The translations under genes and the position numbers were made by a program. From assembly GCF_036588685.1 (NCBI RefSeq), contig NC_086374.1, positions 42,718,001-42,782,000 on the forward strand: a stretch of DNA of 64,000 nucleotides. Reading direction: 5' to 3'. Shown here piece by piece: positions 1 to 64,000 of the stretch. The notes beneath the pieces were generated by a model that saw only the letters and a program-made list of their open reading frames with translations, was not told where the DNA came from and ran no database searches. Within the stretch, counting starts at the first letter, position 1, and the number at the start of each line of letters is the position of its first letter. The stretch comes from Mytilus trossulus. Lineage: Eukaryota.

Positions 1-186
1 TTATAAAAGTAAAACACTATATATAAAAAACGAGAAACGAGAAACACTTATGAACCACATAAACAGACGACAACCACTGAACATCAGATTCCTGACTTAG
101 GACAGGTGCATGATTATAAACTAAACATGTATAAACTAAACTGCATTCTGTTCATATAACATACAGATCTAACTGAGTTTTATATA

Positions 187-435
187 TAGCGTATAAACCA
201 AAATGTATTTTGTATTTATAATGTACAACCCAAAATGTATTTTGTATTTATAGCGTACAAACCAAAATGTATTTTGTATTTATATCATACAACCCAAAAT
301 GTATTTTGTATTTATATCGTACAAACCAAAATATATTTCGTTTTTGTAGCGTACAAACCAAAATGTATTTCGTTTATGTAGCGTAAAAACTGTATTTTGT
401 ATTGATAGCATACAAACCAAACTGTATATTTATTC
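187..435. repeat. ~32-bp minisatellite (TAGCGTACAAACCAAAATGTATTTTGTATTTA-like), ~7 degenerate copies
   Basis: Directly visible tandem units; lies in the intron downstream of the 452-556 exon of gene A. Confidence 0.9.
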
Positions 436-451
436 GTACTGATGACAATAC

Positions 452-556
452 CTTTCGTTCCTAGTCCTTTAGAATCTGGTTCATTACTATCTATCTCCAC
501 CAAATTATTTGATGTCATCTCCACAGGTGTCGATCTACTATTCTGCGTTGTGTCTG
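452..556 (-). CDS. Gene A internal exon (105 nt, phase 1-1): ADTTQNSRSTPVEMTSNNLVEIDSNEPDSKGLGTK; gene continues off the left edge
   Basis: Minus-strand acceptor ttttag|CAGAC and donor AAAG|gtattg; length is a multiple of 3; frame matches ORF 312..569. Confidence 0.65.
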
Positions 557-1979
557 CTAAAACTAACAATATTTTGAAAAGTATAAATTATTTATTGATT
601 GCTGATTACTTAACGTCCAGTGGCAAATATTGTATTCATATTCAGGACGAGAATAATAAAACAATAAATACCTGCCATAGGATAGGCCGGGATAACGGAA
701 GGAAAAATAGAATACATTTTGCAAATGAGGATATCATGGGTATGGACAGAAATGTCGCCTTACAACAAGCCACCTACTGACGCTTCAAAATATTGTGGCA
801 TGGGTTCTTTACGTGCAGAAAGTGTGGCGCTCTCTACAGGACGCATCGGATTTTTAAATAACACGTGGTTGCGTATCTATACATCCCGCGCACCCTAAAG
901 CATGCCCTACCTTGGCAAAGATTTCACTGCCGATTGGAAGCAGAAGGAAAATGACAATTTTGCTATTCTCCAGTCACCCATGTTGTGGAAAATATTAGAA
1001 TTTCGAATAATACTTTGGTCGTGTGTAGTGTCACATAATTATATAATATAGATTGATTGATAGATTGTTTGGTGTTTGTTTTACGCCGCGTCAGTGCTAA
1101 AAAGCTATATGACGGCGAGAGGTTATTTAAATATTTTTACACTAAATAATATAGATACTAATCAAAAATATATAACTCCAGAATTTATAGTGTGCACGTA
1201 CTATACATGATTAAACAAATTAAAACGGAAGCTATTAGCTAAGATACTTATGTCGCGTGTCGATGGTAGATACATGTTTTATATCCTGTTTATATTTTAA
1301 AGCGGCTGTTTTCCCCCTTAATATTACATAGCTTTAGTATATTTTTCATTTACGTAGCTTTGGTATTTTTGTTGTATTTGATGAATTTAAAAAGGAGAGT
1401 GATTAATAAATTTTAATAATGAGATAAATAAATTCAAATAAATAATCAAATGGAAAAATAATCATTTCGTAAAGCAAGGTTACTTTGACTAAACATATGT
1501 ACACGGTTTAATTAATAATTCATCTTATTATATTTTGATGGCGGTTGACAATTAAAGAAAAAAAAGATAAATAATGAAAACTTCCTGATTTTCAAATTAT
1601 ATTATATGCATGTTTTTACTCATATATCATTTTGCTCCTTAATGATTATTTTTGGAAATAAAATTTCTATTCGTTATTTTTTTCTGATTCTTGTCGATAG
1701 TAAATGGGAACGTTAATAATGTGAAACAAATAGTTTTCTAAACCTATGAAATCTCGGGTATGCTATGTTCGTTGGGTTGGGAATACTTTACTGTTATCCT
1801 TTATCTGATAAGATGTAAAGAATGGTCGTGGAAAAATTTAAAACATCTTTTATCAATAATACTTAATTATAACTGACTCAGTAACAAAACAAAATACAAC
1901 TTGTTAAAATAAAAAAGTTTTTGGTGCAAATGTAAGATGTTATGCGGAATATAATTAATTAATATAAATGAATACTCAC

Positions 1980-2031
1980 CCTGTCCTATAATATCAACGA
2001 ATGCTATAATAACATACATGTAAGTCGCCAT
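1980..2031 (-). CDS. Gene A first coding exon, signal-peptide-like (MATYMYVIIAFVDIIGQ), phase-1 donor
   Basis: ATG at 2031(-), hydrophobic 17 codons, strong donor CAGG|gtgagt; phase fits the 452-556 exon. Confidence 0.65.
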
Positions 2032-2636
2032 TATGGTAACCTATGTAACATGTGACTAAGCGGATTATACAATGTACATATAATTTCAAGTGTTTTTTGT
2101 TCATTTCAAAGGAAGGATACTTAAGCAAAAGAGGTTTGTCCAAGTTTGGTGTGATTATAAACTGAAAACCAAATACAGCATTACGTACGCACTTTATAAA
2201 CAATAAATGTTGATTATATATTTCCTAGACTGACTATTAAAAAATATTTCCTAATGAGGTTGAAAAATAGTTTTACCATGTTTTTGTAAGTACAAGATTG
2301 GTAAACACGTTTTCAGATTTTTTACTGTTTGTCTCCAACCCGGCAACTGAACAAAATAATTGCAAAGCCAGCTGACTGCTGGAAATAGCCTATGACAAAT
2401 GAGAAGTAAAAAACACTTACTCAACCTATTGAAGTTAAAAGTTCGTGCGAATTTTGTTTGGGAGCACAGTGCAGACTTCTTCTCGTTTGATATAGGCTTC
2501 AAAGAGGGACTTAAGAAAGAATGACATTTCATAAAACTGAAGAGAAAAAAAGGACATTGAAGCCGTCTCATGTTACTTCGAAATACAGTTCACATACAAA
2601 ACCCGCTACATAATTCTATTTATCTCATAGGAATGT

Positions 2637-2800
2637 TAAATAAAAGTGAGAATGGAAACGGAGAAAATGTCAAAGAGACAACAACCCGACCATAGAGCAG
2701 ACAACAACCGAAGGCCACCAATGGGTCTTCAATGCAGCGAGATACACCCGCACCCGGAGGAGTCCTAAACAAATATGTATACTACTAGTTCAGTGATAAG
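2637..2800 (-). repeat. Truncated copy of the Penelope-like 3' tail repeat (see 23191-23836)
   Basis: Near-identical to 23191ff: aataaaa.tgagaatggaaa..gg...gtcaaagagacaacaacccgacc. Confidence 0.8.
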
Positions 2801-3468
2801 TTGACCGAGTAACTCCATTTAGGAGCAGTTAATTATTTTTTAAAATGTAAGTTTTCTGATGACATATGGATGATAGAAGACATGTTTTCTTGTTACAATG
2901 TACTGTCAGGTTGCTCTCTCAATGATGTGATATACCATTTCATGATTATTTCCCTAACAGTTCATAGGATGTGATTAAGTGGTGTATTTTAGTTATATAT
3001 CTATTGGCTGAGAAGATTAAATTTTGGCCTCTAAACTTTGAGTTAAACGTTAAGAAAAATCTTGCTGTGTTTGACTTTAGGTATTTTTTTACACTAACAA
3101 ATCTCCGTAGAACATCGCCCCTCTCCAATTTCTAAGCCTCATACAAAAAAGTTGATATTTTTTCTGACATTGACCTAATATTGATACAGGAACTCGGAAC
3201 TCGAAAAGAGGACTTAACAAAAAGGGTCTAGGTAAAGCGTATATGCGACAAAAGATAAACTTAATTAGTTTCTCCTTCTTCTTCCTTCATAGTACAGGCC
3301 TTCGATGGAAGTATTAGCGTACTGTTTTACGAAAGAGAGACAAGAGATACAAGAGGGACAGCCAACTCATTGATAGAAAATAAACTGACAACGCCATGGC
3401 TAATAAAGAAAAAGTCAAACAGACAAATAATAGTACACAAGACACAACATAGAAAATTAAAGACTTAA

Positions 3469-3945
3469 GATGTCAGACCACCAATTACTCCCTCAAATTT
3501 AGAACGTATGTGAAAGTAGACCTACTGGGACAAAAAGATAGCGCATTTGATTTCATTGTCTACTTAAACTCACCAACAAATTTGCAGAAATGAAACTTTT
3601 GGTGAAAGGGAGACACATTTAGACCATTATGAGCCAAAATTCACTTGTCTATGCGTTTGCATTAAAAATTCAGGATCAATGCGCTACATAATTCACTAAT
3701 TTAAACCAGAAAACCGGGAGTTATTTTGGTAGTATCTGTGTTTTCAAGATCAGAAATTTCTAATAAGGCTTTAAACATTGGTGATCATTGGTTGAAAATT
3801 GACATGCAGAAAGATGATACATGTACAATTCAGGATATACCTGGTTTCCTTGAAGTTAAACTTAATGGGTAAAATATTTAGAAAGCTGTGAAAATTGCAA
3901 AATTTGGTTAAACAGATAGGAATTTTGAATTGGTGGTCTGACACC
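3469..3945. mobile_element. Non-autonomous TIR element with TTAA TSD (Kolobok/piggyBac-type MITE), nested in another repeat
   Basis: TTAA|gatgtcagaccaccaatt ... aattggtggtctgacacc|TTAA; splits the repeat agaaaattaaagac..gcaatacgaacc. Confidence 0.8.
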
Positions 3946-4783
3946 TTAAGCAATACGAACCCCACCAAGAAGTAGGGGTGATCTCAGGTGTTCCGGAAGG
4001 GTAAGCAGAAAAAGAACCAATTTGAAAGATATGTTTTTTGAGTTATTGCTCTTAGACAGACAAAACAACTGCATCGGGGGACATTGAAACCGGCAGTTTG
4101 TTTTTACTAAGTTAAACAATCTCCTCGAAAAGCATGATTTCTTCTCTTGATTTGATTTCACATGCACTTATCCACAAAACATATTTACATGCTTAATATA
4201 TATATAAGTATATAAATTATTTATTTCCGAGACAAGTGCCAGTGTGCGATTTGCTAATATTTGTACCGGAAAACTTATGAAAAAACACGAATTGAGGGAA
4301 ATTGTAAGATTTAGGCATTTCTATATTGGCTTATTGAGCTAGACATTACAAAGTAAATTACTTCAGATATTTTTTATGATTTGCAAAGATGGAAACATGA
4401 CTGTTATGTAGAATTTATAGATTTGACCTAAAATAAACACGGGACTCCTGGTTATATGCAATCAAAATTCTATTCAACTTGCAATGAATTAGTTTCCATA
4501 CAAATGAATCATATTCTTGTAGTTTTAATTCGACATTTAAACAAAAAATAAACGTTTGAATTCGAAATACTTAATCAAACATCTTATAAACTTCAACTTA
4601 AAGACCATTTATTAAAGGTTATGAAAATATGTGAAAGGAGTTTCCGACACTGCGTAATCGTACCAGTATACAACATCGGAAGTCAGTTTCCTTTTATAAT
4701 TACACTGTAAACACGTCCTCATGGGATTAATGTCACTCCAAACATGATGAAATTTTATTAGGAAGTAATTAGAATAGACAAAT

Positions 4784-4838
4784 ATGGCCGCATATATGAT
4801 CGCAATAGTATTCATCATGTTTTCACAGACAAGCAATG
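4784..4838 (+). CDS. Gene B exon 1, signal peptide (MAAYMIAIVFIMFSQTSN), phase-1 donor
   Basis: ATG at 4784, hydrophobic core, donor AATG|gtaaga; phase matches the acceptor at 7965. Confidence 0.7.
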
Positions 4839-5129
4839 GTAAGAGAGCAATATTCTGGTTAAGAAAATAGGCGCTTGCTTCTTAATATGCATCCATCTTT
4901 GTTCTTTTGCTAGGAAAGTTTGTTGTATTGTCTACTTCCTATTTGTTTTCAATTTTGTCCTACTGCTTATGTCAACACAGTATCCTTATCTAGGAGTGTA
5001 CATTAGATTCGTCATTCACATAAATGTTTGGAAACAATGTCATGAAAACATTGAAATGACAAAACTGCCTAGTTTATAGGTCTGAATTTCTAATTCTTTT
5101 GGGTTGATATAAAAACGTTGATATAAAAC

Positions 5130-5845
5130 AAGAAGATGTCGAATGATTACTCATGATACACCTACCAAACAAATACCAAATGACGAAGATGTCAGAGACT
5201 ATATAGGATATCGCAATACCTTCAACATGGATCAAAACATACCGCATAACAAGCTATAAAAGACCTCGAAATGGCAAATGTAAAAAAAATTAAACGAGAA
5301 AACTAACGGCCTGATTAATGTATAATAAAATTAACGAAGAACAAATATGATATACAGCAACACACGGCAACCCCTGAATTACAGGTTTCTGACATATATA
5401 ATGTGACGGCGATCAACATGTTCGAAGGCGTTAGTCCTTCCAAGACCCAAGACAGTAGTGTAAGACACAGCATAAGAGTAAACTATACAAATCAGTTGAC
5501 AATGACTTAATTCATTAGATTGATACAAGACAAAAGAACAATTAACAACAACACCGACAGACGTATTAGGGAATTAATACATCCCTATGGAGAAAAAAAA
5601 ACACAATCTAAAGAGTAATAGCAACTCCTTACAGCTAGTTCAAAGCCAATATCCTAAAAACATATACCTAGGACTAAAATACCAATCTGTACAAATCCAA
5701 CATCCAATGGATTTAGTGAAAAAAAAAGTCATTAATAGTCAGAGAATAACACAAGACCTTACGCAATACCAAAATGTAGGTATCGACAGATTGCACACCA
5801 TAAGATGGTACCAAAGGAACATCGCCGATTCAAAAAAGGAAAATT
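5130..5845. repeat. Abundant interspersed repeat family (AAGAAGATGTGGTATGAxTGCCAATGAGACAACT...); other copies near 1-110, 15020-15260, 17255-17500, 35015-35190, 47480-47615, 52610-52720, 61635-62010
   Basis: Same motif series recurs at the listed positions in both orientations. Confidence 0.7.
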
Positions 5846-6373
5846 AAATATAAGGATAGAAAAATCGTCACTTTTTTGGTGTCAATCCATCTTTGGAATT
5901 TCCAAACTTAAATCGTACCTCCATTGCCATGGAAACTTTGGGAAAGTTTACCATTGAATCCTATGGGGAAAACTTTAAAGTAACATTTACTTTCTTAATT
6001 GGCAGACCGAACTTAGTAAAACGTCAATGCTATTTTGTCTTTCATGTCATATTTTGTTATCTTGGTAACAACAAAATTGTTCAAAATCAAAATGCTCCAA
6101 ACTTTAATAACTTCACACAAATGTTGACTAGCATATTCAGATATATATATGAAAATTAAAAGTGCTCCAAACTCACTTAAAATTATCAGAAATAGATGTT
6201 GTCATGCATATATGTGCATTTATTTTTCAAAATTATCAAAATGGCTGCCGCGTAGTGGCAATGTGCAAACTGTGGTGCCTGCAATGGCAATTCTTGAGTT
6301 TTTATATCCTTTTGTTCATACAGCTTTTCAACTCTTTCGGTTCTTACATCATTGCCCATCAAATATACGATTG

Positions 6374-6416
6374 AGCGTTCCTGATGAAGGCGAATCAAGA
6401 AAAGTTCCTCGGGCGC
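6374..6416 (+). ncRNA. Degenerate type I hammerhead ribozyme motif
   Basis: gcgttc-CTGATGA-agg cgaa tca a-GAAA-agttcc-TC-gggcgc: core boxes and stem I present, stems II and III imperfect. Confidence 0.5.
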
Positions 6417-7128
6417 ATGACATTTACAAAGTGTTGTATCCATTTTATTTCAGTATAAAACTAAACAGTTAGAATATATTACAATATAAAACAGTTAGAA
6501 TATATTACAATATAAAACCGTATGGGATAAGATAATTGAAATCATCACTTTACATTCAATGACTTTTCTATTAAAAAGTATAACTCCGAGTCGGAATATA
6601 AAAACCTTGCAGTAAGTATTTCCACGTCATGGAACAAACCTGTTTACTAAATATCTCTTACATGTTTTTGCATTATATGTTCCGAGGAAAGATTAATTAA
6701 GAATTGAATGCTTCTTTCCGCGTTTCATTCTAAAAATGTACGCACAGTCGACGCATTTACACCCCTATGAAGTTACAAAAAGAAGCATTTAATACTTATT
6801 ACATTTTTTAGCTAGGCTCATGAAAACACGAATTTTATCATTTTTTTTATTCAATTCACATCTGCACTTTATTGTGGGACCTCGTGTTATCATGAATGAT
6901 AAGTTTTATTGTGTAATGCAATTGCTTAAGGAATAACACGTGATGTGCAGATAGTCAATCAGAAATACGTATTATAATGAAACATACATATAATATAATT
7001 ATAAATATATATCTATATACTAAAAAATAGGAAGGGAAGTATATTTCAATGAGGCAATTGCCCAAAAATATAAAAGCTAACACTCATGGCCAGATGTACC
7101 AAAACTGGTCCTCAATAATAGTCTGTGT

Positions 7129-7916
7129 ACGGGGCGCCGAATGGGACTCTTGTGGTTTTGTACTCGAAATTCAATTTTTTATGGACAAAAGTGACTTTTG
7201 TTCAACAAACATGAGTTCAGTTTAACAAAATTTGTAGCATACTACAAAGTTAAAATTTTGTCATACAAAATTATCTTTCAGTGGACAAAAGTCACTTTTG
7301 TCATGAGAAAATTCATTTTTTTTTACCTTATTTGAAAATTAGGCGACAAAAGTCAATTTTGTATGCAAATTAGTTTAGTTTGGATTCTGTGAGACAAAAT
7401 CGACTTTTGTGAGACAAAATTGACTTTTGTGAGACAAAATTGACTTTTGTGAGACAAAATTGACTTTTGCGAGACAAAATTGACAAAATTGAATTTTGTC
7501 GTCACAAAATTGCGTTTTGTCGAGGCAAAATTGAGTTTTGTGAGACAAAACTGACTTAAGTGAGACAAGATTGTCTTTTGTGAGACAAAATTGACTGACA
7601 GAACTAAATTTTGTCCCACAAAACTAAATTTTGTCTCACAAAACTAAATTTTGTCTCACAGAAGTCACACAATTGACTTTTATGTTTTTATTTCCATATC
7701 GGGTAACAAAAGTCAATTTTGTATGCAAATAAGTTTACATTTGCATACGTTTTTGACAAAATTGACTTTTGTCATGACAAAAATAAATTTTGTCCTCACA
7801 AAATTGAAGTTCTCATAAAACAAGTCTGTATTATATAGTTTTGTAAGACAAAAATGATTTTGTTATGACAGAATTGAATTGTGTACAAAACCATAATTGT
7901 CTCATTCGGCGCCCTA
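7129..7916. mobile_element. MITE with TIRs (GGGGCGCCGAATGgGAC / GTCTCATTCGGCGCCC) and an internal 20-bp repeat array (GAGACAAAATTGACTTTTGT)
   Basis: Inverted termini at 7131 and ~7915; tandem quasi-palindromic units at 7390-7680; lies in gene B intron 1, ~50 bp from the acceptor. Confidence 0.8.
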
Positions 7917-7964
7917 TTCTGAAGTGTTTTATCTTACGATAATTGTTTTCCCCTTTTATTTTAG

Positions 7965-8958
7965 CTGCAACTATTACACCGACTATCGGAGAAATGGGGT
8001 CTGGTGACATAGATGACCAAAATACTTCAACAAAAATCGTCACTAATAAATATCATTCAACAGAACAACTTAAAGCCATTATTAACACATCAATTAAACC
8101 ACAGACGTTTTCTGGTCAGAATATTAACCATTCTATGGAAGATACTACTAGTGAGGAAAATAAGCTCTCATCATCATCAGCAACCACACCTAACTTATTT
8201 GTAGAAGAAACCACGTCTACCGTTACAACAAATGTAGAGACATCAGCTAACAATGGTATCAGCTCAACGCTCCAACCTTCGTCATCCACAACAAAACGGA
8301 GTTTTACTACTTCGCCAATTATAACATCGATTTTAACATCATTTAAAACACAGAGAACGACACAACATTTAACTACAGAATTACGCAATGAAACGGACGT
8401 AACGGAGAAAGAAACAACATATATTCACAGTACGACCGTAACGAAGAGACCAACAACTAATAGTCGCAGTGAAACGGAAGTAACGAAAAGACCGACAACT
8501 TATAGTCCCAGTACAACGGTAACAACGAAGAGACTGACAACATACACGCGAGGTAAAACAGACGTAACCAAGATACCGACAACTTATATTAGCGTGACGT
8601 CTTCTTCGACAGAACAATCTGCTATTGTTGAAAATGAAACCACAAAGTCCTTATATACAGACAATGCCATAACCGAAGAAACATCTTATCATACTGTAGA
8701 AAATGTTCATTCAACCGAAGCTAGTCTCCCAAGTAGTACGTTGGATGTTGTCAAATCAACAGTCACAACAATTAAACCACCAGATATTTCACAGACTGTT
8801 TCCTTTTCAAATATCACAACAGCAAAAACAAGCAATGTCAGCAAAAACAAAGAAACAGGAACAGAAAACGATACTGTACTTGATCATCTCGCTTATATAA
8901 TACCAAGCGCTTTTATTATACTATTGGCAGTTTTAATTAGTGCTGTATGCCTTAACAG
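7965..8958 (+). CDS. Gene B exon 2: Ser/Thr-rich mucin-like ectodomain with ~14-aa VTKRPTT repeats and a transmembrane helix (YIIPSAFIILLAVLISAVCL)
   Basis: Within ORF 7943..9028; acceptor ttttag|CTGCA (phase 1); donor AACAG|gtttgt (phase 2) just after the TM. Confidence 0.85.
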
Positions 8959-9577
8959 GTTTGTTATAATTAGTATAGTGTACAGACGACACCACTACTT
9001 CAAGAAAAAAATCAACTTGTACATTTAAATATATCATTACCAAAAGATAACCAAAGCAGGAATTAACTGATTACCACACATGTAATAAAGCAAAAACACC
9101 AAAAGTTAAAGTTATCTCTCACAAATAGAGGTGTCATATCAAATATACACCAATAACACGGCTTTTAATAAAATCTTTGTTGATGAGAATCAACTAATAT
9201 ATAGGATCATTATGGTACAATCAAAATTGTTTGACTTAGTGTAGCATTCAATCAATCAATCAATCAATCAACTATAATTACCACAAAAAAAACAAGCAAC
9301 AACGTTTAAATATTAAATATTATATATAAAAAGTTGTACACCAAAAAATCCCAAAGTTTATATCATTATCAAATATATAAGAAAAAAAAACCCGCTTAAT
9401 GACAAAAGTTACCAGCATCGCATGCAATTTTTTGCTCAATCTTACGGTGATATAAAGTAGACAAGTTCCATAAAATCTAACAATATTGAAGTCAGTGAAA
9501 TAAAAGAGGAACTTATAATGTTCTTATCAATTCAAATCGAACGTATTGATTCTTTCTGTTGTATCATTTTCCTTTTT

Positions 9578-9778
9578 GGGAGCTAACATTTGATTTTTAG
9601 GGGGAAAAGGATGAAATTTGGAAAAAAAAATCAGGACAGGAGTAATGAAAAAAGGCAGCACCGAAAAGAGGGAAAACAAATAAATAAAAAAATGCAGGAC
9701 AGCGATTATAACAAAAAAATATGCAGGACACAATTTTCCATCCTAACGCCCCCTTAAAATCAAATTGTAGCTCCCTTA
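9578..9778. mobile_element. Small MITE (TIR GGGAGCTAaCATTTGATTTT / AAAATCAAATTGTAGCTCCC)
   Basis: Inverted termini visible; in gene B intron 2. Confidence 0.6.
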
Positions 9779-9914
9779 TATTACCCGTTTAAATATTACA
9801 ACGATTACTGTTAGATTCAAGATATCTTATCCAGTATTTTATGTAGTAAAACACCATTAATGCAACCAAACAAAGTGTTTACATACGTATAGAACATTTT
9901 CACATTTGTTTTAG

Positions 9915-10779
9915 GTATAAAGGAAGGAAAAAGGCAGAGAACATAGACGGTGTTCAAAAACGTCCCAAAAATTCTTCCAATCCTGCTTTTATGAAAGAAA
10001 ATATGAACGCGTTGGCATACCAATTTCAATCTCGTGATTCAAAATTGCCGTCTGCTTTTAAAACAAAACTTGAAAACCCTGGAAATGGTTTTGAAGAAAT
10101 AGAATTGAGAGAAGAAAATCAAATTGCAGAACAAAATTCAGATAAAAATCAAACAACAGTAGAAATGGAATCAAATTTTAGCCCAATAGGTAAAGACAGA
10201 AGTTATTTCACAACCATAGTAGAAAATGAACAAAATTATGATACAGCTCACACTCCACCACTTCCGGGGAAAGGCCATAAGATTCAAAATGTTGCGCATG
10301 ACACATCAGCTTCCCATTACGATGTTCTTCCTCTAAGAGAAAGCTTACCAGTCAAAAAAAGAAGACAGAATTCAATAGACGAAATACCTGGGTTAACAAG
10401 AACAAACCTTTACAAAAACCCAGAATACGATGTTTTACCTCTGCGAACATTTGCACATAATCAATTACCGAGTGACTCCCGAGATAGAACAGTTTTAGAA
10501 ACAACAAAGCAAGATAATAACTTATTACATAGTGTTCAAGCAGGAAATGAAACAAAAAAGCCAATGGAAACTTTTAACTTCCCCGATGAAGTGTTCAGCG
10601 ACGATCTAAGTGCACCAGGCAGTAAAAGTGAAAGTGAAACTGAGCAAGACATTACAGAACAAGAAATGATTGGAAACAATGCCGTTGATCAATTGAAACG
10701 TCGTGAGCCAGCATCACGTGCACCCTCGTTCGTGGCACTACCGAGAGCAGCATCCGGATCGCTAAGAACAGCATTGTAA
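9915..10779 (+). CDS. Gene B exon 3: ~288-aa cytoplasmic tail (RYKGRKK stop-transfer, Tyr motifs, C-terminal RTAL). Full gene B is ~637 aa
   Basis: Acceptor ttttag|GTAT gives AG+G=Arg, in frame with ORF 9991..10779; 55+994+865=1914 nt. Confidence 0.85.
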
Positions 10780-11557
10780 TAATTAAACATTATGTTATTT
10801 GGTTTTTGTTAGTCTATAATTATCTATTAAACAATTATGAGAGTTTGTGAAAAATGATGGTAAAACCATGAGAGAATATTGTTGCTTGTGAATAAGTTTA
10901 CGATCTTGTTGAACAAAATTTCCTTGTCGACCTCCCTTTGATTGTTGTTGTCGATATTACTTCAAAGTATATAAATTGTGTCAATTATGATAAGGATGTA
11001 ACTTTATAAGAAAGAAACTAAAAGTTAAAAATGTGTGAAGACTGAAACATTCAGACGAAATAGTCCACCCTACAATAAATCAAAAGACTTGTACTTTTAC
11101 GAAGTGAAAACCTACTATAAATTATAAATTGAGCAAAACGATATCCAAGAAAGATATCAGTTGCATCTAACATACAAACATACCTATCTTAATCATGTTC
11201 TCAACCAGTCAAATATCTACAAGTTAATACCATGTTGACCAAATCGACCAGAGGTCTAATGCAATTTCAGTGTATACCAACTTTAACGATATCTCTTGGT
11301 TGGTTGGTTGGTTGGATATACTGCAATATGTTTACAAATATATTTCTTCTACTTAGTAACAGGAAGCAAAAGAGTGTCTCTACTAGATTGAAGTAAAACA
11401 AAACGCACAAACGAATAAAACGAATGTGGAATAAACACTGATACAACAGCAACCCGACAACACAGGGAAATTAAAAAAAAGATGTCTGCATATCGTCATC
11501 GACAATGTTCCAAAATATGTCAGGCTTTCAATTGATCGGAGTTTTGAAAAGCTGTTA

Positions 11558-11727
11558 AGTTAAGACGCTTGCACTATTCTAAAAAAATTGTTAAACATGA
11601 CATAGGCTATATTGCTAATTACAACAGAGAGTTCAAATATATGCTTTTGATAAAAATATTTTTATTTAAAGAATATATTTGAACTCTCTGTTGTACAAAT
11701 TTTTAGAATGATGCAAGCGTCTTAACT
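11558..11727. mobile_element. ~170-bp fold-back MITE
   Basis: AGTTAAGACGCTTGCA ... TGCAAGCGTCTTAACT outer arms; inner arms TACAACAGAGAGTTCAAATATAT / ATATATTTGAACTCTCTGTTGTA. Confidence 0.75.
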
Positions 11728-12059
11728 GATGCTCGGTTTGACTTTTTTATTGTATAAATTTCAAGATTGTTATAGTTTAATCTAAGAAGACGAAAAGATG
11801 ATTCATTTAAAATCTGAATCTTACTTAGGAAAGAAATCTGTTATCCGAAATATTTATAAATAATTACATTTATAATCACTTTTTTTTTGGTGTTGTGTAC
11901 ACTTTTTCGACGTTTATATAATTTATTTATTGTGTACATGTTTCCTTACTTGTAACGATCCAGCGCCCTCGTCGGGAAAATCGTTGACTATTATTCAGTC
12001 GTTATATATATATACTTGATATATATATAACGGCTGAATAATAATATACTTGATATATA

Positions 12060-12480
12060 TAGATTCTTACATTGGTACCAGTAGATTATCGTATTTATCC
12101 AATCGAGATAGTTAAATTATCAATTTTAAAGTCCGAGCCGCCTCGGAGAGAACTTTAAAATTTATAATTTAACTATCGAGATTGGATAAATCCGATAATC
12201 CACGAGTAACTATGTAAGACTCTGTTTCTCTAATGATTAAAAAGACATTTTATTTTTTTTGTTAACCGAAAATCCCCTTCAAGTGCCTTTCACATTGCAC
12301 GAAGTTGTCAATTTCATTAACACCTGTTATCAAATGTTGATTCATCCAGTTAGCTAAAAAGGACATGACCCTTAAAATCATCGAATGATCTTTTGAGAAC
12401 ACCAGCAACCACACGTTGATTAAATTTTTGTATTCAATGGGTTCGGAAAGGGATAAATTTCCATAGAATTAGAGAAATAT
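12060..12480. mobile_element. Non-autonomous element: long terminal palindrome (12061-12223) plus short inverted repeat TTTCTCTAAT / ATTAGAGAAA; family unassigned
   Basis: Palindrome arms and the short IR read directly; TA-rich flanks. Confidence 0.65.
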
Positions 12481-13068
12481 ATATATAGCATGATAACTTT
12501 TTTTTTCAATTATGCAGGTACTTTACATAGTGGCATCACCGCATACATGTAATGCATATACTTATTTTAACATAGTAGACTATTCAAATTCTAAGCATAA
12601 GATATAGGGTCCGATATAATACTTGTTTCAAAGTGGAAGTATTACCGTATTCAGTCAAAATGTATTTCCAAGGCACAAAGTACTTATAAACGCAAAAAAG
12701 TCAAATGTTCAGAAAGTTCTTTTTACAAAGCTATGTTTTACAATAACATACCTACGGCACATGAAACGTAAAAATGGCCGAATTAACACTGTGCATTGTG
12801 CTTGTTTTTATAATTTAATGTTTGAAGTAACACGTCTACTGATTGGCGGAAAGTTTTGTGTATATAAGCTCATATAAACATCATGTTGTTATGTGCCAGT
12901 GACGTCATCAACGTTGTTTTTTTATGATTTACTTCTTAAAAATGGAATTCAGAAGGATTGGAAAAATATTTTTTCTTTCGATTCGCAATAACTTGAAAAA
13001 TATGGTGCACATTTTAAATAACCCATGTGTTTTAGGAGACATTTGAAGATGAATGCTACATTTAATTG

Positions 13069-13379
13069 TTACACTGCATGTCTGGATTTTGTGTCATATG
13101 ACAAACTGCCCTGTGATTTTCGTGGTACATAATCAACTTTTGTCTCCCAAATGTCGTTAAAAACTACTTTTTCTTGATCATCTTCGTTCTTGTTATTCCT
13201 TCGGATGATGCATACGATAAAGGCAGCCATCATTAGTAATATTCCTCCTAACATGGCGGGAACTAATGAAAAGGAAAAGGAATAAGAGAAATCTGAATTT
13301 TGTTGCACTGTCTTCATGCGATAGTTTGATGAAATTGTTGCATACAGAATTCTACCACAGCCAATCAATACTAAAACAC
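13069..13379 (-). CDS. Gene C exon 3 (end of TM3, TM4, C-terminal tail) of a claudin/PMP22-like four-TM protein (~219 aa)
   Basis: Acceptor ttacag|GTGTT (phase 1), in frame with ORF 13069..13368; FSFSLVPAMLGGILL TM4. Confidence 0.85.
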
Positions 13380-13809
13380 CTGTAAATAGATTTGTAGTAC
13401 AAATATCACTGATGTAAATAGTAACCTTAATTTTGATACTACAATGGTCTAAAGTTCACATTTTCAAATCGTGAATCCTCGAAAAACAGTTTAAACAAAA
13501 TAATGAACATTTTATACAACGACGTCAATGCGGGTCATTTGGTTTAACAAAAAAATCTAATTGATAATCAAGGTTTTCGTCACTCATTTGACAAACAAAC
13601 AAAAGATGAAGGAACAGAGCTAAATCCTAGTTTATTTCAAATCATTATTTAGTTCTGCATCTTTTCGTAGGGCCATTGTTGTTACATCTGACCAAATGGT
13701 ATCAGACAATATCGTGATTGCTTGTTAGTGTACAACGCTGTATGTTATTGATTGATGTAACAATTATTTATACCATTGGCAAACAGGAAGTTATTGCACC
13801 ACTGATGTC

Positions 13810-14520
13810 TGAACTGCTTACACATTTCAACGCAACAGTATTAAGATCCAGACCAAAAATGAAATCTTTCTTATCCATAGAAGCCATGAAAAGTTCGTAT
13901 TTTCCTTTTTAAATGAGTGTTATTATATTTCGACCTATCGGAAAGCAGGTAGGTGTTGAACAAAGGCAACAGTTGTATACCGGTGTTCAAAAGTCATAAA
14001 TTGATTGAGAGAAACAAGGCTGATGTTAAAATGGCTTACAAGCTAATACTCAACATTATCAGGCTACAGACCAAATATAAAATAGTTCCCGTCCAAATAA
14101 GCATGTATCAAAAAAGTGTTCTATATATACTGAGTGTTGTTACCTTGTAAATAGTAAAACATGAATTGACAGATTCGCATATTGCTTACTCGCTACTACT
14201 CAACATTATCAAGATGCAGACAGAATATAAAATAATTCCATAACAAAGATTCCACGGAAAGTTTAACGCAAATTGTCCTTGTATTGTGAGTGTTGTGCCA
14301 TTTCAAACAATCGCATGCAGGAAACGGATGTATGGTCGGTGTCAAATGTGTTTACACGCTACAACTAATTATTATCAAGCTCCAGCTAGACCAAATATAT
14401 AAGTACCCCCTGTAACAGAAACCAAGAAAAGTTGACGAAATTGTTTTATGAAAAGTATTTCGGACGGACGGAGAGGAACGGACACTAGAACTGCTTTCGC
14501 TTTTGGTGACTCAGGTAAAA
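13810..14520 (+). mobile_element. Decayed Helentron-associated (HINE-like) element: ~4 degenerate repeat units followed by a (GGAC)n-like tract
   Basis: Recurrent gcttac...caacattatc...agaccaaat...gagtgttgt units and cggacggacgg at 14461. Confidence 0.5.
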
Positions 14521-14780
14521 TTCATAGTTGGCCTAGTTATCAAAAGTGTTTTGCAATTTATTGGTTGAGTTTTCGTTAATAATTCAACAGCATGAGTTTG
14601 AACAATATTAACATGCAAGTTCGAAAAGGCAACATTAGTTCTCGGCTTTATACTCATACTATTTTTTATACCTTCAATTAATACAGTGCATGTCACCCGG
14701 TCAATGCATATTAGTTACCCATTTGTATTTAGTAACATATGTTTATACACTATGTATTCACTTAGAAATTTGATACGTAC

Positions 14781-14923
14781 CTGCTATCACAAACATGATT
14801 ATCGCAGTAACCAGACGCTTGTGTGGCCAATTGTGTCTTGCATCTAGAACCAGTACTATCACGCTTATAACTGATATAATTATACTTAGTAAAACTTCTA
14901 CATGAAACTCCAACATCCAAAAA
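14781..14923 (-). CDS. Gene C exon 2 (TM2, loop, TM3: FWMLEFHVEVLLSIIISVISVIVLVLDARHNWPHKRLVTAIIMFVIA)
   Basis: Acceptor tttcag|TTTTTGG (phase 2), donor GCAG|gtacgt (phase 1); 143 nt fits the frame. Too short for the ORF track. Confidence 0.85.
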
Positions 14924-15574
14924 CTGAAATTATCAATTTAGAAAAACAGGAATAAAAGTCAAATAAAACTCATTAAAAAAAGCATGCTATTTGTCTAACA
15001 ATTAAACAAACACCCAATTGTTCAGAGTCTATCGTTTGTTGGCGTGGTTTATATATGTTTCTTGTTTTTTTTATATATTGATAAGACCGTTAGTTTAACA
15101 CTAGTCATTTAAAGGCCATTCACAGCTTACTATTTGTTGTGAGCCAAGGCTCTGTGTTGAAGGCCGTACTATGATCTATAATTGTTAACTCTTTATACAT
15201 TATGGCTTTGATGGAGAATTGTCTCATTGTCACCTATACAACATCTTCGTATTTTATATAAAAATAAAGCATGCATGCAACAAGGTCAAGATTTCAACTT
15301 GTACATAAATAAAGGAATATACCAGCATCTGTACAATAACTCAAAATATACGGAATCAAAGATCAATTACAGTTAATGACTTTGATTACAACGTGTATTC
15401 CAAATGATTTTTTATAAGTTTAAACAAATTGTATAGTAAGTGTGCAACAGAAAACATATAAAGAAACTGTAAACTACGATCTTTACATACGGTTCTTAAC
15501 TAGTAAATTGACATTGTTTCAAAAGTTTAAATTTTGAAAATATCTTATTTGATATACAAGCTTTTATCACTTAC

Positions 15575-15780
15575 AGGTCAATTCCCTTTTTGTAATGGTA
15601 TATTTCACTGAACTGGTTGACTGTACAAGAATCTGCACAGGTTAATCCATAAAACAATCCTATATAAACATGGTATCCCGAGGTTTTGTATTCCTTTACC
15701 ATCCAACCTGGAATACATGCTGCAATTGTAATCAACACTGAAGCAGCTATTCCTAAAACAATTGGTACAAGAATTTTCAT
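15575..15780 (-). CDS. Gene C exon 1 (TM1 and first loop with W...GLFY...C...C claudin-like signature)
   Basis: ORF 15571..15780; donor GACCT|gtaagt; 206+143+311=660 nt. Confidence 0.85.
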
Positions 15781-16290
15781 ATTGATATTTGAAAATTATA
15801 GTGTTTTAATGTACTTCTTTATTTGCTGTTTCATCAAATAATACTAAGAAATAAACTCAAATGATTTCCTTTTTCCTGATTATCTTACATCCTTTATATT
15901 TATACAAGTAATATTAGTATAATATGTATTACCATAAATAAACATTGTCACTAATCTATTTGTTATAAAAGGATATACTTTGATTCGAAACTGATGGTTG
16001 TAAATATTTAGTGATATTCAAATAATGATTTATTATAACATAAGTCATTACGTTTTTAAAATTATAAAGAATTTTGTAATTTCAGTCGAAAGATTGTTTC
16101 GCTAAATTGTCGGTGACTTAACTCTAAAAATGACAAACATGACCTCTAAGAAATAAAGTATATGATGTATTTTAGCTGAAAATCTTATTAAAATTGCATA
16201 ATCTAAACTTGAAAAAAAAACAGTTGACAATCACTAAATTACAATCTCATTACTTATGACAGGCACATACAGACAGAATGTGGCGGGGTT

Positions 16291-16674
16291 TGAGTGTATT
16301 TACAACCATTGGGTCGATGCCACTGCTGGTGGAGATTTATTTCCCGCAGAGTATCACTACCCAGTAATCAGCACTTATTTTGTGCTGACATGAATTATCA
16401 TTGATATTGTTATATTTATAAATTAAGTGTTTACAAAAGTTTGATTTTTTTGAAATACTAAGGCTTTTTTACCTCAGGCATAGATTATCTTAGCTGTATT
16501 TGACAACACTTTTAGGAATTTTGGATCTCAATGCCCTTCAACTTTGTACTTTATTTGGCTTTTTTTAAAACTTTTATGGATTCGTGCGGCGTCACTGATG
16601 AGTCTTTTGTTGACGAAACGCTCGTCTGGCGTATATATAAACTTTAGTCCAGGTATCTATGATGAGTTTATTTA
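16291..16674 (+). mobile_element. Retrozyme-like unit (~372 bp) ending in a hammerhead, with short terminal redundancy, nested in another repeat
   Basis: TGAGTgTATTTA at 16291 and TGAGTtTATTTA at 16663; 5' hairpin actgctggtg...cccagt shared with the 22209 and 27320 copies. Confidence 0.7.
16589..16632 (+). ncRNA. Type I hammerhead ribozyme, minimal stem III
   Basis: GCGTCA-CTGATGA-GTC ttttgtt GAC-GAAA-C gctc G-TC^TGGCGT: intact core, stems I and II pair, GUC cleavage triplet. Confidence 0.8.
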
Positions 16675-18877
16675 AATATAATTGCTGGCGCCGACCCCTC
16701 TTCTAACCAGGAACAATGACGTAACAGTAGTGCAATGTAAACACAATATTTAAAATCAGTTGAAAAGTGCTCAACTCATCAGATTTAAAAACAACAACAA
16801 TACAGATCTGAGAGTGCTCGCAGTTACTGAAAGCTATTATATAATAGTTCATATTACGCCAATAACAACTAATAAAAATTAAAGTATTCAAGATGATGTA
16901 TAATAACCTTGTGCAATGACAAAGAATAGGTATCGAAAAATTTATTATTTTGTTGGGTTTTAATTCATTGATAAAAAACCAAATAATTGTACTTATAAAA
17001 AAAATACCCAAAGATCTCATAAAATAACGAAGAATACATTTTTTTAGAAAATATATAAAAAAAAAAAAATAATTGACCATTGGCTAAAAAAACAACCTCC
17101 GCGCTATCTATTCAATTCATATATGAAACATGAAGAAAATTGAATCAATTGATAGGTCTGTTGCCCCAAGTTTGACAGAAGGTTCCAAACAATGATGTAA
17201 GTAATGTGCCCATGGGTTTGCCAATGGATATATGATGCACTAGTTTAAAAAAAAAGGAGATTTCCAATGAGGCAACTATTAACTAGAAACAAACGGAAAT
17301 AAATATGAATAACTATAAGTCACTTGTGACCTTTATCAATTAGAAAACCCATATTGTATAGAACGTTACAATAAGCATCGATATGACAAAATGTGAAACA
17401 ATTACAAAAGTTAGCAACGGCATAATATTTTATGACAAAACGATAAAAAAAAACCAGTATGACAGCCAATGACTAACAGACTCCGGACTGCCCACTTTAT
17501 TTATAAATGTAAACGTGTTATTAACAATATGTCCGCATTATATTAATTTGGTAACAATTTGATTTTGGATTCAACGCATCTTTTGATGGGCTTACCGTGT
17601 TTTGTCTATCAGCCCATAGACATAAGTTTGTCCACTGTTTTCTACATTTAAAAATGTCTGTCAGAAATATGACAGCTTTTGTCCATTCGTTTGAAGTGAC
17701 TTATACTTTGATTTTGCCATTTGACTAGGGACTTTCCGTTTTGAATTCCTCTCGGAGTTCAGTATTTTTATGATTTAACTTTCTGTCATCTTTACAGTTA
17801 CAGTAAATTGTTAATATTACACTTTGTAATAAACCACTACGCGGGTTATACAGTGTGTACCACATTTTTTATGTTTTGTCTTCATAGACATAAAAATATT
17901 AAAGACATTTCAGATTTATTTTATTCAAGCATAAGTAGAGACACGTGTCTATTGGTGTATACTGTATTTGAACTCTGGTATATAACTGTTGTCCTTATTT
18001 AGTTTTATAACGTCCTTTGCTGTGTAAAATTACTACCTCACAGACACGTAAACCTCTTCTGTTTTTATTGATATTTAGTTCATTATATACAATATCTTAT
18101 AAATACAAAATAACGCTTTTCTGCCTTTTCGGGTGCTGAGGGAACAACCATTTTACTTTAAGGGGATTTCTGTTTTTTTAACCCAGTTTTGCCGCACATT
18201 ATTGTTTTTAAAATTTAACACTATAAGGTATGAGAAAAATCTGGATTCAGATAAAAAAATATCTGGTCATCTGCTAGACCATGCAAGGACCGAAGCTCAT
18301 AAACTCGGCAATCAAACGTAAGACTTCGGGAATGTCCGGATAGCCTACAACCTTGCTTTGGAACTTGGTGCTAGACTACAATATTGTTGTTCTTCATCAA
18401 ATTCGGGATCAGGGGATCAGAATATTGTTTTAGGGGAAAAAAACCTAACCCTCTCCCCTTTTTATAAAGTTAAATGGTCGTTCAGTAACTATCTGTTGAT
18501 TTGTATTTTTTTTTGCAGAACATATGCATTTTAATTGAAATTTAACTTCCAAATGTTTTTCTTTCGAAATTTTGTTTGTTATTACTTGACTCAACTAGTA
18601 AATATGACAATTTATAATGTATATTGACAGGAAATAAACCAACTTGTTTATTGTTTCATTCGTTTCCTTTTTAATGAAACAATTATATAGAGTGGTATAG
18701 TAGTCGACATTTTAAAACTTTTCAATTGAACAAACTTCCGTTTTCCTTATGACTGCTTAACAGCGATCAATGTTTGATAGAAAATGATCCAATGGAAAGC
18801 GACTTTTGAAAAAACTAAAGAACACAATAGTAAAGTTTTTAATGTTGTTTATATTGCTTTGAAGTACTAAGTAAACA

Positions 18878-20701
18878 ATGCAGTTGTTCCTGATTTATAG
18901 CATATTATTTCTGGTGAATTTTCAGTATGAAAATGGACAAAGATGTGTCGGTAGATCATGCAACATCTTTTATGATATTTTTCCTACAAGTGTAATCTGT
19001 GATGTGACCAGTGAGGACCAATGGTGCATGGACAGTTTTCGTAAACTTTTGAACGATACAAAGAGTTCTTACTTAGGAGACGATCAATTTACATTGGAAA
19101 TAGAATGTCATTGTGGTGGAAATATAAGTATAAAGCAACCAATAAGATTACCGGGAATGACAGCATGAACCGTCAGGAACTGTTATATTATCGATTATTA
19201 TGATTATGATTTTTCACCAGCAGTTTTGTTGATCGAATCGGTACTGCAAAATTTGAAATTTACCAACTGCAAAATAGAGAACAGCTACTTGGTTTTTGTG
19301 AAACACATACAGAAAAATTTCAGAAAGTTACTGACATACGAGAAATATCAATATCCAACACTTTACGAACGTTCATTTTTCAAAATAGTTCTTTAAATTT
19401 TATTGAACAGCCAGAACGGTTCTCTATCGCAAACAAATCAATCGAAGATCTAGAGGAGTATTATAGAAATGAACTGAAACGGCATGAAAAATGTGCTCAT
19501 AATAATCTCGAGTATATTGAAATGTCATCTCTAGATAGAATCCCCGACGAAAGAAGCATTAACAAATTATTACAAAACGGCATATTTAACTCCTTTTATG
19601 TAATTAACTTGACTGATAATAATTAAGCACGGACTCCAAGAAGTTTGTTCACAAATTCTATGTACGAAACTTTTGATAGATTGGAGCAGATTGATCTTTC
19701 CAGGAACAAAATTGAGGACATAAGCTTAATTCACAAACCAATTACGTTCAAAAGTCGTCATCTATACGTTGACTTGTCAAAAAATAATATAAAAGAAATA
19801 TCAAATCAAGTTATGGCGAATTTAATAGTTTTTTTTATCGTAAGAAATAATGTTAATATAAGAGAAAACCCGCTTATATGTACATGCAACCAAACATTAT
19901 TGTATGCATTCATTGCTGTGAAATGACACGAAGTGGAGGCAATATACATATCTTAAATCAATGCAGTGTTTAGATCAAGAAAGCGAAAGAAACTTGAAAA
20001 ATATATCTGAATATTGATTCGAAAGAAATATGTAAGAAGACTGAAAGTTTAGTAGGTGCTAGGGAGGGAATATTTGAAAGGAATATATATTATTTTCTCG
20101 CATTTTCGCTTGTTCCTCTTGCCATTCTGATTGCGTGTCTACTTTTTAAATACAAATCTAGAATTGCACAACTGTATAGAGTAAAAACTTCCATTCAGTG
20201 TCATTGTCCTGATAACCCCAAAAATTACGACGCTTTTATTTCATACAGCTCGTCAGATGAACGATGGGTATATGATGTTTTGTTTAAGAGATTGCAATAT
20301 TTGTTACCAGATGCTAGTCTTTCTCTGCACCACACAGATTTCAAACCTGGTGCTTGTATAGCCGAAAATATCATCAACAGCATTGAGAACAGCAGATTTA
20401 CACTGTTAGTTCTGTCAAAAGTGAATGGTGCCAATTGGAATTTCAGAAGGCTTTTCACCAAACATTGAAACACCGACACCATTTACTTGTGTTGCTCATT
20501 GAAGACATTGACTTTAGTTTGTTAGACTGTGATCTTAGATTGTTCCTGCAAACTTATACTTATCTCAAATACTCCGACAAACTGTTCTGGCAAAAACTTA
20601 CAGGAACATTACAAGTTTCAACAAAAAGTAATACTAGAAGTCACTCACATAACCCTGTGTGTAAGCAACTTCTTCCATCAGACAATGAGTCATGTGTATA
20701 A
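18878..20701 (+). pseudogene. Intronless Toll-like receptor pseudogene (signal peptide, Cys-rich N-terminus, LRRs, LRRCT, TM, TIR)
   Basis: LEQIDLSRNKI, VDLSKNNI, NPLICTC, TM FLAFSLVPLAILIACLLF, TIR YDAFISYS...DFKPG...EWCQLEF...FWQKL. Stops at 19166, 19624 and 19924; frameshifts including ~20420. Confidence 0.9.
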
Positions 20702-22208
20702 AACTGAAATGTGATTAAAACTGATACCGATGATGTCTTACAGTATAGTATACACTTTCTATGAGGGAAATAGCAAATACATTGTCCTTCGAGGCCCAAC
20801 TAATGATTTCCAGACGCGACAGATGGCCAGAAAAGCAAGCACTCCGTTCTATAATTTGTTTGTTAGCATACTTTTATTGGGAAAAGAATAGATCGGTCCG
20901 ACGGGGGAAAAGCAAATCATTTTTATTTATAAATACAATACTGTGTTGATATTTGTTGTTATCAATTTATATTTTCGTGATCATGAAAATTGAGTTACAC
21001 TAATTTATACATATATGTTTAATATGAAACAAACGTTCGAAGATATGCGACACATTAGACCCCAGTTTCGCTGTTGTTCGTTCAACATTGAAATGTCATA
21101 CTGATATTGTCCAATGAACGCATATTCTTATTTATTATTATCTTGAAACCCATACTGGAGAGAAATTATAAACAGCTAACCAAGATAAGTCAAAATATCT
21201 CAAATTGTTGATTGACTTGGAATGAAAATTTAGCGACAGTCGTGAAATTTCTGATAATAAAGAGAAAATGAAAACAAGAATCGTTATCAGCAAGATTGGT
21301 TAGTAGCTATAATCAAGAGAACTGGTCGGAAAAATACAATCTACAAAAATGGTCAAACGACACGAAAATCATCAGTTTTTTCAGCATAGGGCTATTGTCA
21401 CGCCTGTTTTCCCCATAATACATTAATAACATTTTTTTAAATATATTCTCATGATTCAAACATGGTAAGATCTTGGTGTGTGCAATATAGCTTCTGTTTT
21501 GCTTGATATCTCAGTTGGCACCAAACCCTCACTCTAACCTTAAACTGTGGTGTCACAGTACAACATAAGAATTAGTTATAAAAAATCAGTTGAAAAAAGC
21601 TCAACCTATCAGATCGATACAATGCAGAAAAACGTCTCACAAAAAGACAGACCGAACATGCACCATGTTTAAAAAAATGCTGTGAATTTTAGCTATGCTA
21701 GACAATGCCTTTTATGTTCAAAATGACCTTGATACAAAGCAAGTGTTTATGTATATTACTTGTGAATTCTATTCATTAAGATTTTTCACTTTTGTTTGAA
21801 ATTGAAAATATGTTCCCTATAAGTTGTAAATTACTGATAATTAATACTGAATGTTAAACTTTTCACATTAGCTTGATATTGTCATAATTTGCATCTAAGC
21901 ATAATTGAAAAAAAAATATTTTCCCCAATATTCCATTAAATAATTTGTTTACATGTATCTAGTACAGTTTAAACCGATAATTGTATAATATTCTAGTCTA
22001 TTTAGTTGTCAATTTTCCAAATCACATGTGTGCAGGATTAGATAAGATACAGGATGTCCTGACAACAAAAACACAATGGTATCAATTGAACACAGTTATA
22101 TTATCGTTATGTATAATTTTACTTGACTGCAGGCCATATATCGAAGGACTCTTTCCCCTGAAAGTAACTCTTATCAACACTATTATAAATGTCCTCAAAC
22201 AATTTTTA

Positions 22209-22528
22209 CGTATTAAATTATAAGTCTGTTACCTTTGATAACTATTTACACCATTGGGTCGATGCCATTGCTGGTGGACATTTCGTCCCCGGGGGTATCA
22301 CCAGCCCCGTAGTCAGCACGAATGAATATCAATTACTAGTATCTGGTAATTTTATAAATTTACTGTTTGCTAAAGTATGAATTTTTCGAAAGATTTTCTC
22401 ATCCCAAGCATAAATTTCATTGGTCACATAAAACAAATTTTTTTTGAGTCATCAATGCTCTTCAACCTTGTATTTGTTTAGCTTTCTAACTATTTTGACT
22501 TGAGTGCCACTGATGAGTCTTATGTAGT
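22209..22528 (+). mobile_element. Retrozyme-like unit with only the 5' half of the hammerhead (CACTGATGAGTCTTATGTAG)
   Basis: Homologous along its length to 16291-16674. Confidence 0.65.
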
Positions 22529-22749
22529 AGTATCCAGTTGGTTTTTCTCTTTTGAATTGTTTCACTTTATGTGATGCCGGGGCCTTTGTATGGTGTAATT
22601 GATACCAGACGATGTCGATGCTGGATACAATGATCTTGTTTTATACTGCAACTAGTTGTGTTTATTTCCTAAATATAGTAACACAGCTATATTTTGTGCA
22701 ATGTCAATTTCATCATGAATAATTTTTTCCGCAATTAGGTGTTCCTTAA

Positions 22750-23140
22750 GGATGTCTGCTGGTCATGTTTTTGAATTCTTGTCATATTTTCGATTTTCTC
22801 AGGTTTTATCCATCCAAATGTATTAAAAAAAAATTTACACGACACCCCACTTTTGTCTTCATAAATCTGTTCAATAGATCATTTAAGATTTAGTGATCCG
22901 GCGGCATGAAATCCTTGTTATTTTTTCTTGGTTTAAAGGGTAAAAAACAATTCCAATGTTAACAAATAGTAAAGTCTGAAGAAAACCCTTTTCACGCCAT
23001 TTTCTAAATGTCTCGTATTTTGAAAACTACACACGAGACTAATGATTTTATTACTTTATTTTGTTTAAATATCAAAGTTGTTTTCATTTTAAGCATCCAC
23101 ATGAAATCCTTGTTATTTTAAATTAGAGCAGCAGACATCC
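22750..23140. mobile_element. MITE with TTAA TSD (Kolobok-type)
   Basis: TTAA|GGATGTCTGCTG ... CAGCAGACATCC|TTAA. Confidence 0.8.
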
Positions 23141-23190
23141 TTAAACGATGAAAATAAGTTTGAAATTAGTTTTACAATGTAAATAGCTAT

Positions 23191-25060
23191 CAATAAAATT
23201 GAGAAAGGAAATGAAGAGTGTGTCAAAGAGACAACAACCCGACCATAGAGCAGACAACAGCCGAATGCCACTGATGGGTCTTCAATGTAGCGAGAAACTC
23301 CCGCAACCGTAGGCGTCCTTCAGCTGGCCCCTTAAAAATATGTATAGTAGTACAGTGATAATGAACGTCATACTAAGCTCCGAATTATACACAAGAAACT
23401 AAAATCAAAAATCAAACAAGACTAACAAAGGCCAGAGGTTCCTGACTTGGGACAGGCGCAAAATTGCGGCGGGGTTAAACATTTTTATGAGATCTCAACC
23501 CTCCCCTATGACTAGCCAATGTAGAAAAGTAAACGCATAACAATACGCACATTAAAAATCAGTTCAAGAGAAGTTCGAGTCCGATGTCAGATGATGTGAC
23601 AAAGGAATATAAACAAAATGACAATAATACATAAATAACAACAGACTACTAGCAGTTAACTGACATGCCAGCTCCAGACCTCAATTAAACTGATTGAAAG
23701 ATTATGTCTTCATCATATGAATATCAGGCACAATCCCTCACGTTCGGACTTAAGTATCTTACTGTCATAAAATATATGAGAAGAACATAACCCGTGACAT
23801 GCCAACAACTGTTGTTTTTTTTTAAAGTAAATGTGTCTAGTTCCGATGCAAAGACCCTATAAGTGAATCAATATTTAAGCCAAAATATGCAATCTTTAAT
23901 GACCTGACAACAGTATAGTATCTATATCCCTTCTTAATAAGTCTGTTTAAAAGAGGGACGAAAGATACGAAAGGGACAGTCAAACTCCTAAATCTAAAAC
24001 AAACTGACAACGCCATGGCTAAAAATGAAAAAGACAAACAGAAAAACAATAGTACACATGACACAACATAGAAAACTAAAGAATAAACATACTATAAAAG
24101 ATTTTAATGTGAAATACCTGAACGTATAAGATGTCTGCATGTTGAGTTATATTTACGAATTATTTCCATATACCGATGATAAAATTTATTAAATGTTTTG
24201 ACTAGTTTTTGATATCGAAAACCCTGGTTTAATAATTTTTCAGTAATACATAAATTCTTCTCGCTAACATCTAATACGTTGTTACATACACGAGCGAATC
24301 GTACAAGTTGAGATGTTTAAACACCATAAGATGGTGACAAGGGAACGTCATCATCTTAAAATGATTCATTAACGATAGGAAATGAAAAATAACTCTCTTT
24401 TATCATAAAGTTTTGTATAAAGCTTCCCGTTAATGATATAGATATCAAGATCGAGGAAAGGGCAGTGGTCATTGTAAGTATTAGCTTTATTTAAAGTAAG
24501 TTCAACAGGATAAATTTCTTTAGAATACATACTGAAGTCGTCATTATTGAGGACCAATATATCATCCAAATATCTAAAATCTAAAAAGTGTTGTTAATTT
24601 GTGTATCAAATGTTGTTTTGATGGGTCTTTGCTAATTTTAGTCATAAATTGTAACTCATAACAATAAATAAAAAACCAGGTCCGCAATAAGTGGTGCACA
24701 GTAACTCCCCATTGGAATTCCAATAACTTGACGATATACGGAATCTCCAAAGCGAACACAGATGTTATCAAGTAAAAATTCAATTGCATATATAGTATCA
24801 AAGCATGTCCAATTGACATAGTTCTTTTGTTTATTGCTACTAAATAATGACCTAAAAGAGTTTGAACATATGTACTCGCAATCTGACTTTTTAAATGCCC
24901 AGTTAATTAGGGATGTGAATTGTTTCTTAATAAGAATATGAGGCAACATGGTATATAGGGTAGAAATCAAAACTTTGAACATATTTAAAATCACCAATAT
25001 ATGCATGCAATTTATCAAGTACTTCTAACGAGTGTTTGACACTCCAAAAGTAATTACTTC
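23191..25060 (-). mobile_element. Decayed Penelope-like retroelement: RT remnant (23837-25060) plus ~650-bp 3' tail (23191-23836)
   Basis: ORF fragments YRQVIGIPMGSYCAPLIADL, DDILVLNN...IYPVELTL, CPFLDLDI...KLYDKR, ending SLIGSLHRN*. Frameshifted; another repeat is inserted at ~23950-24090. Confidence 0.85.
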
Positions 25061-25699
25061 CATTAAATCAATGTATTGATTTAAGTTGCAGTATAGCAAC
25101 AATATAAGTTCAATGTCAGAAAGATATAAACTGTTTTGTATTCAGCTCAAAACTGGAGAACCTCGGTAGAACCACGGTAGAACCTCGCCCTTCTCCAGTT
25201 TCTCAGCATCATACAAAAAAGTTTATATGTTTTTACATTGACCTAATGTTGTATATATATCATAAACAGTGAGTTATTCTTAAAATTATTTGATTAGATT
25301 TTTCATAAATATATTTATATGATTATGGGCATGCAGTTAGCAGAGTTATATTTATAAACTAAGTTGTTCAACGTTTTAGGTCATCGGTATTGTGAAAACA
25401 GCATTTTAAATAAAAAAAATAACCAGGTTGAGAGAATTAAAGAGTTTCTCACATCACACGGAATGACAACTACGAATTGTTTTCAAATTGTCTGTCTGTT
25501 TCTGACTCTTTGAAATAACTTGGAACGTATTTTGAACTGTCTACAACCCATTATTAAGTCTTATCCCATTCGTTTGACCAAATTGAACGTCGCTGATACA
25601 GCATTCAATATCGGTCGTCTTAGCTGTTATAGCCATCGGGTTAAAACATCTTGTATTAGAGGTGTTGATTGAGGTAACGACCATTGGTACATATCCTTT

Positions 25700-26210
25700 A
25701 TCATCTTTGAAGCAGGCATTCATCACTAACCGTAAAACGTTACCGCCTAAAACCAACCCTTGGTTCAATAAATTCCTTGTAAAAATAAACTCTTTATCAA
25801 CGAAATATTGAAAAGAATCTCAAGCTCTGAAACATCGTATCAATTGTGATATATATTCTTGATATAAAGGTGCTCCTTGAATTTCGCTACATAGAAATGG
25901 AAAGTTAACAATAGGGTAGCTGTAATCCCCTCGTGTGTTATAATTTTTTGTTTTCAACTACCCTGATTGTCAACTTCTAGATTTAGATCAAGATATGACT
26001 TAACTCTGTCCGTGTTAACCTTAAATTAAAAAAAGTTGCGTTCAAAATAGTTCCTCAATTCAAAAAGATTTATTACTAGGACATCATCTTTATGTCTAAA
26101 CGTTATCATTGATTCATTCGTTCTGAGAAACTACTGTATGCAGCCCGTCTCATATAGATAGGATAAATCTTAGTGGTGTAGCATTTTCGTATAACCAGGA
26201 CACAACTTTG
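25700..26210 (-). mobile_element. Second, older Penelope-like RT remnant
   Basis: Minus-strand translation YPIVNFPFLCSEI...YISQLIR...LLNQG. Confidence 0.65.
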
Positions 26211-26418
26211 AAGTCTATAAATTCAAGGTATCAATATTGCTAAACAATTTACAAAAAATATTTCTTATAATACTCTTAATATAGAAAGGAGGGACGAAAG
26301 ATAGAAGTTTTATTATAAACAACTTTGGAAGTCGAAATTTATGTTTAAAGTTTTGCCAAGTTTGACATAGAAAGTAAGAATTAGAAAACAAATTGTTGCC
26401 ATATAGATTAAAACATTA

Positions 26419-27043
26419 TTAATCATAAGAAGTGACTTTTACTTCAAAAGTAGGATGACTGTTTATACTGGAATCAGTTTGTATATCACTATCATCTTCT
26501 ATAGAGATTGCATCATTTGTGGAAATGGTCTCCGTAGATTGACTATTGTATTGAGACATACTAGGGTCTGTACTCGTCTTATGTACTTCTAAATGTGATT
26601 TTATATTTAAATCATCAGTAAGGTCATTCAAACTTTTCGATTTAGACACTTTTCTTTTGAAATTGTCTTGAGAATTGGTATTTGTAAAGCTTCTTGATCT
26701 TCGCCGGCGTATTGTCTGCCACATGAAAGCCATAAGCTGAGATGGTCTATTCAAATATTGTGGTCGATCATCTACCCTGTCTCTTTTTGTATTTTTTTGG
26801 CGATTTGATCTGTTCGATTTTATTGATTTCATTGAACGGTTGCTAGATCTCCGCAATAAAGCACCAAAACTTAAATCTGTAAATAAACTATCACGTGGTT
26901 GGTTTATTTCAACAGGTAGATTTAGTCTGTCGTCGATTGGTTGCATATCGATATTGACAGAACTGCCTCCAGTACTGTTACCACTGGAAAAAGAAACCGG
27001 CACTTCATTGAGAATTTCCTGTTTGTAAGGTGTTGATCTGCAG
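26419..27043 (-). CDS. Gene D last exon: ~208-aa Ser/Arg/Asp-rich cytoplasmic tail
   Basis: Acceptor ttgcag|CTGCAG (phase 2), in frame with ORF 26419..27081; a second in-frame AG lies 6 nt downstream. Confidence 0.8.
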
Positions 27044-27319
27044 CTGCAATGATAATGAAAACAAATTTGATACATTTTCATTTACTGCACAGGGAAATTT
27101 ATGCACGTGAATTTCAAACGAGTTTATATATACGTAAAACTTAAGTAAAAATGCTGGTGTATTTCATGTGAATTTACCAAACAAATGATATTATTCTTGA
27201 TCTTAATTGAGTTTTGAGAATAACTTTACTTTCATGGGATTCACGTAAATCGCGGGCGAAGTCGTTTCATGCGCATTTCATGTTTAAGCTCGATTCAAAC
27301 TAAATTCATATGCATTTTA

Positions 27320-27665
27320 TGGTACCGTTAATTGTATTACTACCACTGGGTCGATACCTCTGCGAAGGTATCACCAGCCCAGTAGCCAGTACTTCGGTAC
27401 TGGCATGAAAATACGGATTTTTTTGTGATATTAAAATTTGCTGTTACAAATTATTAGAATTTATTATAGATTAAGGAATGTATCTCCCTCATGCAGAGCT
27501 CTGATTCCTTTCACGGATTTGGCTATACTTTTTGGACCTGTTGGATTATAGCTCTTCGTCTTTTATATAAGCTTTGGATTTCAAATATTTTGGCCACGAG
27601 CATCACTAAAGAGACATGTATTGTCGAAAGGCGCATCTGGTGCAAGAAAATTGGTACCGTTAATT
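27320..27665 (+). mobile_element. Retrozyme-like unit (332-bp period) with a mutated hammerhead at 27600-27643
   Basis: 14-bp direct repeat TGGTACCGTTAATT at 27320 and 27652; GCATCA-CTaAAGA-GAC atgtatt GTC-GAAA-ggcgca-TC-TGGTGC. Confidence 0.7.
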
Positions 27666-27779
27666 TTATTATGAGATATTCACGTGTCGTTTAAAATCTT
27701 AATTCTTGTAAATCATCGTGATTGAAATTGACATAGTTTATACTATATTCATATATTATCGGTTTTATTTTACTATTTC

Positions 27780-28035
27780 ATAGATTATAGTTGATAATCT
27801 CAACGAGATTGATTTTCTCGCTTGAACCTAGTACGGCGAAAGTGAGAAAACAGATTGAGTTGAGATGACCAATGAATACTGTGTAACGCTATTTTACCTA
27901 TGACGGCGTTGTCAATTTCACAAGCAACGCCACGTGCCCCTTAGTTTCTAGCAATAATTTTCATATCACTCGACTCAATGGAGAAAGGAAATTATCAGTC
28001 AGCAAGGAAAAAGGAAAATTTCGTAAAATAGTGAT
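27780..28035. mobile_element. Palindrome-plus-short-IR non-autonomous element (degenerate)
   Basis: atctcaac...ttttctcgctt / aagtgagaaaa...gttgagat arms; ctattttac / gtaaaatag IR. Confidence 0.5.
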
Positions 28036-28269
28036 TACCTATATTCCATTTTTACAGCTGCATATATCTTCACACCACAGTTATGAAGAAAAAGACATAT
28101 ATACGATTTCTTTTTTTAACAAATACGTTTCAAATTTTGAACTATTTGTGACCTTTTGAGTTAAAAAGAAAAAAAAACTGAAATCTTTGAATCTGGAATT
28201 CTAAAGCATACTGAGAAATTGACAAAAACTTACATAACAGATAAACACTATTACTCTACAATTACATAC

Positions 28270-28348
28270 CGTTTTATACAACAAACTAAAACGACAACTG
28301 TTAGTACTACGAACACAACTCCACCAAGTGATCCGCCAATAATACTAC
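28270..28348 (-). CDS. Gene D transmembrane exon (GSIIGGSLGGVVFVVLTVVVLVCCIKR)
   Basis: Acceptor ttttag|GTAGT (phase 1), donor AAACG|gtatgt (phase 2); 79 nt fits the frame. Confidence 0.85.
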
Positions 28349-29245
28349 CTAAAATGATTTGTAGTATTAGTATTGATTTTATTTAGAAAGTAATGTTGAT
28401 GATATTTTTACTTACATTGAAAAAGGGGGCCGTAAATACTAAGAGATGATTCAAAACCCCATAGGTCGAGATAATCAGACAATGCAGTGACAAAAAAGGA
28501 GGACGACGAAAAGACAAAATACTGCATCTAAAAGTCAACTCAGATAAATGAAAAGAAAACTCATAGATAGTTGCTCCAGGATTGTAAGCAACTCCTAATC
28601 AACTAGTGGCACATTTCGTGCTGCATATGGTAAGTACAAATTCGGAGATGTTTCATTCTGTCTTTAACTTTTCATCTTATTATTTCCACTTATTATAATG
28701 CCCTATTGAGTAGACAATATTTAATTATTTGATGTATTTACTTATATAGTAGATGGACAAAGCTAATCATTAATCTTTCTTTTTATATTTTTTCTACTTT
28801 TTCAGTCTGAGTAAAAATTACAACTACATTTTGTTCACTAGCAGTCATCATTTCAAAACAGGGGATTCCCCACGCTTACCAAGAAAATAGTGTCAAACAT
28901 TGTCACATATGGGTAAATATTACAAATAATTACGAACTTATAATTAATTCCTCTGATAAATTCTGAGACTTAAATTTCTTTTCATCAATTAAACTGTATA
29001 TGATATAATTCAACCATGTTAGATTTATCATGTTGCTAAATGTCACTTATTGGTAAGAGCATTAAAGATGAGATTTACGTAGATGTAACGCGCGTATGAC
29101 GTACTTTTTTTTATAAGTTTTGTACTTTTAAATAAATCTTACGTAAAAATCAACATAAACTAGACGGCACAACCATACATGTCATATATCTGTGGAAAAG
29201 TACGACTTTTAAACACAAAAAATCTGAAAAAGTGTGTTTCCTTAC

Positions 29246-29884
29246 CTATAGAATCTGCATTGTTGTTACCCTTTGGTCTATTTGTTTCATTGGTGGATGG
29301 TTCTATCTGAGAGTGCGAAGAAATGTCTGAAGACCAAATTTCTGTAGTAGATATAAGAATTGTCTTTGAAGAAGTTGATGTTTCTGGTGTTTTTGCCAGT
29401 GTTGATGATGGTAATGATGTTAATTCTGTTGTTACTGCTGCTAATGATGACGATGATGTTGAGGATGATGTTGGTGCGGACGACGATGAAGGCGACAACG
29501 ACTTCGATGATGATGGTGATGACGTCGATGTTGATGATGATTGTGATGATGACGATGAAGACGACAACGACTTGGATGATGATGGTGATGACGACGATGT
29601 TGCTGACGATTGTGATGACGACGATGTTGCTGACGATTGTGAGGACGACGATAAAGACGGCAACGACTTCGATGATGATGGTGATGACGTCGATGTTGAT
29701 GATGATGATGATTGAGAGGACGAAGACAAAATCGAAGACGTCGTCGTCAATGATGATGATGACGATGTTTCTGGATAATATACTAAAGAGGTAGTTTCCA
29801 TCGTATTCTTTACTGTCCACGAAAATGTCCTTGGTTCTGTAACAGTTGTAAGGGACTCATCAGGAGCAGTAACTGAAGCTTCGT
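29246..29884 (-). CDS. Gene D poly-Ser/Thr mucin-like ectodomain exon (639 nt, phase 1-1)
   Basis: Acceptor taacag|ACGAA, donor ATAG|gtaagg; within ORF 29160..29912. Confidence 0.85.
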
Positions 29885-30702
29885 CTGTTAAAAGAAGAAA
29901 GGTTTTAAACAAACATATTTATAACCGCTTATGCCTTGTATTTTATAATGCTAAAACTAAAACGGCACAACATGAATTTATTTTGAAAAATGTCTTTTTC
30001 CATAAACATCCCAATACCATAATAAAAAAAATGAGGTCACCGTTCACTTAAGCTCACAATCTGCCTTCGAAAGAAGAATGCATTTTTGTAAAGGTACTTT
30101 TTTTTATGTTGAACTGATAGGAGAAATAGTAGTAATATCAAAATAAAAAAATAAATAAATCACAGAAATCACTTAAATTTCACAACTGTTTAGTTAAAGT
30201 TCAGCTGATTTGAAAAAAAAAAAAAAATAATATAGGTCACAGATGAGTTAAAAAAGAATATGTTATCTTTAATGTCAACAAATGGTATTGTTGCACCAAA
30301 GGGAGATAATTTAGAGCATTTCCAATGGTATTAACATTTTAAAGTCAACTGGGGACAAAATGAATCGATATTCCGGGTTGATTTTTGTATCATATCATAA
30401 AGTAAAAACTAATAGTGTAATAAGTCAAATTTGTAATAAAAAAAATAAAATGTTAAAAGTTTTGCTGAAATTGTTGTAGTCTCGAGCCTCCATAAATTAA
30501 AAAATCGGGCATTTTGATAACATCACTTTCAGACCATTTTTTTTAACAAAGTATATAATATTTGTTCCAACAAGATTTTCAAATTGAAACTGTGCTCGAA
30601 TCGTTAATAATGCAGAAATGCCGGATGCCAATAGTTCACAACAGTATTTAGTTATGACTTTTACAAATATGTGTATTTAGGCATTTGCATGATAGTTATT
30701 AA

Positions 30703-31351
30703 AGCCTCGGTCACACCTTACCGGATAGCTCGAACGGACGCCTAACGGATAACTTTTTTTCAATCCGTTCAAGTCCGTTCTTATCCGTTAGGCGTCCGTC
30801 CATATCCGTTAGGCGTCCGTTAAGCGTCCGTTTTATCCGTTGACGTCCGTTCTGTCCGGTGGAAAATTTTGAGCATGTTCAAAACTTTGAACGGACGTCC
30901 AACGGATAAAATGTCCGTTGAACGTCCGTTAGGCATCCGTTATGCGTCCGTTTTGTACGGTACTCGTCCGTTTTGTATCCGTTACGTGTCCGTTATGCAT
31001 CCGTTATAGATCCGGTAGACTTATTCACCAAGAGACGTCTACCGGACGCCTAACGGATAAAACGGATGTTAAACGGACATTAACGGAAGGATAACGGTTA
31101 AAACGGATGTCTACCGGATGTAAAACGGACAAATGCCAATTGAAATTTCTCATGGTTTATTGCCTTAAATTTTTAGATGGTTTATTGCCTTTAATTTTCA
31201 GAATATTTTGTTCATCCGTTTTATCTATTCGCTTCCGTTGGGTGTCCGTTTAATCCGGTACTCGTCCGTTGGATGTACGTTCGACGTCCGTTCTGTCCTG
31301 TACGTCCGTTAGGCGTCCGTTCGAGCTATCCGGTAAGGTGTGACCGAGGCT
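30703..31351. mobile_element. PIF/Harbinger-type MITE (649 bp) with TAA TSD and internal TCCGTT/AACGGA repeats
   Basis: TAA|AGCCTCGGTCACACCTTACCGGATAGCTCGAACGGACGCCTAACGGA ... exact reverse complement |TAA. Confidence 0.9.
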
Positions 31352-34300
31352 TAAACTAGTAATGATACTACCGATGCATTTCGTTTGATTACAGTAAAAG
31401 AACAATGTAATACTTAGTATACGTAGATATAATCTCAAGACAAATTATTTTTGTGAACGAAACACCTTCAATGATTTTGCATCTTAATGCTGCATAACAA
31501 TAGGTATGCTTATGTCGCAAATATTTTCATCAATATTATTCGTGAATTACGTATCAAGTCAGATATATGCGAGTTGTTATCCATTCCTTTAATGAATTTG
31601 AGCGTTTTATTTTGCCATTTTATTTCGGACTTTCCGTTTTGAATTTTCCTCGTAGTTTGTTTTTCTGTTTGGTTATCTTACTTTTTAGTCAAAATAAAGT
31701 GTCTAATTCGCTGTCAACAGCAGCACTTTGCCGTATCCTTTCTATTCGCATACTTAACTATATCATCAAACATGAGAGATATATATGATGAAATCGGCAT
31801 TTTGAATCCGTAACTCCTCCTAAACAAGTAACTCAATATTTAGATAAATGAGTCCTTTTACTCTGCTAGATGTACGTTTACATAAGAAAATACCTGTACC
31901 AAGGCAGGAATATGACAGTTGTTTTCTACGGGTAAAAGGTTTGATGTGTTCGAACGTTGATTTTGCCGTTTGACAACGGACTTTCCCTTTTGAATATCCC
32001 TCGGAGTCCGATAGTTTATTTTACTTTTTAATTAATCCAATAGCATTAAATACCGGGTATGACGGTATGTGGTGTAAAACACGTATGTCAGTTCTGACGG
32101 GCTTTTAACCACGTAAATCGACTGTTTCTGTAGATATCAAAATGTTGGTTTAGTTTATTGATATCTTAATTTTGATAAAGACAAGAATACTATAAGATTG
32201 GTTGTGGTTCAACCTTTGGAAAATGTTCACATAAGTGTACAAAAAAACAGGCAAAAAAAAGAAAACTCGGTTTGATTTATACCATCATTGGACAAGGAAA
32301 GATAACTGAGATCTAATGAATTAACAACTATGTATTGGTTCTTTGGTCATATATCTAAATCTATAAACAACTTTCATACACGTGAGAGGTTAAGCTAGCT
32401 ATAAACCCACCGTTTTGTTCGACAAATTCATGTACAAAGTCAGAATGATACAATTGGTTCCGAGTCGTTCCGTTGATTGATGTAGTCGATCGTTTAGTTT
32501 TGTCAGGTTTTATGAACTTGCAACCTTTTCAAATTACATTGGAGTTCAGTGTTTCGTTAATTGATGTTTTTGTATATTTTCAACTTTAACTATTTCTGTT
32601 CTACTGACTAATGTTCTTGCAGCTCGTCAGCTGTCAGGGAAATCTTGATCGAGTATTTTGACGAAGATTGTGACAATAACGGTAATTGAAATGTATGGAG
32701 CTAAAAGATCTTCGAATCTCTTCGATAAATTACTATTCCTTATCGTCTATAAGAGGAAAACAACGGATCAACTGAATCACTGAACTACAACAAAGGCAAA
32801 ACAAAGGCAAATATACAGAGAAACAGACAGTAAATAACAACTTTCATATTAAAATTACTTTTTTATCTTCGCAATAGTCATGTTTGTTTCATGAACAACA
32901 GTGGAATACCGTAAAGTTATTGGTATTCCTATTGAATACGTACTATGCTCCTCTCATCACATGTGTGTTTGTTCGTTGTTATAAAGCAGTTTTTATACAA
33001 ATCATGAAAACCCGGCGAAACGCTTCTTGATATATTTTTCAATCATCTGCACATATGTAGACCCCATTTGCGCTCTACATGTTTCATATTTCATAATTAT
33101 ACAAATGATATGTATCGGCCTTTATAATCCATCTGTCTATATTCAATGATATGCTTGTTATAGATATATGTTAGAATTTTTCATATCAATATTTTTAACT
33201 AACATTAGGACAAATATGGCATAAAACTTACATTCGGACAAAGACGGCAACTGATATACATTGAGGACATAGATGACAAATTTCGTAAAATTCAAAAAAA
33301 AAAACTCTTATGATAAACAATGTAACACTCAAACAATTTTAAATTCATTTGAAAAAAAAAACAATGGTTAAATGACCTTTGTGTGGCTAATCCAAATTTT
33401 GAAGAAAGAAACGAAAATATTTTGAGGAACATTTTTTGAAAGATAATTGCGCCATTTGAAGCAATACAAATACATAGGCTCTAAAATACAATTACTAAGT
33501 ATTTGCTAACAGGAAAAATCTTATTGGTTCCAGTATTGTGTACTCTATTCAATGACAATTTAACACAGGAAATTTTCCTGAACTTTGCGTCAATTATGTT
33601 ATTATTAAGGAGGTACTAATCAAAACTGAAAACTATCAAAACATTTCCTTAGTGTCGCACATTGGTAAATCAATGGTTAATGGAAAATGAAGCAAACTAG
33701 TTTTTGGAGAATCATTAGTTTTTTTACAAACATATATACGATATAGATATAGGAAGATGTGATGTGAATGCAAATGAGACAACTCTCCATCCAAATGTAT
33801 GGATATGTATGGATATGTCTGGTTTATGGTTTTATTTAGAAGAGCCGTCAATGATATTTTAAATTTTTTTTATAAAAACAAAATACATGTACATTGTTTT
33901 AAGCTTGAAACTGGTCGCTTTTATAATTTTAACATATATTAAATGAAAGATCGTGTGCAATCTGTGGCGATTGAGTAATTGAAGATGAATATCGTTTTTT
34001 ATATTTTTATTTTTAAAAACACGAAGATATGCATCAAAGTTATATACATTTGTAAATACAATACTATTGGGGAAATCCTTCAGCTTTCAAACTTGTTCAG
34101 TTGTTATCAGTACAAAAAACTTAATTAGTTATGGAATGTTGTTGCCGAAAAGCTTTGCTGCTAGGCCGCTGTTATTCAATTGTATATCTATATAATTCCC
34201 TCCTATCTATTATTGTTATTGTTTGATGTATGTTCGTATTGAAATTGATGTATATTTTGTTATACTTTTATAAGCAGTATTGCTTTTTTTAAATAAAGTA

Positions 34301-35254
34301 TAAGTATTCCCATTATAACTTGATTTGCTGGATAATAGTGTATGGTTTGCTCAATCTGAATAAGTGTATATGTCGTAGCTGATTCGGTGTGTGTAGCTTG
34401 AATAGATTTCATTTTTATTAATGAGACGACTTCGATAAGGATAAATATAAATGATCGTGAATTGGTCAAAATCGCTACATTTTATCACAATTCATCTAGA
34501 GACGTTCGCCACAAAATGAAAATCAACAAATTGTATAATTTCATAATGCTAGCAGGAATTATATAAAAGGGTAAATCCAGTGTTTAAAAGTATTACTATT
34601 TATAAAGCAAAAAAGGTTTAAGAAATTTATCGATAAATCTTTATGTTTGGTTTAAAATATTTATTTCTAAAAGTAACAATACTGTTGCACCAACTAATTT
34701 ATAGTTTGAAGCAAAAAAAAATACTAAATGTATCTACATTTTTTACAGTAAAATTCTTTTACAGTTTACTCTGAACATAACGCAACATCGTCTCATTCTA
34801 CTGATTAGTTATGACTATTGTATGAAATCTAACTCCAATATAAAGATGTAGGATAGCAAATTCAAAGAACTTCCTCTATAGTTTACTTGTTTTAAATTAA
34901 TCTTATCTTTGGTAAATTGACTTTTAAAATCCAGCAAAAAGTTAAGTGTTTAGTAACTCATAAATTCCCGTTCGTTAATTCGAGAAGAATGCTAGATGAA
35001 TCTATTATATAAAATAGATATAGGAAGATGTGGTGTGAGTGCCAATGAGACAACTCTCCATCCAAATAACAATTTAAAAATTAAACCATTATAGGTTAAG
35101 TACGGCCTTCAACACGAAGCCTTGGCTCACACCGAACAACAAGCTATAAAGGGCCCCAAAATTACTAGTGTAAAACCATTCAAACGGGAGGACCATTTAA
35201 TTCGAAGATGAAAGTGATTCTAATATAATTAACAAAATATGGAACGTCACTCAC

Positions 35255-35309
35255 CTAAGTTTATGTATGTTAAAATCCAAATGTGAAAAATGAGTGTTGA
35301 AATGGACAT
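35255..35309 (-). CDS. Gene D probable exon 1, signal-peptide-like (MSISTLIFHIWILTYINL). Full gene D is ~465 aa
   Basis: ATG at 35309(-), donor TTAG|gtgagt, phase 1; 55+639+79+625=1398 nt. Extra exons in the 5.4-kb intron are not excluded. Confidence 0.6.
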
Positions 35310-36704
35310 TTTACATATTAAATACCCAATCAGGAAGTCTTCTGTTTAAGCTTTGTTCATTAAACAAGCAGGAAACATTTCAAAGGTAAAAAATTTGTAC
35401 CAAATTAAAAAATCGCCCCATTTTACACTCTACACCTGAAGTAAAAGGAAGTGTTTGTAAATAAATAAATGAACTGTAAAATTCGTGTAACCAATCTGGC
35501 ATGTAAGGTGTTGCATATAAACTTAAAATAGTTGTTAATAATCGTCGAAATTTAAATATCAATTTACCATGGACACTGCACCCAATACTGTTTATGTTTA
35601 ATATCCGCACATTTAATAAAGTTGCAGATACAATCTTATTACAGGTAAAATAGAACGATTGAACAGTGGAAGAAGGAATTATTTAATAATTACAAGGTAG
35701 GCGATTCAGAAAATCCAGTAATTACATATATTGATTTATATAATCATTTTTATGGGTGGTTATATCATTTGTTAAATTCGTGGCATTCGTTATTTTACCC
35801 ATCAAGATTACATGGAAGCCCCGAGAGCTGAATGTAAATATAACTTGGTAAAACCCGTCACATGTTTATTTGACTAAACCATGTCGAAATCCCATCGGTG
35901 GGGATGCTTAATTGTTTATCCAGAGTGTTATATGATCTTCAATTGTAAATTATTAGAAGATCTTTGAAACAGTACCAATCAAAATATCAAACATTCACCA
36001 TGTACATACATTAGCTCGTAGAAACGATCAAAGAACAAAGCAATCGCGTTAGAAGCTCCATGTTAATCAATATTTTCTTAGGTTCGAGTATAACTGTTTA
36101 CCCATCATTTTTTGCAGTTTTACTGTGAAATACGAAGAAACTTTGTCATTCAAAACAGAAAGTTTCTTCAAAAACTTTGCATCTACGCTTCACTTGTGAC
36201 CACAAACGTTGAGTGTGCGTCAAAGAACACAGTCATACGCACTCAATCTGAACAAAATTGTTATTCCTCCAAATAAATAACACATGTGCATTGATAGAAA
36301 AAAAAATGAAAGATACAAAGGTTATTATATAGTATGTCAGGCCTGCGTTATGTCTGCATAAAAATTTTTGTTTGCCATGGAATGGAAAAAAGTATAACAA
36401 AAATATATCGAACACCAAACCAAATTCTAAAAGGGGGAGTCCATAACAACTGACAAATATAAACGCTATAAATCAGAATCAACGGTACTAGTGAAAAAAA
36501 TCTAATAGTCTTTCCTCGGTACAGGCTTTTTCCGAAGAAATCTGTGGATTTAACCTGGTTTTATAGCTAGCTTAACCTCCAATTGCATTGTTTATAAAAC
36601 AGACATATCAAAACTATTGAAATTTAATTTAATCAAAAGTTTCAACATTCATCAAATTCTGCTTAGTAAATAAAAATATAGCGTTTCGAATAGTTTTTAC
36701 AATT

Positions 36705-37019
36705 TAATTAAGAAATGACTGTAATATTTTTTCTGTCTATGAAGCAATAGCATAAACAATTTGGTGCAGGTGCACACTGAATAACGCGCGAAGCGGGTTA
36801 TTTAACAGTGTGCACCACATTTTTTATGTTATTTCGAATAGACAGAAAAAATATTACAGTCATTTCTTATAATTTAATTCTAAATTTCATTTTAAACCGT
36901 AGAAAACCATGAAAAAACTTTGATGACGTCATGGTCACATGACTAAATTATATCTACGGGCTGACAACAAAATAACGTCAGCCAATCAGAAGACGCGTTA
37001 CATCCAAAATTAAATTATT
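36705..37019. mobile_element. Palindrome-plus-short-IR element; partial relatives at ~12805-13030, 17525-17930, 55040-55170
   Basis: TAAGAAATGACTGTAATATTTTTTCTGTCTAT ... ATAGACAGAAAAAATATTACAGTCATTTCTTA arms around GCGCGAAGCG; TAATTTAATT / AATTAAATTA IR. Confidence 0.75.
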
Positions 37020-37419
37020 CACTGATATTTCATGTCATTACAACAACGGTGACTACTAGGTAAGTATCTAATCTTCCAACAGAGGTAACTTCGATACAGT
37101 GTTAAAACTCATCAGAGCCGGAGGTACCAGAGTAAGGATTTGGTAAACCAGACGCGCTTTTTGTCTACATGGGATTCATCTTTGGTGATTAAAATTAAAC
37201 AGAAAAACAAATAAGAAGTTGAAAGGCATTGAACACTTAAAATTTGTTCCGTAGTCTATTTGGCTAATGATATCACTGTGTATATCCTGACAGTAGCTGC
37301 ATTGATCCGGTGGTTGTAAAACTCATCAGAGTTGGTAGGCTTATAATTTTGTATCTCAGACTAATTAACCCAATGAGGGTAAACATACTAAACAAAACGG
37401 AAGTACAGAAAAAACGACA

Positions 37420-38300
37420 AATCTTAAAAATACTTAACTCCGAGGAAAATTCGAAAGGAAATTCCCTAATCGAATGGCAAAATCAAACGATCAAACAAAT
37501 TAAACGAATGAATAACAACGGTCATATTTCTGACTTGGTATGTACAGGCATTTTCTTATGTAACAAATGGTGGAATAAACCTATTTTTAAAGCTAGCTAA
37601 ACCTCTCACTTGAATGACAGTCGCATCAAATTCCTTTACATTGAACAAAACAAACAGACATAATAGGTAAAATGTCAAAAATAGGGGTACAGCAGTCAAC
37701 ATTGTTTAATAATCGTAATCACAATAAAAACAAACAAATATGTTATAAAGAAGCATAACATGGCATATAGACAAGCAAATCACCAAAATAGTAGAGTAGA
37801 TTACACAAATTTACCATAGTACAAGAACACAATGACAGGATGTATAAGTACAGAACAACGTCGTATATTTATCAAGGAAAACATAAAAAAATAGCATCTA
37901 CATAAAGCGCATAAGCAAAAATGAATAACTAGAATACAAAAATGTTTTACAATAGCTCAATAACGGGATGTATAAGTACAGAGCCACAGCATGTGTATCA
38001 ATGAAACACCAAAAGGCATATAGGCAAAGCACATTAGCAAAATGAAAGACGTGGATTCGCGAACAATGACACAATGGAGGGATGTACAAGTACCGAGCCA
38101 CGTCAAATGGATATTAATAATAATTAAAAAAAAAGACTTAACAGTAAAAATTCTATTCATAAAGACAAATAAAAGAATAGTATAACACGTTATTAAGATG
38201 GTAAACAACCTCAGTACCCAGAATCTATACTTCAAGACCATTATGTTTGTGAAGTTGATACGGAATATTTATGAATAAGGTCTTGGTACCTTCCGATGAA
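37420..38300. repeat. Interspersed repeat (AACTCCGAGGAAAATTC...) with three internal GGATGTATAAGTAC units; shorter copies at ~17655-17775, 31560-31685, 31890-32030, 50495-50800
   Basis: Direct sequence matches among the listed loci. Confidence 0.7.
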
Positions 38301-39199
38301 CTTTTTTAGAAAAAGGACGAGTCTGTCTTTGACATACCCCTGGTTCATCTACTTTCTGCTCAAAACCTACCTATTGTATTTATTGTGAACTTGTTCTCGC
38401 CCTGGATATGCATGAAATATTTGCCACTGGATGTTAAGTAACTATCAATCAATTGTCTTTCTACTCATAATGCACAATAAAATGGGATCAAGGTAAGATG
38501 ACTACTGTTAGACTAAAATGTATATAACAGTAATATAACCTGACCAAATATAGCTCACTTGATATTCGTATTGACTATATATAAAGATCAACATCACATA
38601 AAAGAAAGAATTATTTAAATTCAGAGTCAATATCAGATGCCCATCGCAAGACAGACATTCAATCACTTTCACAGATTTTATTCCACTCACAATGATGATC
38701 AATAATAATGAAAATAAGGCCAGTGATATATAAACTCTGTCTGACGTACAAATACACAAATTTTACAATTTAAACAACGGAAATAAATAAGTTTTATCTT
38801 CAAAGGCAGCGGTTGTTTGCGTAATAACAAATGTTTAATACAAAATCAGAAGGAAAAATTCACAAATAAAAATAGAAAAAAAATCATCTGGAAATACCAT
38901 GTTATGCTTCATACAGGGCAAGATAAATGAATTCATGTCCCCAATCCGCCCGCGCGTGTCTGCGTATTTTAATACATCCATTACAGCCGAATGAATGCCC
39001 ATCTTCAGCAAGAATTTACTGAAGAATGTGATGAATTCAGGTGACCATATTTCAATTACCAAGTCCTTAGGTATTAGGACTCTATAGCCCTGTACACTTA
39101 CTTTTTTGCTTTGTCATTTAAAAATATGTACAGGCAATTAAAATAACAACTCCATAGCGATATCTACAAATTTAAGTAGCAGTAGCTCAGAATTCACTA

Positions 39200-42100
39200 T
39201 TGTACGGCGGCTTTGTGAAAAATTGTGCACATACTGCTACAAGCATAAAAGGCATAGACCTTCCTCAACTATGTCTCTTTCATTTCAGATAGGGAGACAT
39301 TTGACAAAAAATGTCTCACTTCCGGTAAATTTCAAAATGGCGGACATCATACTTTAATTCGTCCAATATCGAAGGCTAGTATGTGAAAAGGTGTTATTAA
39401 CATGCTACTATCATAATAGTTGGTACAAACCTTTGTTTTGTACTTCTTTTGGATAAATGATATAGATAACATGTCTTCAAAATCCCTACTTCCTGTAAAA
39501 TCCAACATGGTGGATATAGTACTAGACTTATTTTTAGGGAGGGTAATTGAAATGTGTTTTAAAGTATTGTTTCTGTTATAACATTGTGCAGGAACCTTTC
39601 TTTGGTGCTTCTCATAGATACAATGTATAAGACATATGTCTTTAAAACCCTTACTTCCGGTGATATCCAATATGGCGGACATAGAATCATGATAATTTTT
39701 CATTTCAATATTCAACTTTTTTCAAATGTAAATAAAATGGGTTTTTTTAGCTGGTAATTAAACTTTTGGCATTATCTCATCCTAAAACCTACTAATTCAA
39801 TTCAGTTTTATATGATTAAATACAAAATTAACTCTTCCAGTGAAAAAAAAATCAATATGGCGTAAATTACAAAGATGAGTCCTCAATCCACATCTTCAAT
39901 GTAGAGTTTTGGATAGATTGATTAAAACAAAATAAAATCACTCAAAGTTCTTGGACATCTTTAAAATGACTTATTGATGGCCGCAAAAAATATGTTTATT
40001 CACAATTTGAGAGCTTATTTTTCCAATTTACAAAGATCTTAGCATTGTTTCTTACATCTACTAGTATCATGTACAAGCTCCTGATAAGATGAAGAGGCCT
40101 CACAAAGAGTTGTCCAAAAAGTTTCCCATGGATCATATTTTCCCCATCGCCATTCATAAGCGATGGACTAGTTAGCATAGGAACCAATACCATGCTTGTT
40201 ACTCATTGCACCCCATGGTATATTGCATGTTTTACTTGCTGAAAAGACTAGACTGAGTCGTGAGAAAGGCCTCAATAAGTTTTTCCTCTTCCAAAAACAC
40301 ATTTGTTCTTCGTTAACCCGATTCTGAATTTGTTCGATCTTACAACCAAACCACATATCGTTCTATCAATGACATTTTCACATCCATATCTGGTGATTTT
40401 GGCTGATTAATCATCATTCTAAATAATAGAGTCACATCTTTAAACCCCAACCATGTCACCAACGCAGTTCCTTTTCCAGCAAACGTGTAATCTCTCAATG
40501 CCTTGAGTGAGTATTTTAAAGGTCATGAATAGATATATATATATCTAAAGCTTTTTCCACTTCCAAATGCAAGCCAAAGTTTGTATGCCCCTACGTCACT
40601 GAAAAGCGAAACAGCAATGACAGCAACATCAGTATCGACTGTTTGAGTCATGACTCAGTTAAATCTGTGTTTTACTGCATCAGACACAGCATCTTGATTC
40701 AAGTGTCAGTCTCTTCACGTGAACATGATGCTAAGCTTGAAACATCACCATGAGGTGGATAACACAGATTATCCTGACAATTGTTGCTACAACTACCTTT
40801 TACTCAAAATCTATTGAGCAAGCTGTTGCGAATGAAAACTGAAAAGTTCTTTCTTATTGTAGTAATCTTGTTTTGACTCTGGATTCGTCTGTGGATCCCC
40901 TCCCCTTAAATGTAGCTCTTGCTTCTTATAACAAATGTTCATGATTTTCTATCTTATCTACCTCGAGATGTATTTCAAGTTTATCACCATGGTCATATTA
41001 AGAGGCTGACAATAGAATCATGGTGCATGTGTCTGATGCAATGAAACACGAACTTGCACGAGTCATGATTCAAATACTCGTTACTGTTTCTCTATTCCGT
41101 GACAGGGGTAGACGAACTATGGATTGTGTTTGGGAAGGCAAAAAGCTGTGGCTACATATATATCAATGACCTATCAAATACACCTGGCAATGAGTGATTA
41201 CACACACTTACTGTGTTCCATGTCTTTACCAGTTATGATATGGTTCTCTGAATGCTTGAAAAGGAAAAAAAGACTGCGTGGGAGACATTGATGGCATTTG
41301 AAGATGTAACTTTGACATACAGAATGATGATTAATCAGCCTAAATCACCGAGGTTTAACTGTAAGATCACACAAACTTATAAGGGGGAGGTTAGCATGGT
41401 TAACGAATAGGGAAAATAACTATTTGCGCAAAAGGGAAGACTAATTGAGGGTATTCTCTCAACTTGGTCTAATTTTTCCAGCATGTAAAACGTGCAATAT
41501 CCTAAGCCAGGTGTTTAGGGGGGACGAGCTTGGAATTGACTCTTTTGCTACCCAGTTCAGGCGCTAATGGATGGCGAAGGCTCAAAGAGGATAACTTTTT
41601 CAAAGGCCTCATAATTTTGTCAGAAGCTTGTACATTGTGAATGTACTAGGGATTGCCAAAAAATGCTACATCCTAAGCATCAGAAACAAAAGCCATAAAA
41701 TCTACAGTTTAAATGGACACATACTACAACAAGTCAAGCATAACCCGTACCTAGGCCTACAATTTTTGGAAGACCTCAAATGGACCACGCACATATCAAA
41801 CGTGGCAAAGAAAGCAAATTCAACATTAGGCTTTCAAAGAAGAAACTTGAAATACTGCCCACAAGATTGCAAAAAAAACTTACGTCTCGCTCGTTGATCA
41901 ACGAAGGAATTTGGAGCCATAGTATGTGACCCCTTCACGGTAACAAACATAAATAATCTAGAAAGGATACACCGTCAAGCGGCAAGATTTATCACCATAG
42001 ATTACAAGTCAAGAGGGGACGGGGGTGTCTCCAATTTGCTTGCCCAACTGGACAAACAAGACCTCCAAACAATTGCAAGACGAACAAGCTAGAAGTTGAT

Positions 42101-43345
42101 ATTTATGTACAAAGTGGACTAGGGGCTGATTGCCGCTATTGATCCGGACGAATTTAAAAAAAAAAAAAAGCACGTTCTTAGAGAAAAATAACTGCCAAGA
42201 ATTTCGAAGAATACCACGCAACAAATATTGTGAAAAAGCAAGTAAAGAATCATTCTAAGTGTTTTGACATTTCACTAAGAAAACACCACAATTCTCAAAC
42301 TCATTCTTTGTAAAGACAGTGGTCGCGTCCAATCAGCTAGATCACACTAAAGAGCGCGCATCAAGCGTGGAGAGCGTCAAATCTGCCCTAACGCCTCGTC
42401 AGTAAATCGGCGGCGCTCTCTTTAACCGTTATATTAAAGCCAAAATTGGTATCGACAACGTATTCATACAGATAGATACAGAGGATGTTGCGGTCGTTGT
42501 TAATGTGAAAAATCGGGTCTCTCGTGCACTGCTTTGTTTGCATGTGTTGTGACTGTGAATAAACATGTAAATTTGAGCCAACTAGTAGTAATTTGAAAAA
42601 TGTTTTAGTACTACAGTAATTTTATTTTGTTTTAACCAATCTATCTAAAACTCTAAATCAAAGATATGGATTGAGAACTCATTTTTGAAATTTACATCAT
42701 TCTTTTATTTTTTTTATCGGAAGTGTGATTTAAAAATTTACAACAGAATAAAATAAGTGGTTTTGATGATAACTAGAAGCCAATAGTTTAATGACAAGCA
42801 AAAAATAACAACAACAAAAATGTTCTTTACATTTTGAAAAAAGTTGAATATTAAAATAGAAAATTGATATTTCTATGACCGCCATTCTGAATTTTACCAG
42901 CAGTAGGGTTTGTTAAGAGATATGTCATATACATTGTATCCATGAAAAGCACAAAAGAAAGGTTCCTGTAATGAAGGTAGCAATACATTAAAACACATTT
43001 TAATTACCCTTCCTAAAAATAAGCTTATTCTAGTACTATATCCGCCATGTTGGATTTTACTGGAAGTAGGGTTTTTGAAGACATTTTATCTATATCATAT
43101 ATCCAAAAGTAGTATATAACAAAGGTCTGTACCCAATATTATGTTATTAGCATGATAATAACACCTGTTCGATATTGGGCTGATTTAAGTATGATGTCCG
43201 CCATTTTACCGGAAGTGAGACATTTTTTTCAATTGCCTCTCTATCTGAATAAAAGAGTAATAGTTGAGGAAGGTCTATGGCAAATTTCATCCTTTTAGCA
43301 GGAAGTGCACAATTCTTTTGAAATATGCTTGTAGCCGCCGGACAA
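39200..43345. mobile_element. Fold-back Academ(X)-like DNA transposon derivative with a 3-bp CTA TSD; two inverted, decayed XPG/PIN-nuclease plus Cys-finger 3' halves
   Basis: CTA|TTGTaCGGCGGCT ... AGCCGCCGGACAA|CTA. Minus arm: SREETDT, VDTDVAVIAV, LWLAFGSGKSFRY. Plus arm: EADNRIMVHVSDA, FHVFT, KKTAW, LVHCECTR/GCCGRC..KSGLSCTAL. Confidence 0.75.
41652..42482 (+). mobile_element. 5'-truncated, decayed CR1/L2-group LINE inserted into the Academ-like Cys finger
   Basis: KKCYILSI...YLGL...DLKWTTHISNVAKKANSTLGF.RRNLKYCP, ERIHRQAARFI; (CAGATA)n-like tail at ~42467-42482. Confidence 0.8.
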
Positions 43346-43774
43346 CTACTTCGGTTCTAACATGACTTAGTACAAACCGTTCTTTTAATGTCGAATTATA
43401 GAAATTAAGAAATTGACCTCATATGGATTTAGCTATGATTTGTATGTCTTTTTTTTTGTCATATAGCTTCACCTGTTTTGGTTCTTATACGCAAGTACAT
43501 CATTGGTTTCATAAGGGAGTCCATTCCCCAGGTTGGGATACTGGCTTTGAAAGAAGTCAAAATGTGTTAATACTTTAGGAGACTCTAGTAATTTTTGTAT
43601 AAATACATATTTATTTGTAGGTATACGTAGTTTGCCTTTTAATCTGATTTAATCTGATAGAACAGCGGTTTTCTACTGTTGCCTTTATTTAGTGTAATAT
43701 TGTTGTTTGGGTATAGAGGTGGAAAATTCCTCGAATAACAAAACAAAAAAACTGAATCCCTATTAAGCTTGTAA

Positions 43775-45185
43775 TTAGGTCTTTCCACTTTTAATGGAAA
43801 AACCTTTTGTTTTTCTTCTGATTATTAGGTCTTTCCACTTTTCGTGAAAAGACCTTTTGTTTTTCTTCTGATTATTTTTTTTTCTGCCGAACACTTATTC
43901 TTATAGGAGTTATCTCCTCGTGTCCCCTTATTCTTGTTATCGCTATATCTCTAAAACTGTAAAAGATTTTTACAAACTGTTTTCACCAATTGTTCGTCTA
44001 CTCTTAAGAATGATTTGTTTTATTTTGACTGGAGTGATCAGAGGATATCTTATGGGAGTTGTTTCCCTTAGAAATTTAAGATAGACGATATGTTGGATAA
44101 ATTCATACGGTTAAGTCATAGAGTCATACAGTCTTTTGAAATGAAGTCCTTGGCCCATTTGAAGGAAATTGAGGTCAAGGTCATGTTAATTTTTTTTGAA
44201 TTTTGCTTGTTTTCGTTATTCAAAAGAAACTGTTACAGTTAATGATATGATATGTTTGCCAAATTACTGTTTACAATAAGGCGAAACTTCAACCTATTCA
44301 GTCGAAGTGTTTTGGTTAACCCTTATAGGAGTTTTCTCCCCTTATGTATTTGAAATCATAATTTCTCCACATCCATACAATTGATTGACCTCGGACCTTC
44401 CAATTTTAGCCATGACTTTGAAATTGAGGTCAAGGTCATGTTAATTTTTTTTTGAATTTTGCTTGTTATCGTTATTCAAAAGAAACTGTTACAGTTAATG
44501 ATATGATGTGTTTGTCAAATTACTGTTTACAATAAGGCGCTACTTCAACCTATTTCAGTCGAAGTTTTTTGGTTAACCCTTATAGGAGTTTTCTCCCATT
44601 ATGTATTTGAAATAATTATTTCTCCACAACTATACAAGTGATTGACCTGGGGCCTTTCGATTTGAGTTCACTGACCTATGACCTTGAATTTGAGGTCAAG
44701 GTTCAAGGTCAAGGTCATATTCTAAATTTTGTGAATTTTGCTTGTAATCTTTATTCAAAAGAAACTGTAACAGTTAATGATATGATGTGTTTGCCAAATT
44801 ACTGTTTACAATAAGGGGCAACTTCAACCCATTTAAGTCGAAGTGTTTTGGTCAACCCTTTTAGGAGTTTTCTCCCCTTTTGTATTTGAAATCGGTATTT
44901 CTCCACAACCATACAAGTGATTGACATGGGGTCTTTTGATTTGAGATCACTGACCTATGACCTTGAAATTGAGGTCAAAGGTCAACTTGACGTTCTAGAT
45001 TTTGACCTTTGCTTTAAATTCCTTCTTGTTCATTATAAATCAATTAAGTCTTCTGCATATACCTATTAATCTTAATTTTTTTTATATCAGTTTGAGGTAC
45101 CCAATTACATCAACAAGGAGTGACCTTTTCTAACATTTTTAAATTTCATTCTTATTATCAAGGTGGAAAGACCTTCAATTGTTCT
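43775..45185 (+). mobile_element. Helentron-associated (HINE-like) element with three ~260-290-bp internal tandem repeats and a duplicated 5' hairpin
   Basis: AGGTCTTTCCAC twice at the 5' end, GTGGAAAGACCT at ~45163; units beginning GAAATTGAGGTCAAGGTCA at ~44165, 44420, 44690-44710, 44965. Confidence 0.75.
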
Positions 45186-45424
45186 CTGAAGAATGGTTTT
45201 TACTTATGTTTTAAAGTTTAGATAATCTCGAAGTATTATATTGTCTATCCTGACCAACTGACCCAGACGAGATTATACTTCTTGTATGATCTTGTACTAC
45301 ATGTATTTAAAAATAATTAATCGGCTTTCTTTTACGTGACAAAAGGAACGGAAAATATATAAATATAGTGATATACAGGGCCAATGAAAATAATTCAAAC
45401 TATAAACAAACCATCATTTATTAT

Positions 45425-46486
45425 TTATTCCGAAGAAGAATCTAATTTATACATTGAAACTGATTCTCCGTCATTATTTGAAACATACAAACACATGTCA
45501 TTTCGGTTGAAATGTACGCACAGCGGATTGTTTATCCCATGCTTTTTCGAGAGAATCACGTGTGATTTTGTTCCCTCGGAATTAATAACATGAATTTTGT
45601 TTTTACCAAACTCACTTGTAAAAACTTGTCCTTGATGATCAACCGATATCCCTCTAATACATTTCATTGTCAGATTAGAAAAGGAATATACCTCGTCGCC
45701 ATGTCTATTGAAGCACAAGACTTTATGCGACCAATATACAGCACAGTAAATATTACCATTGTCAGATGAACACAAATAAGCTTCGCCTGTAACATCAGAG
45801 ATAGTATTTTGCACAGCACCGTCTAAACTGATAATTGTTAACCCTTTTTCTAGACAATTTAAAACGAGGTTGTCATCGGTATAAGTGATTCCATGGCAAC
45901 TGTCTTCTACATTCAAATATCGGAACGTTTTTCTAGTCAGAATGTTTACTAGTGCCACAGATTTCTTTTCTTGTAGTGTTACAGCAATTTTGTCACTATT
46001 TATCACTGCTATTGCACAAGGTTTCCCACTTACATCAATGGCTTTATATATCTCTAAACTCTGATTATAAACATACAGCTTACAGTTGCAAAAGTCCGTC
46101 AAAACAACATTTCCATTTGGAAGCTCATCAATGCTACTTATCCAGGGTTTACTTTCGGAACATTTTATATCAAATGTTGTGTGATTGTCAAATTTAAGTC
46201 TTTCAAATCCATTATTTTCTGTTTCCTCAATTTCACTTTTTTCTGTTTTCTCGTTTTCACTTTTTTCTGTTTTCTCAATTTCACTTTTCTCTGTTTTCTC
46301 GTTTTCACTTTTTTCTGTTTTCTCAATTTCACTTTTTTCTGTTTTCTTGTTTTCTGTTTCAGTGTGTTTCTTCTTAGGAGAGCACTGTAAACTATAGTCA
46401 TTATCAGAACTTGTTTTGTTTCTTTTTATTGTTTTCTCAATTGTGTTTTCATTTTCTTTAGCAGGGAGTGAAACGTTGCTGAACAT
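45425..46486 (-). CDS. NHL/beta-propeller protein of the TRIM-like C-terminal type, with an N-terminal E/K-rich 8-aa repeat
   Basis: 353-aa ORF; blades such as GKPCAIAV, CHGITY, IRGISVDHQGQVF, NPLCVHFN; acceptor ttgtag at 46528 with the frame open to the ATG. Confidence 0.8.
   Translation of the reverse strand: MFSNVSLPAKENENTIEKTIKRNKTSSDNDYSLQCSPKKKHTETENKKTEKSEIEKTEKSENEKTEKSEIEKTEKSENEKTEKSEIEETENNGFERLKFDNHTTFDIKCSESKPWISSIDELPNGNVVLTDFCNCKLYVYNQSLEIYKAIDVSGKPCAIAVINSDKIAVTLQEKKSVALVNILTRKTFRYLNVEDSCHGITYTDDNLVLNCLEKGLTIISLDGAVQNTISDVTGEAYLCSSDNGNIYCAVYWSHKVLCFNRHGDEVYSFSNLTMKCIRGISVDHQGQVFTSEFGKNKIHVINSEGTKSHVILSKKHGINNPLCVHFNRNDMCLYVSNNDGESVSMYKLDSSSE
46215..46362 (-). repeat. Coding 24-bp tandem repeat (alternating ENEKTEKS / EIEKTEKS)
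   Basis: Visible in both DNA and protein. Confidence 0.9.
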
Positions 46487-47212
46487 TTGTTTAGTTGAAC
46501 TAGCAATGGCGTATTGCTGTAAAGAAATCTACAAAAAAATCATGAAAACATTAAACGTTAAATGTAATTAAATGTTACATACAATCAATATGTGTGTGGG
46601 TACTTTATTTATTAAAGTTCTTACTATGTTATAGACTCCTTTGTTAAATTTGAAAAGAAACTATTGTGTTTACACCAATCTATGTCTAATATATTGATTC
46701 AACCTGGTGTACATCTATTTGAGGTGACTTCATGTTGAACAGAAATAAACTACAGTCTACTCAACTCCATCGACACCTGAAACGCACTACCATCTATGGT
46801 TAAATGTCTGTCTAATCAGAAATAAAGTCATATGTAAATTCTGTTTGGCACCATTTTTGCTTTGTAAATGCCAATAAAACCCCAAAATTTGTAGATTGCT
46901 TCCTATATATATCAGAAATGAAATTCCCAAATTCCATGTGAACAAATTGTCAAACTGGAAATCAATGTAAAAGTCCGCACATTTCTTCATAAAATATTAA
47001 ATGCAGGATTGCCCATTGAAAATGGTCCCAGTCGCTATCACTGTATTATTTCAGACGGCTGACTTACGAGGAATAGAAGTCCCCCCTGTCTTATAGTTCT
47101 GAAGATCCAGTAGTAAAATATTATTGTTTATCAATATGTGACACTTACAGTTTCTATTATCAATCCCTTCCAAGATCCCAAGTATAAGAAATATAGAATA
47201 TATTGTACATAC

Positions 47213-47330
47213 CTTATTACGTATTGATATTTAACAAATATAATCCGTCTTATACTTTTAAATTCAAATAACATAAATAAACCTATTTTGGCATTGCGCC
47301 ATTTATAAATACCTTTAAAATTCCCAGTTG
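47213..47330 (-). promoter_or_regulatory. Candidate non-coding first exon and promoter of the NHL gene
   Basis: Donor TAAG|gtatgt at ~47212(-), TATA-like TTTATAAAT at ~47302, kB-like GGGAATTTT at ~47318(-). Confidence 0.35.
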
Positions 47331-47854
47331 TTTAAATATAACGTAATAGGTAATGGAAAATTGTCAATTTCGAGAGTAGATCACATGTGATAATAGCTCA
47401 ATCCAATAATCAATATTTCAACACAGTTCAGTTACAGTGGAATCTTTTTTTAATATACACATTGAGAGTTATTATACAAATAAGAAGATGTGGTACGATT
47501 GCGAATGGGACAACTCGCCACAAGAGACCTATTGACACAGATAATAACAATATATAGGTCACTGTACGTCCGTCAACAATGAGTTTTAACACCATGCTGC
47601 ATAGTTAGTTATAAAAAATTTCCGTTATGTTTGTTTGTTTAATGTTTTAATGTTTTATATAAATATTGTCTTTAAAAATATTTTTTTTATATAATATTTT
47701 TTTTTTTAATAAAAAAAGACAAAAACATAAAAGTATATGTAGTGAAATTACTAAGACTGATGATATAGGACAGTGTTTGTAAAAGTATACGTATAAGGGG
47801 TGTTTACCCTGAAACAACTTAAATATTTACTCGTGTGGCAGATTAAGAATGCGT

Positions 47855-50212
47855 TACTTTAGATGATGGAACTATATCTAACAATTTAGAAACTGTTTTA
47901 AGTAAATGGAAAAACAGTTTTCACAGTTTATTAAACCCAAATGTAAATGCAGATTATAACAAGGTTGATAATTGTATTCTTAAAGAAAATATTATTTGTA
48001 TTGATTTAGATAAGGAAATTACTATTGATGAGGTTCATAAAGTTGTAATGAATGCAAAAAATTGTAAAAGTGCAGGAATTGACCTTATTCAAGCTGAGTT
48101 TTGTAAAAATATCTCTATTATTTCTATTTTACATAAATTATTTAACTTATGTTTCAGTTCTGGTAATGTACCAAATATATGGAATAAGGGAATTATAACC
48201 CCAATACCAAAATGTTCTACATCAGATCCTAGAGACCCCTTATCTTATAGGGGCATAACTCTAGCTCCATTCACATACAAGATGTATTGTAGTATTTTAA
48301 ATGAAAGATTAGTCAAATGGTTAGATGAAAGGGAGATAATTAACGACGAGCAAAACGGTTTTATGAAAGGCAAAAGTACAATTGATCATATAAGCACTAT
48401 AACATCAATAATAGAAACCAGGAAAAAGTGTAAATTATCAACATATGTAGCTTTTATAGACTTTAAGAAAGCATATGACTCAATTAATAGAGTTTTTTTG
48501 TTCAACAAACTAGAAAATCTAGGTATAAGTTCAAAGTTTATGTATTCTTTAAAAGCTTTATACTGTAATGTAGAATGTAGTGTACGTATTAATGGTAATA
48601 TGACTGACTGGTTTAATGTTGATTCTGGATTGAAACAAGGTTGTGTTTTATCATCTATAATGTTTAATATATATATAAATAATTTGGTTGATGACATTAA
48701 TGCTTTGAATATTGGTATTAACATAGATGATGAAAAATTAGCTATATTGTTATATGCTGATGATGTTATTTTAATGGCAGAGAATGAAGAAGATCTACAA
48801 AAAATGTTGAATGTGCTTAATACATGGTGTCTCAATAATGAGCTGACAGTTAATATAAATAAATCTAAGATCATGCATTTTAGAAATCCAGCTGTTCTAC
48901 AAACTAAATGTATTTTTTCTATTGGTGGTAATAGTATAGAATGTGTAAAATGTTATCAATATTTAGGCTTATTACTTACTGAATATTTAGATTATCAGTT
49001 AATGGCTAAGGCAGTAGCGAAGTCAGCAAGTAGAGCATTAGGATTATTAATTGTAAAGAGTAAAATGCATGGTGGTTTCCAGCACAAAATTTTTTCTAAA
49101 CTGTATGATACAATGGTATGGTCAGTTATTAGTTATGGCGCAGGTATTTGGGGAACAAGAGACTTTTCCTGCATAAATGCAGTCCAAAACAGGGCCATGA
49201 GATTTTTCATGGGTGTTGGCAAATACACACCAAATGATGCCATAGCTGGTGATATGGGCTGGAAACCTCCATGCGTTAAACAATGGTCAAGTGTCTTGAG
49301 ACATTGGGCTAGGTGTTCCATAATGGACCCACACAGGATAAATTTTAAAATTTTTAAGTGGTCTATACGAAAGTGTAATACCAGAATTAAAAACTGGAGT
49401 TTTAGAGTTATAGAAATGTTAAAATTGTATAATTATGAGCAATATTGTAATTTTGAATCAAATGTATTAAACAAAAATTGTATTAAACAAATTGAGGAGG
49501 ATGTATTTGATAATTTTAAATCAAACTGGTGTACAAGAGTTGCTGCATATGCAGAGGGAAGTAAATTAAGAACTTACAAATTGTTTAAAAATAACTATTG
49601 TACTGAAAATTATTTGCAAAATATTATATCTTTAAAGAACAGAAGTTCATTTGCTAAATTTAGATGTGGGGTAGCTCCACTAAAACTAGAAACTGGAAGA
49701 TATGAAAAGAAAGAAGTCCATGAGAGGACATGTTTTAACTGTAGCTCTATTGTTGAAGATGAAATGCATGTAATTTTAAAATGCCCATTATATGTGGATC
49801 TAAGACAAATCATGATACATGAAGCTTTACATTTTAATGAACATTTTAACCTGTTATCAGATAATGAAAAATTTATATTTTTATTTAGTAATGACAATGT
49901 TGCTGCTATAGTTGCCAAAACCTGCAACAGCATTTTATTAAGAAGAAATAGTATTCTATTTCACTAGTTTTTAAAGAAACAAATGTTTTAATATCATTTA
50001 GTAAAAATGTATATTGTGTCAGAATTTTTAATTCTAAATGTGTAAAAATATGTTTATATGTATATAGTATATCTTAAAAGTCTCTCATAAATCTTTTTAA
50101 GATTGGTACATGCAATGCAAATGTTTTAATGTTTTAAATCTATGTATGTGAATCTCATTTTATGTTTGTATGTGGTGAGACTATAATAAAATATTGAATC
50201 TGAATCTGAATC
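47855..50212 (+). mobile_element. 5'-truncated non-LTR retrotransposon (RTEX/L2-like), young
   Basis: Uninterrupted RT ORF, AATAAA and (GAATCT)n tail, candidate TSD TGCGT at 47850 and 50213. Confidence 0.9.
48048..49967 (+). CDS. LINE ORF2 fragment: reverse transcriptase plus C-terminal CCHC finger (endonuclease lost by truncation)
   Basis: YRGITL, EQNGF, FIDFKKAYDS, GLKQGCVLS, LLYADD, YLG, CFNC...EDEMHVILKCPLY. Confidence 0.92.
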   Translation: MNAKNCKSAGIDLIQAEFCKNISIISILHKLFNLCFSSGNVPNIWNKGIITPIPKCSTSDPRDPLSYRGITLAPFTYKMYCSILNERLVKWLDEREIINDEQNGFMKGKSTIDHISTITSIIETRKKCKLSTYVAFIDFKKAYDSINRVFLFNKLENLGISSKFMYSLKALYCNVECSVRINGNMTDWFNVDSGLKQGCVLSSIMFNIYINNLVDDINALNIGINIDDEKLAILLYADDVILMAENEEDLQKMLNVLNTWCLNNELTVNINKSKIMHFRNPAVLQTKCIFSIGGNSIECVKCYQYLGLLLTEYLDYQLMAKAVAKSASRALGLLIVKSKMHGGFQHKIFSKLYDTMVWSVISYGAGIWGTRDFSCINAVQNRAMRFFMGVGKYTPNDAIAGDMGWKPPCVKQWSSVLRHWARCSIMDPHRINFKIFKWSIRKCNTRIKNWSFRVIEMLKLYNYEQYCNFESNVLNKNCIKQIEEDVFDNFKSNWCTRVAAYAEGSKLRTYKLFKNNYCTENYLQNIISLKNRSSFAKFRCGVAPLKLETGRYEKKEVHERTCFNCSSIVEDEMHVILKCPLYVDLRQIMIHEALHFNEHFNLLSDNEKFIFLFSNDNVAAIVAKTCNSILLRRNSILFH

Positions 50213-52087
50213 TGCGTCGATTGAAATGAGGACTGACGAATCAACATGACTTTATGTGTTCTCCCTAACAGAAGTTCATCAGAAAACTCGAATTTGATTT
50301 AATTAAAACAAAAATATTCTATGCCATTCATTTGTCTAGCAACACATATTTTAATAGTTGTTCATGTGGAAATTATTTTCAGAATATTTCTTCAATTTGG
50401 AACTAGCATTTTAAAGGAAATTTTATTCTACAACTTCAACATCCCATGGGTTGTAGCTTGTCAGCTATTTTTCCGAATTTAAAAGATATGAAAATAGTAA
50501 AATCACAAAAAAACTGAACTCCGAGGAAAATTCAAATCGGCGAGTTCTCAATCAAATGGCAAAATCAAAGCTAAAACATATCAAACGAATGGATAACAAC
50601 TTTACTTGGTACAGGCATTTTCTATGTAGAAAATCGTGGATTAAACCTGGTTTTATAGCTAGCTAAACCTCTCACTTGTATGACAGTCGCAACAAATTTC
50701 GTTATATTGAAAACGATGTGTGAACAATTCAAACAGACATAATAGGTAAAAATTTCAAAAATAGGGGTACAGCTGTCAACATTGTGTAATAATCTTAATT
50801 ATTTCAATGGAAAGAATACATGCACCTTTATTCAAAAATATTTTAAATCATATATGGACTTTATCCTTAATTTTGAAATAGGTGTCAGCGTTTAAGAGGG
50901 TTAAGACAAATACAATATATATAAAGTTCAGGTAATATTTTATAACTATATAGTATGAGCTAGTCTGTAATCACTGGTATTAAAGAGATAATAGTAACTG
51001 CAATTACGATTATCCCAATATGGCGACGGCAGATATAGGTAAAATCTTTACAGTCATTTTACTCAAATGTAGCAAGTTTTTGTCACTAGTTACTCAGCTG
51101 CAAGGTTTTTCTATACCATTAAATTATATTTGAATCGTAACGGTGCACTGGAATTGTCTAAGCGCTTTGAAAATTGCCGTTGAAAAATTCGGGATGATAA
51201 TCGTAACTCGGATAAAAAGATACTCGTAATTATGGTATTAAAAAATGCGAATATAATCGTAACTGGATAGTGTTTTATTGATATTGACACTAAAAACGTA
51301 TATCTGATAGCACATGATGAAATTATGGTGATGAATTAATCACGTTTCAACATCTTATGACATATCTTTTTGTGGATATATTATGAATGGTTCTAATGAA
51401 AACAACTACATACTATTATATCATAAAATTGGAAGGGTGAACAAGCTTTAAGAAATTTGGATATGGGAAAAACACGAACTATGTTAAAATACAGAAAACT
51501 CCCAAGAACTAGGAATGTCAAAAAATATGGGAATGAGCGATGAGGCAATTTTATAGGAAGTTATGATATATGGCAATAATTGTCAGGGGAAACGCATGAG
51601 TCACCCTACATCAGATTTGTGATTAATAAGATTGAGAATGGAAGTGGGGAATGTATCACAGAGACAACAACCTGGCCATACAAAAAAACATTAATAGAAG
51701 GTCACCAATAGATCTTCAATTTCGCGAGAAATTCCCGCTCCCGGAGGCGTCCTTCAGCTGGCCCTAAGACTGTTCAAGAACATTGATTTATCCTGAATAA
51801 AAACATAGTAAATATAATAATTATTGTTTTAAATCATTTAATGCAGGTGCTATGTGTGCTATTTCTTCCCCCGGGAAGCGACTGCTGGTTCAATTCTAGT
51901 CCATATCCGTTATGCCATAATGAAGTAGGAAAGACGTTTAGTATTCGCTAGAGACAGTTTGACGAGAAATTAAGAACAACAGTTTTGCACTTTTGGGTAA
52001 AGGGATATTGCTACCCCCCCCTCCATTTTCTCCCAAAAAAAACCACCTTAAACGCGCACATAACATTGAAACTTTGAAAACAATTAG

Positions 52088-52548
52088 AATAAAATTGAGA
52101 ATGGAAATGGGGAATGTGTCAAAGAGACAACAACCCGACCAAAATAAAAAAAACACAACAGCAGAAGGTCACCAACAGGTCTTCAATGTAGCGAGAAATT
52201 CCCGCACCCGGAGGCGTCCTTCAGCTGGCCCCTAAACACATATATACTACTTCAGTGATAATGAACGCCATACTAATTTCCAAATTGTACACAAGAAACT
52301 AAAATTTGAATAATACAAGACTAACAAAGGCCAGAGGCTCCTGACTTGGGACAGGCGCAAAAATGCGACGGGGTTAAACATGTTTGTGAGATCTCAACCC
52401 TCCCCCTATACCTTTAACCAGTGTAGAAAAGTAAAAGCATAACAATACGCACATTAAAATTCAGTTCAAGAGAAGTCCGAGTCTGATGTCAGAAGATTTA
52501 ACCAAAGAAAATAAACAAAATGACAATAATACATAAATAACAACATCT
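52088..52548 (-). repeat. Copy of the Penelope-like 3' tail nested in the TIR element (shorter copies at 51625-51767 and ~54650-54800)
   Basis: Colinear with 23191-23650. Confidence 0.85.
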
Positions 52549-53723
52549 ACTTACCACAATACCTGACCCGACAGCTGCTTCATTGTCAATATATTGAACA
52601 GGTACATAGATATAAGAAGATGCGGTGTGAGTACTAATGTCTGTAATGAGACAACTCTCCATCCAAATAACAATTTCAAAAAAGTAAACTATTATAGGTT
52701 AATGTACGACCTTCAGCATGTATACATTAAAAGGTAATACACATTGTTGTCTGTTGTAAGGGCAATTTTCAATAAAAGTGTGAATTTCAGACCTAAACAA
52801 ATTAGAAATCAACTTGTCAAAATTTTTATTTCTAGAGTTATTTTGAATACCTCTATTGTAGACCTGTTTGTAAATAAAAATAAAAAGTGCAATCTTAAAT
52901 ACTCTTTAAAATGATATATTTCATAATGTATGTACTGTTTCGCAGGGGACATTTGTCCACTACGAAACAGCTTTTAAACGCACATCTTATTGCATTTTAA
53001 TGTCTCCTATAGACATTCTAGTTTGTTTTACTTTATAAACTAGAAAGATCTCATATTTTTCTGACTGATGTGAGAACCATTTTTTATCGATAAATATTAG
53101 ACAGTACTTCACATATAAACGTACAACTTATATGTTACGTGGTGGACATTTTCATGAGTGTCTAGTGGACAAAACCGTTTGGATCGTAGTGGACAAAAAG
53201 TTTCGTAGTTGACATCAACCCTATACTATGTTGATAACATACTGAAAATTACATTAAACTAACCCTTGCTATTTGTTTTGCACGAAAAGAATTGAAAAAA
53301 ATTAAAATCTCCAATACTTGTTTCGTAGGTGACCGTTTTGTAGGGGACATATTTACATGGTTTTTATCCCACAATCTCCATATTGCAATAGTAACAAGAA
53401 AGATTATATTCATCAAAACACGTATTAAGCTGTACACTGATTTTGTTTCATAATTTTAGAACCAGATACTGAAGGAGATTTGAACAGTTTCGAAGTGGAC
53501 ATTAACAAAAAATACGGTATCACTCTGGTCTATTTGATGTGCTCTTTTTGTCAACAATTAAAGTGCCGTTATTAAAACATCACTTTTTTGTAAGACCCTT
53601 ATGTTTATATATCTTGCAAACATTGAGCATGAATGTTGAATAGGGCGTCTAGGGAAATGCCAGGAATCCATAGCTTATTAGTCCCTCTAAAAATATTATG
53701 TTTCTTTGCTTAAAAACATGTTA

Positions 53724-53889
53724 AATCTAAATCCATGTAATGACTGCACAAAAAATTACTTGTAAAGATCAAAAACTTTAATCTAATTCCATGTAATGAC
53801 TGCACAAAAAATTACTTGTAAAGATCAAAAACTTTAATCTTATTCCATGTAATGACTGCACAAAAAAATTACTTGTAAAGATCAAAAAC
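53724..53889. repeat. Three near-identical ~56-bp tandem repeats
   Basis: AATCTAATTCCATGTAATGACTGCACAAAAAATTACTTGTAAAGATCAAAAACTTT x3. Confidence 0.9.
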
Positions 53890-55388
53890 ATTTTTTTTTA
53901 AAGTGGCTGGGACAGGAAATCACGGTTTTGTAAAAAAAACAAAAAAACGCCAATAAATCGAGAGATATATAAGTAAATTTGCCTTGAATATTAACCTGTA
54001 AGTTTCTTCTTCTTTTTTATATTTTCCGTTAATGTCATCCATTAACTGTACATTTGCATTTTAATACACACAATACCACTAAAATGCTGAAAGACACATT
54101 TAATTTTTCAGTTACTATTATCCGATAAAGAAATTACGATTATCAAACAAGAAAAAATCCATAGAGTTACGATTATTATCCCGAATTTTTCAACGGCAAT
54201 TTTCAAAGCGCTTAGACAATTCCTGTGCACCATTACGATTCAAATATGATGTAATGGTATAGAAAACCTTGCAGCTGAGTAACTAGTGACAAAAACATGC
54301 TACATTTAAGTAAATTGACTGTAAAGATTTTACCTATATCTGCCGTCGCCATATTGGGATAATCGTAATTGCAGTTACTATTATCTCTTTAATACCAGTG
54401 GTAATGGAGTTCTGCTGTGATTTTTGTCAAAAAGCTATGACCACTAACAAGTTGAATAAAAGATGAAACTGGATCTCGAGTTGGTATAGAAACTTTAAAT
54501 TGTTATATATCTATATAACTAAACTCTTTATAAAAAGGAATTAATATTCCATGCAAGCGCATGCAGTAGAAGTAAACAGATTTTGGTGATGATGAAATAA
54601 ATTGCATATTTACGATAAAAACATGCTTATTTTCTTTGAGCCTGCTAGTACACATTTTCGTTTAGAGGCCAGCATAAGCCCGCCTCCGTGAGCGTGATTT
54701 GTTCGCTGTGTTGAAGTATCATGTGTGGCCTTGTGGTGTTTTCTGCTCTTATTTCAGGTTGTTGTCCCTTTGACACAATTTTCATTTCCATTCTAAATTT
54801 TAGAATATGATATGAAATCTGCTTTCTAATAGACTGACAAGCAGGTTCCAATTTTGATACTGTGAATTGAAAGGGAAACATTCTACAAGAAGCGAGTCAC
54901 CCTACCTGCACAAATTATGCTGACTGAGAACGGACCAGCATGTGTTCTTTCTTAATGCTGCGTGCTTAAAAAAGGCATGCAGTGGTAAAGTGGTTAGTTT
55001 CCTAGAATGGTTTAATCTATCTTTTAAAAATTCTATATTCAATTTTTAAGGATTAAACATAAAAACACGTTGATGAAGTCATAGTCACATAACGAAATTA
55101 TGTCTATGATCTGTTTTAATTTTTTTTTAGCAAATCAGAAGAAATGTTACATCCAAAATTGAATTATAGTCAAATAGACCTTTATTTATAAAGAAAATGC
55201 TCATAAATTTTACAAATCAAGGTATCATGATGTACAGTAACTATTTAAAACTTGTGCTACTTTTGGTATGATTGACACATTTCTGAACGAACGAAAATTC
55301 TTTTGAATGACGTTCAACGAGGAGAATGCGAAAGACCCTGGATAAGGTTTATATATGTGTTTCATCCTAATGGCATCACCAGACAGAA

Positions 55389-55560
55389 CCAGAAGCGGAT
55401 TTAGGGTGGACAGGGTGACCCCCCCCCCCCCCCCACACACACTTTTTTTGGGGAAAAATTGGTTGCTTATATAGGAAATCACTGAAGCGTGACTGGAGCG
55501 GGCCGCCCCTCTTAGGTAGTCAATGGGCCCCCACTTATGAAATTTTTAGATCCGCCAGTG
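55389..55560. mobile_element. Short GC-rich MITE (GCGGAT...ATCCGC termini)
   Basis: cagaagcggattta / tagatccgccagtg imperfect TIRs with an internal C-run; no clear TSD. Confidence 0.5.
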
Positions 55561-57225
55561 TGAACTTGCACTTTTCGGTGTCTTTGTGAATTTTAATCAA
55601 TAACGGCCGACTTGCCATAGTCACACTTATTCTGTCACGATTATTTTTCTCAATATACCGAATGAAAGTTGTATATTGTAATGTCTAGCTCTCAGTGTTT
55701 ATCCAGAAAACTGCAGGCGAATGTTCTTAACATTGTATTAAGATTTAAATGTTTACTACATACTGAGGATTCATGCATGGCTTCGTTCAGTTGAATGTTG
55801 TATTCGTCCATAATACTTTGCTCTATACATTAGATTTTCATTTTGATCAACAAACATGAACAAAAATAGACGGGACACGGTTTTTTTCATTGGGCAAAAA
55901 AGCAAAGTAAAAATTAAAAGAGTTGCGATGGTGACAGTAAAATAGCAAAGACCTAGGACACATATAAAACAATTATAGTATATGTCTCAGCAAAAACTTT
56001 AATAGTAATTAAATGGATGAAATGTTTCTCATAAGATTTGTGTTACTCTGTGTTGAAAAAAAATATCAGTAAGTTTTAGTTTTAGTTCTCTCTCTGATTT
56101 CCTCTGGTTGGCGGGTTTTTTGGGACCGGGGACAATGTGACAATAAAAAAACATGATTCCCTTTATTGACTATGTTTGTGTAATCCCCCCCCCCCTTTTA
56201 TTGATTTTTTCTTTAATTTGTAGTATCTAAGTCATGTAAGTGATAATACTTCAAAAAATAGTGTCTGAATAAATAAAGAGGAGTGATTTGTTCCCGAGAT
56301 TCAATATTCTCCGGGAAGCTTTGGGATTTTATCAATAACTATGTCCGTGTGTTAAGGGTCATGGCCGAGAGCTTGCACCCAGGCTGGCCCAATATAATAT
56401 GACTACTGTCGAACAGTGAGTCAGAATCCCAGCATGAGGAGACCGCGAAATGAAATCCTTTTCTTGTATTTTTACATGTTTTAAGGTAAGTAATCAAACT
56501 TTTTGCACAACAAATCTTATTATAAACACGCTGGTGGAATTATTTTTAATTGTCTTAGGTTAAAATAGACAAATATGGGGAATTTACTGTGTTCTTGGGT
56601 CGTTTATAGATCTTTATCAGCGTTAAAAACACAGGTGGAATTCTTCATGTTATAAATCTTTATTGAATATAAATGCACATTGGTATCCATATGGGTTGAA
56701 GGCATACATAAATCAAAATAATAATTTTACAAAATATCATACAGAAAAACCAACAAAACAACAAAACATTATATACATATATGTATCTATCATGCAGTTG
56801 TTGAGTCCAGAGACATATATACACATATATGTGTATATATGTCTCTGTTGAGTCCACCCTCCTCAGTGACCATGACTTTTAAACAAATGAAGTAGCATAC
56901 TGCATAATTGACGGACAAGAAAGACACAAAACCAATTTATCCAAATTATCCATATTATCTATATCAGAATAGATATTTCTAACTTTCAAAGACAAAACTG
57001 TGATATTGCATAATTCCGGAAATCTTCAATGTCTCAAACGGAGACGTGACACAACTTTTATTTTTACTCGAACTGGTTCCTTGTTGATTTTTTGTGTATC
57101 AATTTCGTTAAGTAGATTGATTAAGAACCAGATATGATCCTGTTGAAATTTTTTCCATAACTTTTGAATGTCACAAGATCCATAGTTGGTAACTGTATAT
57201 TGAGGTGACTAAGCTTGTTTAAGTC

Positions 57226-58353
57226 ATGACACAAAGAGTGTTAGGAAGACTTTCTTCTCGAAAGTTAAAATATTTTATCGGAGAAAGATCAAATTCGCTA
57301 AATGTAGTCGATTTTAAAAGTCAACACATCTCAGAATTGCATCATTCCAGACATTATGTTGGACGTACAAACCAAAACAAGTCATTTATTATCTCAAAAT
57401 TAGAAAGTATATTAAAAAGAAAACTGAAAGATACAAGATTAATTTCAAAACGATGTAATTCCTCAAAGTCTGATCCTGTAGATTCAAAGGCTACCCCCAT
57501 ATCCGAACCTCAGAAAATTTCCTTATCTGAATCACAAACAACGATCATTTCCAAACCACAGACACTGGGCAGCAATCCTGCAATATCTGAACCACAGACA
57601 ATAACAGCAACTACCGCCATATCAGAACCACAGACAATAGCCAGCACTACCAGTACCGCCATATCTAAACCACAGACAACTGCTAGTACCACTGTGAAAT
57701 TGTCATCCTCTGCTGGTCCAACAAAGGTTTTGACCAAAGCAACAACTTCTAGTTCTTCTCTCCAATCAGAAGAATGGAGATCTATAAATCCTGCAGCAAC
57801 AAAAGAAGTAAAACTCTTCTATTTTGACACCTTAAGTTTAGCAAACAAGTTTCACAGCAAAGGGTTTTCAAGAGAACAATCAGTTTGCATGGTGGAGGCA
57901 TTTATTGAGGTTCTTAATACATCAATTGAACATCATACTAAGAACATGGTTACAAAACCCGAACAGGAAATCATGGTGCAACAACTTCTTGCACAGATTG
58001 GTGCAGTGAAAAAAGACATGGTTATATTAGAAAAAAGTGAATTTACTATGTTGCGAAATGAAAATCAAATGCAAACTGCAGAAATCCTTCAAATGAAAAC
58101 TTATGTTTCTGATGAAATATCAAAGCTGAAAGGTCACGTCAAACTAGATATTAATTTAGAAAGGAGTAGGTCAATGGAGGCACATGCAGAAAATGAAAAA
58201 CAATTGCAAATTGTTCGCAACAAAATTGATACAGATGTTGCTAATTTAAAAACTACATATGAACAATATAGAAATGATATAATAAAGAATACTGTAGGTA
58301 CTATTGTGTCTTGTACACTAGTGGCATTAGCTGCACTGAGATTAATGGGTTAA
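57226..58353 (+). CDS. MCUR1: MCUR1/CCDC90-family (DUF1640) mitochondrial coiled-coil protein; single coding exon
   Basis: Basic N-terminal presequence; FYFDT...GFSREQS, VKKDMVILEKSEF..LR.EN, KLDINLERSR, C-terminal TM. MCUR1 versus CCDC90B orthology cannot be resolved by eye. Confidence 0.85.
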   Translation: MTQRVLGRLSSRKLKYFIGERSNSLNVVDFKSQHISELHHSRHYVGRTNQNKSFIISKLESILKRKLKDTRLISKRCNSSKSDPVDSKATPISEPQKISLSESQTTIISKPQTLGSNPAISEPQTITATTAISEPQTIASTTSTAISKPQTTASTTVKLSSSAGPTKVLTKATTSSSSLQSEEWRSINPAATKEVKLFYFDTLSLANKFHSKGFSREQSVCMVEAFIEVLNTSIEHHTKNMVTKPEQEIMVQQLLAQIGAVKKDMVILEKSEFTMLRNENQMQTAEILQMKTYVSDEISKLKGHVKLDINLERSRSMEAHAENEKQLQIVRNKIDTDVANLKTTYEQYRNDIIKNTVGTIVSCTLVALAALRLMG

Positions 58354-60049
58354 TATTTAGACAATTAACCAACATACATGTAGCATGCATAAACATGTTT
58401 TGGTTTTTTTTCAATGATGAAAAACAAAGATCCAAAATTTTATAAATCTCAGATTTCCTAAGCTTTTGAATCAATATATGGTAGGTCATAATAGTATTAG
58501 TAATGACAAAAAATGTTTGATTTGATTGATATTTTATCCCTCTGTCATAATTTTACAGTGAAATTTTCATTATTGTATCAACCTCTAGTTGAAAAAAAAA
58601 AATCTTTTCAGAATAAAATATGCTGCCTGAAGATACATGTACATGTATATTGGAACTGAAAACTGTATTTGGCAATTATTTTTGTATGGCAGATGGATGA
58701 TCATAGTGGATAATATAAAATGTCCTTTAATCTATTTGTTTTACAATGATTCATTCATATGATCCATCCAAGGTTATTTTTACATTACTTCATGTACATT
58801 CTGTGGAAAAATTTTAAGTTTAAAACTTTTTTCCTGAAGGAGAGCTAGAGTTATCTCTCTTTTGTTGTTGAATTTTGAGAATCTATATAATTAATAATTA
58901 AAGATTTACAGATTTTCCTTCTTTTTTTTTTGTGTATACCACATGGCATGCCAGCCAAATGGTTCACCACTAGTTTACTATAGTGTAGATGAAACTTTAT
59001 GTAATAAGGGGTGAAACAATTTTTAAAATTCTACCCAGTTTAAAACATGTACAATGTAATTATCTCAAGTGATGGTTTTGTCTGTTAGTTAATGATTATC
59101 ATTTTTAGTTGTTACACATTTATATTGTTTTCTATGAAGTGAAAATACATCTTTTGAACTGAAGTCTTATGGATTTTCTGTCCTTCAGCACAAATCAAAG
59201 TCATAAACCTTTTTTTTTTTTTTTTTAGATATGTTGTTTTTATAGCTTTATGTAAACTTGTCTACTTGGAAAGCTTACGGGTCTACAAATTTTACTAGAC
59301 CATTCATATTATTCTAGACAAAAGTACCTTGTGTATACCCTGTTTTTAAAATATTAAATATCAGTACTTTTTTAAACAAGCATGAACATTGTGGAGCTAG
59401 CCTCTATGAAAATCCAACACGAGTTCAAACTTTTCTACATTATATGAACTTTTGTATGGCTTGTCAATCTCATCATATCCATATTTTCAACAGACTTGTT
59501 AATTTACTGTTTGTTATCATTATTATACAAATTAACTTGAATATGTATTTGTAATTTTGTATGATGCATGTTTGTTTTAATATCTTTATAAAAAAAATTA
59601 TATTGGCTAGGCCAATAACAAAAATCAGAGATGTTATCCAACAATATTTTTTTTATTGTGATCGTTGGGTGGGCATGTAATTTTTTCTAAATATTTGTAA
59701 AAGGTATTGCAAAATAAAAGAAACTAGCTAGATATCAAATTAAAATAATTTTCTCTGAAACATAGGGTCAGCTGGCCATGAATAAGAATTTTTTATTATG
59801 ACTGGTTGTGCTTTAAACAAGTCTATATAATTGTGTACAAGTTTATGTAAAAGGAGCAGGGTTACAGAGGGCATTGATATTCTTGTTTTTTTCTTCTGTG
59901 AACTACAATACATGTTTACTCTGTGATTTATTTATGCAAATAAATGATATTATATTTACCAGTTTAATATTTTTTACTTGTAGCTTACTTTAATACAACT
60001 GTTTTATAATTTCTTGTTATGACTGGCCTTTATTTGTTTTTGAAAGTCT

Positions 60050-60650
60050 TGTTTGACCCTACACGTATGGTCGGACCATATGAGTATTATACTCGTTTGG
60101 TTATTAACGGGCCGGACCATATAGGTTTTTTTTTTAAATAATATATGCAATAGCTAACGTTTAAATAATGCAATAAACTTTATTTAAAAAAAAATTATGG
60201 GGACATAAAAATGTATTAATTTTACAATTCAAAGGCTACATCTACATTAAATATAGATGCCACAGTCCGTTGATCTTAGTTTTAATCACTAATTGTATTC
60301 TGGCATGTATGCTTAGAATGACATTTACTTCCACACAGTACCATAACTTTCCTGCATTTGCACATATGGGTTGTGCACGAGCCTTTTTCGGTTACACATT
60401 TTGTTTGCGAATGACAAGCTAGTTTTCAGTTTGCAGCTGCATGAAGTGATATCAAGGTTTCGGGCCATTCCAATGTATCTACTGTGTTTCTAAGCAGCCG
60501 TAGATCTCCAATATCGTAACATAACTGCAGTACATCATATTCACATATCAAATTAAATAAACTATTGTCCTTGCTGGTGATGTCCTTTACTTTACATAAT
60601 AAACGTGGTAAATCACTAGACCCGGTATATGTAAAGTAACAAAAAATCCT
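60050..60650 (-). mobile_element. Remnant 3' end of a Ginger2-like (integrase-type) DNA transposon
   Basis: TGT-starting terminus with ATGGTC/GACCAT repeats at 60050-60125; minus-strand CTTHMCKCRKVMVLCGSKCHSKHTCQN Cys cluster. Confidence 0.5.
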
Positions 60651-62705
60651 TTTACCAAATGTGCATTTGATTTTAACATCTTCCTATTGTACTTACAAAT
60701 AGTGAGTGAAATAAACTGTGTGAAACTGCTTATTCTATTCAATCCATCTTTTTTATTATTGATATAACTTTCTTAATTTGTTTTTAAGTGTATGGATCTC
60801 TCTGAAATAATACCACAAGTTTTCATACTTTTAGGTTATGGCTCAAACCGTTTAGGAATAGGGTTAAAAAAGGGGGGAAACAAGGGTCCCTTGGTTAAGG
60901 ACAATTAAGACAATTTTAAAGCAGTGGGAGAGAGGTAATCCAAAAGTAATTCAAACATTTTATATTGAACAACCTCCCTTACACTGCTTTAAAATTATGT
61001 ATAAAGAAATACTGTATTTTCTTGAGGTGGTTAGCTGTCAGTTTACTTTAAGAAGTTTATACTAGTAAGTAATGCTGATGTATTTATTTTCTTTTAAGTC
61101 TTTTAAATTAAAAGATGTATTTAAATGGGTAATTATTGTTGCATCTCCAATAGAAATTCTGACCATAAATTGAAGGAAAGAATTATTTTTGGAAAAAGGG
61201 TGGGGAAGGTGAGAAAAAAAATTGGGAAGGGATGATACAATTAATTTTTTTCGAGTTGGGGTAAATATGCAACAGTACAGTGATTTGTATAAAATGAAAA
61301 TAAATGGGGTAATTTGTTTTGGAGTAGTCAATTTGCAACAGCCATAGTATGAGTATATTACCAATTCTAAGTTCAACTACAGTTGTTCTGAGTCCAAAAC
61401 CTATTATGTGTCGAATATTTAATTACAATCAAAATTAAAACCTGTAGCCACAACGGTTCAGGGTTGGACCTCTGGTCGTATTTAATTATTTGTCTCTCCT
61501 AGGATGAAAGTTGGATTATGAGAGATATATAGGGATTACTAATTGAGCGGTTTACTAGTAAATTGTTTATATTTCAGAAGGTAGAATAGTCCTTATTTGA
61601 CGAAGGTTCCCTCAGTCATATATACATGTATATAATAAGAAGATGTGGTATGAGTGCCAATGAAACAACTCTTCATCCAAATCATATTTGTAAAAGTTAA
61701 CCCTTATTGGTCAAAGTACGGTCTTCAACACAGAGTTTTAGCTCACACTGAACTGCTATCTATAAAGGTCCCAAAAATTACTAGTAATTTAAAACCCTTC
61801 AAATGGGAAAACCAACGGTCTAATCTATATAAAAAAATGAGAAACACTAACGAACCACATCAACAAATGACAATTACTGAACTTTAGATTCTAGCCTTAA
61901 TTAGAACGGGTTCAAACAAATGCAGTAGGTTTAAACGTTTTAAAAATGGCATGTACCAACCTTTACGCTTATCTAACACCATAGTGTAACATCACAACAC
62001 AGAAATGTAATAAGGGGTTAGATGTTAAAACAAATTTAGAAAAACTACCATAGCCTTGAACAAATGTTGCAAAATATGTCCATTGTTCTGCGCCTCATTT
62101 TCATGGTTCTAGGGCAGAAAAAAAGTCATGTCAATTTCTCGTTGTGATGAGTAAATAGGATAACTATATTTGGTATATGGATTTCTTGCAACGTATTCAT
62201 GTTGTTGGCCTCCGTTAAATACTTGGTTTCTCATGTCATACGTCAGAGATAAAATTCAGTACATTACCGAAAAGACAGTAACTGACAAAAACGGGCGATA
62301 TTTACTAAACTCTTCAATAAGGAGGTATACAATTGTTAATAGACAGACGAAGTTCACCCAAGTTAGGAGACAGAGACATATTATATGAAAGATACAAGTT
62401 AATACAGGTAATTAACACTTACCCCAAACCTACACAAAAGAGATGATAATAATACACCTTACACTTGATATTCATAACAGAAAACACAAACCGTTATGTA
62501 GTACAAATTAAATTTAGATCTATCATCTGAGACTACACTCTACAGTACTAGTTTACACTACAAACTTTGCTTTTGTTTGAAGTTCTTTAAAATCCTCAAA
62601 TTGAGAAATGTTGTTTGATTTGCAGAGTCCTTTCTGAAAATGTGCATTCAGTGTAATTGTTTTGTTATTATCTTGCAATAAAGAATAATGGATACTTATA
62701 TAACT

Positions 62706-62910
62706 TTTTTAGCTCACCTGGCATAGCCATGTGAGCCTATGCCATCACTTGGCGTTCATCGTCGTCCGTTGTCTGTCGTCGTCCGTTGTCTGTCGTCGTC
62801 CGTTGTCTGTTGTCGTCGTCGTAAACTATTTCAAGAATATTCTCCTCTGAAACTACTAGGCCAAATACTTCCAAACTTTAACTGAATGTTCCTTAGGGTA
62901 TCTAGTTTTT
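62706..62910 (+). mobile_element. 5' end of a HINE/Helentron-like element (TTAGCTCACCTG hairpin plus CGTCGTCCGTTGTCTGT repeats)
   Basis: Hairpin gctcac..gtgagc followed by a microsatellite-like tract. Confidence 0.7.
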
Positions 62911-63399
62911 TTATCTACTCACATCTATTCAAAATATTTTCAACTTTAAAAAAATATATTGACTATATTCGATATTACAAAAAAAAACACAGACAAGTGT
63001 TATAGAAGCCTCTGATGTTAATAAAATGTACCTGGAAAAAAATACAATCACAACCATTTTCGTATCAACTTAAAATATTTCATCTTTCTGGTACTCCAAA
63101 TATATTCACACTTACCTGTTGTCATCCATCATTGATACTTTTTACAAATTTGATTTATACTAATTAAAAGTCTCTATAGTTTATTCCTTATAATTTATTA
63201 TGGGGCCTGATCGAGTTTGGACGGATCGACCTGGGCCGGATTGACTTGGGGCTGAATGGGTTTGGGGCCAGAACAACCGAATACCACTACAATAACATGT
63301 ATACAAGGAAGAAGTGACAGTGGATAATTATGAGAAAATTATATAAAAAGAAAAGAGAGGCATATAAATCATTACAGAAATCAAGTACCTTTTAATAAT

Positions 63400-63630
63400 G
63401 AGTTTGTCACCAACTAACATTCATTAAAACAAGTTATATGATGAAGAAGGTAATATGTTGTTCAATGGACTTTTTTTTTAATGAGGTTATCTCTCACGTT
63501 GTTAGTTATAGGATGAACATTTTAAAAGGAAGTGTTGTTCATCTCCAATGTCTCCACTGTTGCAGCAAAGACATACTCTACTCTGCTTTGGTATTTTTAT
63601 ACATCACCCTCTTTCAATAAATAAAGTATG
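63400..63630 (-). mobile_element. Decayed LINE C-terminal CCHC region (a similar remnant lies on + at ~33905-34130)
   Basis: Minus-strand IERG...RVCLCCNSGDIGDEQHFLLKC. Confidence 0.6.
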
Positions 63631-64000
63631 AGCACTATATATTAAACCTTAATTTACATAATGTTGATCTATCACATTTGGATTTACATTGATCAACATA
63701 CAAGGGTCTTTTATTTGGTTTATATAGTATATTAAAAAAGTATAATTTTTTATTTTGATTGATGTCAGCTAGTCTCTTGCTCCTGGAAGGCTATATCATT
63801 GATTCTCTCAATTATATGCTAAGGACTTCATAGCTCAAAACAATTATACATTTGGTATTGACTTGATTTTTTAAGATTTTTTTTATTCAGTTTTACAAGC
63901 TCCTATTGCAATATTCTCTCAGAAAATACTTTTAACATAAAACCTCATGTATTAACATATATATATTTGTACTAACACATTGTATGGCAGATAAAATAAA

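Follow-up and report, generated by a model that had tools for sequence, protein, structure and literature searches.

Membrane genes that stand side by side and share intron phases, yet carry no known domain, may be read as one family or as neighbours of separate origin. This question is raised by a locus of Mytilus trossulus, analysed as a window of 64,000 nucleotides (contig NC_086374.1, positions 42,718,001 to 42,782,000), where three domain-less single-pass genes, A (minus strand), B (plus strand) and the unconfirmed D (minus strand), lie within 38 kb. A preliminary description had taken them for one fast-evolving family of mucin-stalk type I proteins with a shared exon plan, in a presumed immune or epithelial neighbourhood. 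The analysis reported here favours, with moderate confidence, a different reading: A and B are spliced mussel genes and D is a probable third, the three being likely unrelated neighbours whose intron phases likely follow the usual layout of type I proteins. As found, they are ordinary orphan membrane proteins, and database records bear out the expectation that annotation labels such domain-less type I proteins 'uncharacterized', a label under which the databases already hold them. Gene A is the part that could matter.

Gene models at the locus

The exon chains of A, B and D proved to be open, with GT..AG introns in the phases first described. Genes A and B are arranged head to head, with start codons 2,752 bp apart. 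The signal-peptide exon of gene A (1980..2031, minus strand, 52 nt) ends in phase 1 and is followed by a short ectodomain exon (452..562, minus strand, 111 nt, phase 1-1; orthologs P0003-P0006 and P0034). The acceptor of this second exon had been placed at 556, which is a second possible acceptor; however, annotated A proteins take 562, 6 nt upstream. With acceptor 562, the model is letter for letter the annotated Mytilus protein XP_063423011.1 (222 aa), and the identity of the gene A protein is established. The TM and tail, expected beyond the window, were located 1.5-3.1 kb leftwards on the same strand as a TM exon of 76 nt whose Arg codon is split in phase 2 (contig positions 42716432-42716507) and one tail exon (42714879-42715308). 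Orthologs of gene A are named in four other Mytilus species; identity to the M. edulis and M. galloprovincialis proteins is 96-99% per region and 90% in the signal peptide, and a spliced 229-aa ortholog stands at 53%. Seven proteins tried as paralogs of A (P0007-P0013) were rejected and taken as orthologs of other species, because the own genome holds a single A locus, the genome search returning the gene itself only. No metagenome contig matched the gene A alignment, and all Atlas look-alikes of gene A scored below 0.9.

The exon structure of gene B is established. Its signal-peptide exon (4784..4838, plus strand, 55 nt, phase 1), matched by loose contig ends, precedes a 994-nt exon carrying the Thr/Ser stalk and the TM (7965..8958, plus strand), whose phase-2 end splits an Arg codon, and an exon for a 288-aa tail (9915..10779, plus strand) with PPLPGK, YDVLPLR twice, NPEY and a C-terminal -TAL; the product has 637 aa. 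Splicing was read from GT..AG joints in public contigs of runs whose RNA nature was guessed, no run being on record as RNA; the B stretch is present in 20 of 22 sequencing-run rows. The predicted junction 8958/9915 was confirmed by skipping of intron 8959-9914 in all four runs (3 studies), and for junction 4838/7965 a loose end before 7965 fits the end of exon 1 in two of the four runs (X2 and X8), among those listed. A single 2,090-nt contig covers all three exons. M. californianus and M. coruscus have full-length orthologs, which also occur in Logan contigs of ~2 kb, and both species retain GSG, YDVLPLR, NPEY and -TAL. The ectodomain diverges faster than the tail between species (66-69% vs 80% identity), and most contigs aligned to gene B agree at 90-99+%; an in-frame gap of 3 nt is listed once, in exon 2.

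Gene D is predicted on the minus strand from a signal-peptide exon (35255..35309, 55 nt, phase 1), a Ser-rich stalk exon (29246..29884, 639 nt, phase 1), a TM exon (28270..28348, 79 nt, phase 1-2, split codon CG|C) and a basic, Ser-rich tail exon (26419..27043, 207 codons). The predicted product has 465 aa and is open across canonical sites.

The absence of a globular ectodomain was upheld: the ectodomains of A, B and D contain 0 Cys, no Pfam family scored above its own cut-off (gene B had no Pfam match), and AlphaFold, working from shallow alignments, was confident only for the TM helix of A and B. Under a strict filter, five introns of the three genes contained no hidden phase-1-1 exon with strong splice sites. 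However, a mucin-like stalk is not common to all. The ectodomain of A is only ~35 aa with 27% Ser/Thr, whereas the stalk of B reaches 39% over ~307 aa, with eight N-glycosylation sequons and one acidic GSG site, and that of D reaches 59% over ~213 aa, partly in tandem repeats.

Two further genes lie among them. The Toll-like receptor pseudogene was recovered as described, as a broken single-exon gene (18875..20701, plus strand) with LRR, TM and TIR, in which LRR and TIR matches occur together with in-frame stops and frame changes. For the claudin-like gene (13069..15780, minus strand; predicted exons 15780-15575, 14923-14781 and 13379-13069), the 219-aa four-TM frame held, but Pfam searches on exons 1 and 3 gave no claudin match; we take it to be claudin-like from its topology and a W-GL-C-C pattern. 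A literature search matched no paper to six locus identifiers, with supplementary tables, which could list loci, outside the search.

One family or unrelated neighbours

The absence of detectable homology among A, B and D is established and tells against the idea of one family. In pairwise comparisons against 1,000 shuffles, the tails gave p = 0.50, 0.79 and 0.89 and the ectodomains p = 0.79, 0.62 and 0.44. A profile of the gene A tail scored 0.2 bits on B and -3.1 bits on D, the exon DNA shows no similarity (blastn matches between the gene regions fall in introns and flanks), and own-genome searches with A, B and D, gene B included, returned self matches only, each gene being single-copy in the searches run. 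Nor does fast evolution fit gene A, whose tail is conserved at 90-99% across Mytilus and at 62% in a more distant ortholog. With no detectable shared sequence, A, B and D are likely unrelated neighbours, although absent homology is not proof of unrelatedness because between disordered paralogs all detectable likeness may be lost. The signal peptides of A and B score above shuffles (p = 0.027), as do the TM regions of all three genes (p 0.002-0.03). Any two TM segments share such order, however. The idea that A and B, both of which start MAxYM, arose by inverted duplication was also considered and rejected: B orthologs start MAANM, and blastn gives no A-B match.

The shared exon plan held in part. 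All three genes have signal exons of 52-55 nt ending in phase 1 and a later phase-2 Arg intron; however, the TM exon is separate in A and D and fused to the stalk exon in B, and the split Arg codon is CG|C in D vs AG|G in A and B. An excess of phase-1 introns at signal-peptide cleavage sites is reported as general in animals (PMC1626468). The phase-2 AG| juxtamembrane junction was found in 4 of 12 TM segments from unrelated predicted receptors of this genome, one of them the activin type II receptor, which lies 57 kb away, and six of the 12 control receptors lack any intron up to 14 residues from the TM; these controls are a small, hand-judged set of predicted gene models. The full pattern, phase 1 and then phase-2 Arg, occurs in 3/3 of A, B and D vs a third or less of the controls, so its occurrence in all three by chance alone is roughly 0.03-0.3. 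The result is best taken as a caution: genes alike in the intron phases that flank signal peptide and TM need not belong together.

The strongest rival makes A, B and D members of one bivalve family of domain-less type I receptors, ancient tandem paralogs diverged past recognition, with the exon plan as the last trace of shared descent. Three such genes in 38 kb with matching signal exons, the juxtamembrane Arg intron in 3/3, TM exons of similar length in A (76 nt) and D (79 nt), and the persistence of A and B on one sequence in M. californianus and under consecutive accessions in M. coruscus would all suit such descent. In addition, the stalk of a clam homolog of A is rich in Thr, suggesting that the ancestor of gene A may have had one. 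This descent is nevertheless considered rather unlikely: tails, ectodomains and exon DNA are without similarity, the motifs of gene A reach a clam yet are absent from B and D, the TM-exon arrangement of B and the Arg codon of D differ, the same junction is found in unrelated receptors, and 262 kb of sequence showed no further members.

Among the likely unrelated neighbours, gene D is likely a third domain-less membrane gene, to judge from its sequence, and would serve as a Ser-rich glycocalyx spacer. That D is no working gene at all, being lineage-specific, dispensable or decaying and leaving A and B as a head-to-head pair, appears improbable. It would account for the lack of relatives among proteins of 364-2,000 aa and in metagenome contigs, and for the absence of all seven single-exon D frames from the protein collection (0/7). 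However, a like search missed the B protein of the own genome, and the single-exon-frame search likewise found 0/3 B-derived frames, so these blanks are weak evidence. Moreover, 465 uninterrupted codons run over four exons with strong donors (scores 4.7-6.2), and chance is a very poor explanation for the tail frame, ~0.0006 such open frames being expected in the window.

Gene A and its tail

Motif conservation in gene A is established: 9/9 aligned sequences have two YxN motifs, PPxKPTRR and IPYIDAS unchanged. The tail contains four tyrosines, no CxxC or other adjoining Cys is found next to the TM, and no named vertebrate adaptor family matched in Pfam at E <= 0.05. A short ectodomain, a single TM and a non-enzymatic tail form the build of an adaptor, and gene A is likely a membrane docking protein or transmembrane adaptor. 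Its outer part of ~35 aa would be too short for binding much. A kinase would phosphorylate the two YxN tyrosines, on which Grb2-type SH2 proteins could then dock; SH3 domains may bind the PPxKPxR stretch, and a further partner the IP[YF]IDAS motif. Short motifs, on which the functional readings of A, B and D rest, also arise by chance. Of the earlier phrase 'glycocalyx receptor or transmembrane adaptor', the two terms fit B and A respectively, whereas a single fast-evolving family finds no support.

The tail of gene A resembles that of Tegillarca granosa KAJ8302738.1 (P0038), with E 4.6e-9 among 1.84 billion proteins and an hhalign score of 97.7%. On the tails only, the match reaches 30.1 bits, against 11.1 for the best shuffle (1,989 of 2,000 reported), and gene A is the sole tail match of the clam protein in this M. 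trossulus genome (E 0.003). KAJ8302738.1, from locus KUTeg_019134 of this blood clam, is a 643-aa WSC domain-containing protein model, a predicted lectin-type receptor, whose WSC (E 1.5e-4) and C-type-lectin-like (E 0.16) matches are both below the Pfam cut-off. The two proteins share the order of TM-proximal motifs, SY[LVI]N.G[FY], PP.KP.R, SLP[KR] and IP[FY]IDAS.[DE]NLD.I, although only the first YxN tyrosine is kept in the clam. However, the clam model has lectin-like and WSC regions, a Thr stalk and a longer tail, whereas gene A is without any such ectodomain. The clam link is one gene model (a cluster of 1), possibly a fusion.

The two tails descend from one common ancestor, so gene A likely lost an ectodomain or the clam protein gained one; given the shared tail, gene A may be an ectodomain-less former receptor. 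No WSC or lectin ectodomain was found near gene A by tblastn within 262 kb; the nearest WSC on this contig is ~7 Mb off among 142 matches listed (150 of 270 candidates scored). An A-plus-clam tail profile run over 869 kb (42 WSC loci and the neighbourhood) gave no convincing relative, the best other match having E 0.025. The literature search yielded nothing on Mytilus transmembrane WSC/C-type lectin proteins or phase-2 TM exons, and no relevant paper on WSC expansion in bivalves. It is tentatively proposed, as a possibility well short of an even case, that A is a LAT-like adaptor, born in mussels by loss of the entire ectodomain from a C-type-lectin/WSC pattern-recognition receptor, with the tyrosine-motif tail retained, and acting as a stand-alone scaffold linking surface receptors (perhaps B) to SH2/SH3 proteins. 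If true, a conserved mussel adaptor with a traceable lectin-receptor origin would be a testable case of adaptor birth, and gene A a candidate link in bivalve receptor signalling.

Comparison with known systems

In the snail Biomphalaria, PTC1 (GRC) and PTC2 are likewise molluscan clusters whose genes, 166-530 codons long, encode single-pass proteins with no recognised domain (PMC7494358). Alleles of PTC2 diverge by 3-85%, with whole-gene indels. That the locus is their mussel counterpart, a set of hyperdiverse domain-less immune receptors under pathogen-driven balancing selection, is very doubtful: the gross type, the broken TLR among the genes and the faster divergence of the B ectodomain agree with it, but A is nearly identical to its M. 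edulis and M. galloprovincialis counterparts, contigs on B are largely alike, and paralogs were found for none of only three genes. Unlike PTC1/PTC2, A and B are not hyperdiverse as judged on cross-species proteins and contigs of 4 runs; the three genes have no mutual homology, and any tie to pathogen resistance would be speculative.

Gene B, by its sequence features, looks like a sialomucin or part-time proteoglycan. Its stalk, presumably O-glycosylated and with one putative GAG site, would act as a spacer or adhesion modulator, and ties to the cortex and to endocytosis could run through the basic stretch next to the membrane, the NPxY/YxxL motifs and the class I PDZ end. Like the CD34/podocalyxin sialomucins and CD43, it has a signal peptide, a Thr/Ser stalk, a TM with a basic stretch beside it and a class I PDZ-type end at the C-terminus. 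However, CD34/podocalyxin sialomucins have a Cys-bonded globular domain, whereas B has neither ectodomain Cys nor Pfam match and bears NPxY and repeated YDVL in its 288-aa tail. With syndecans B shares an acidic Ser-Gly site near the N-terminus, a Thr-rich spacer and a PDZ-type end. Syndecans carry a short conserved C1-V-C2 tail with an EFYA end, whereas B has one SG site and a long tail ending RTAL, without C1/C2 blocks or Pfam match.

Most descriptions of transmembrane adaptors come from the immune cells of vertebrates. LAT, NTAL, PAG, LAX and GAPT resemble gene A in their short ectodomain, one TM, non-enzymatic tail, YxN tyrosines and proline-rich stretch, in line with the general build of such adaptors, whose tails carry tyrosine motifs (PMC3342071). 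The juxtamembrane CxxC palmitoylation site of LAT, NTAL and PAG is absent from LAX and gene A alike. Gene A differs in having no sequence match to these adaptors, four tail tyrosines vs 7-10, and a ~35-aa ectodomain that follows a signal peptide; unlike theirs, its tail is homologous to that of a lectin/WSC receptor model.

Gene models and splice junctions

The window is part of a 104-Mb contig in a genome of 1.3 Gb, and the analysis also took in 158 kb of left and 40 kb of right flank. Genes A, B and D are predicted type I membrane genes for which Pfam gave no family above its cut-off. All 12 junction coordinates of the preliminary description fall at GT or AG dinucleotides, and the joined exons of genes B and D form uninterrupted open frames of 637 aa and 465 aa, respectively. 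The transmembrane segment (TM) and tail of gene A, rightly placed outside the window, were both found to its left (L002:4879-6507, − strand) as a 76-nt TM exon, whose phase-2 end splits an Arg codon, and a single tail exon. Exon 2 of gene A has two AG acceptors separated by 6 nt (window 556-562, − strand), and the choice between them would alter the region around signal-peptide cleavage by two residues. The model with acceptor 562 matches XP_063423011.1 exactly (uncharacterized Mytilus trossulus protein, 222 aa), and full-length named A orthologs also carry the two extra residues, suggesting that 556, the acceptor originally chosen, is likely the wrong one of the pair.

The gene B stretch is contained in 20 of the 22 listed runs, none of which is recorded as RNA. 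Contigs from four runs (three studies) were compared over window 7850-11900. The 956-nt GT..AG intron is absent in all four runs, the end of exon 1 is joined to 7965 in two, and all three exons occur on one 2,090-nt contig. Since these contigs join the predicted exons, they contain no additional ectodomain exon. Gene A orthologs are named in four other Mytilus species, and one of 229 aa is encoded by a contig of only 1,317 nt, which leaves no room for the introns; these orthologs support gene A splicing indirectly. For gene D no ortholog or transcript was found: relatives were absent among longer proteins, in a metagenome scan and by exact look-up, blanks that are weak because the same tools missed this genome's own B protein. 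All four gene D exons have strong canonical splice sites and the tail frame has a chance expectation of about 0.0006, suggesting that D is likely a real, if unconfirmed, gene.

Relationship among genes A, B and D

The preliminary description proposed one fast-evolving family with a common exon plan; the observation is largely right, and the family interpretation is unsupported. Local alignment scores of tail with tail and ectodomain with ectodomain are at shuffle level; higher scores occur only for the TM regions and for the signal peptides of A and B, as would be expected from any hydrophobic-then-basic segments. A nine-sequence profile of the A tail scored 0.2 bits on B and −3.1 bits on D. 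Genome searches with the three tails, the B stalk and the D TM exon each gave at least one match, their own gene, and the suggested leftward extension for paralogs revealed no fourth member across 262 kb (window plus flanks). The anatomy also differs: the outer region comprises about 35 residues in A, a Thr-rich stalk of about 307 in B, whose TM is encoded within the stalk exon, and a Ser-rich stalk of about 213 in D.

As for the exon plan, one study describes an excess of phase-1 introns close to signal-peptide cleavage sites as general in animal genes (PMC1626468). For the phase-2 juxtamembrane Arg junction, no description was found in the literature searched. A control was therefore drawn from this genome, using DNA downstream of 42 WSC matches and upstream of 28 kinase matches, plus the neighbourhood. 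It comprised 12 TM segments resembling real receptor exons (predicted, not RNA-checked): nine of 16 sense-strand rows (the other seven looked like introns and were excluded), two from WSC loci, and the activin type II receptor. The junction was phase 2 after AG in 4/12, phase 1 in one and ambiguous in one, and six had no donor within 14 residues of the TM. Phase 2 after AG is thus the commonest junction where an intron adjoins the TM (4 of 5-6), not a universal one, and its share would fall with several further WSC genes and one SRCR gene, in which TM and tail share one frame. The presence of a phase-2 Arg junction in 3/3 of A, B and D, a count biased by their selection for likeness, is mildly suggestive, not diagnostic.

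A clam receptor model with a tail resembling that of gene A

The conserved part of gene A is its tail, with identities of 99% in M. edulis and M. galloprovincialis and 90-92% in M. coruscus and M. californianus; in a distant ortholog the tail is 62% and the ectodomain 40% alike. No change is seen at the two YxN motifs, at PPxKPTRR or at IPYIDAS in 9/9 aligned A rows. The AlphaFold model of A has two helices, one at the signal peptide and one at the TM, and no other structure (mean pLDDT 51.5).

A profile of A gave seven matches among 1.84 billion representative proteins, six being A orthologs or fragments. The seventh (E 4.6e-9) is a 643-aa Tegillarca granosa model, KAJ8302738.1. It matches the C-type-lectin and WSC families weakly and has a Thr stalk and a TM, and its tail bears the gene A motifs in the same order. 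Without the TM, the tails match at 30.1 bits vs. 11.1 for the best shuffle. Searched against the mussel genome, the clam protein had its only tail match in gene A, its two other matches being Thr-rich stalks. The clam protein retains the first YxN tyrosine alone and ends its motifs with IPFIDAS; this F for Y suggests that IPYIDAS/IPFIDAS probably acts independently of phosphorylation.

Either mussels lost the ectodomain of an ancestral clam-type receptor, or the clam lineage gained it; a WSC exon was looked for near gene A and none was found. Alternatively, two genes are joined in the clam model. By features (0.91) it resembles a mollusc cluster of 60 members, which fits a real architecture, yet the tail is not demonstrated there. 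Of these results, only the proposed receptor-to-adaptor origin of gene A deserves follow-up. At least 142 WSC-domain matches occur genome-wide, many in tandem arrays (e.g., C3:28.0-29.0 Mb and C12:3.2-3.4 Mb); no description of such an expansion in bivalves was found in the literature searched.

Neighbourhood and other elements

The immune flavour of the neighbourhood depends on one broken TLR (window 18875-20701, + strand), a single-exon gene interrupted by several stops and frame changes that is either a pseudogene or an assembly error. A claudin/PMP22-like four-TM gene (13069-15780, −; 219 aa) is predicted intact, with no Pfam claudin match on the two exons scanned. Other neighbours, named from frame reading, lie further left than the gene A TM and tail exons: an SLC45-type transporter at about 10-13 kb, the activin type II receptor at about 57 kb and a bZIP factor at about 77 kb. 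Six locus ids were absent from the full texts searched.

Window 45425-46528 (−) holds a frame of 367 aa in which 8-aa tandem repeats precede an NHL/beta-propeller region (weak Pfam matches); it resembles the final exon of TRIM-type genes in bivalves. A LINE-type element with a 706-aa open reverse-transcriptase frame, read from translation, lies at 47847-49967 (+). A CCDC90-like gene in a single frame (Pfam E 2e-44) occupies 57223-58353 (+); the N-terminal half of this gene contains a Ser/Thr-rich repeat. To the right of the window, L018:4266-8180 (+) carries a 1,305-aa open frame of LTR-retrotransposon polyprotein type. Elsewhere in the genome, near-identical kinase-domain frames recur in head-to-tail order at a spacing of 1.7-1.9 kb (about 30 copies at C3:16.31-16.36 Mb, 11 at C4:20.13-20.15 Mb and 16 at C1:26.00-26.03 Mb), an unusual tandem amplification.

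Comparison with known systems

The putative functions of A, B and D are all read from motifs, and gene D has no distinctive one. Gene B has eight N-glycosylation sequons and, at residue 31, an acidic GSG site. It also contains PPLPGK, YDVLPLR twice (one copy set in an ITIM-like context), NPEY and a C-terminal -TAL, and the named motifs are retained in both other species compared; AlphaFold gives moderate confidence in its TM only (mean pLDDT 31.0). This is the build of a sialomucin or part-time proteoglycan, suggesting that B may be of such a type.

Snail PTC1 and PTC2 are described as clustered domain-less single-pass genes with allelic divergence of 3-85% (PMC7494358, PMC10635097). Unlike these, A and B showed no comparable divergence among the proteins and contigs examined. 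Gene A lacks CxxC, and it lacks homology to named transmembrane adaptors; its conserved tail with YxN and PPxKPTRR nevertheless agrees with the definition of such adaptors (PMC3342071), suggesting that gene A may act like a transmembrane adaptor outside any named adaptor family.

Follow-up and report, generated by a model that had tools for sequence, protein, structure and literature searches.

An uncharacterised mussel membrane protein with a mucin-type stalk and conserved docking-type motifs in its cytoplasmic tail

A three-exon gene located in a 64,000-nucleotide stretch of the Mytilus trossulus genome (hereafter, the window) belongs to a real and conserved gene family, unstudied so far and known from a restricted range, in which known parts are put together in an unusual combination. 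Its product has a mucin-type stalk, one transmembrane helix and a long cytoplasmic tail, and a set of short motifs of this tail is conserved in three well-separated lineages. It is very probable that the protein is a non-catalytic receptor or adaptor and that the conserved motifs are functional docking sites. The more specific explanation preferred here, held tentatively, is that of a non-catalytic proteoglycan/adaptor likely coupling the cell surface to actin and endocytosis.

Results

Gene structure and splicing

The gene spans positions 4784-10779 (+) and reads as 637 codons for a 637-aa protein, with no internal stop (Table 1). Exon 1 ends in a phase-1 GT donor (GTAAGA). When tblastn and an ungapped scan were run with residues 1-19 of the ortholog P0002/P0001, it gave 74% identity and a score of 69, the next best score being 28. 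Exon 2 is 66% identical to residues 19-329 of P0002. The transmembrane exon is joined in frame to the tail exon through a phase-2 GT..AG intron, and the GT-AG ends are canonical throughout.

Table 1. Positions in the window of the exons and main features of the gene and its protein
Feature	Positions	Strand	Remarks
Coding exon 1: start codon and likely signal peptide	4784..4838	+	18 codons plus 1 base
Coding exon 2: ectodomain and transmembrane helix	7965..8958	+	AG acceptor, GT donor, in-frame join
GSGDID, Ser-Gly in acidic context, Ser at residue 31	7997..8014	+	Invariant in 5/5 full-length sequences
Mucin-type stalk, Ser/Thr-rich, without Cys	8015..8887	+	Composition and column counts
Single transmembrane helix, closing in conserved Cys (CL[Y/N]R)	8888..8953	+	Kyte-Doolittle 19-residue peak 2.82
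Coding exon 3: 287-aa cytoplasmic tail and stop	9915..10779	+	Stop codon at 10777-10779
Membrane-proximal block (N/T)PAFM..N...A.Q..SRDS	9979..10041	+	Conservation; predicted short helix
PP[L/I]PxK, class II SH3-ligand-type	10255..10272	+	7/7 rows; PPLPGK from 10255
Tyrosine motif 1, HYDxLPxRESLP	10312..10350	+	10/13 positions invariant; SHYDVL from 10312, YDVLPLR from 10318
YKN (YxN)	10411..10419	+	3/7 rows, Mytilus-type only; YKN from 10411
Tyrosine motif 2, NPEYDVLPL[R/K]TF: NPxY, YxxL and WIRS-type overlap	10417..10452	+	11/12 invariant; NPEY from 10417, YDVLPLR from 10426
WIRS-type L-x-T-F	10441-10452	+	Within tyrosine motif 2
C-terminal 25-residue block ending in class I PDZ-type RTAL	10702..10776	+	21/25 invariant; RTAL codons 10765-10776, directly before the stop

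The first-pass annotation of this DNA, which had read the tail as a cassette of signalling motifs, made that reading depend on exon 3 being spliced to the transmembrane exon. Such splicing is supported by relatives whose entire coding sequence fits on contigs of 2.0-2.5 kb. In four Logan records, the whole 617-aa ortholog is encoded on contigs of 2,036-2,092 bases, and the distant full-length proteins P0013 and P0029 are found on contigs of 2,452 and 2,110 bases, respectively. As exon 2 through exon 3 alone takes 2,815 bases in the window, the short contigs of the relatives are most simply interpreted as spliced transcripts. Moreover, L002, a disrupted genomic copy belonging to a distant lineage and one of 168 pattern matches, has a splice acceptor at the same position and in the same phase, just past the transmembrane segment. 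Splicing at the predicted M. trossulus junctions is supported through these relatives.

Ectodomain and transmembrane helix

The protein begins with a likely signal peptide, followed by an ectodomain of 309 residues, a single hydrophobic helix that closes in Cys and a tail of 287 residues, a layout common to the five full-length sequences, which represent three lineages. The ectodomain contains 39% Ser plus Thr, eight N-glycosylation sequons and neither Cys nor Trp; in the full-length sequences, it measures 249-309 residues, with 33-42% Ser plus Thr and no Cys in 5/5. Concerning its conservation, 26 of 310 columns are invariant in the alignment of these five sequences, and six of them make up GSGDID, the only conserved island, with its Ser at residue 31 in every case, while the rest of the ectodomain is barely alignable. 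A run of six invariant columns was obtained in only 2 of 20,000 column shuffles. The earlier claim that there is only a mucin stalk outside was right as to the Ser/Thr-rich, Cys-free stalk, but it overlooked the invariant GSGDID. Xylosyltransferase XT1 is described as preferring a Gly-flanked Ser with acidic neighbours, and glycosaminoglycan attachment as having no predictive consensus (PMC13038410). Ser31 is a likely glycosaminoglycan attachment site, because the Gly-flanked Ser and the acidic neighbours of GSGDID match the XT1 preference.

The sequence CL[YN]R at the end of the helix is present in 5/5 full-length sequences, and its Cys is a possible palmitoylation site by analogy with palmitoylated adaptors. 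Within the stalk, at about 8390-8590 (+) of the window, there is a degenerate, T.VTKRPTTY-like repeat of about 14-15 residues, which varies in number and sequence among the Mytilus-type proteins and is missing from the distant ones.

Tail motifs and chance expectation

Every tail motif listed in the first-pass annotation was found where it had been placed (Table 1, plus NYDTA at 10234). Shuffling the 287-aa tail 20,000 times produced a repeated 7-mer twice, so the YDVLPLR repeat is beyond chance. The two copies agree in 17 of 21 bases, all four differences are synonymous and the flanks are unalignable; the silent-only differences and the unrelated flanks fit selection on the peptide rather than recent DNA duplication. 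A recent tandem duplication at the DNA level was rejected also because both copies are present in all three lineages. The frequencies of the individual motifs in 20,000 tail shuffles were 0.27 for WIRS, 0.22 for ITIM, 0.16 for PxxPxK/R, 0.039 for NPxY and 0.022 for a class I PDZ end. ITIM, NPxY, PxxPxK, WIRS and PDZ motifs occurred jointly in 0 of 20,000 shuffles, this being a set picked after looking. Since single motifs are common by chance, their meaning had to rest on conservation.

Conservation of the tail

The tail alignment comprised seven rows, and invariance was counted over six of them (window, P0002, P0003, P0013, P0009 and P0029), P0008 being kept outside the count as its first 30 residues are missing. 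Near-duplicates (P0001, P0004-P0007 and P0010) were not included, nor were sequences judged partial, redundant or degraded (P0011, P0012, P0014-P0028 and P0030-P0054). The tree displays three well-separated lineages, and the conservation counts rest on only three independent lineages. Altogether, 71 of 291 tail columns are invariant. The check proposed in advance, namely that the motifs should appear as conserved islands in a divergent tail, gave 23/37 invariant columns for the named positions versus 48/254 elsewhere (Fisher p 1.5e-7, although columns are not independent); the observed value was reached in 1 of 290 circular shifts. The motif reading thus passed the test that had been set for it.

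Only two of the seven tail tyrosines are invariant, both of them within YDxLP and separated by 33-36 residues. The NPxY and SH3-type PxxP motifs, the latter as PP[LI]PxK, were kept in 7/7 rows, as was the C-terminal x-T-x-L, which reads RTAL in all of them; P0015 and P0026 end in RTEL, which still satisfies the pattern. The ITIM assignment held only in part, as copy 1 of the repeat fits the consensus in 6/7 rows and copy 2 in 0/7, due to a Pro at -2 in 7/7 rows. The YKN proposed to bind Grb2 is indeed present, but only in the three Mytilus-type rows, being missing from all four distant ones; a Grb2 site was discarded because YKN is not conserved in either distant lineage. NYDTA is present too, but with 0/5 invariant positions, and was discarded as a functional motif. 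An ITAM reading was also rejected because the 33-36 residue spacing of the tyrosines does not suit it, ITAM tyrosines being about 10-12 residues apart.

Straight after the second tyrosine motif, all seven rows contain L-[R/K]-T-F, overlooked by the first-pass annotation. It varies solely at x, where the WIRS consensus Phi-x-T/S-F, given for ligands of the WAVE regulatory complex, leaves the residue free (PMC8209697, PMC10411975). A second WIRS candidate of the tail, METF, was rejected with 0/4 invariant positions and serves as an internal control. Other conserved elements are PAFM, invariant in the six rows covering it, SRDS (7/7), a second NPxF word (4/6 covering rows) and the C-terminal 25 residues, the longest conserved block, which contains two RxxS words and is longer than a PDZ ligand requires. 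The membrane-proximal block with PAFM and SRDS and the C-terminal block had likewise escaped the first-pass annotation. Among the fragments, the Asn of NPxY is missing in P0012 and P0036, as is the YDVL of copy 2 in P0039; some of these three look like decayed copies.

Relatives, copy number and similarity searches

In the tail, Mytilus californianus 'uncharacterized protein LOC127728300' and M. coruscus CAC5410996.1 are about 80% identical to the window protein, and two distant lineages are 36-45% identical. Further homologs amounted to six proteins with 33-41% identity out of 668 candidates. A phmmer search of 1.84 billion representatives at E<=0.001 yielded 10 matches, namely P0002, P0010 and eight short fragments resembling the P0007/P0008 lineage, and a profile search for longer proteins matched 2 of 7,993 scored, both already known, which is weak as negative evidence. 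No further family was reached by either the exhaustive phmmer or the profile search, a result equally weak as negative evidence.

In protein searches of the own genome, this locus alone was found, an extra match at E=8.75 being rejected as a tandem repeat. In one distant lineage (L002:563-1444 and P0035-P0042), the tail exon exists in many copies that are broken or fragmentary, versus one copy in the genome of the window: the L002 tail exon carries frameshifts and stops, fragments of the lineage run into other frames and the P0008 cluster has 31 members. These copies could reflect local amplification and decay of exon 3.

The earlier description of an uncharacterised, non-catalytic single-pass protein is upheld by Pfam, where neither the tail nor exon 2 had any match at E<=0.1 and four homologs gave sub-threshold hits only; the Syndecan family was not matched by these four at E<=10. 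A PDB profile search returned 12 sequences (best E 0.085), all of them colicin E7 nuclease chains, and was taken as chance. AlphaFold, run on the tail with the 7-row alignment, gave a mean pLDDT of 48, a pTM of 0.13 and no confident fold, with a low-confidence helix at tail residues 23-37, in the membrane-proximal block. The tail is likely disordered, as agrees with the low pLDDT, but the 7-row alignment is too shallow to count as proof. Language-model look-alikes scored 0.83-0.89, all below 0.9 and hence leads only: vaccinia A36, syndecan-domain proteins, opalin, SCIMP, LIME1, EVI2B, UL132 and TMEM108. Literature searches gave no paper for the ortholog identifiers and the motifs YDVLPLR and NPEYDVL, with subscription journals and supplements (e.g., mussel proteomics tables) outside their scope, nor for Mytilus combined with ITIM, cytoplasmic tail and transmembrane.

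Discussion

Proposed mechanism

According to the preferred proteoglycan/adaptor explanation, a xylosyltransferase would prime Ser31, and the stalk, likely O-glycosylated, would hold the chain outward, where it would bind matrix or soluble ligands as a co-receptor. The likely disordered tail would be a phosphotyrosine-switched scaffold. Upon clustering, a cytoplasmic tyrosine kinase would phosphorylate both YDxLP sites; Crk/Nck-type SH2/SH3 adaptors would bind these sites and PPxPxK, and L[RK]TF would bind the WAVE regulatory complex, leading to Arp2/3 actin assembly. YxxPhi is an AP-2/AP-mu sorting signal, and unphosphorylated NPEY/YDVL would constitute an internalisation signal for PTB/FERM proteins and AP-2, one tyrosine toggling between signalling and uptake. 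Most PTB domains are reported to favour unphosphorylated NPxY (PMC3507883). Finally, the C-terminal TxL would anchor the protein to a PDZ scaffold.

Concerning the actin branch, a WIRS reading of LxTF is favoured because it is kept in 7/7 rows and varies at x alone, while METF is unconserved, and also because the tail shows no confident fold and a WIRS has to sit in unstructured sequence (PMC10411975). The surface binding WIRS on the WAVE complex is described as composite, formed by Sra1 and Abi2 (PMC8209697). On the other side, a WIRS-like word occurred in 27% of shuffled tails, the WIRS of HSV-1 gE bound the complex in pull-downs but is reported without function in cells (PMC8209697), and LxTF could be conserved merely as the flank of the tyrosine motif. 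As to the Nck step, the motif in print is YDxV (PMC3507883), whereas the +3 residue in the tail is always Leu.

Vaccinia A36 and TMEM108/retrolinkin are functional analogues, not homologs. Vaccinia A36, the top look-alike of the tail (0.89, a lead only), signals to actin via Nck and Grb2 (PMC9333988). Like nephrin and EPEC Tir, which also recruit Nck, it has paired YDxx motifs in a membrane-anchored tail (PMC9333988, PMC3507883); these proteins differ from the mussel one in having YDxV instead of YDxL and a spacing of about 20 instead of 33-36, and they share no homology with it. TMEM108/retrolinkin, a weak feature look-alike (0.84), recruits WAVE for endocytosis and binds CYFIP directly, 'WIRS' being absent from the text of the source (PMC5170866).

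A bolder form of the proteoglycan reading, possible but doubtful, is that of a new co-receptor family, so far known only from mussels and further relatives: a transmembrane proteoglycan independent of syndecans, with its single N-terminal glycosaminoglycan chain wired to an NPEYDVLPLxTF phospho-switch in a long adaptor tail. The 12 residues of this sequence would unite a ligand of PTB domains, a tyrosine motif for endocytosis or SH2 binding and a ligand of the WAVE complex, deciding between uptake and actin protrusion. New classes of linear motif would be represented by the twin YDxLPx[RK] and by the C-terminal block of 25 residues.

Alternative explanations

Phosphotyrosine signalling and actin nucleation would be unnecessary if the protein were a recycling sialomucin or proteoglycan, in which the two YDxL and NPEY acted as sorting signals alone, recognised by the mu subunit of AP-2/AP-1 and by PTB/FERM adaptors, with PDZ-dependent recycling. 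Both invariant tyrosines do fit YxxPhi, NPxY is present in 7/7 rows with a second NPxF in 4/6, and the preference of most PTB domains for the unphosphorylated form (PMC3507883) points the same way. Yet Asp+1, Pro+4 and the basic +6 residue are kept in both copies, which exceeds the needs of YxxPhi, and PPxPxK and LxTF are invariant too. This alternative is considered unlikely.

Rather unlikely also is a podocalyxin-like, apical or anti-adhesive protein of the glycocalyx, anchored through its PDZ end and its C-terminal block, with the tyrosine motifs binding other partners. The mucin stalk and the class I PDZ end resemble those of the CD34 family, which end in DTEL/DTHL (PMC10220851), and no conserved segment is longer than the C-terminal block, with its 21/25 invariant positions. 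Similarly to podocalyxin and endoglycan, the mussel protein is of type I, sialomucin-like and provided with N-glycan sequons. What it lacks is the cysteine-bonded globular domain that this family has between mucin and membrane (PMC10220851). In addition, its tail is far longer, and the conservation of the twin YDxLP, NPxY and WIRS-type motifs found there would be left unexplained.

The near-constant spacing of 33-36 residues between two conserved YxxL, together with the fit of copy 1 to ITIM in 6/7 rows, might suggest an inhibitory receptor, with the bisphosphorylated pair serving the tandem SH2 domains of SHP2/SHP1, or binding SHIP or Csk; SHP2 activators are described as carrying two motifs on a flexible linker (PMC10231330). 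It seems improbable when it is considered that copy 2 has Pro at -2 in 7/7 rows, that ITIM words appeared in 22% of shuffles and that there is no Ig or lectin domain. Besides, Asp at +1 is invariant, and SHP SH2 domains disfavour this residue. The ectodomain of CED-1/Draper/MEGF10 is of the EMI/NIM plus EGF-like type. A CED-1/Draper-like engulfment receptor, using NPxY for CED-6 and YxxL for Syk/Shark, both present and conserved, is highly improbable: the ectodomain has no EMI/EGF or other Cys-containing domain (0 Cys, no Pfam match), NPxY and YxxL use one tyrosine and the 33-36 spacing is far from that of an ITAM.

Comparison with known membrane proteins

For each family tested (syndecan, CD34 family, TRAPs and CED-1), one defining feature is missed. 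Syndecans have several Ser-Gly sites and a short cytoplasmic domain of about 30 residues with C1/C2 regions, ending in EFYA, a class II PDZ ligand. The mussel protein is like them in its signal peptide, N-terminal acidic Ser-Gly, Cys-free Ser/Thr spacer, single transmembrane helix and PDZ-type end, and in the proposed matrix-to-cytoskeleton link. In contrast, it has one conserved Ser-Gly site and a 287-aa tail without C1/C2 or EFYA, which ends in the class I RTAL, and there is no Syndecan Pfam match. With the TRAPs (PAG1/Cbp, LAT, SCIMP and LIME1), it shares a non-catalytic long tail with tyrosine motifs, a proline-rich site and a juxtamembrane Cys, which in TRAPs is palmitoylated, and with PAG a C-terminal PDZ ligand, VTRL in PAG (PMC4861716). 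Against this likeness, TRAPs have few extracellular residues (PMC4861716) and the protein described here about 300 (249-309), its conserved tyrosines are only two and sequence similarity is absent. By analogy, the protein may be said to work as a combination of an ectodomain of the syndecan type with a tail of the PAG/LAT type. The WIRS receptors PCDH10, SYG-1, Robo and DCC are likewise single-pass proteins with Phi-x-T-F in a likely unstructured tail (PMC10411975); unlike them, the mussel protein has no folded adhesion domains and carries the WIRS-type word directly after an NPxY/YxxL tyrosine.

Mucin-stalk membrane proteins with disordered tails escape domain searches, and the molluscan ones usually stay 'uncharacterized', as this gene has. 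Comparison of deep lineages pinpoints residues that can be tested: Ser31, the two tyrosines, the Thr-Phe pair and the C-terminal end. The proteoglycan reading, if true, would provide an invertebrate example of a transmembrane proteoglycan not belonging to the syndecans, with a compact NPxY-YxxL-WIRS switch. As the gene is lineage-restricted and its parts are known ones, no general principle is overturned.

Other features of the window

A second gene of the same overall plan, with mucin, transmembrane and tail exons, lies at 26419-29918 (-). Its Ser-rich mucin exon (about 29250-29885) is accompanied by a transmembrane exon near 28270-28352, whose product ends in VCC, and by a tail exon at 26419-27081 that encodes a basic, Ser-rich sequence with several RRxS-type words; the gene had no Pfam match and was not matched by the tail searches. 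Upstream of it, a MITE-like element was recognised by eye at about 30700-31412; it measures about 700 bases, its terminal inverted repeats are long and it also contains short internal repeats. An open reading frame at 13069-13455 (-) encodes two hydrophobic segments plus a short tail and may represent the final exon of a multi-pass membrane protein (Pfam not significant). A beta-propeller/NHL-like exon occupies 45425-46528 (-), with a short KTEKSE repeat before it and sub-threshold Pfam hits only. The open reading frame at 19998-20468 (+) encodes a hydrophobic stretch and then a partial TIR domain of the Toll-like receptor type (Pfam TIR, E 2.6e-6), within which the frame stops early. The 706-codon open frame at 47847-49967 (+) contains a reverse transcriptase domain (RVT_1, E 1.1e-38) and is likely a non-LTR retroelement. 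Finally, a single-frame CCDC90-like (MCUR1/CCDC90B-type) open reading frame with a Thr/Ser-rich repeat insert is found at 57223-58353 (+) (Pfam E 2.2e-44).
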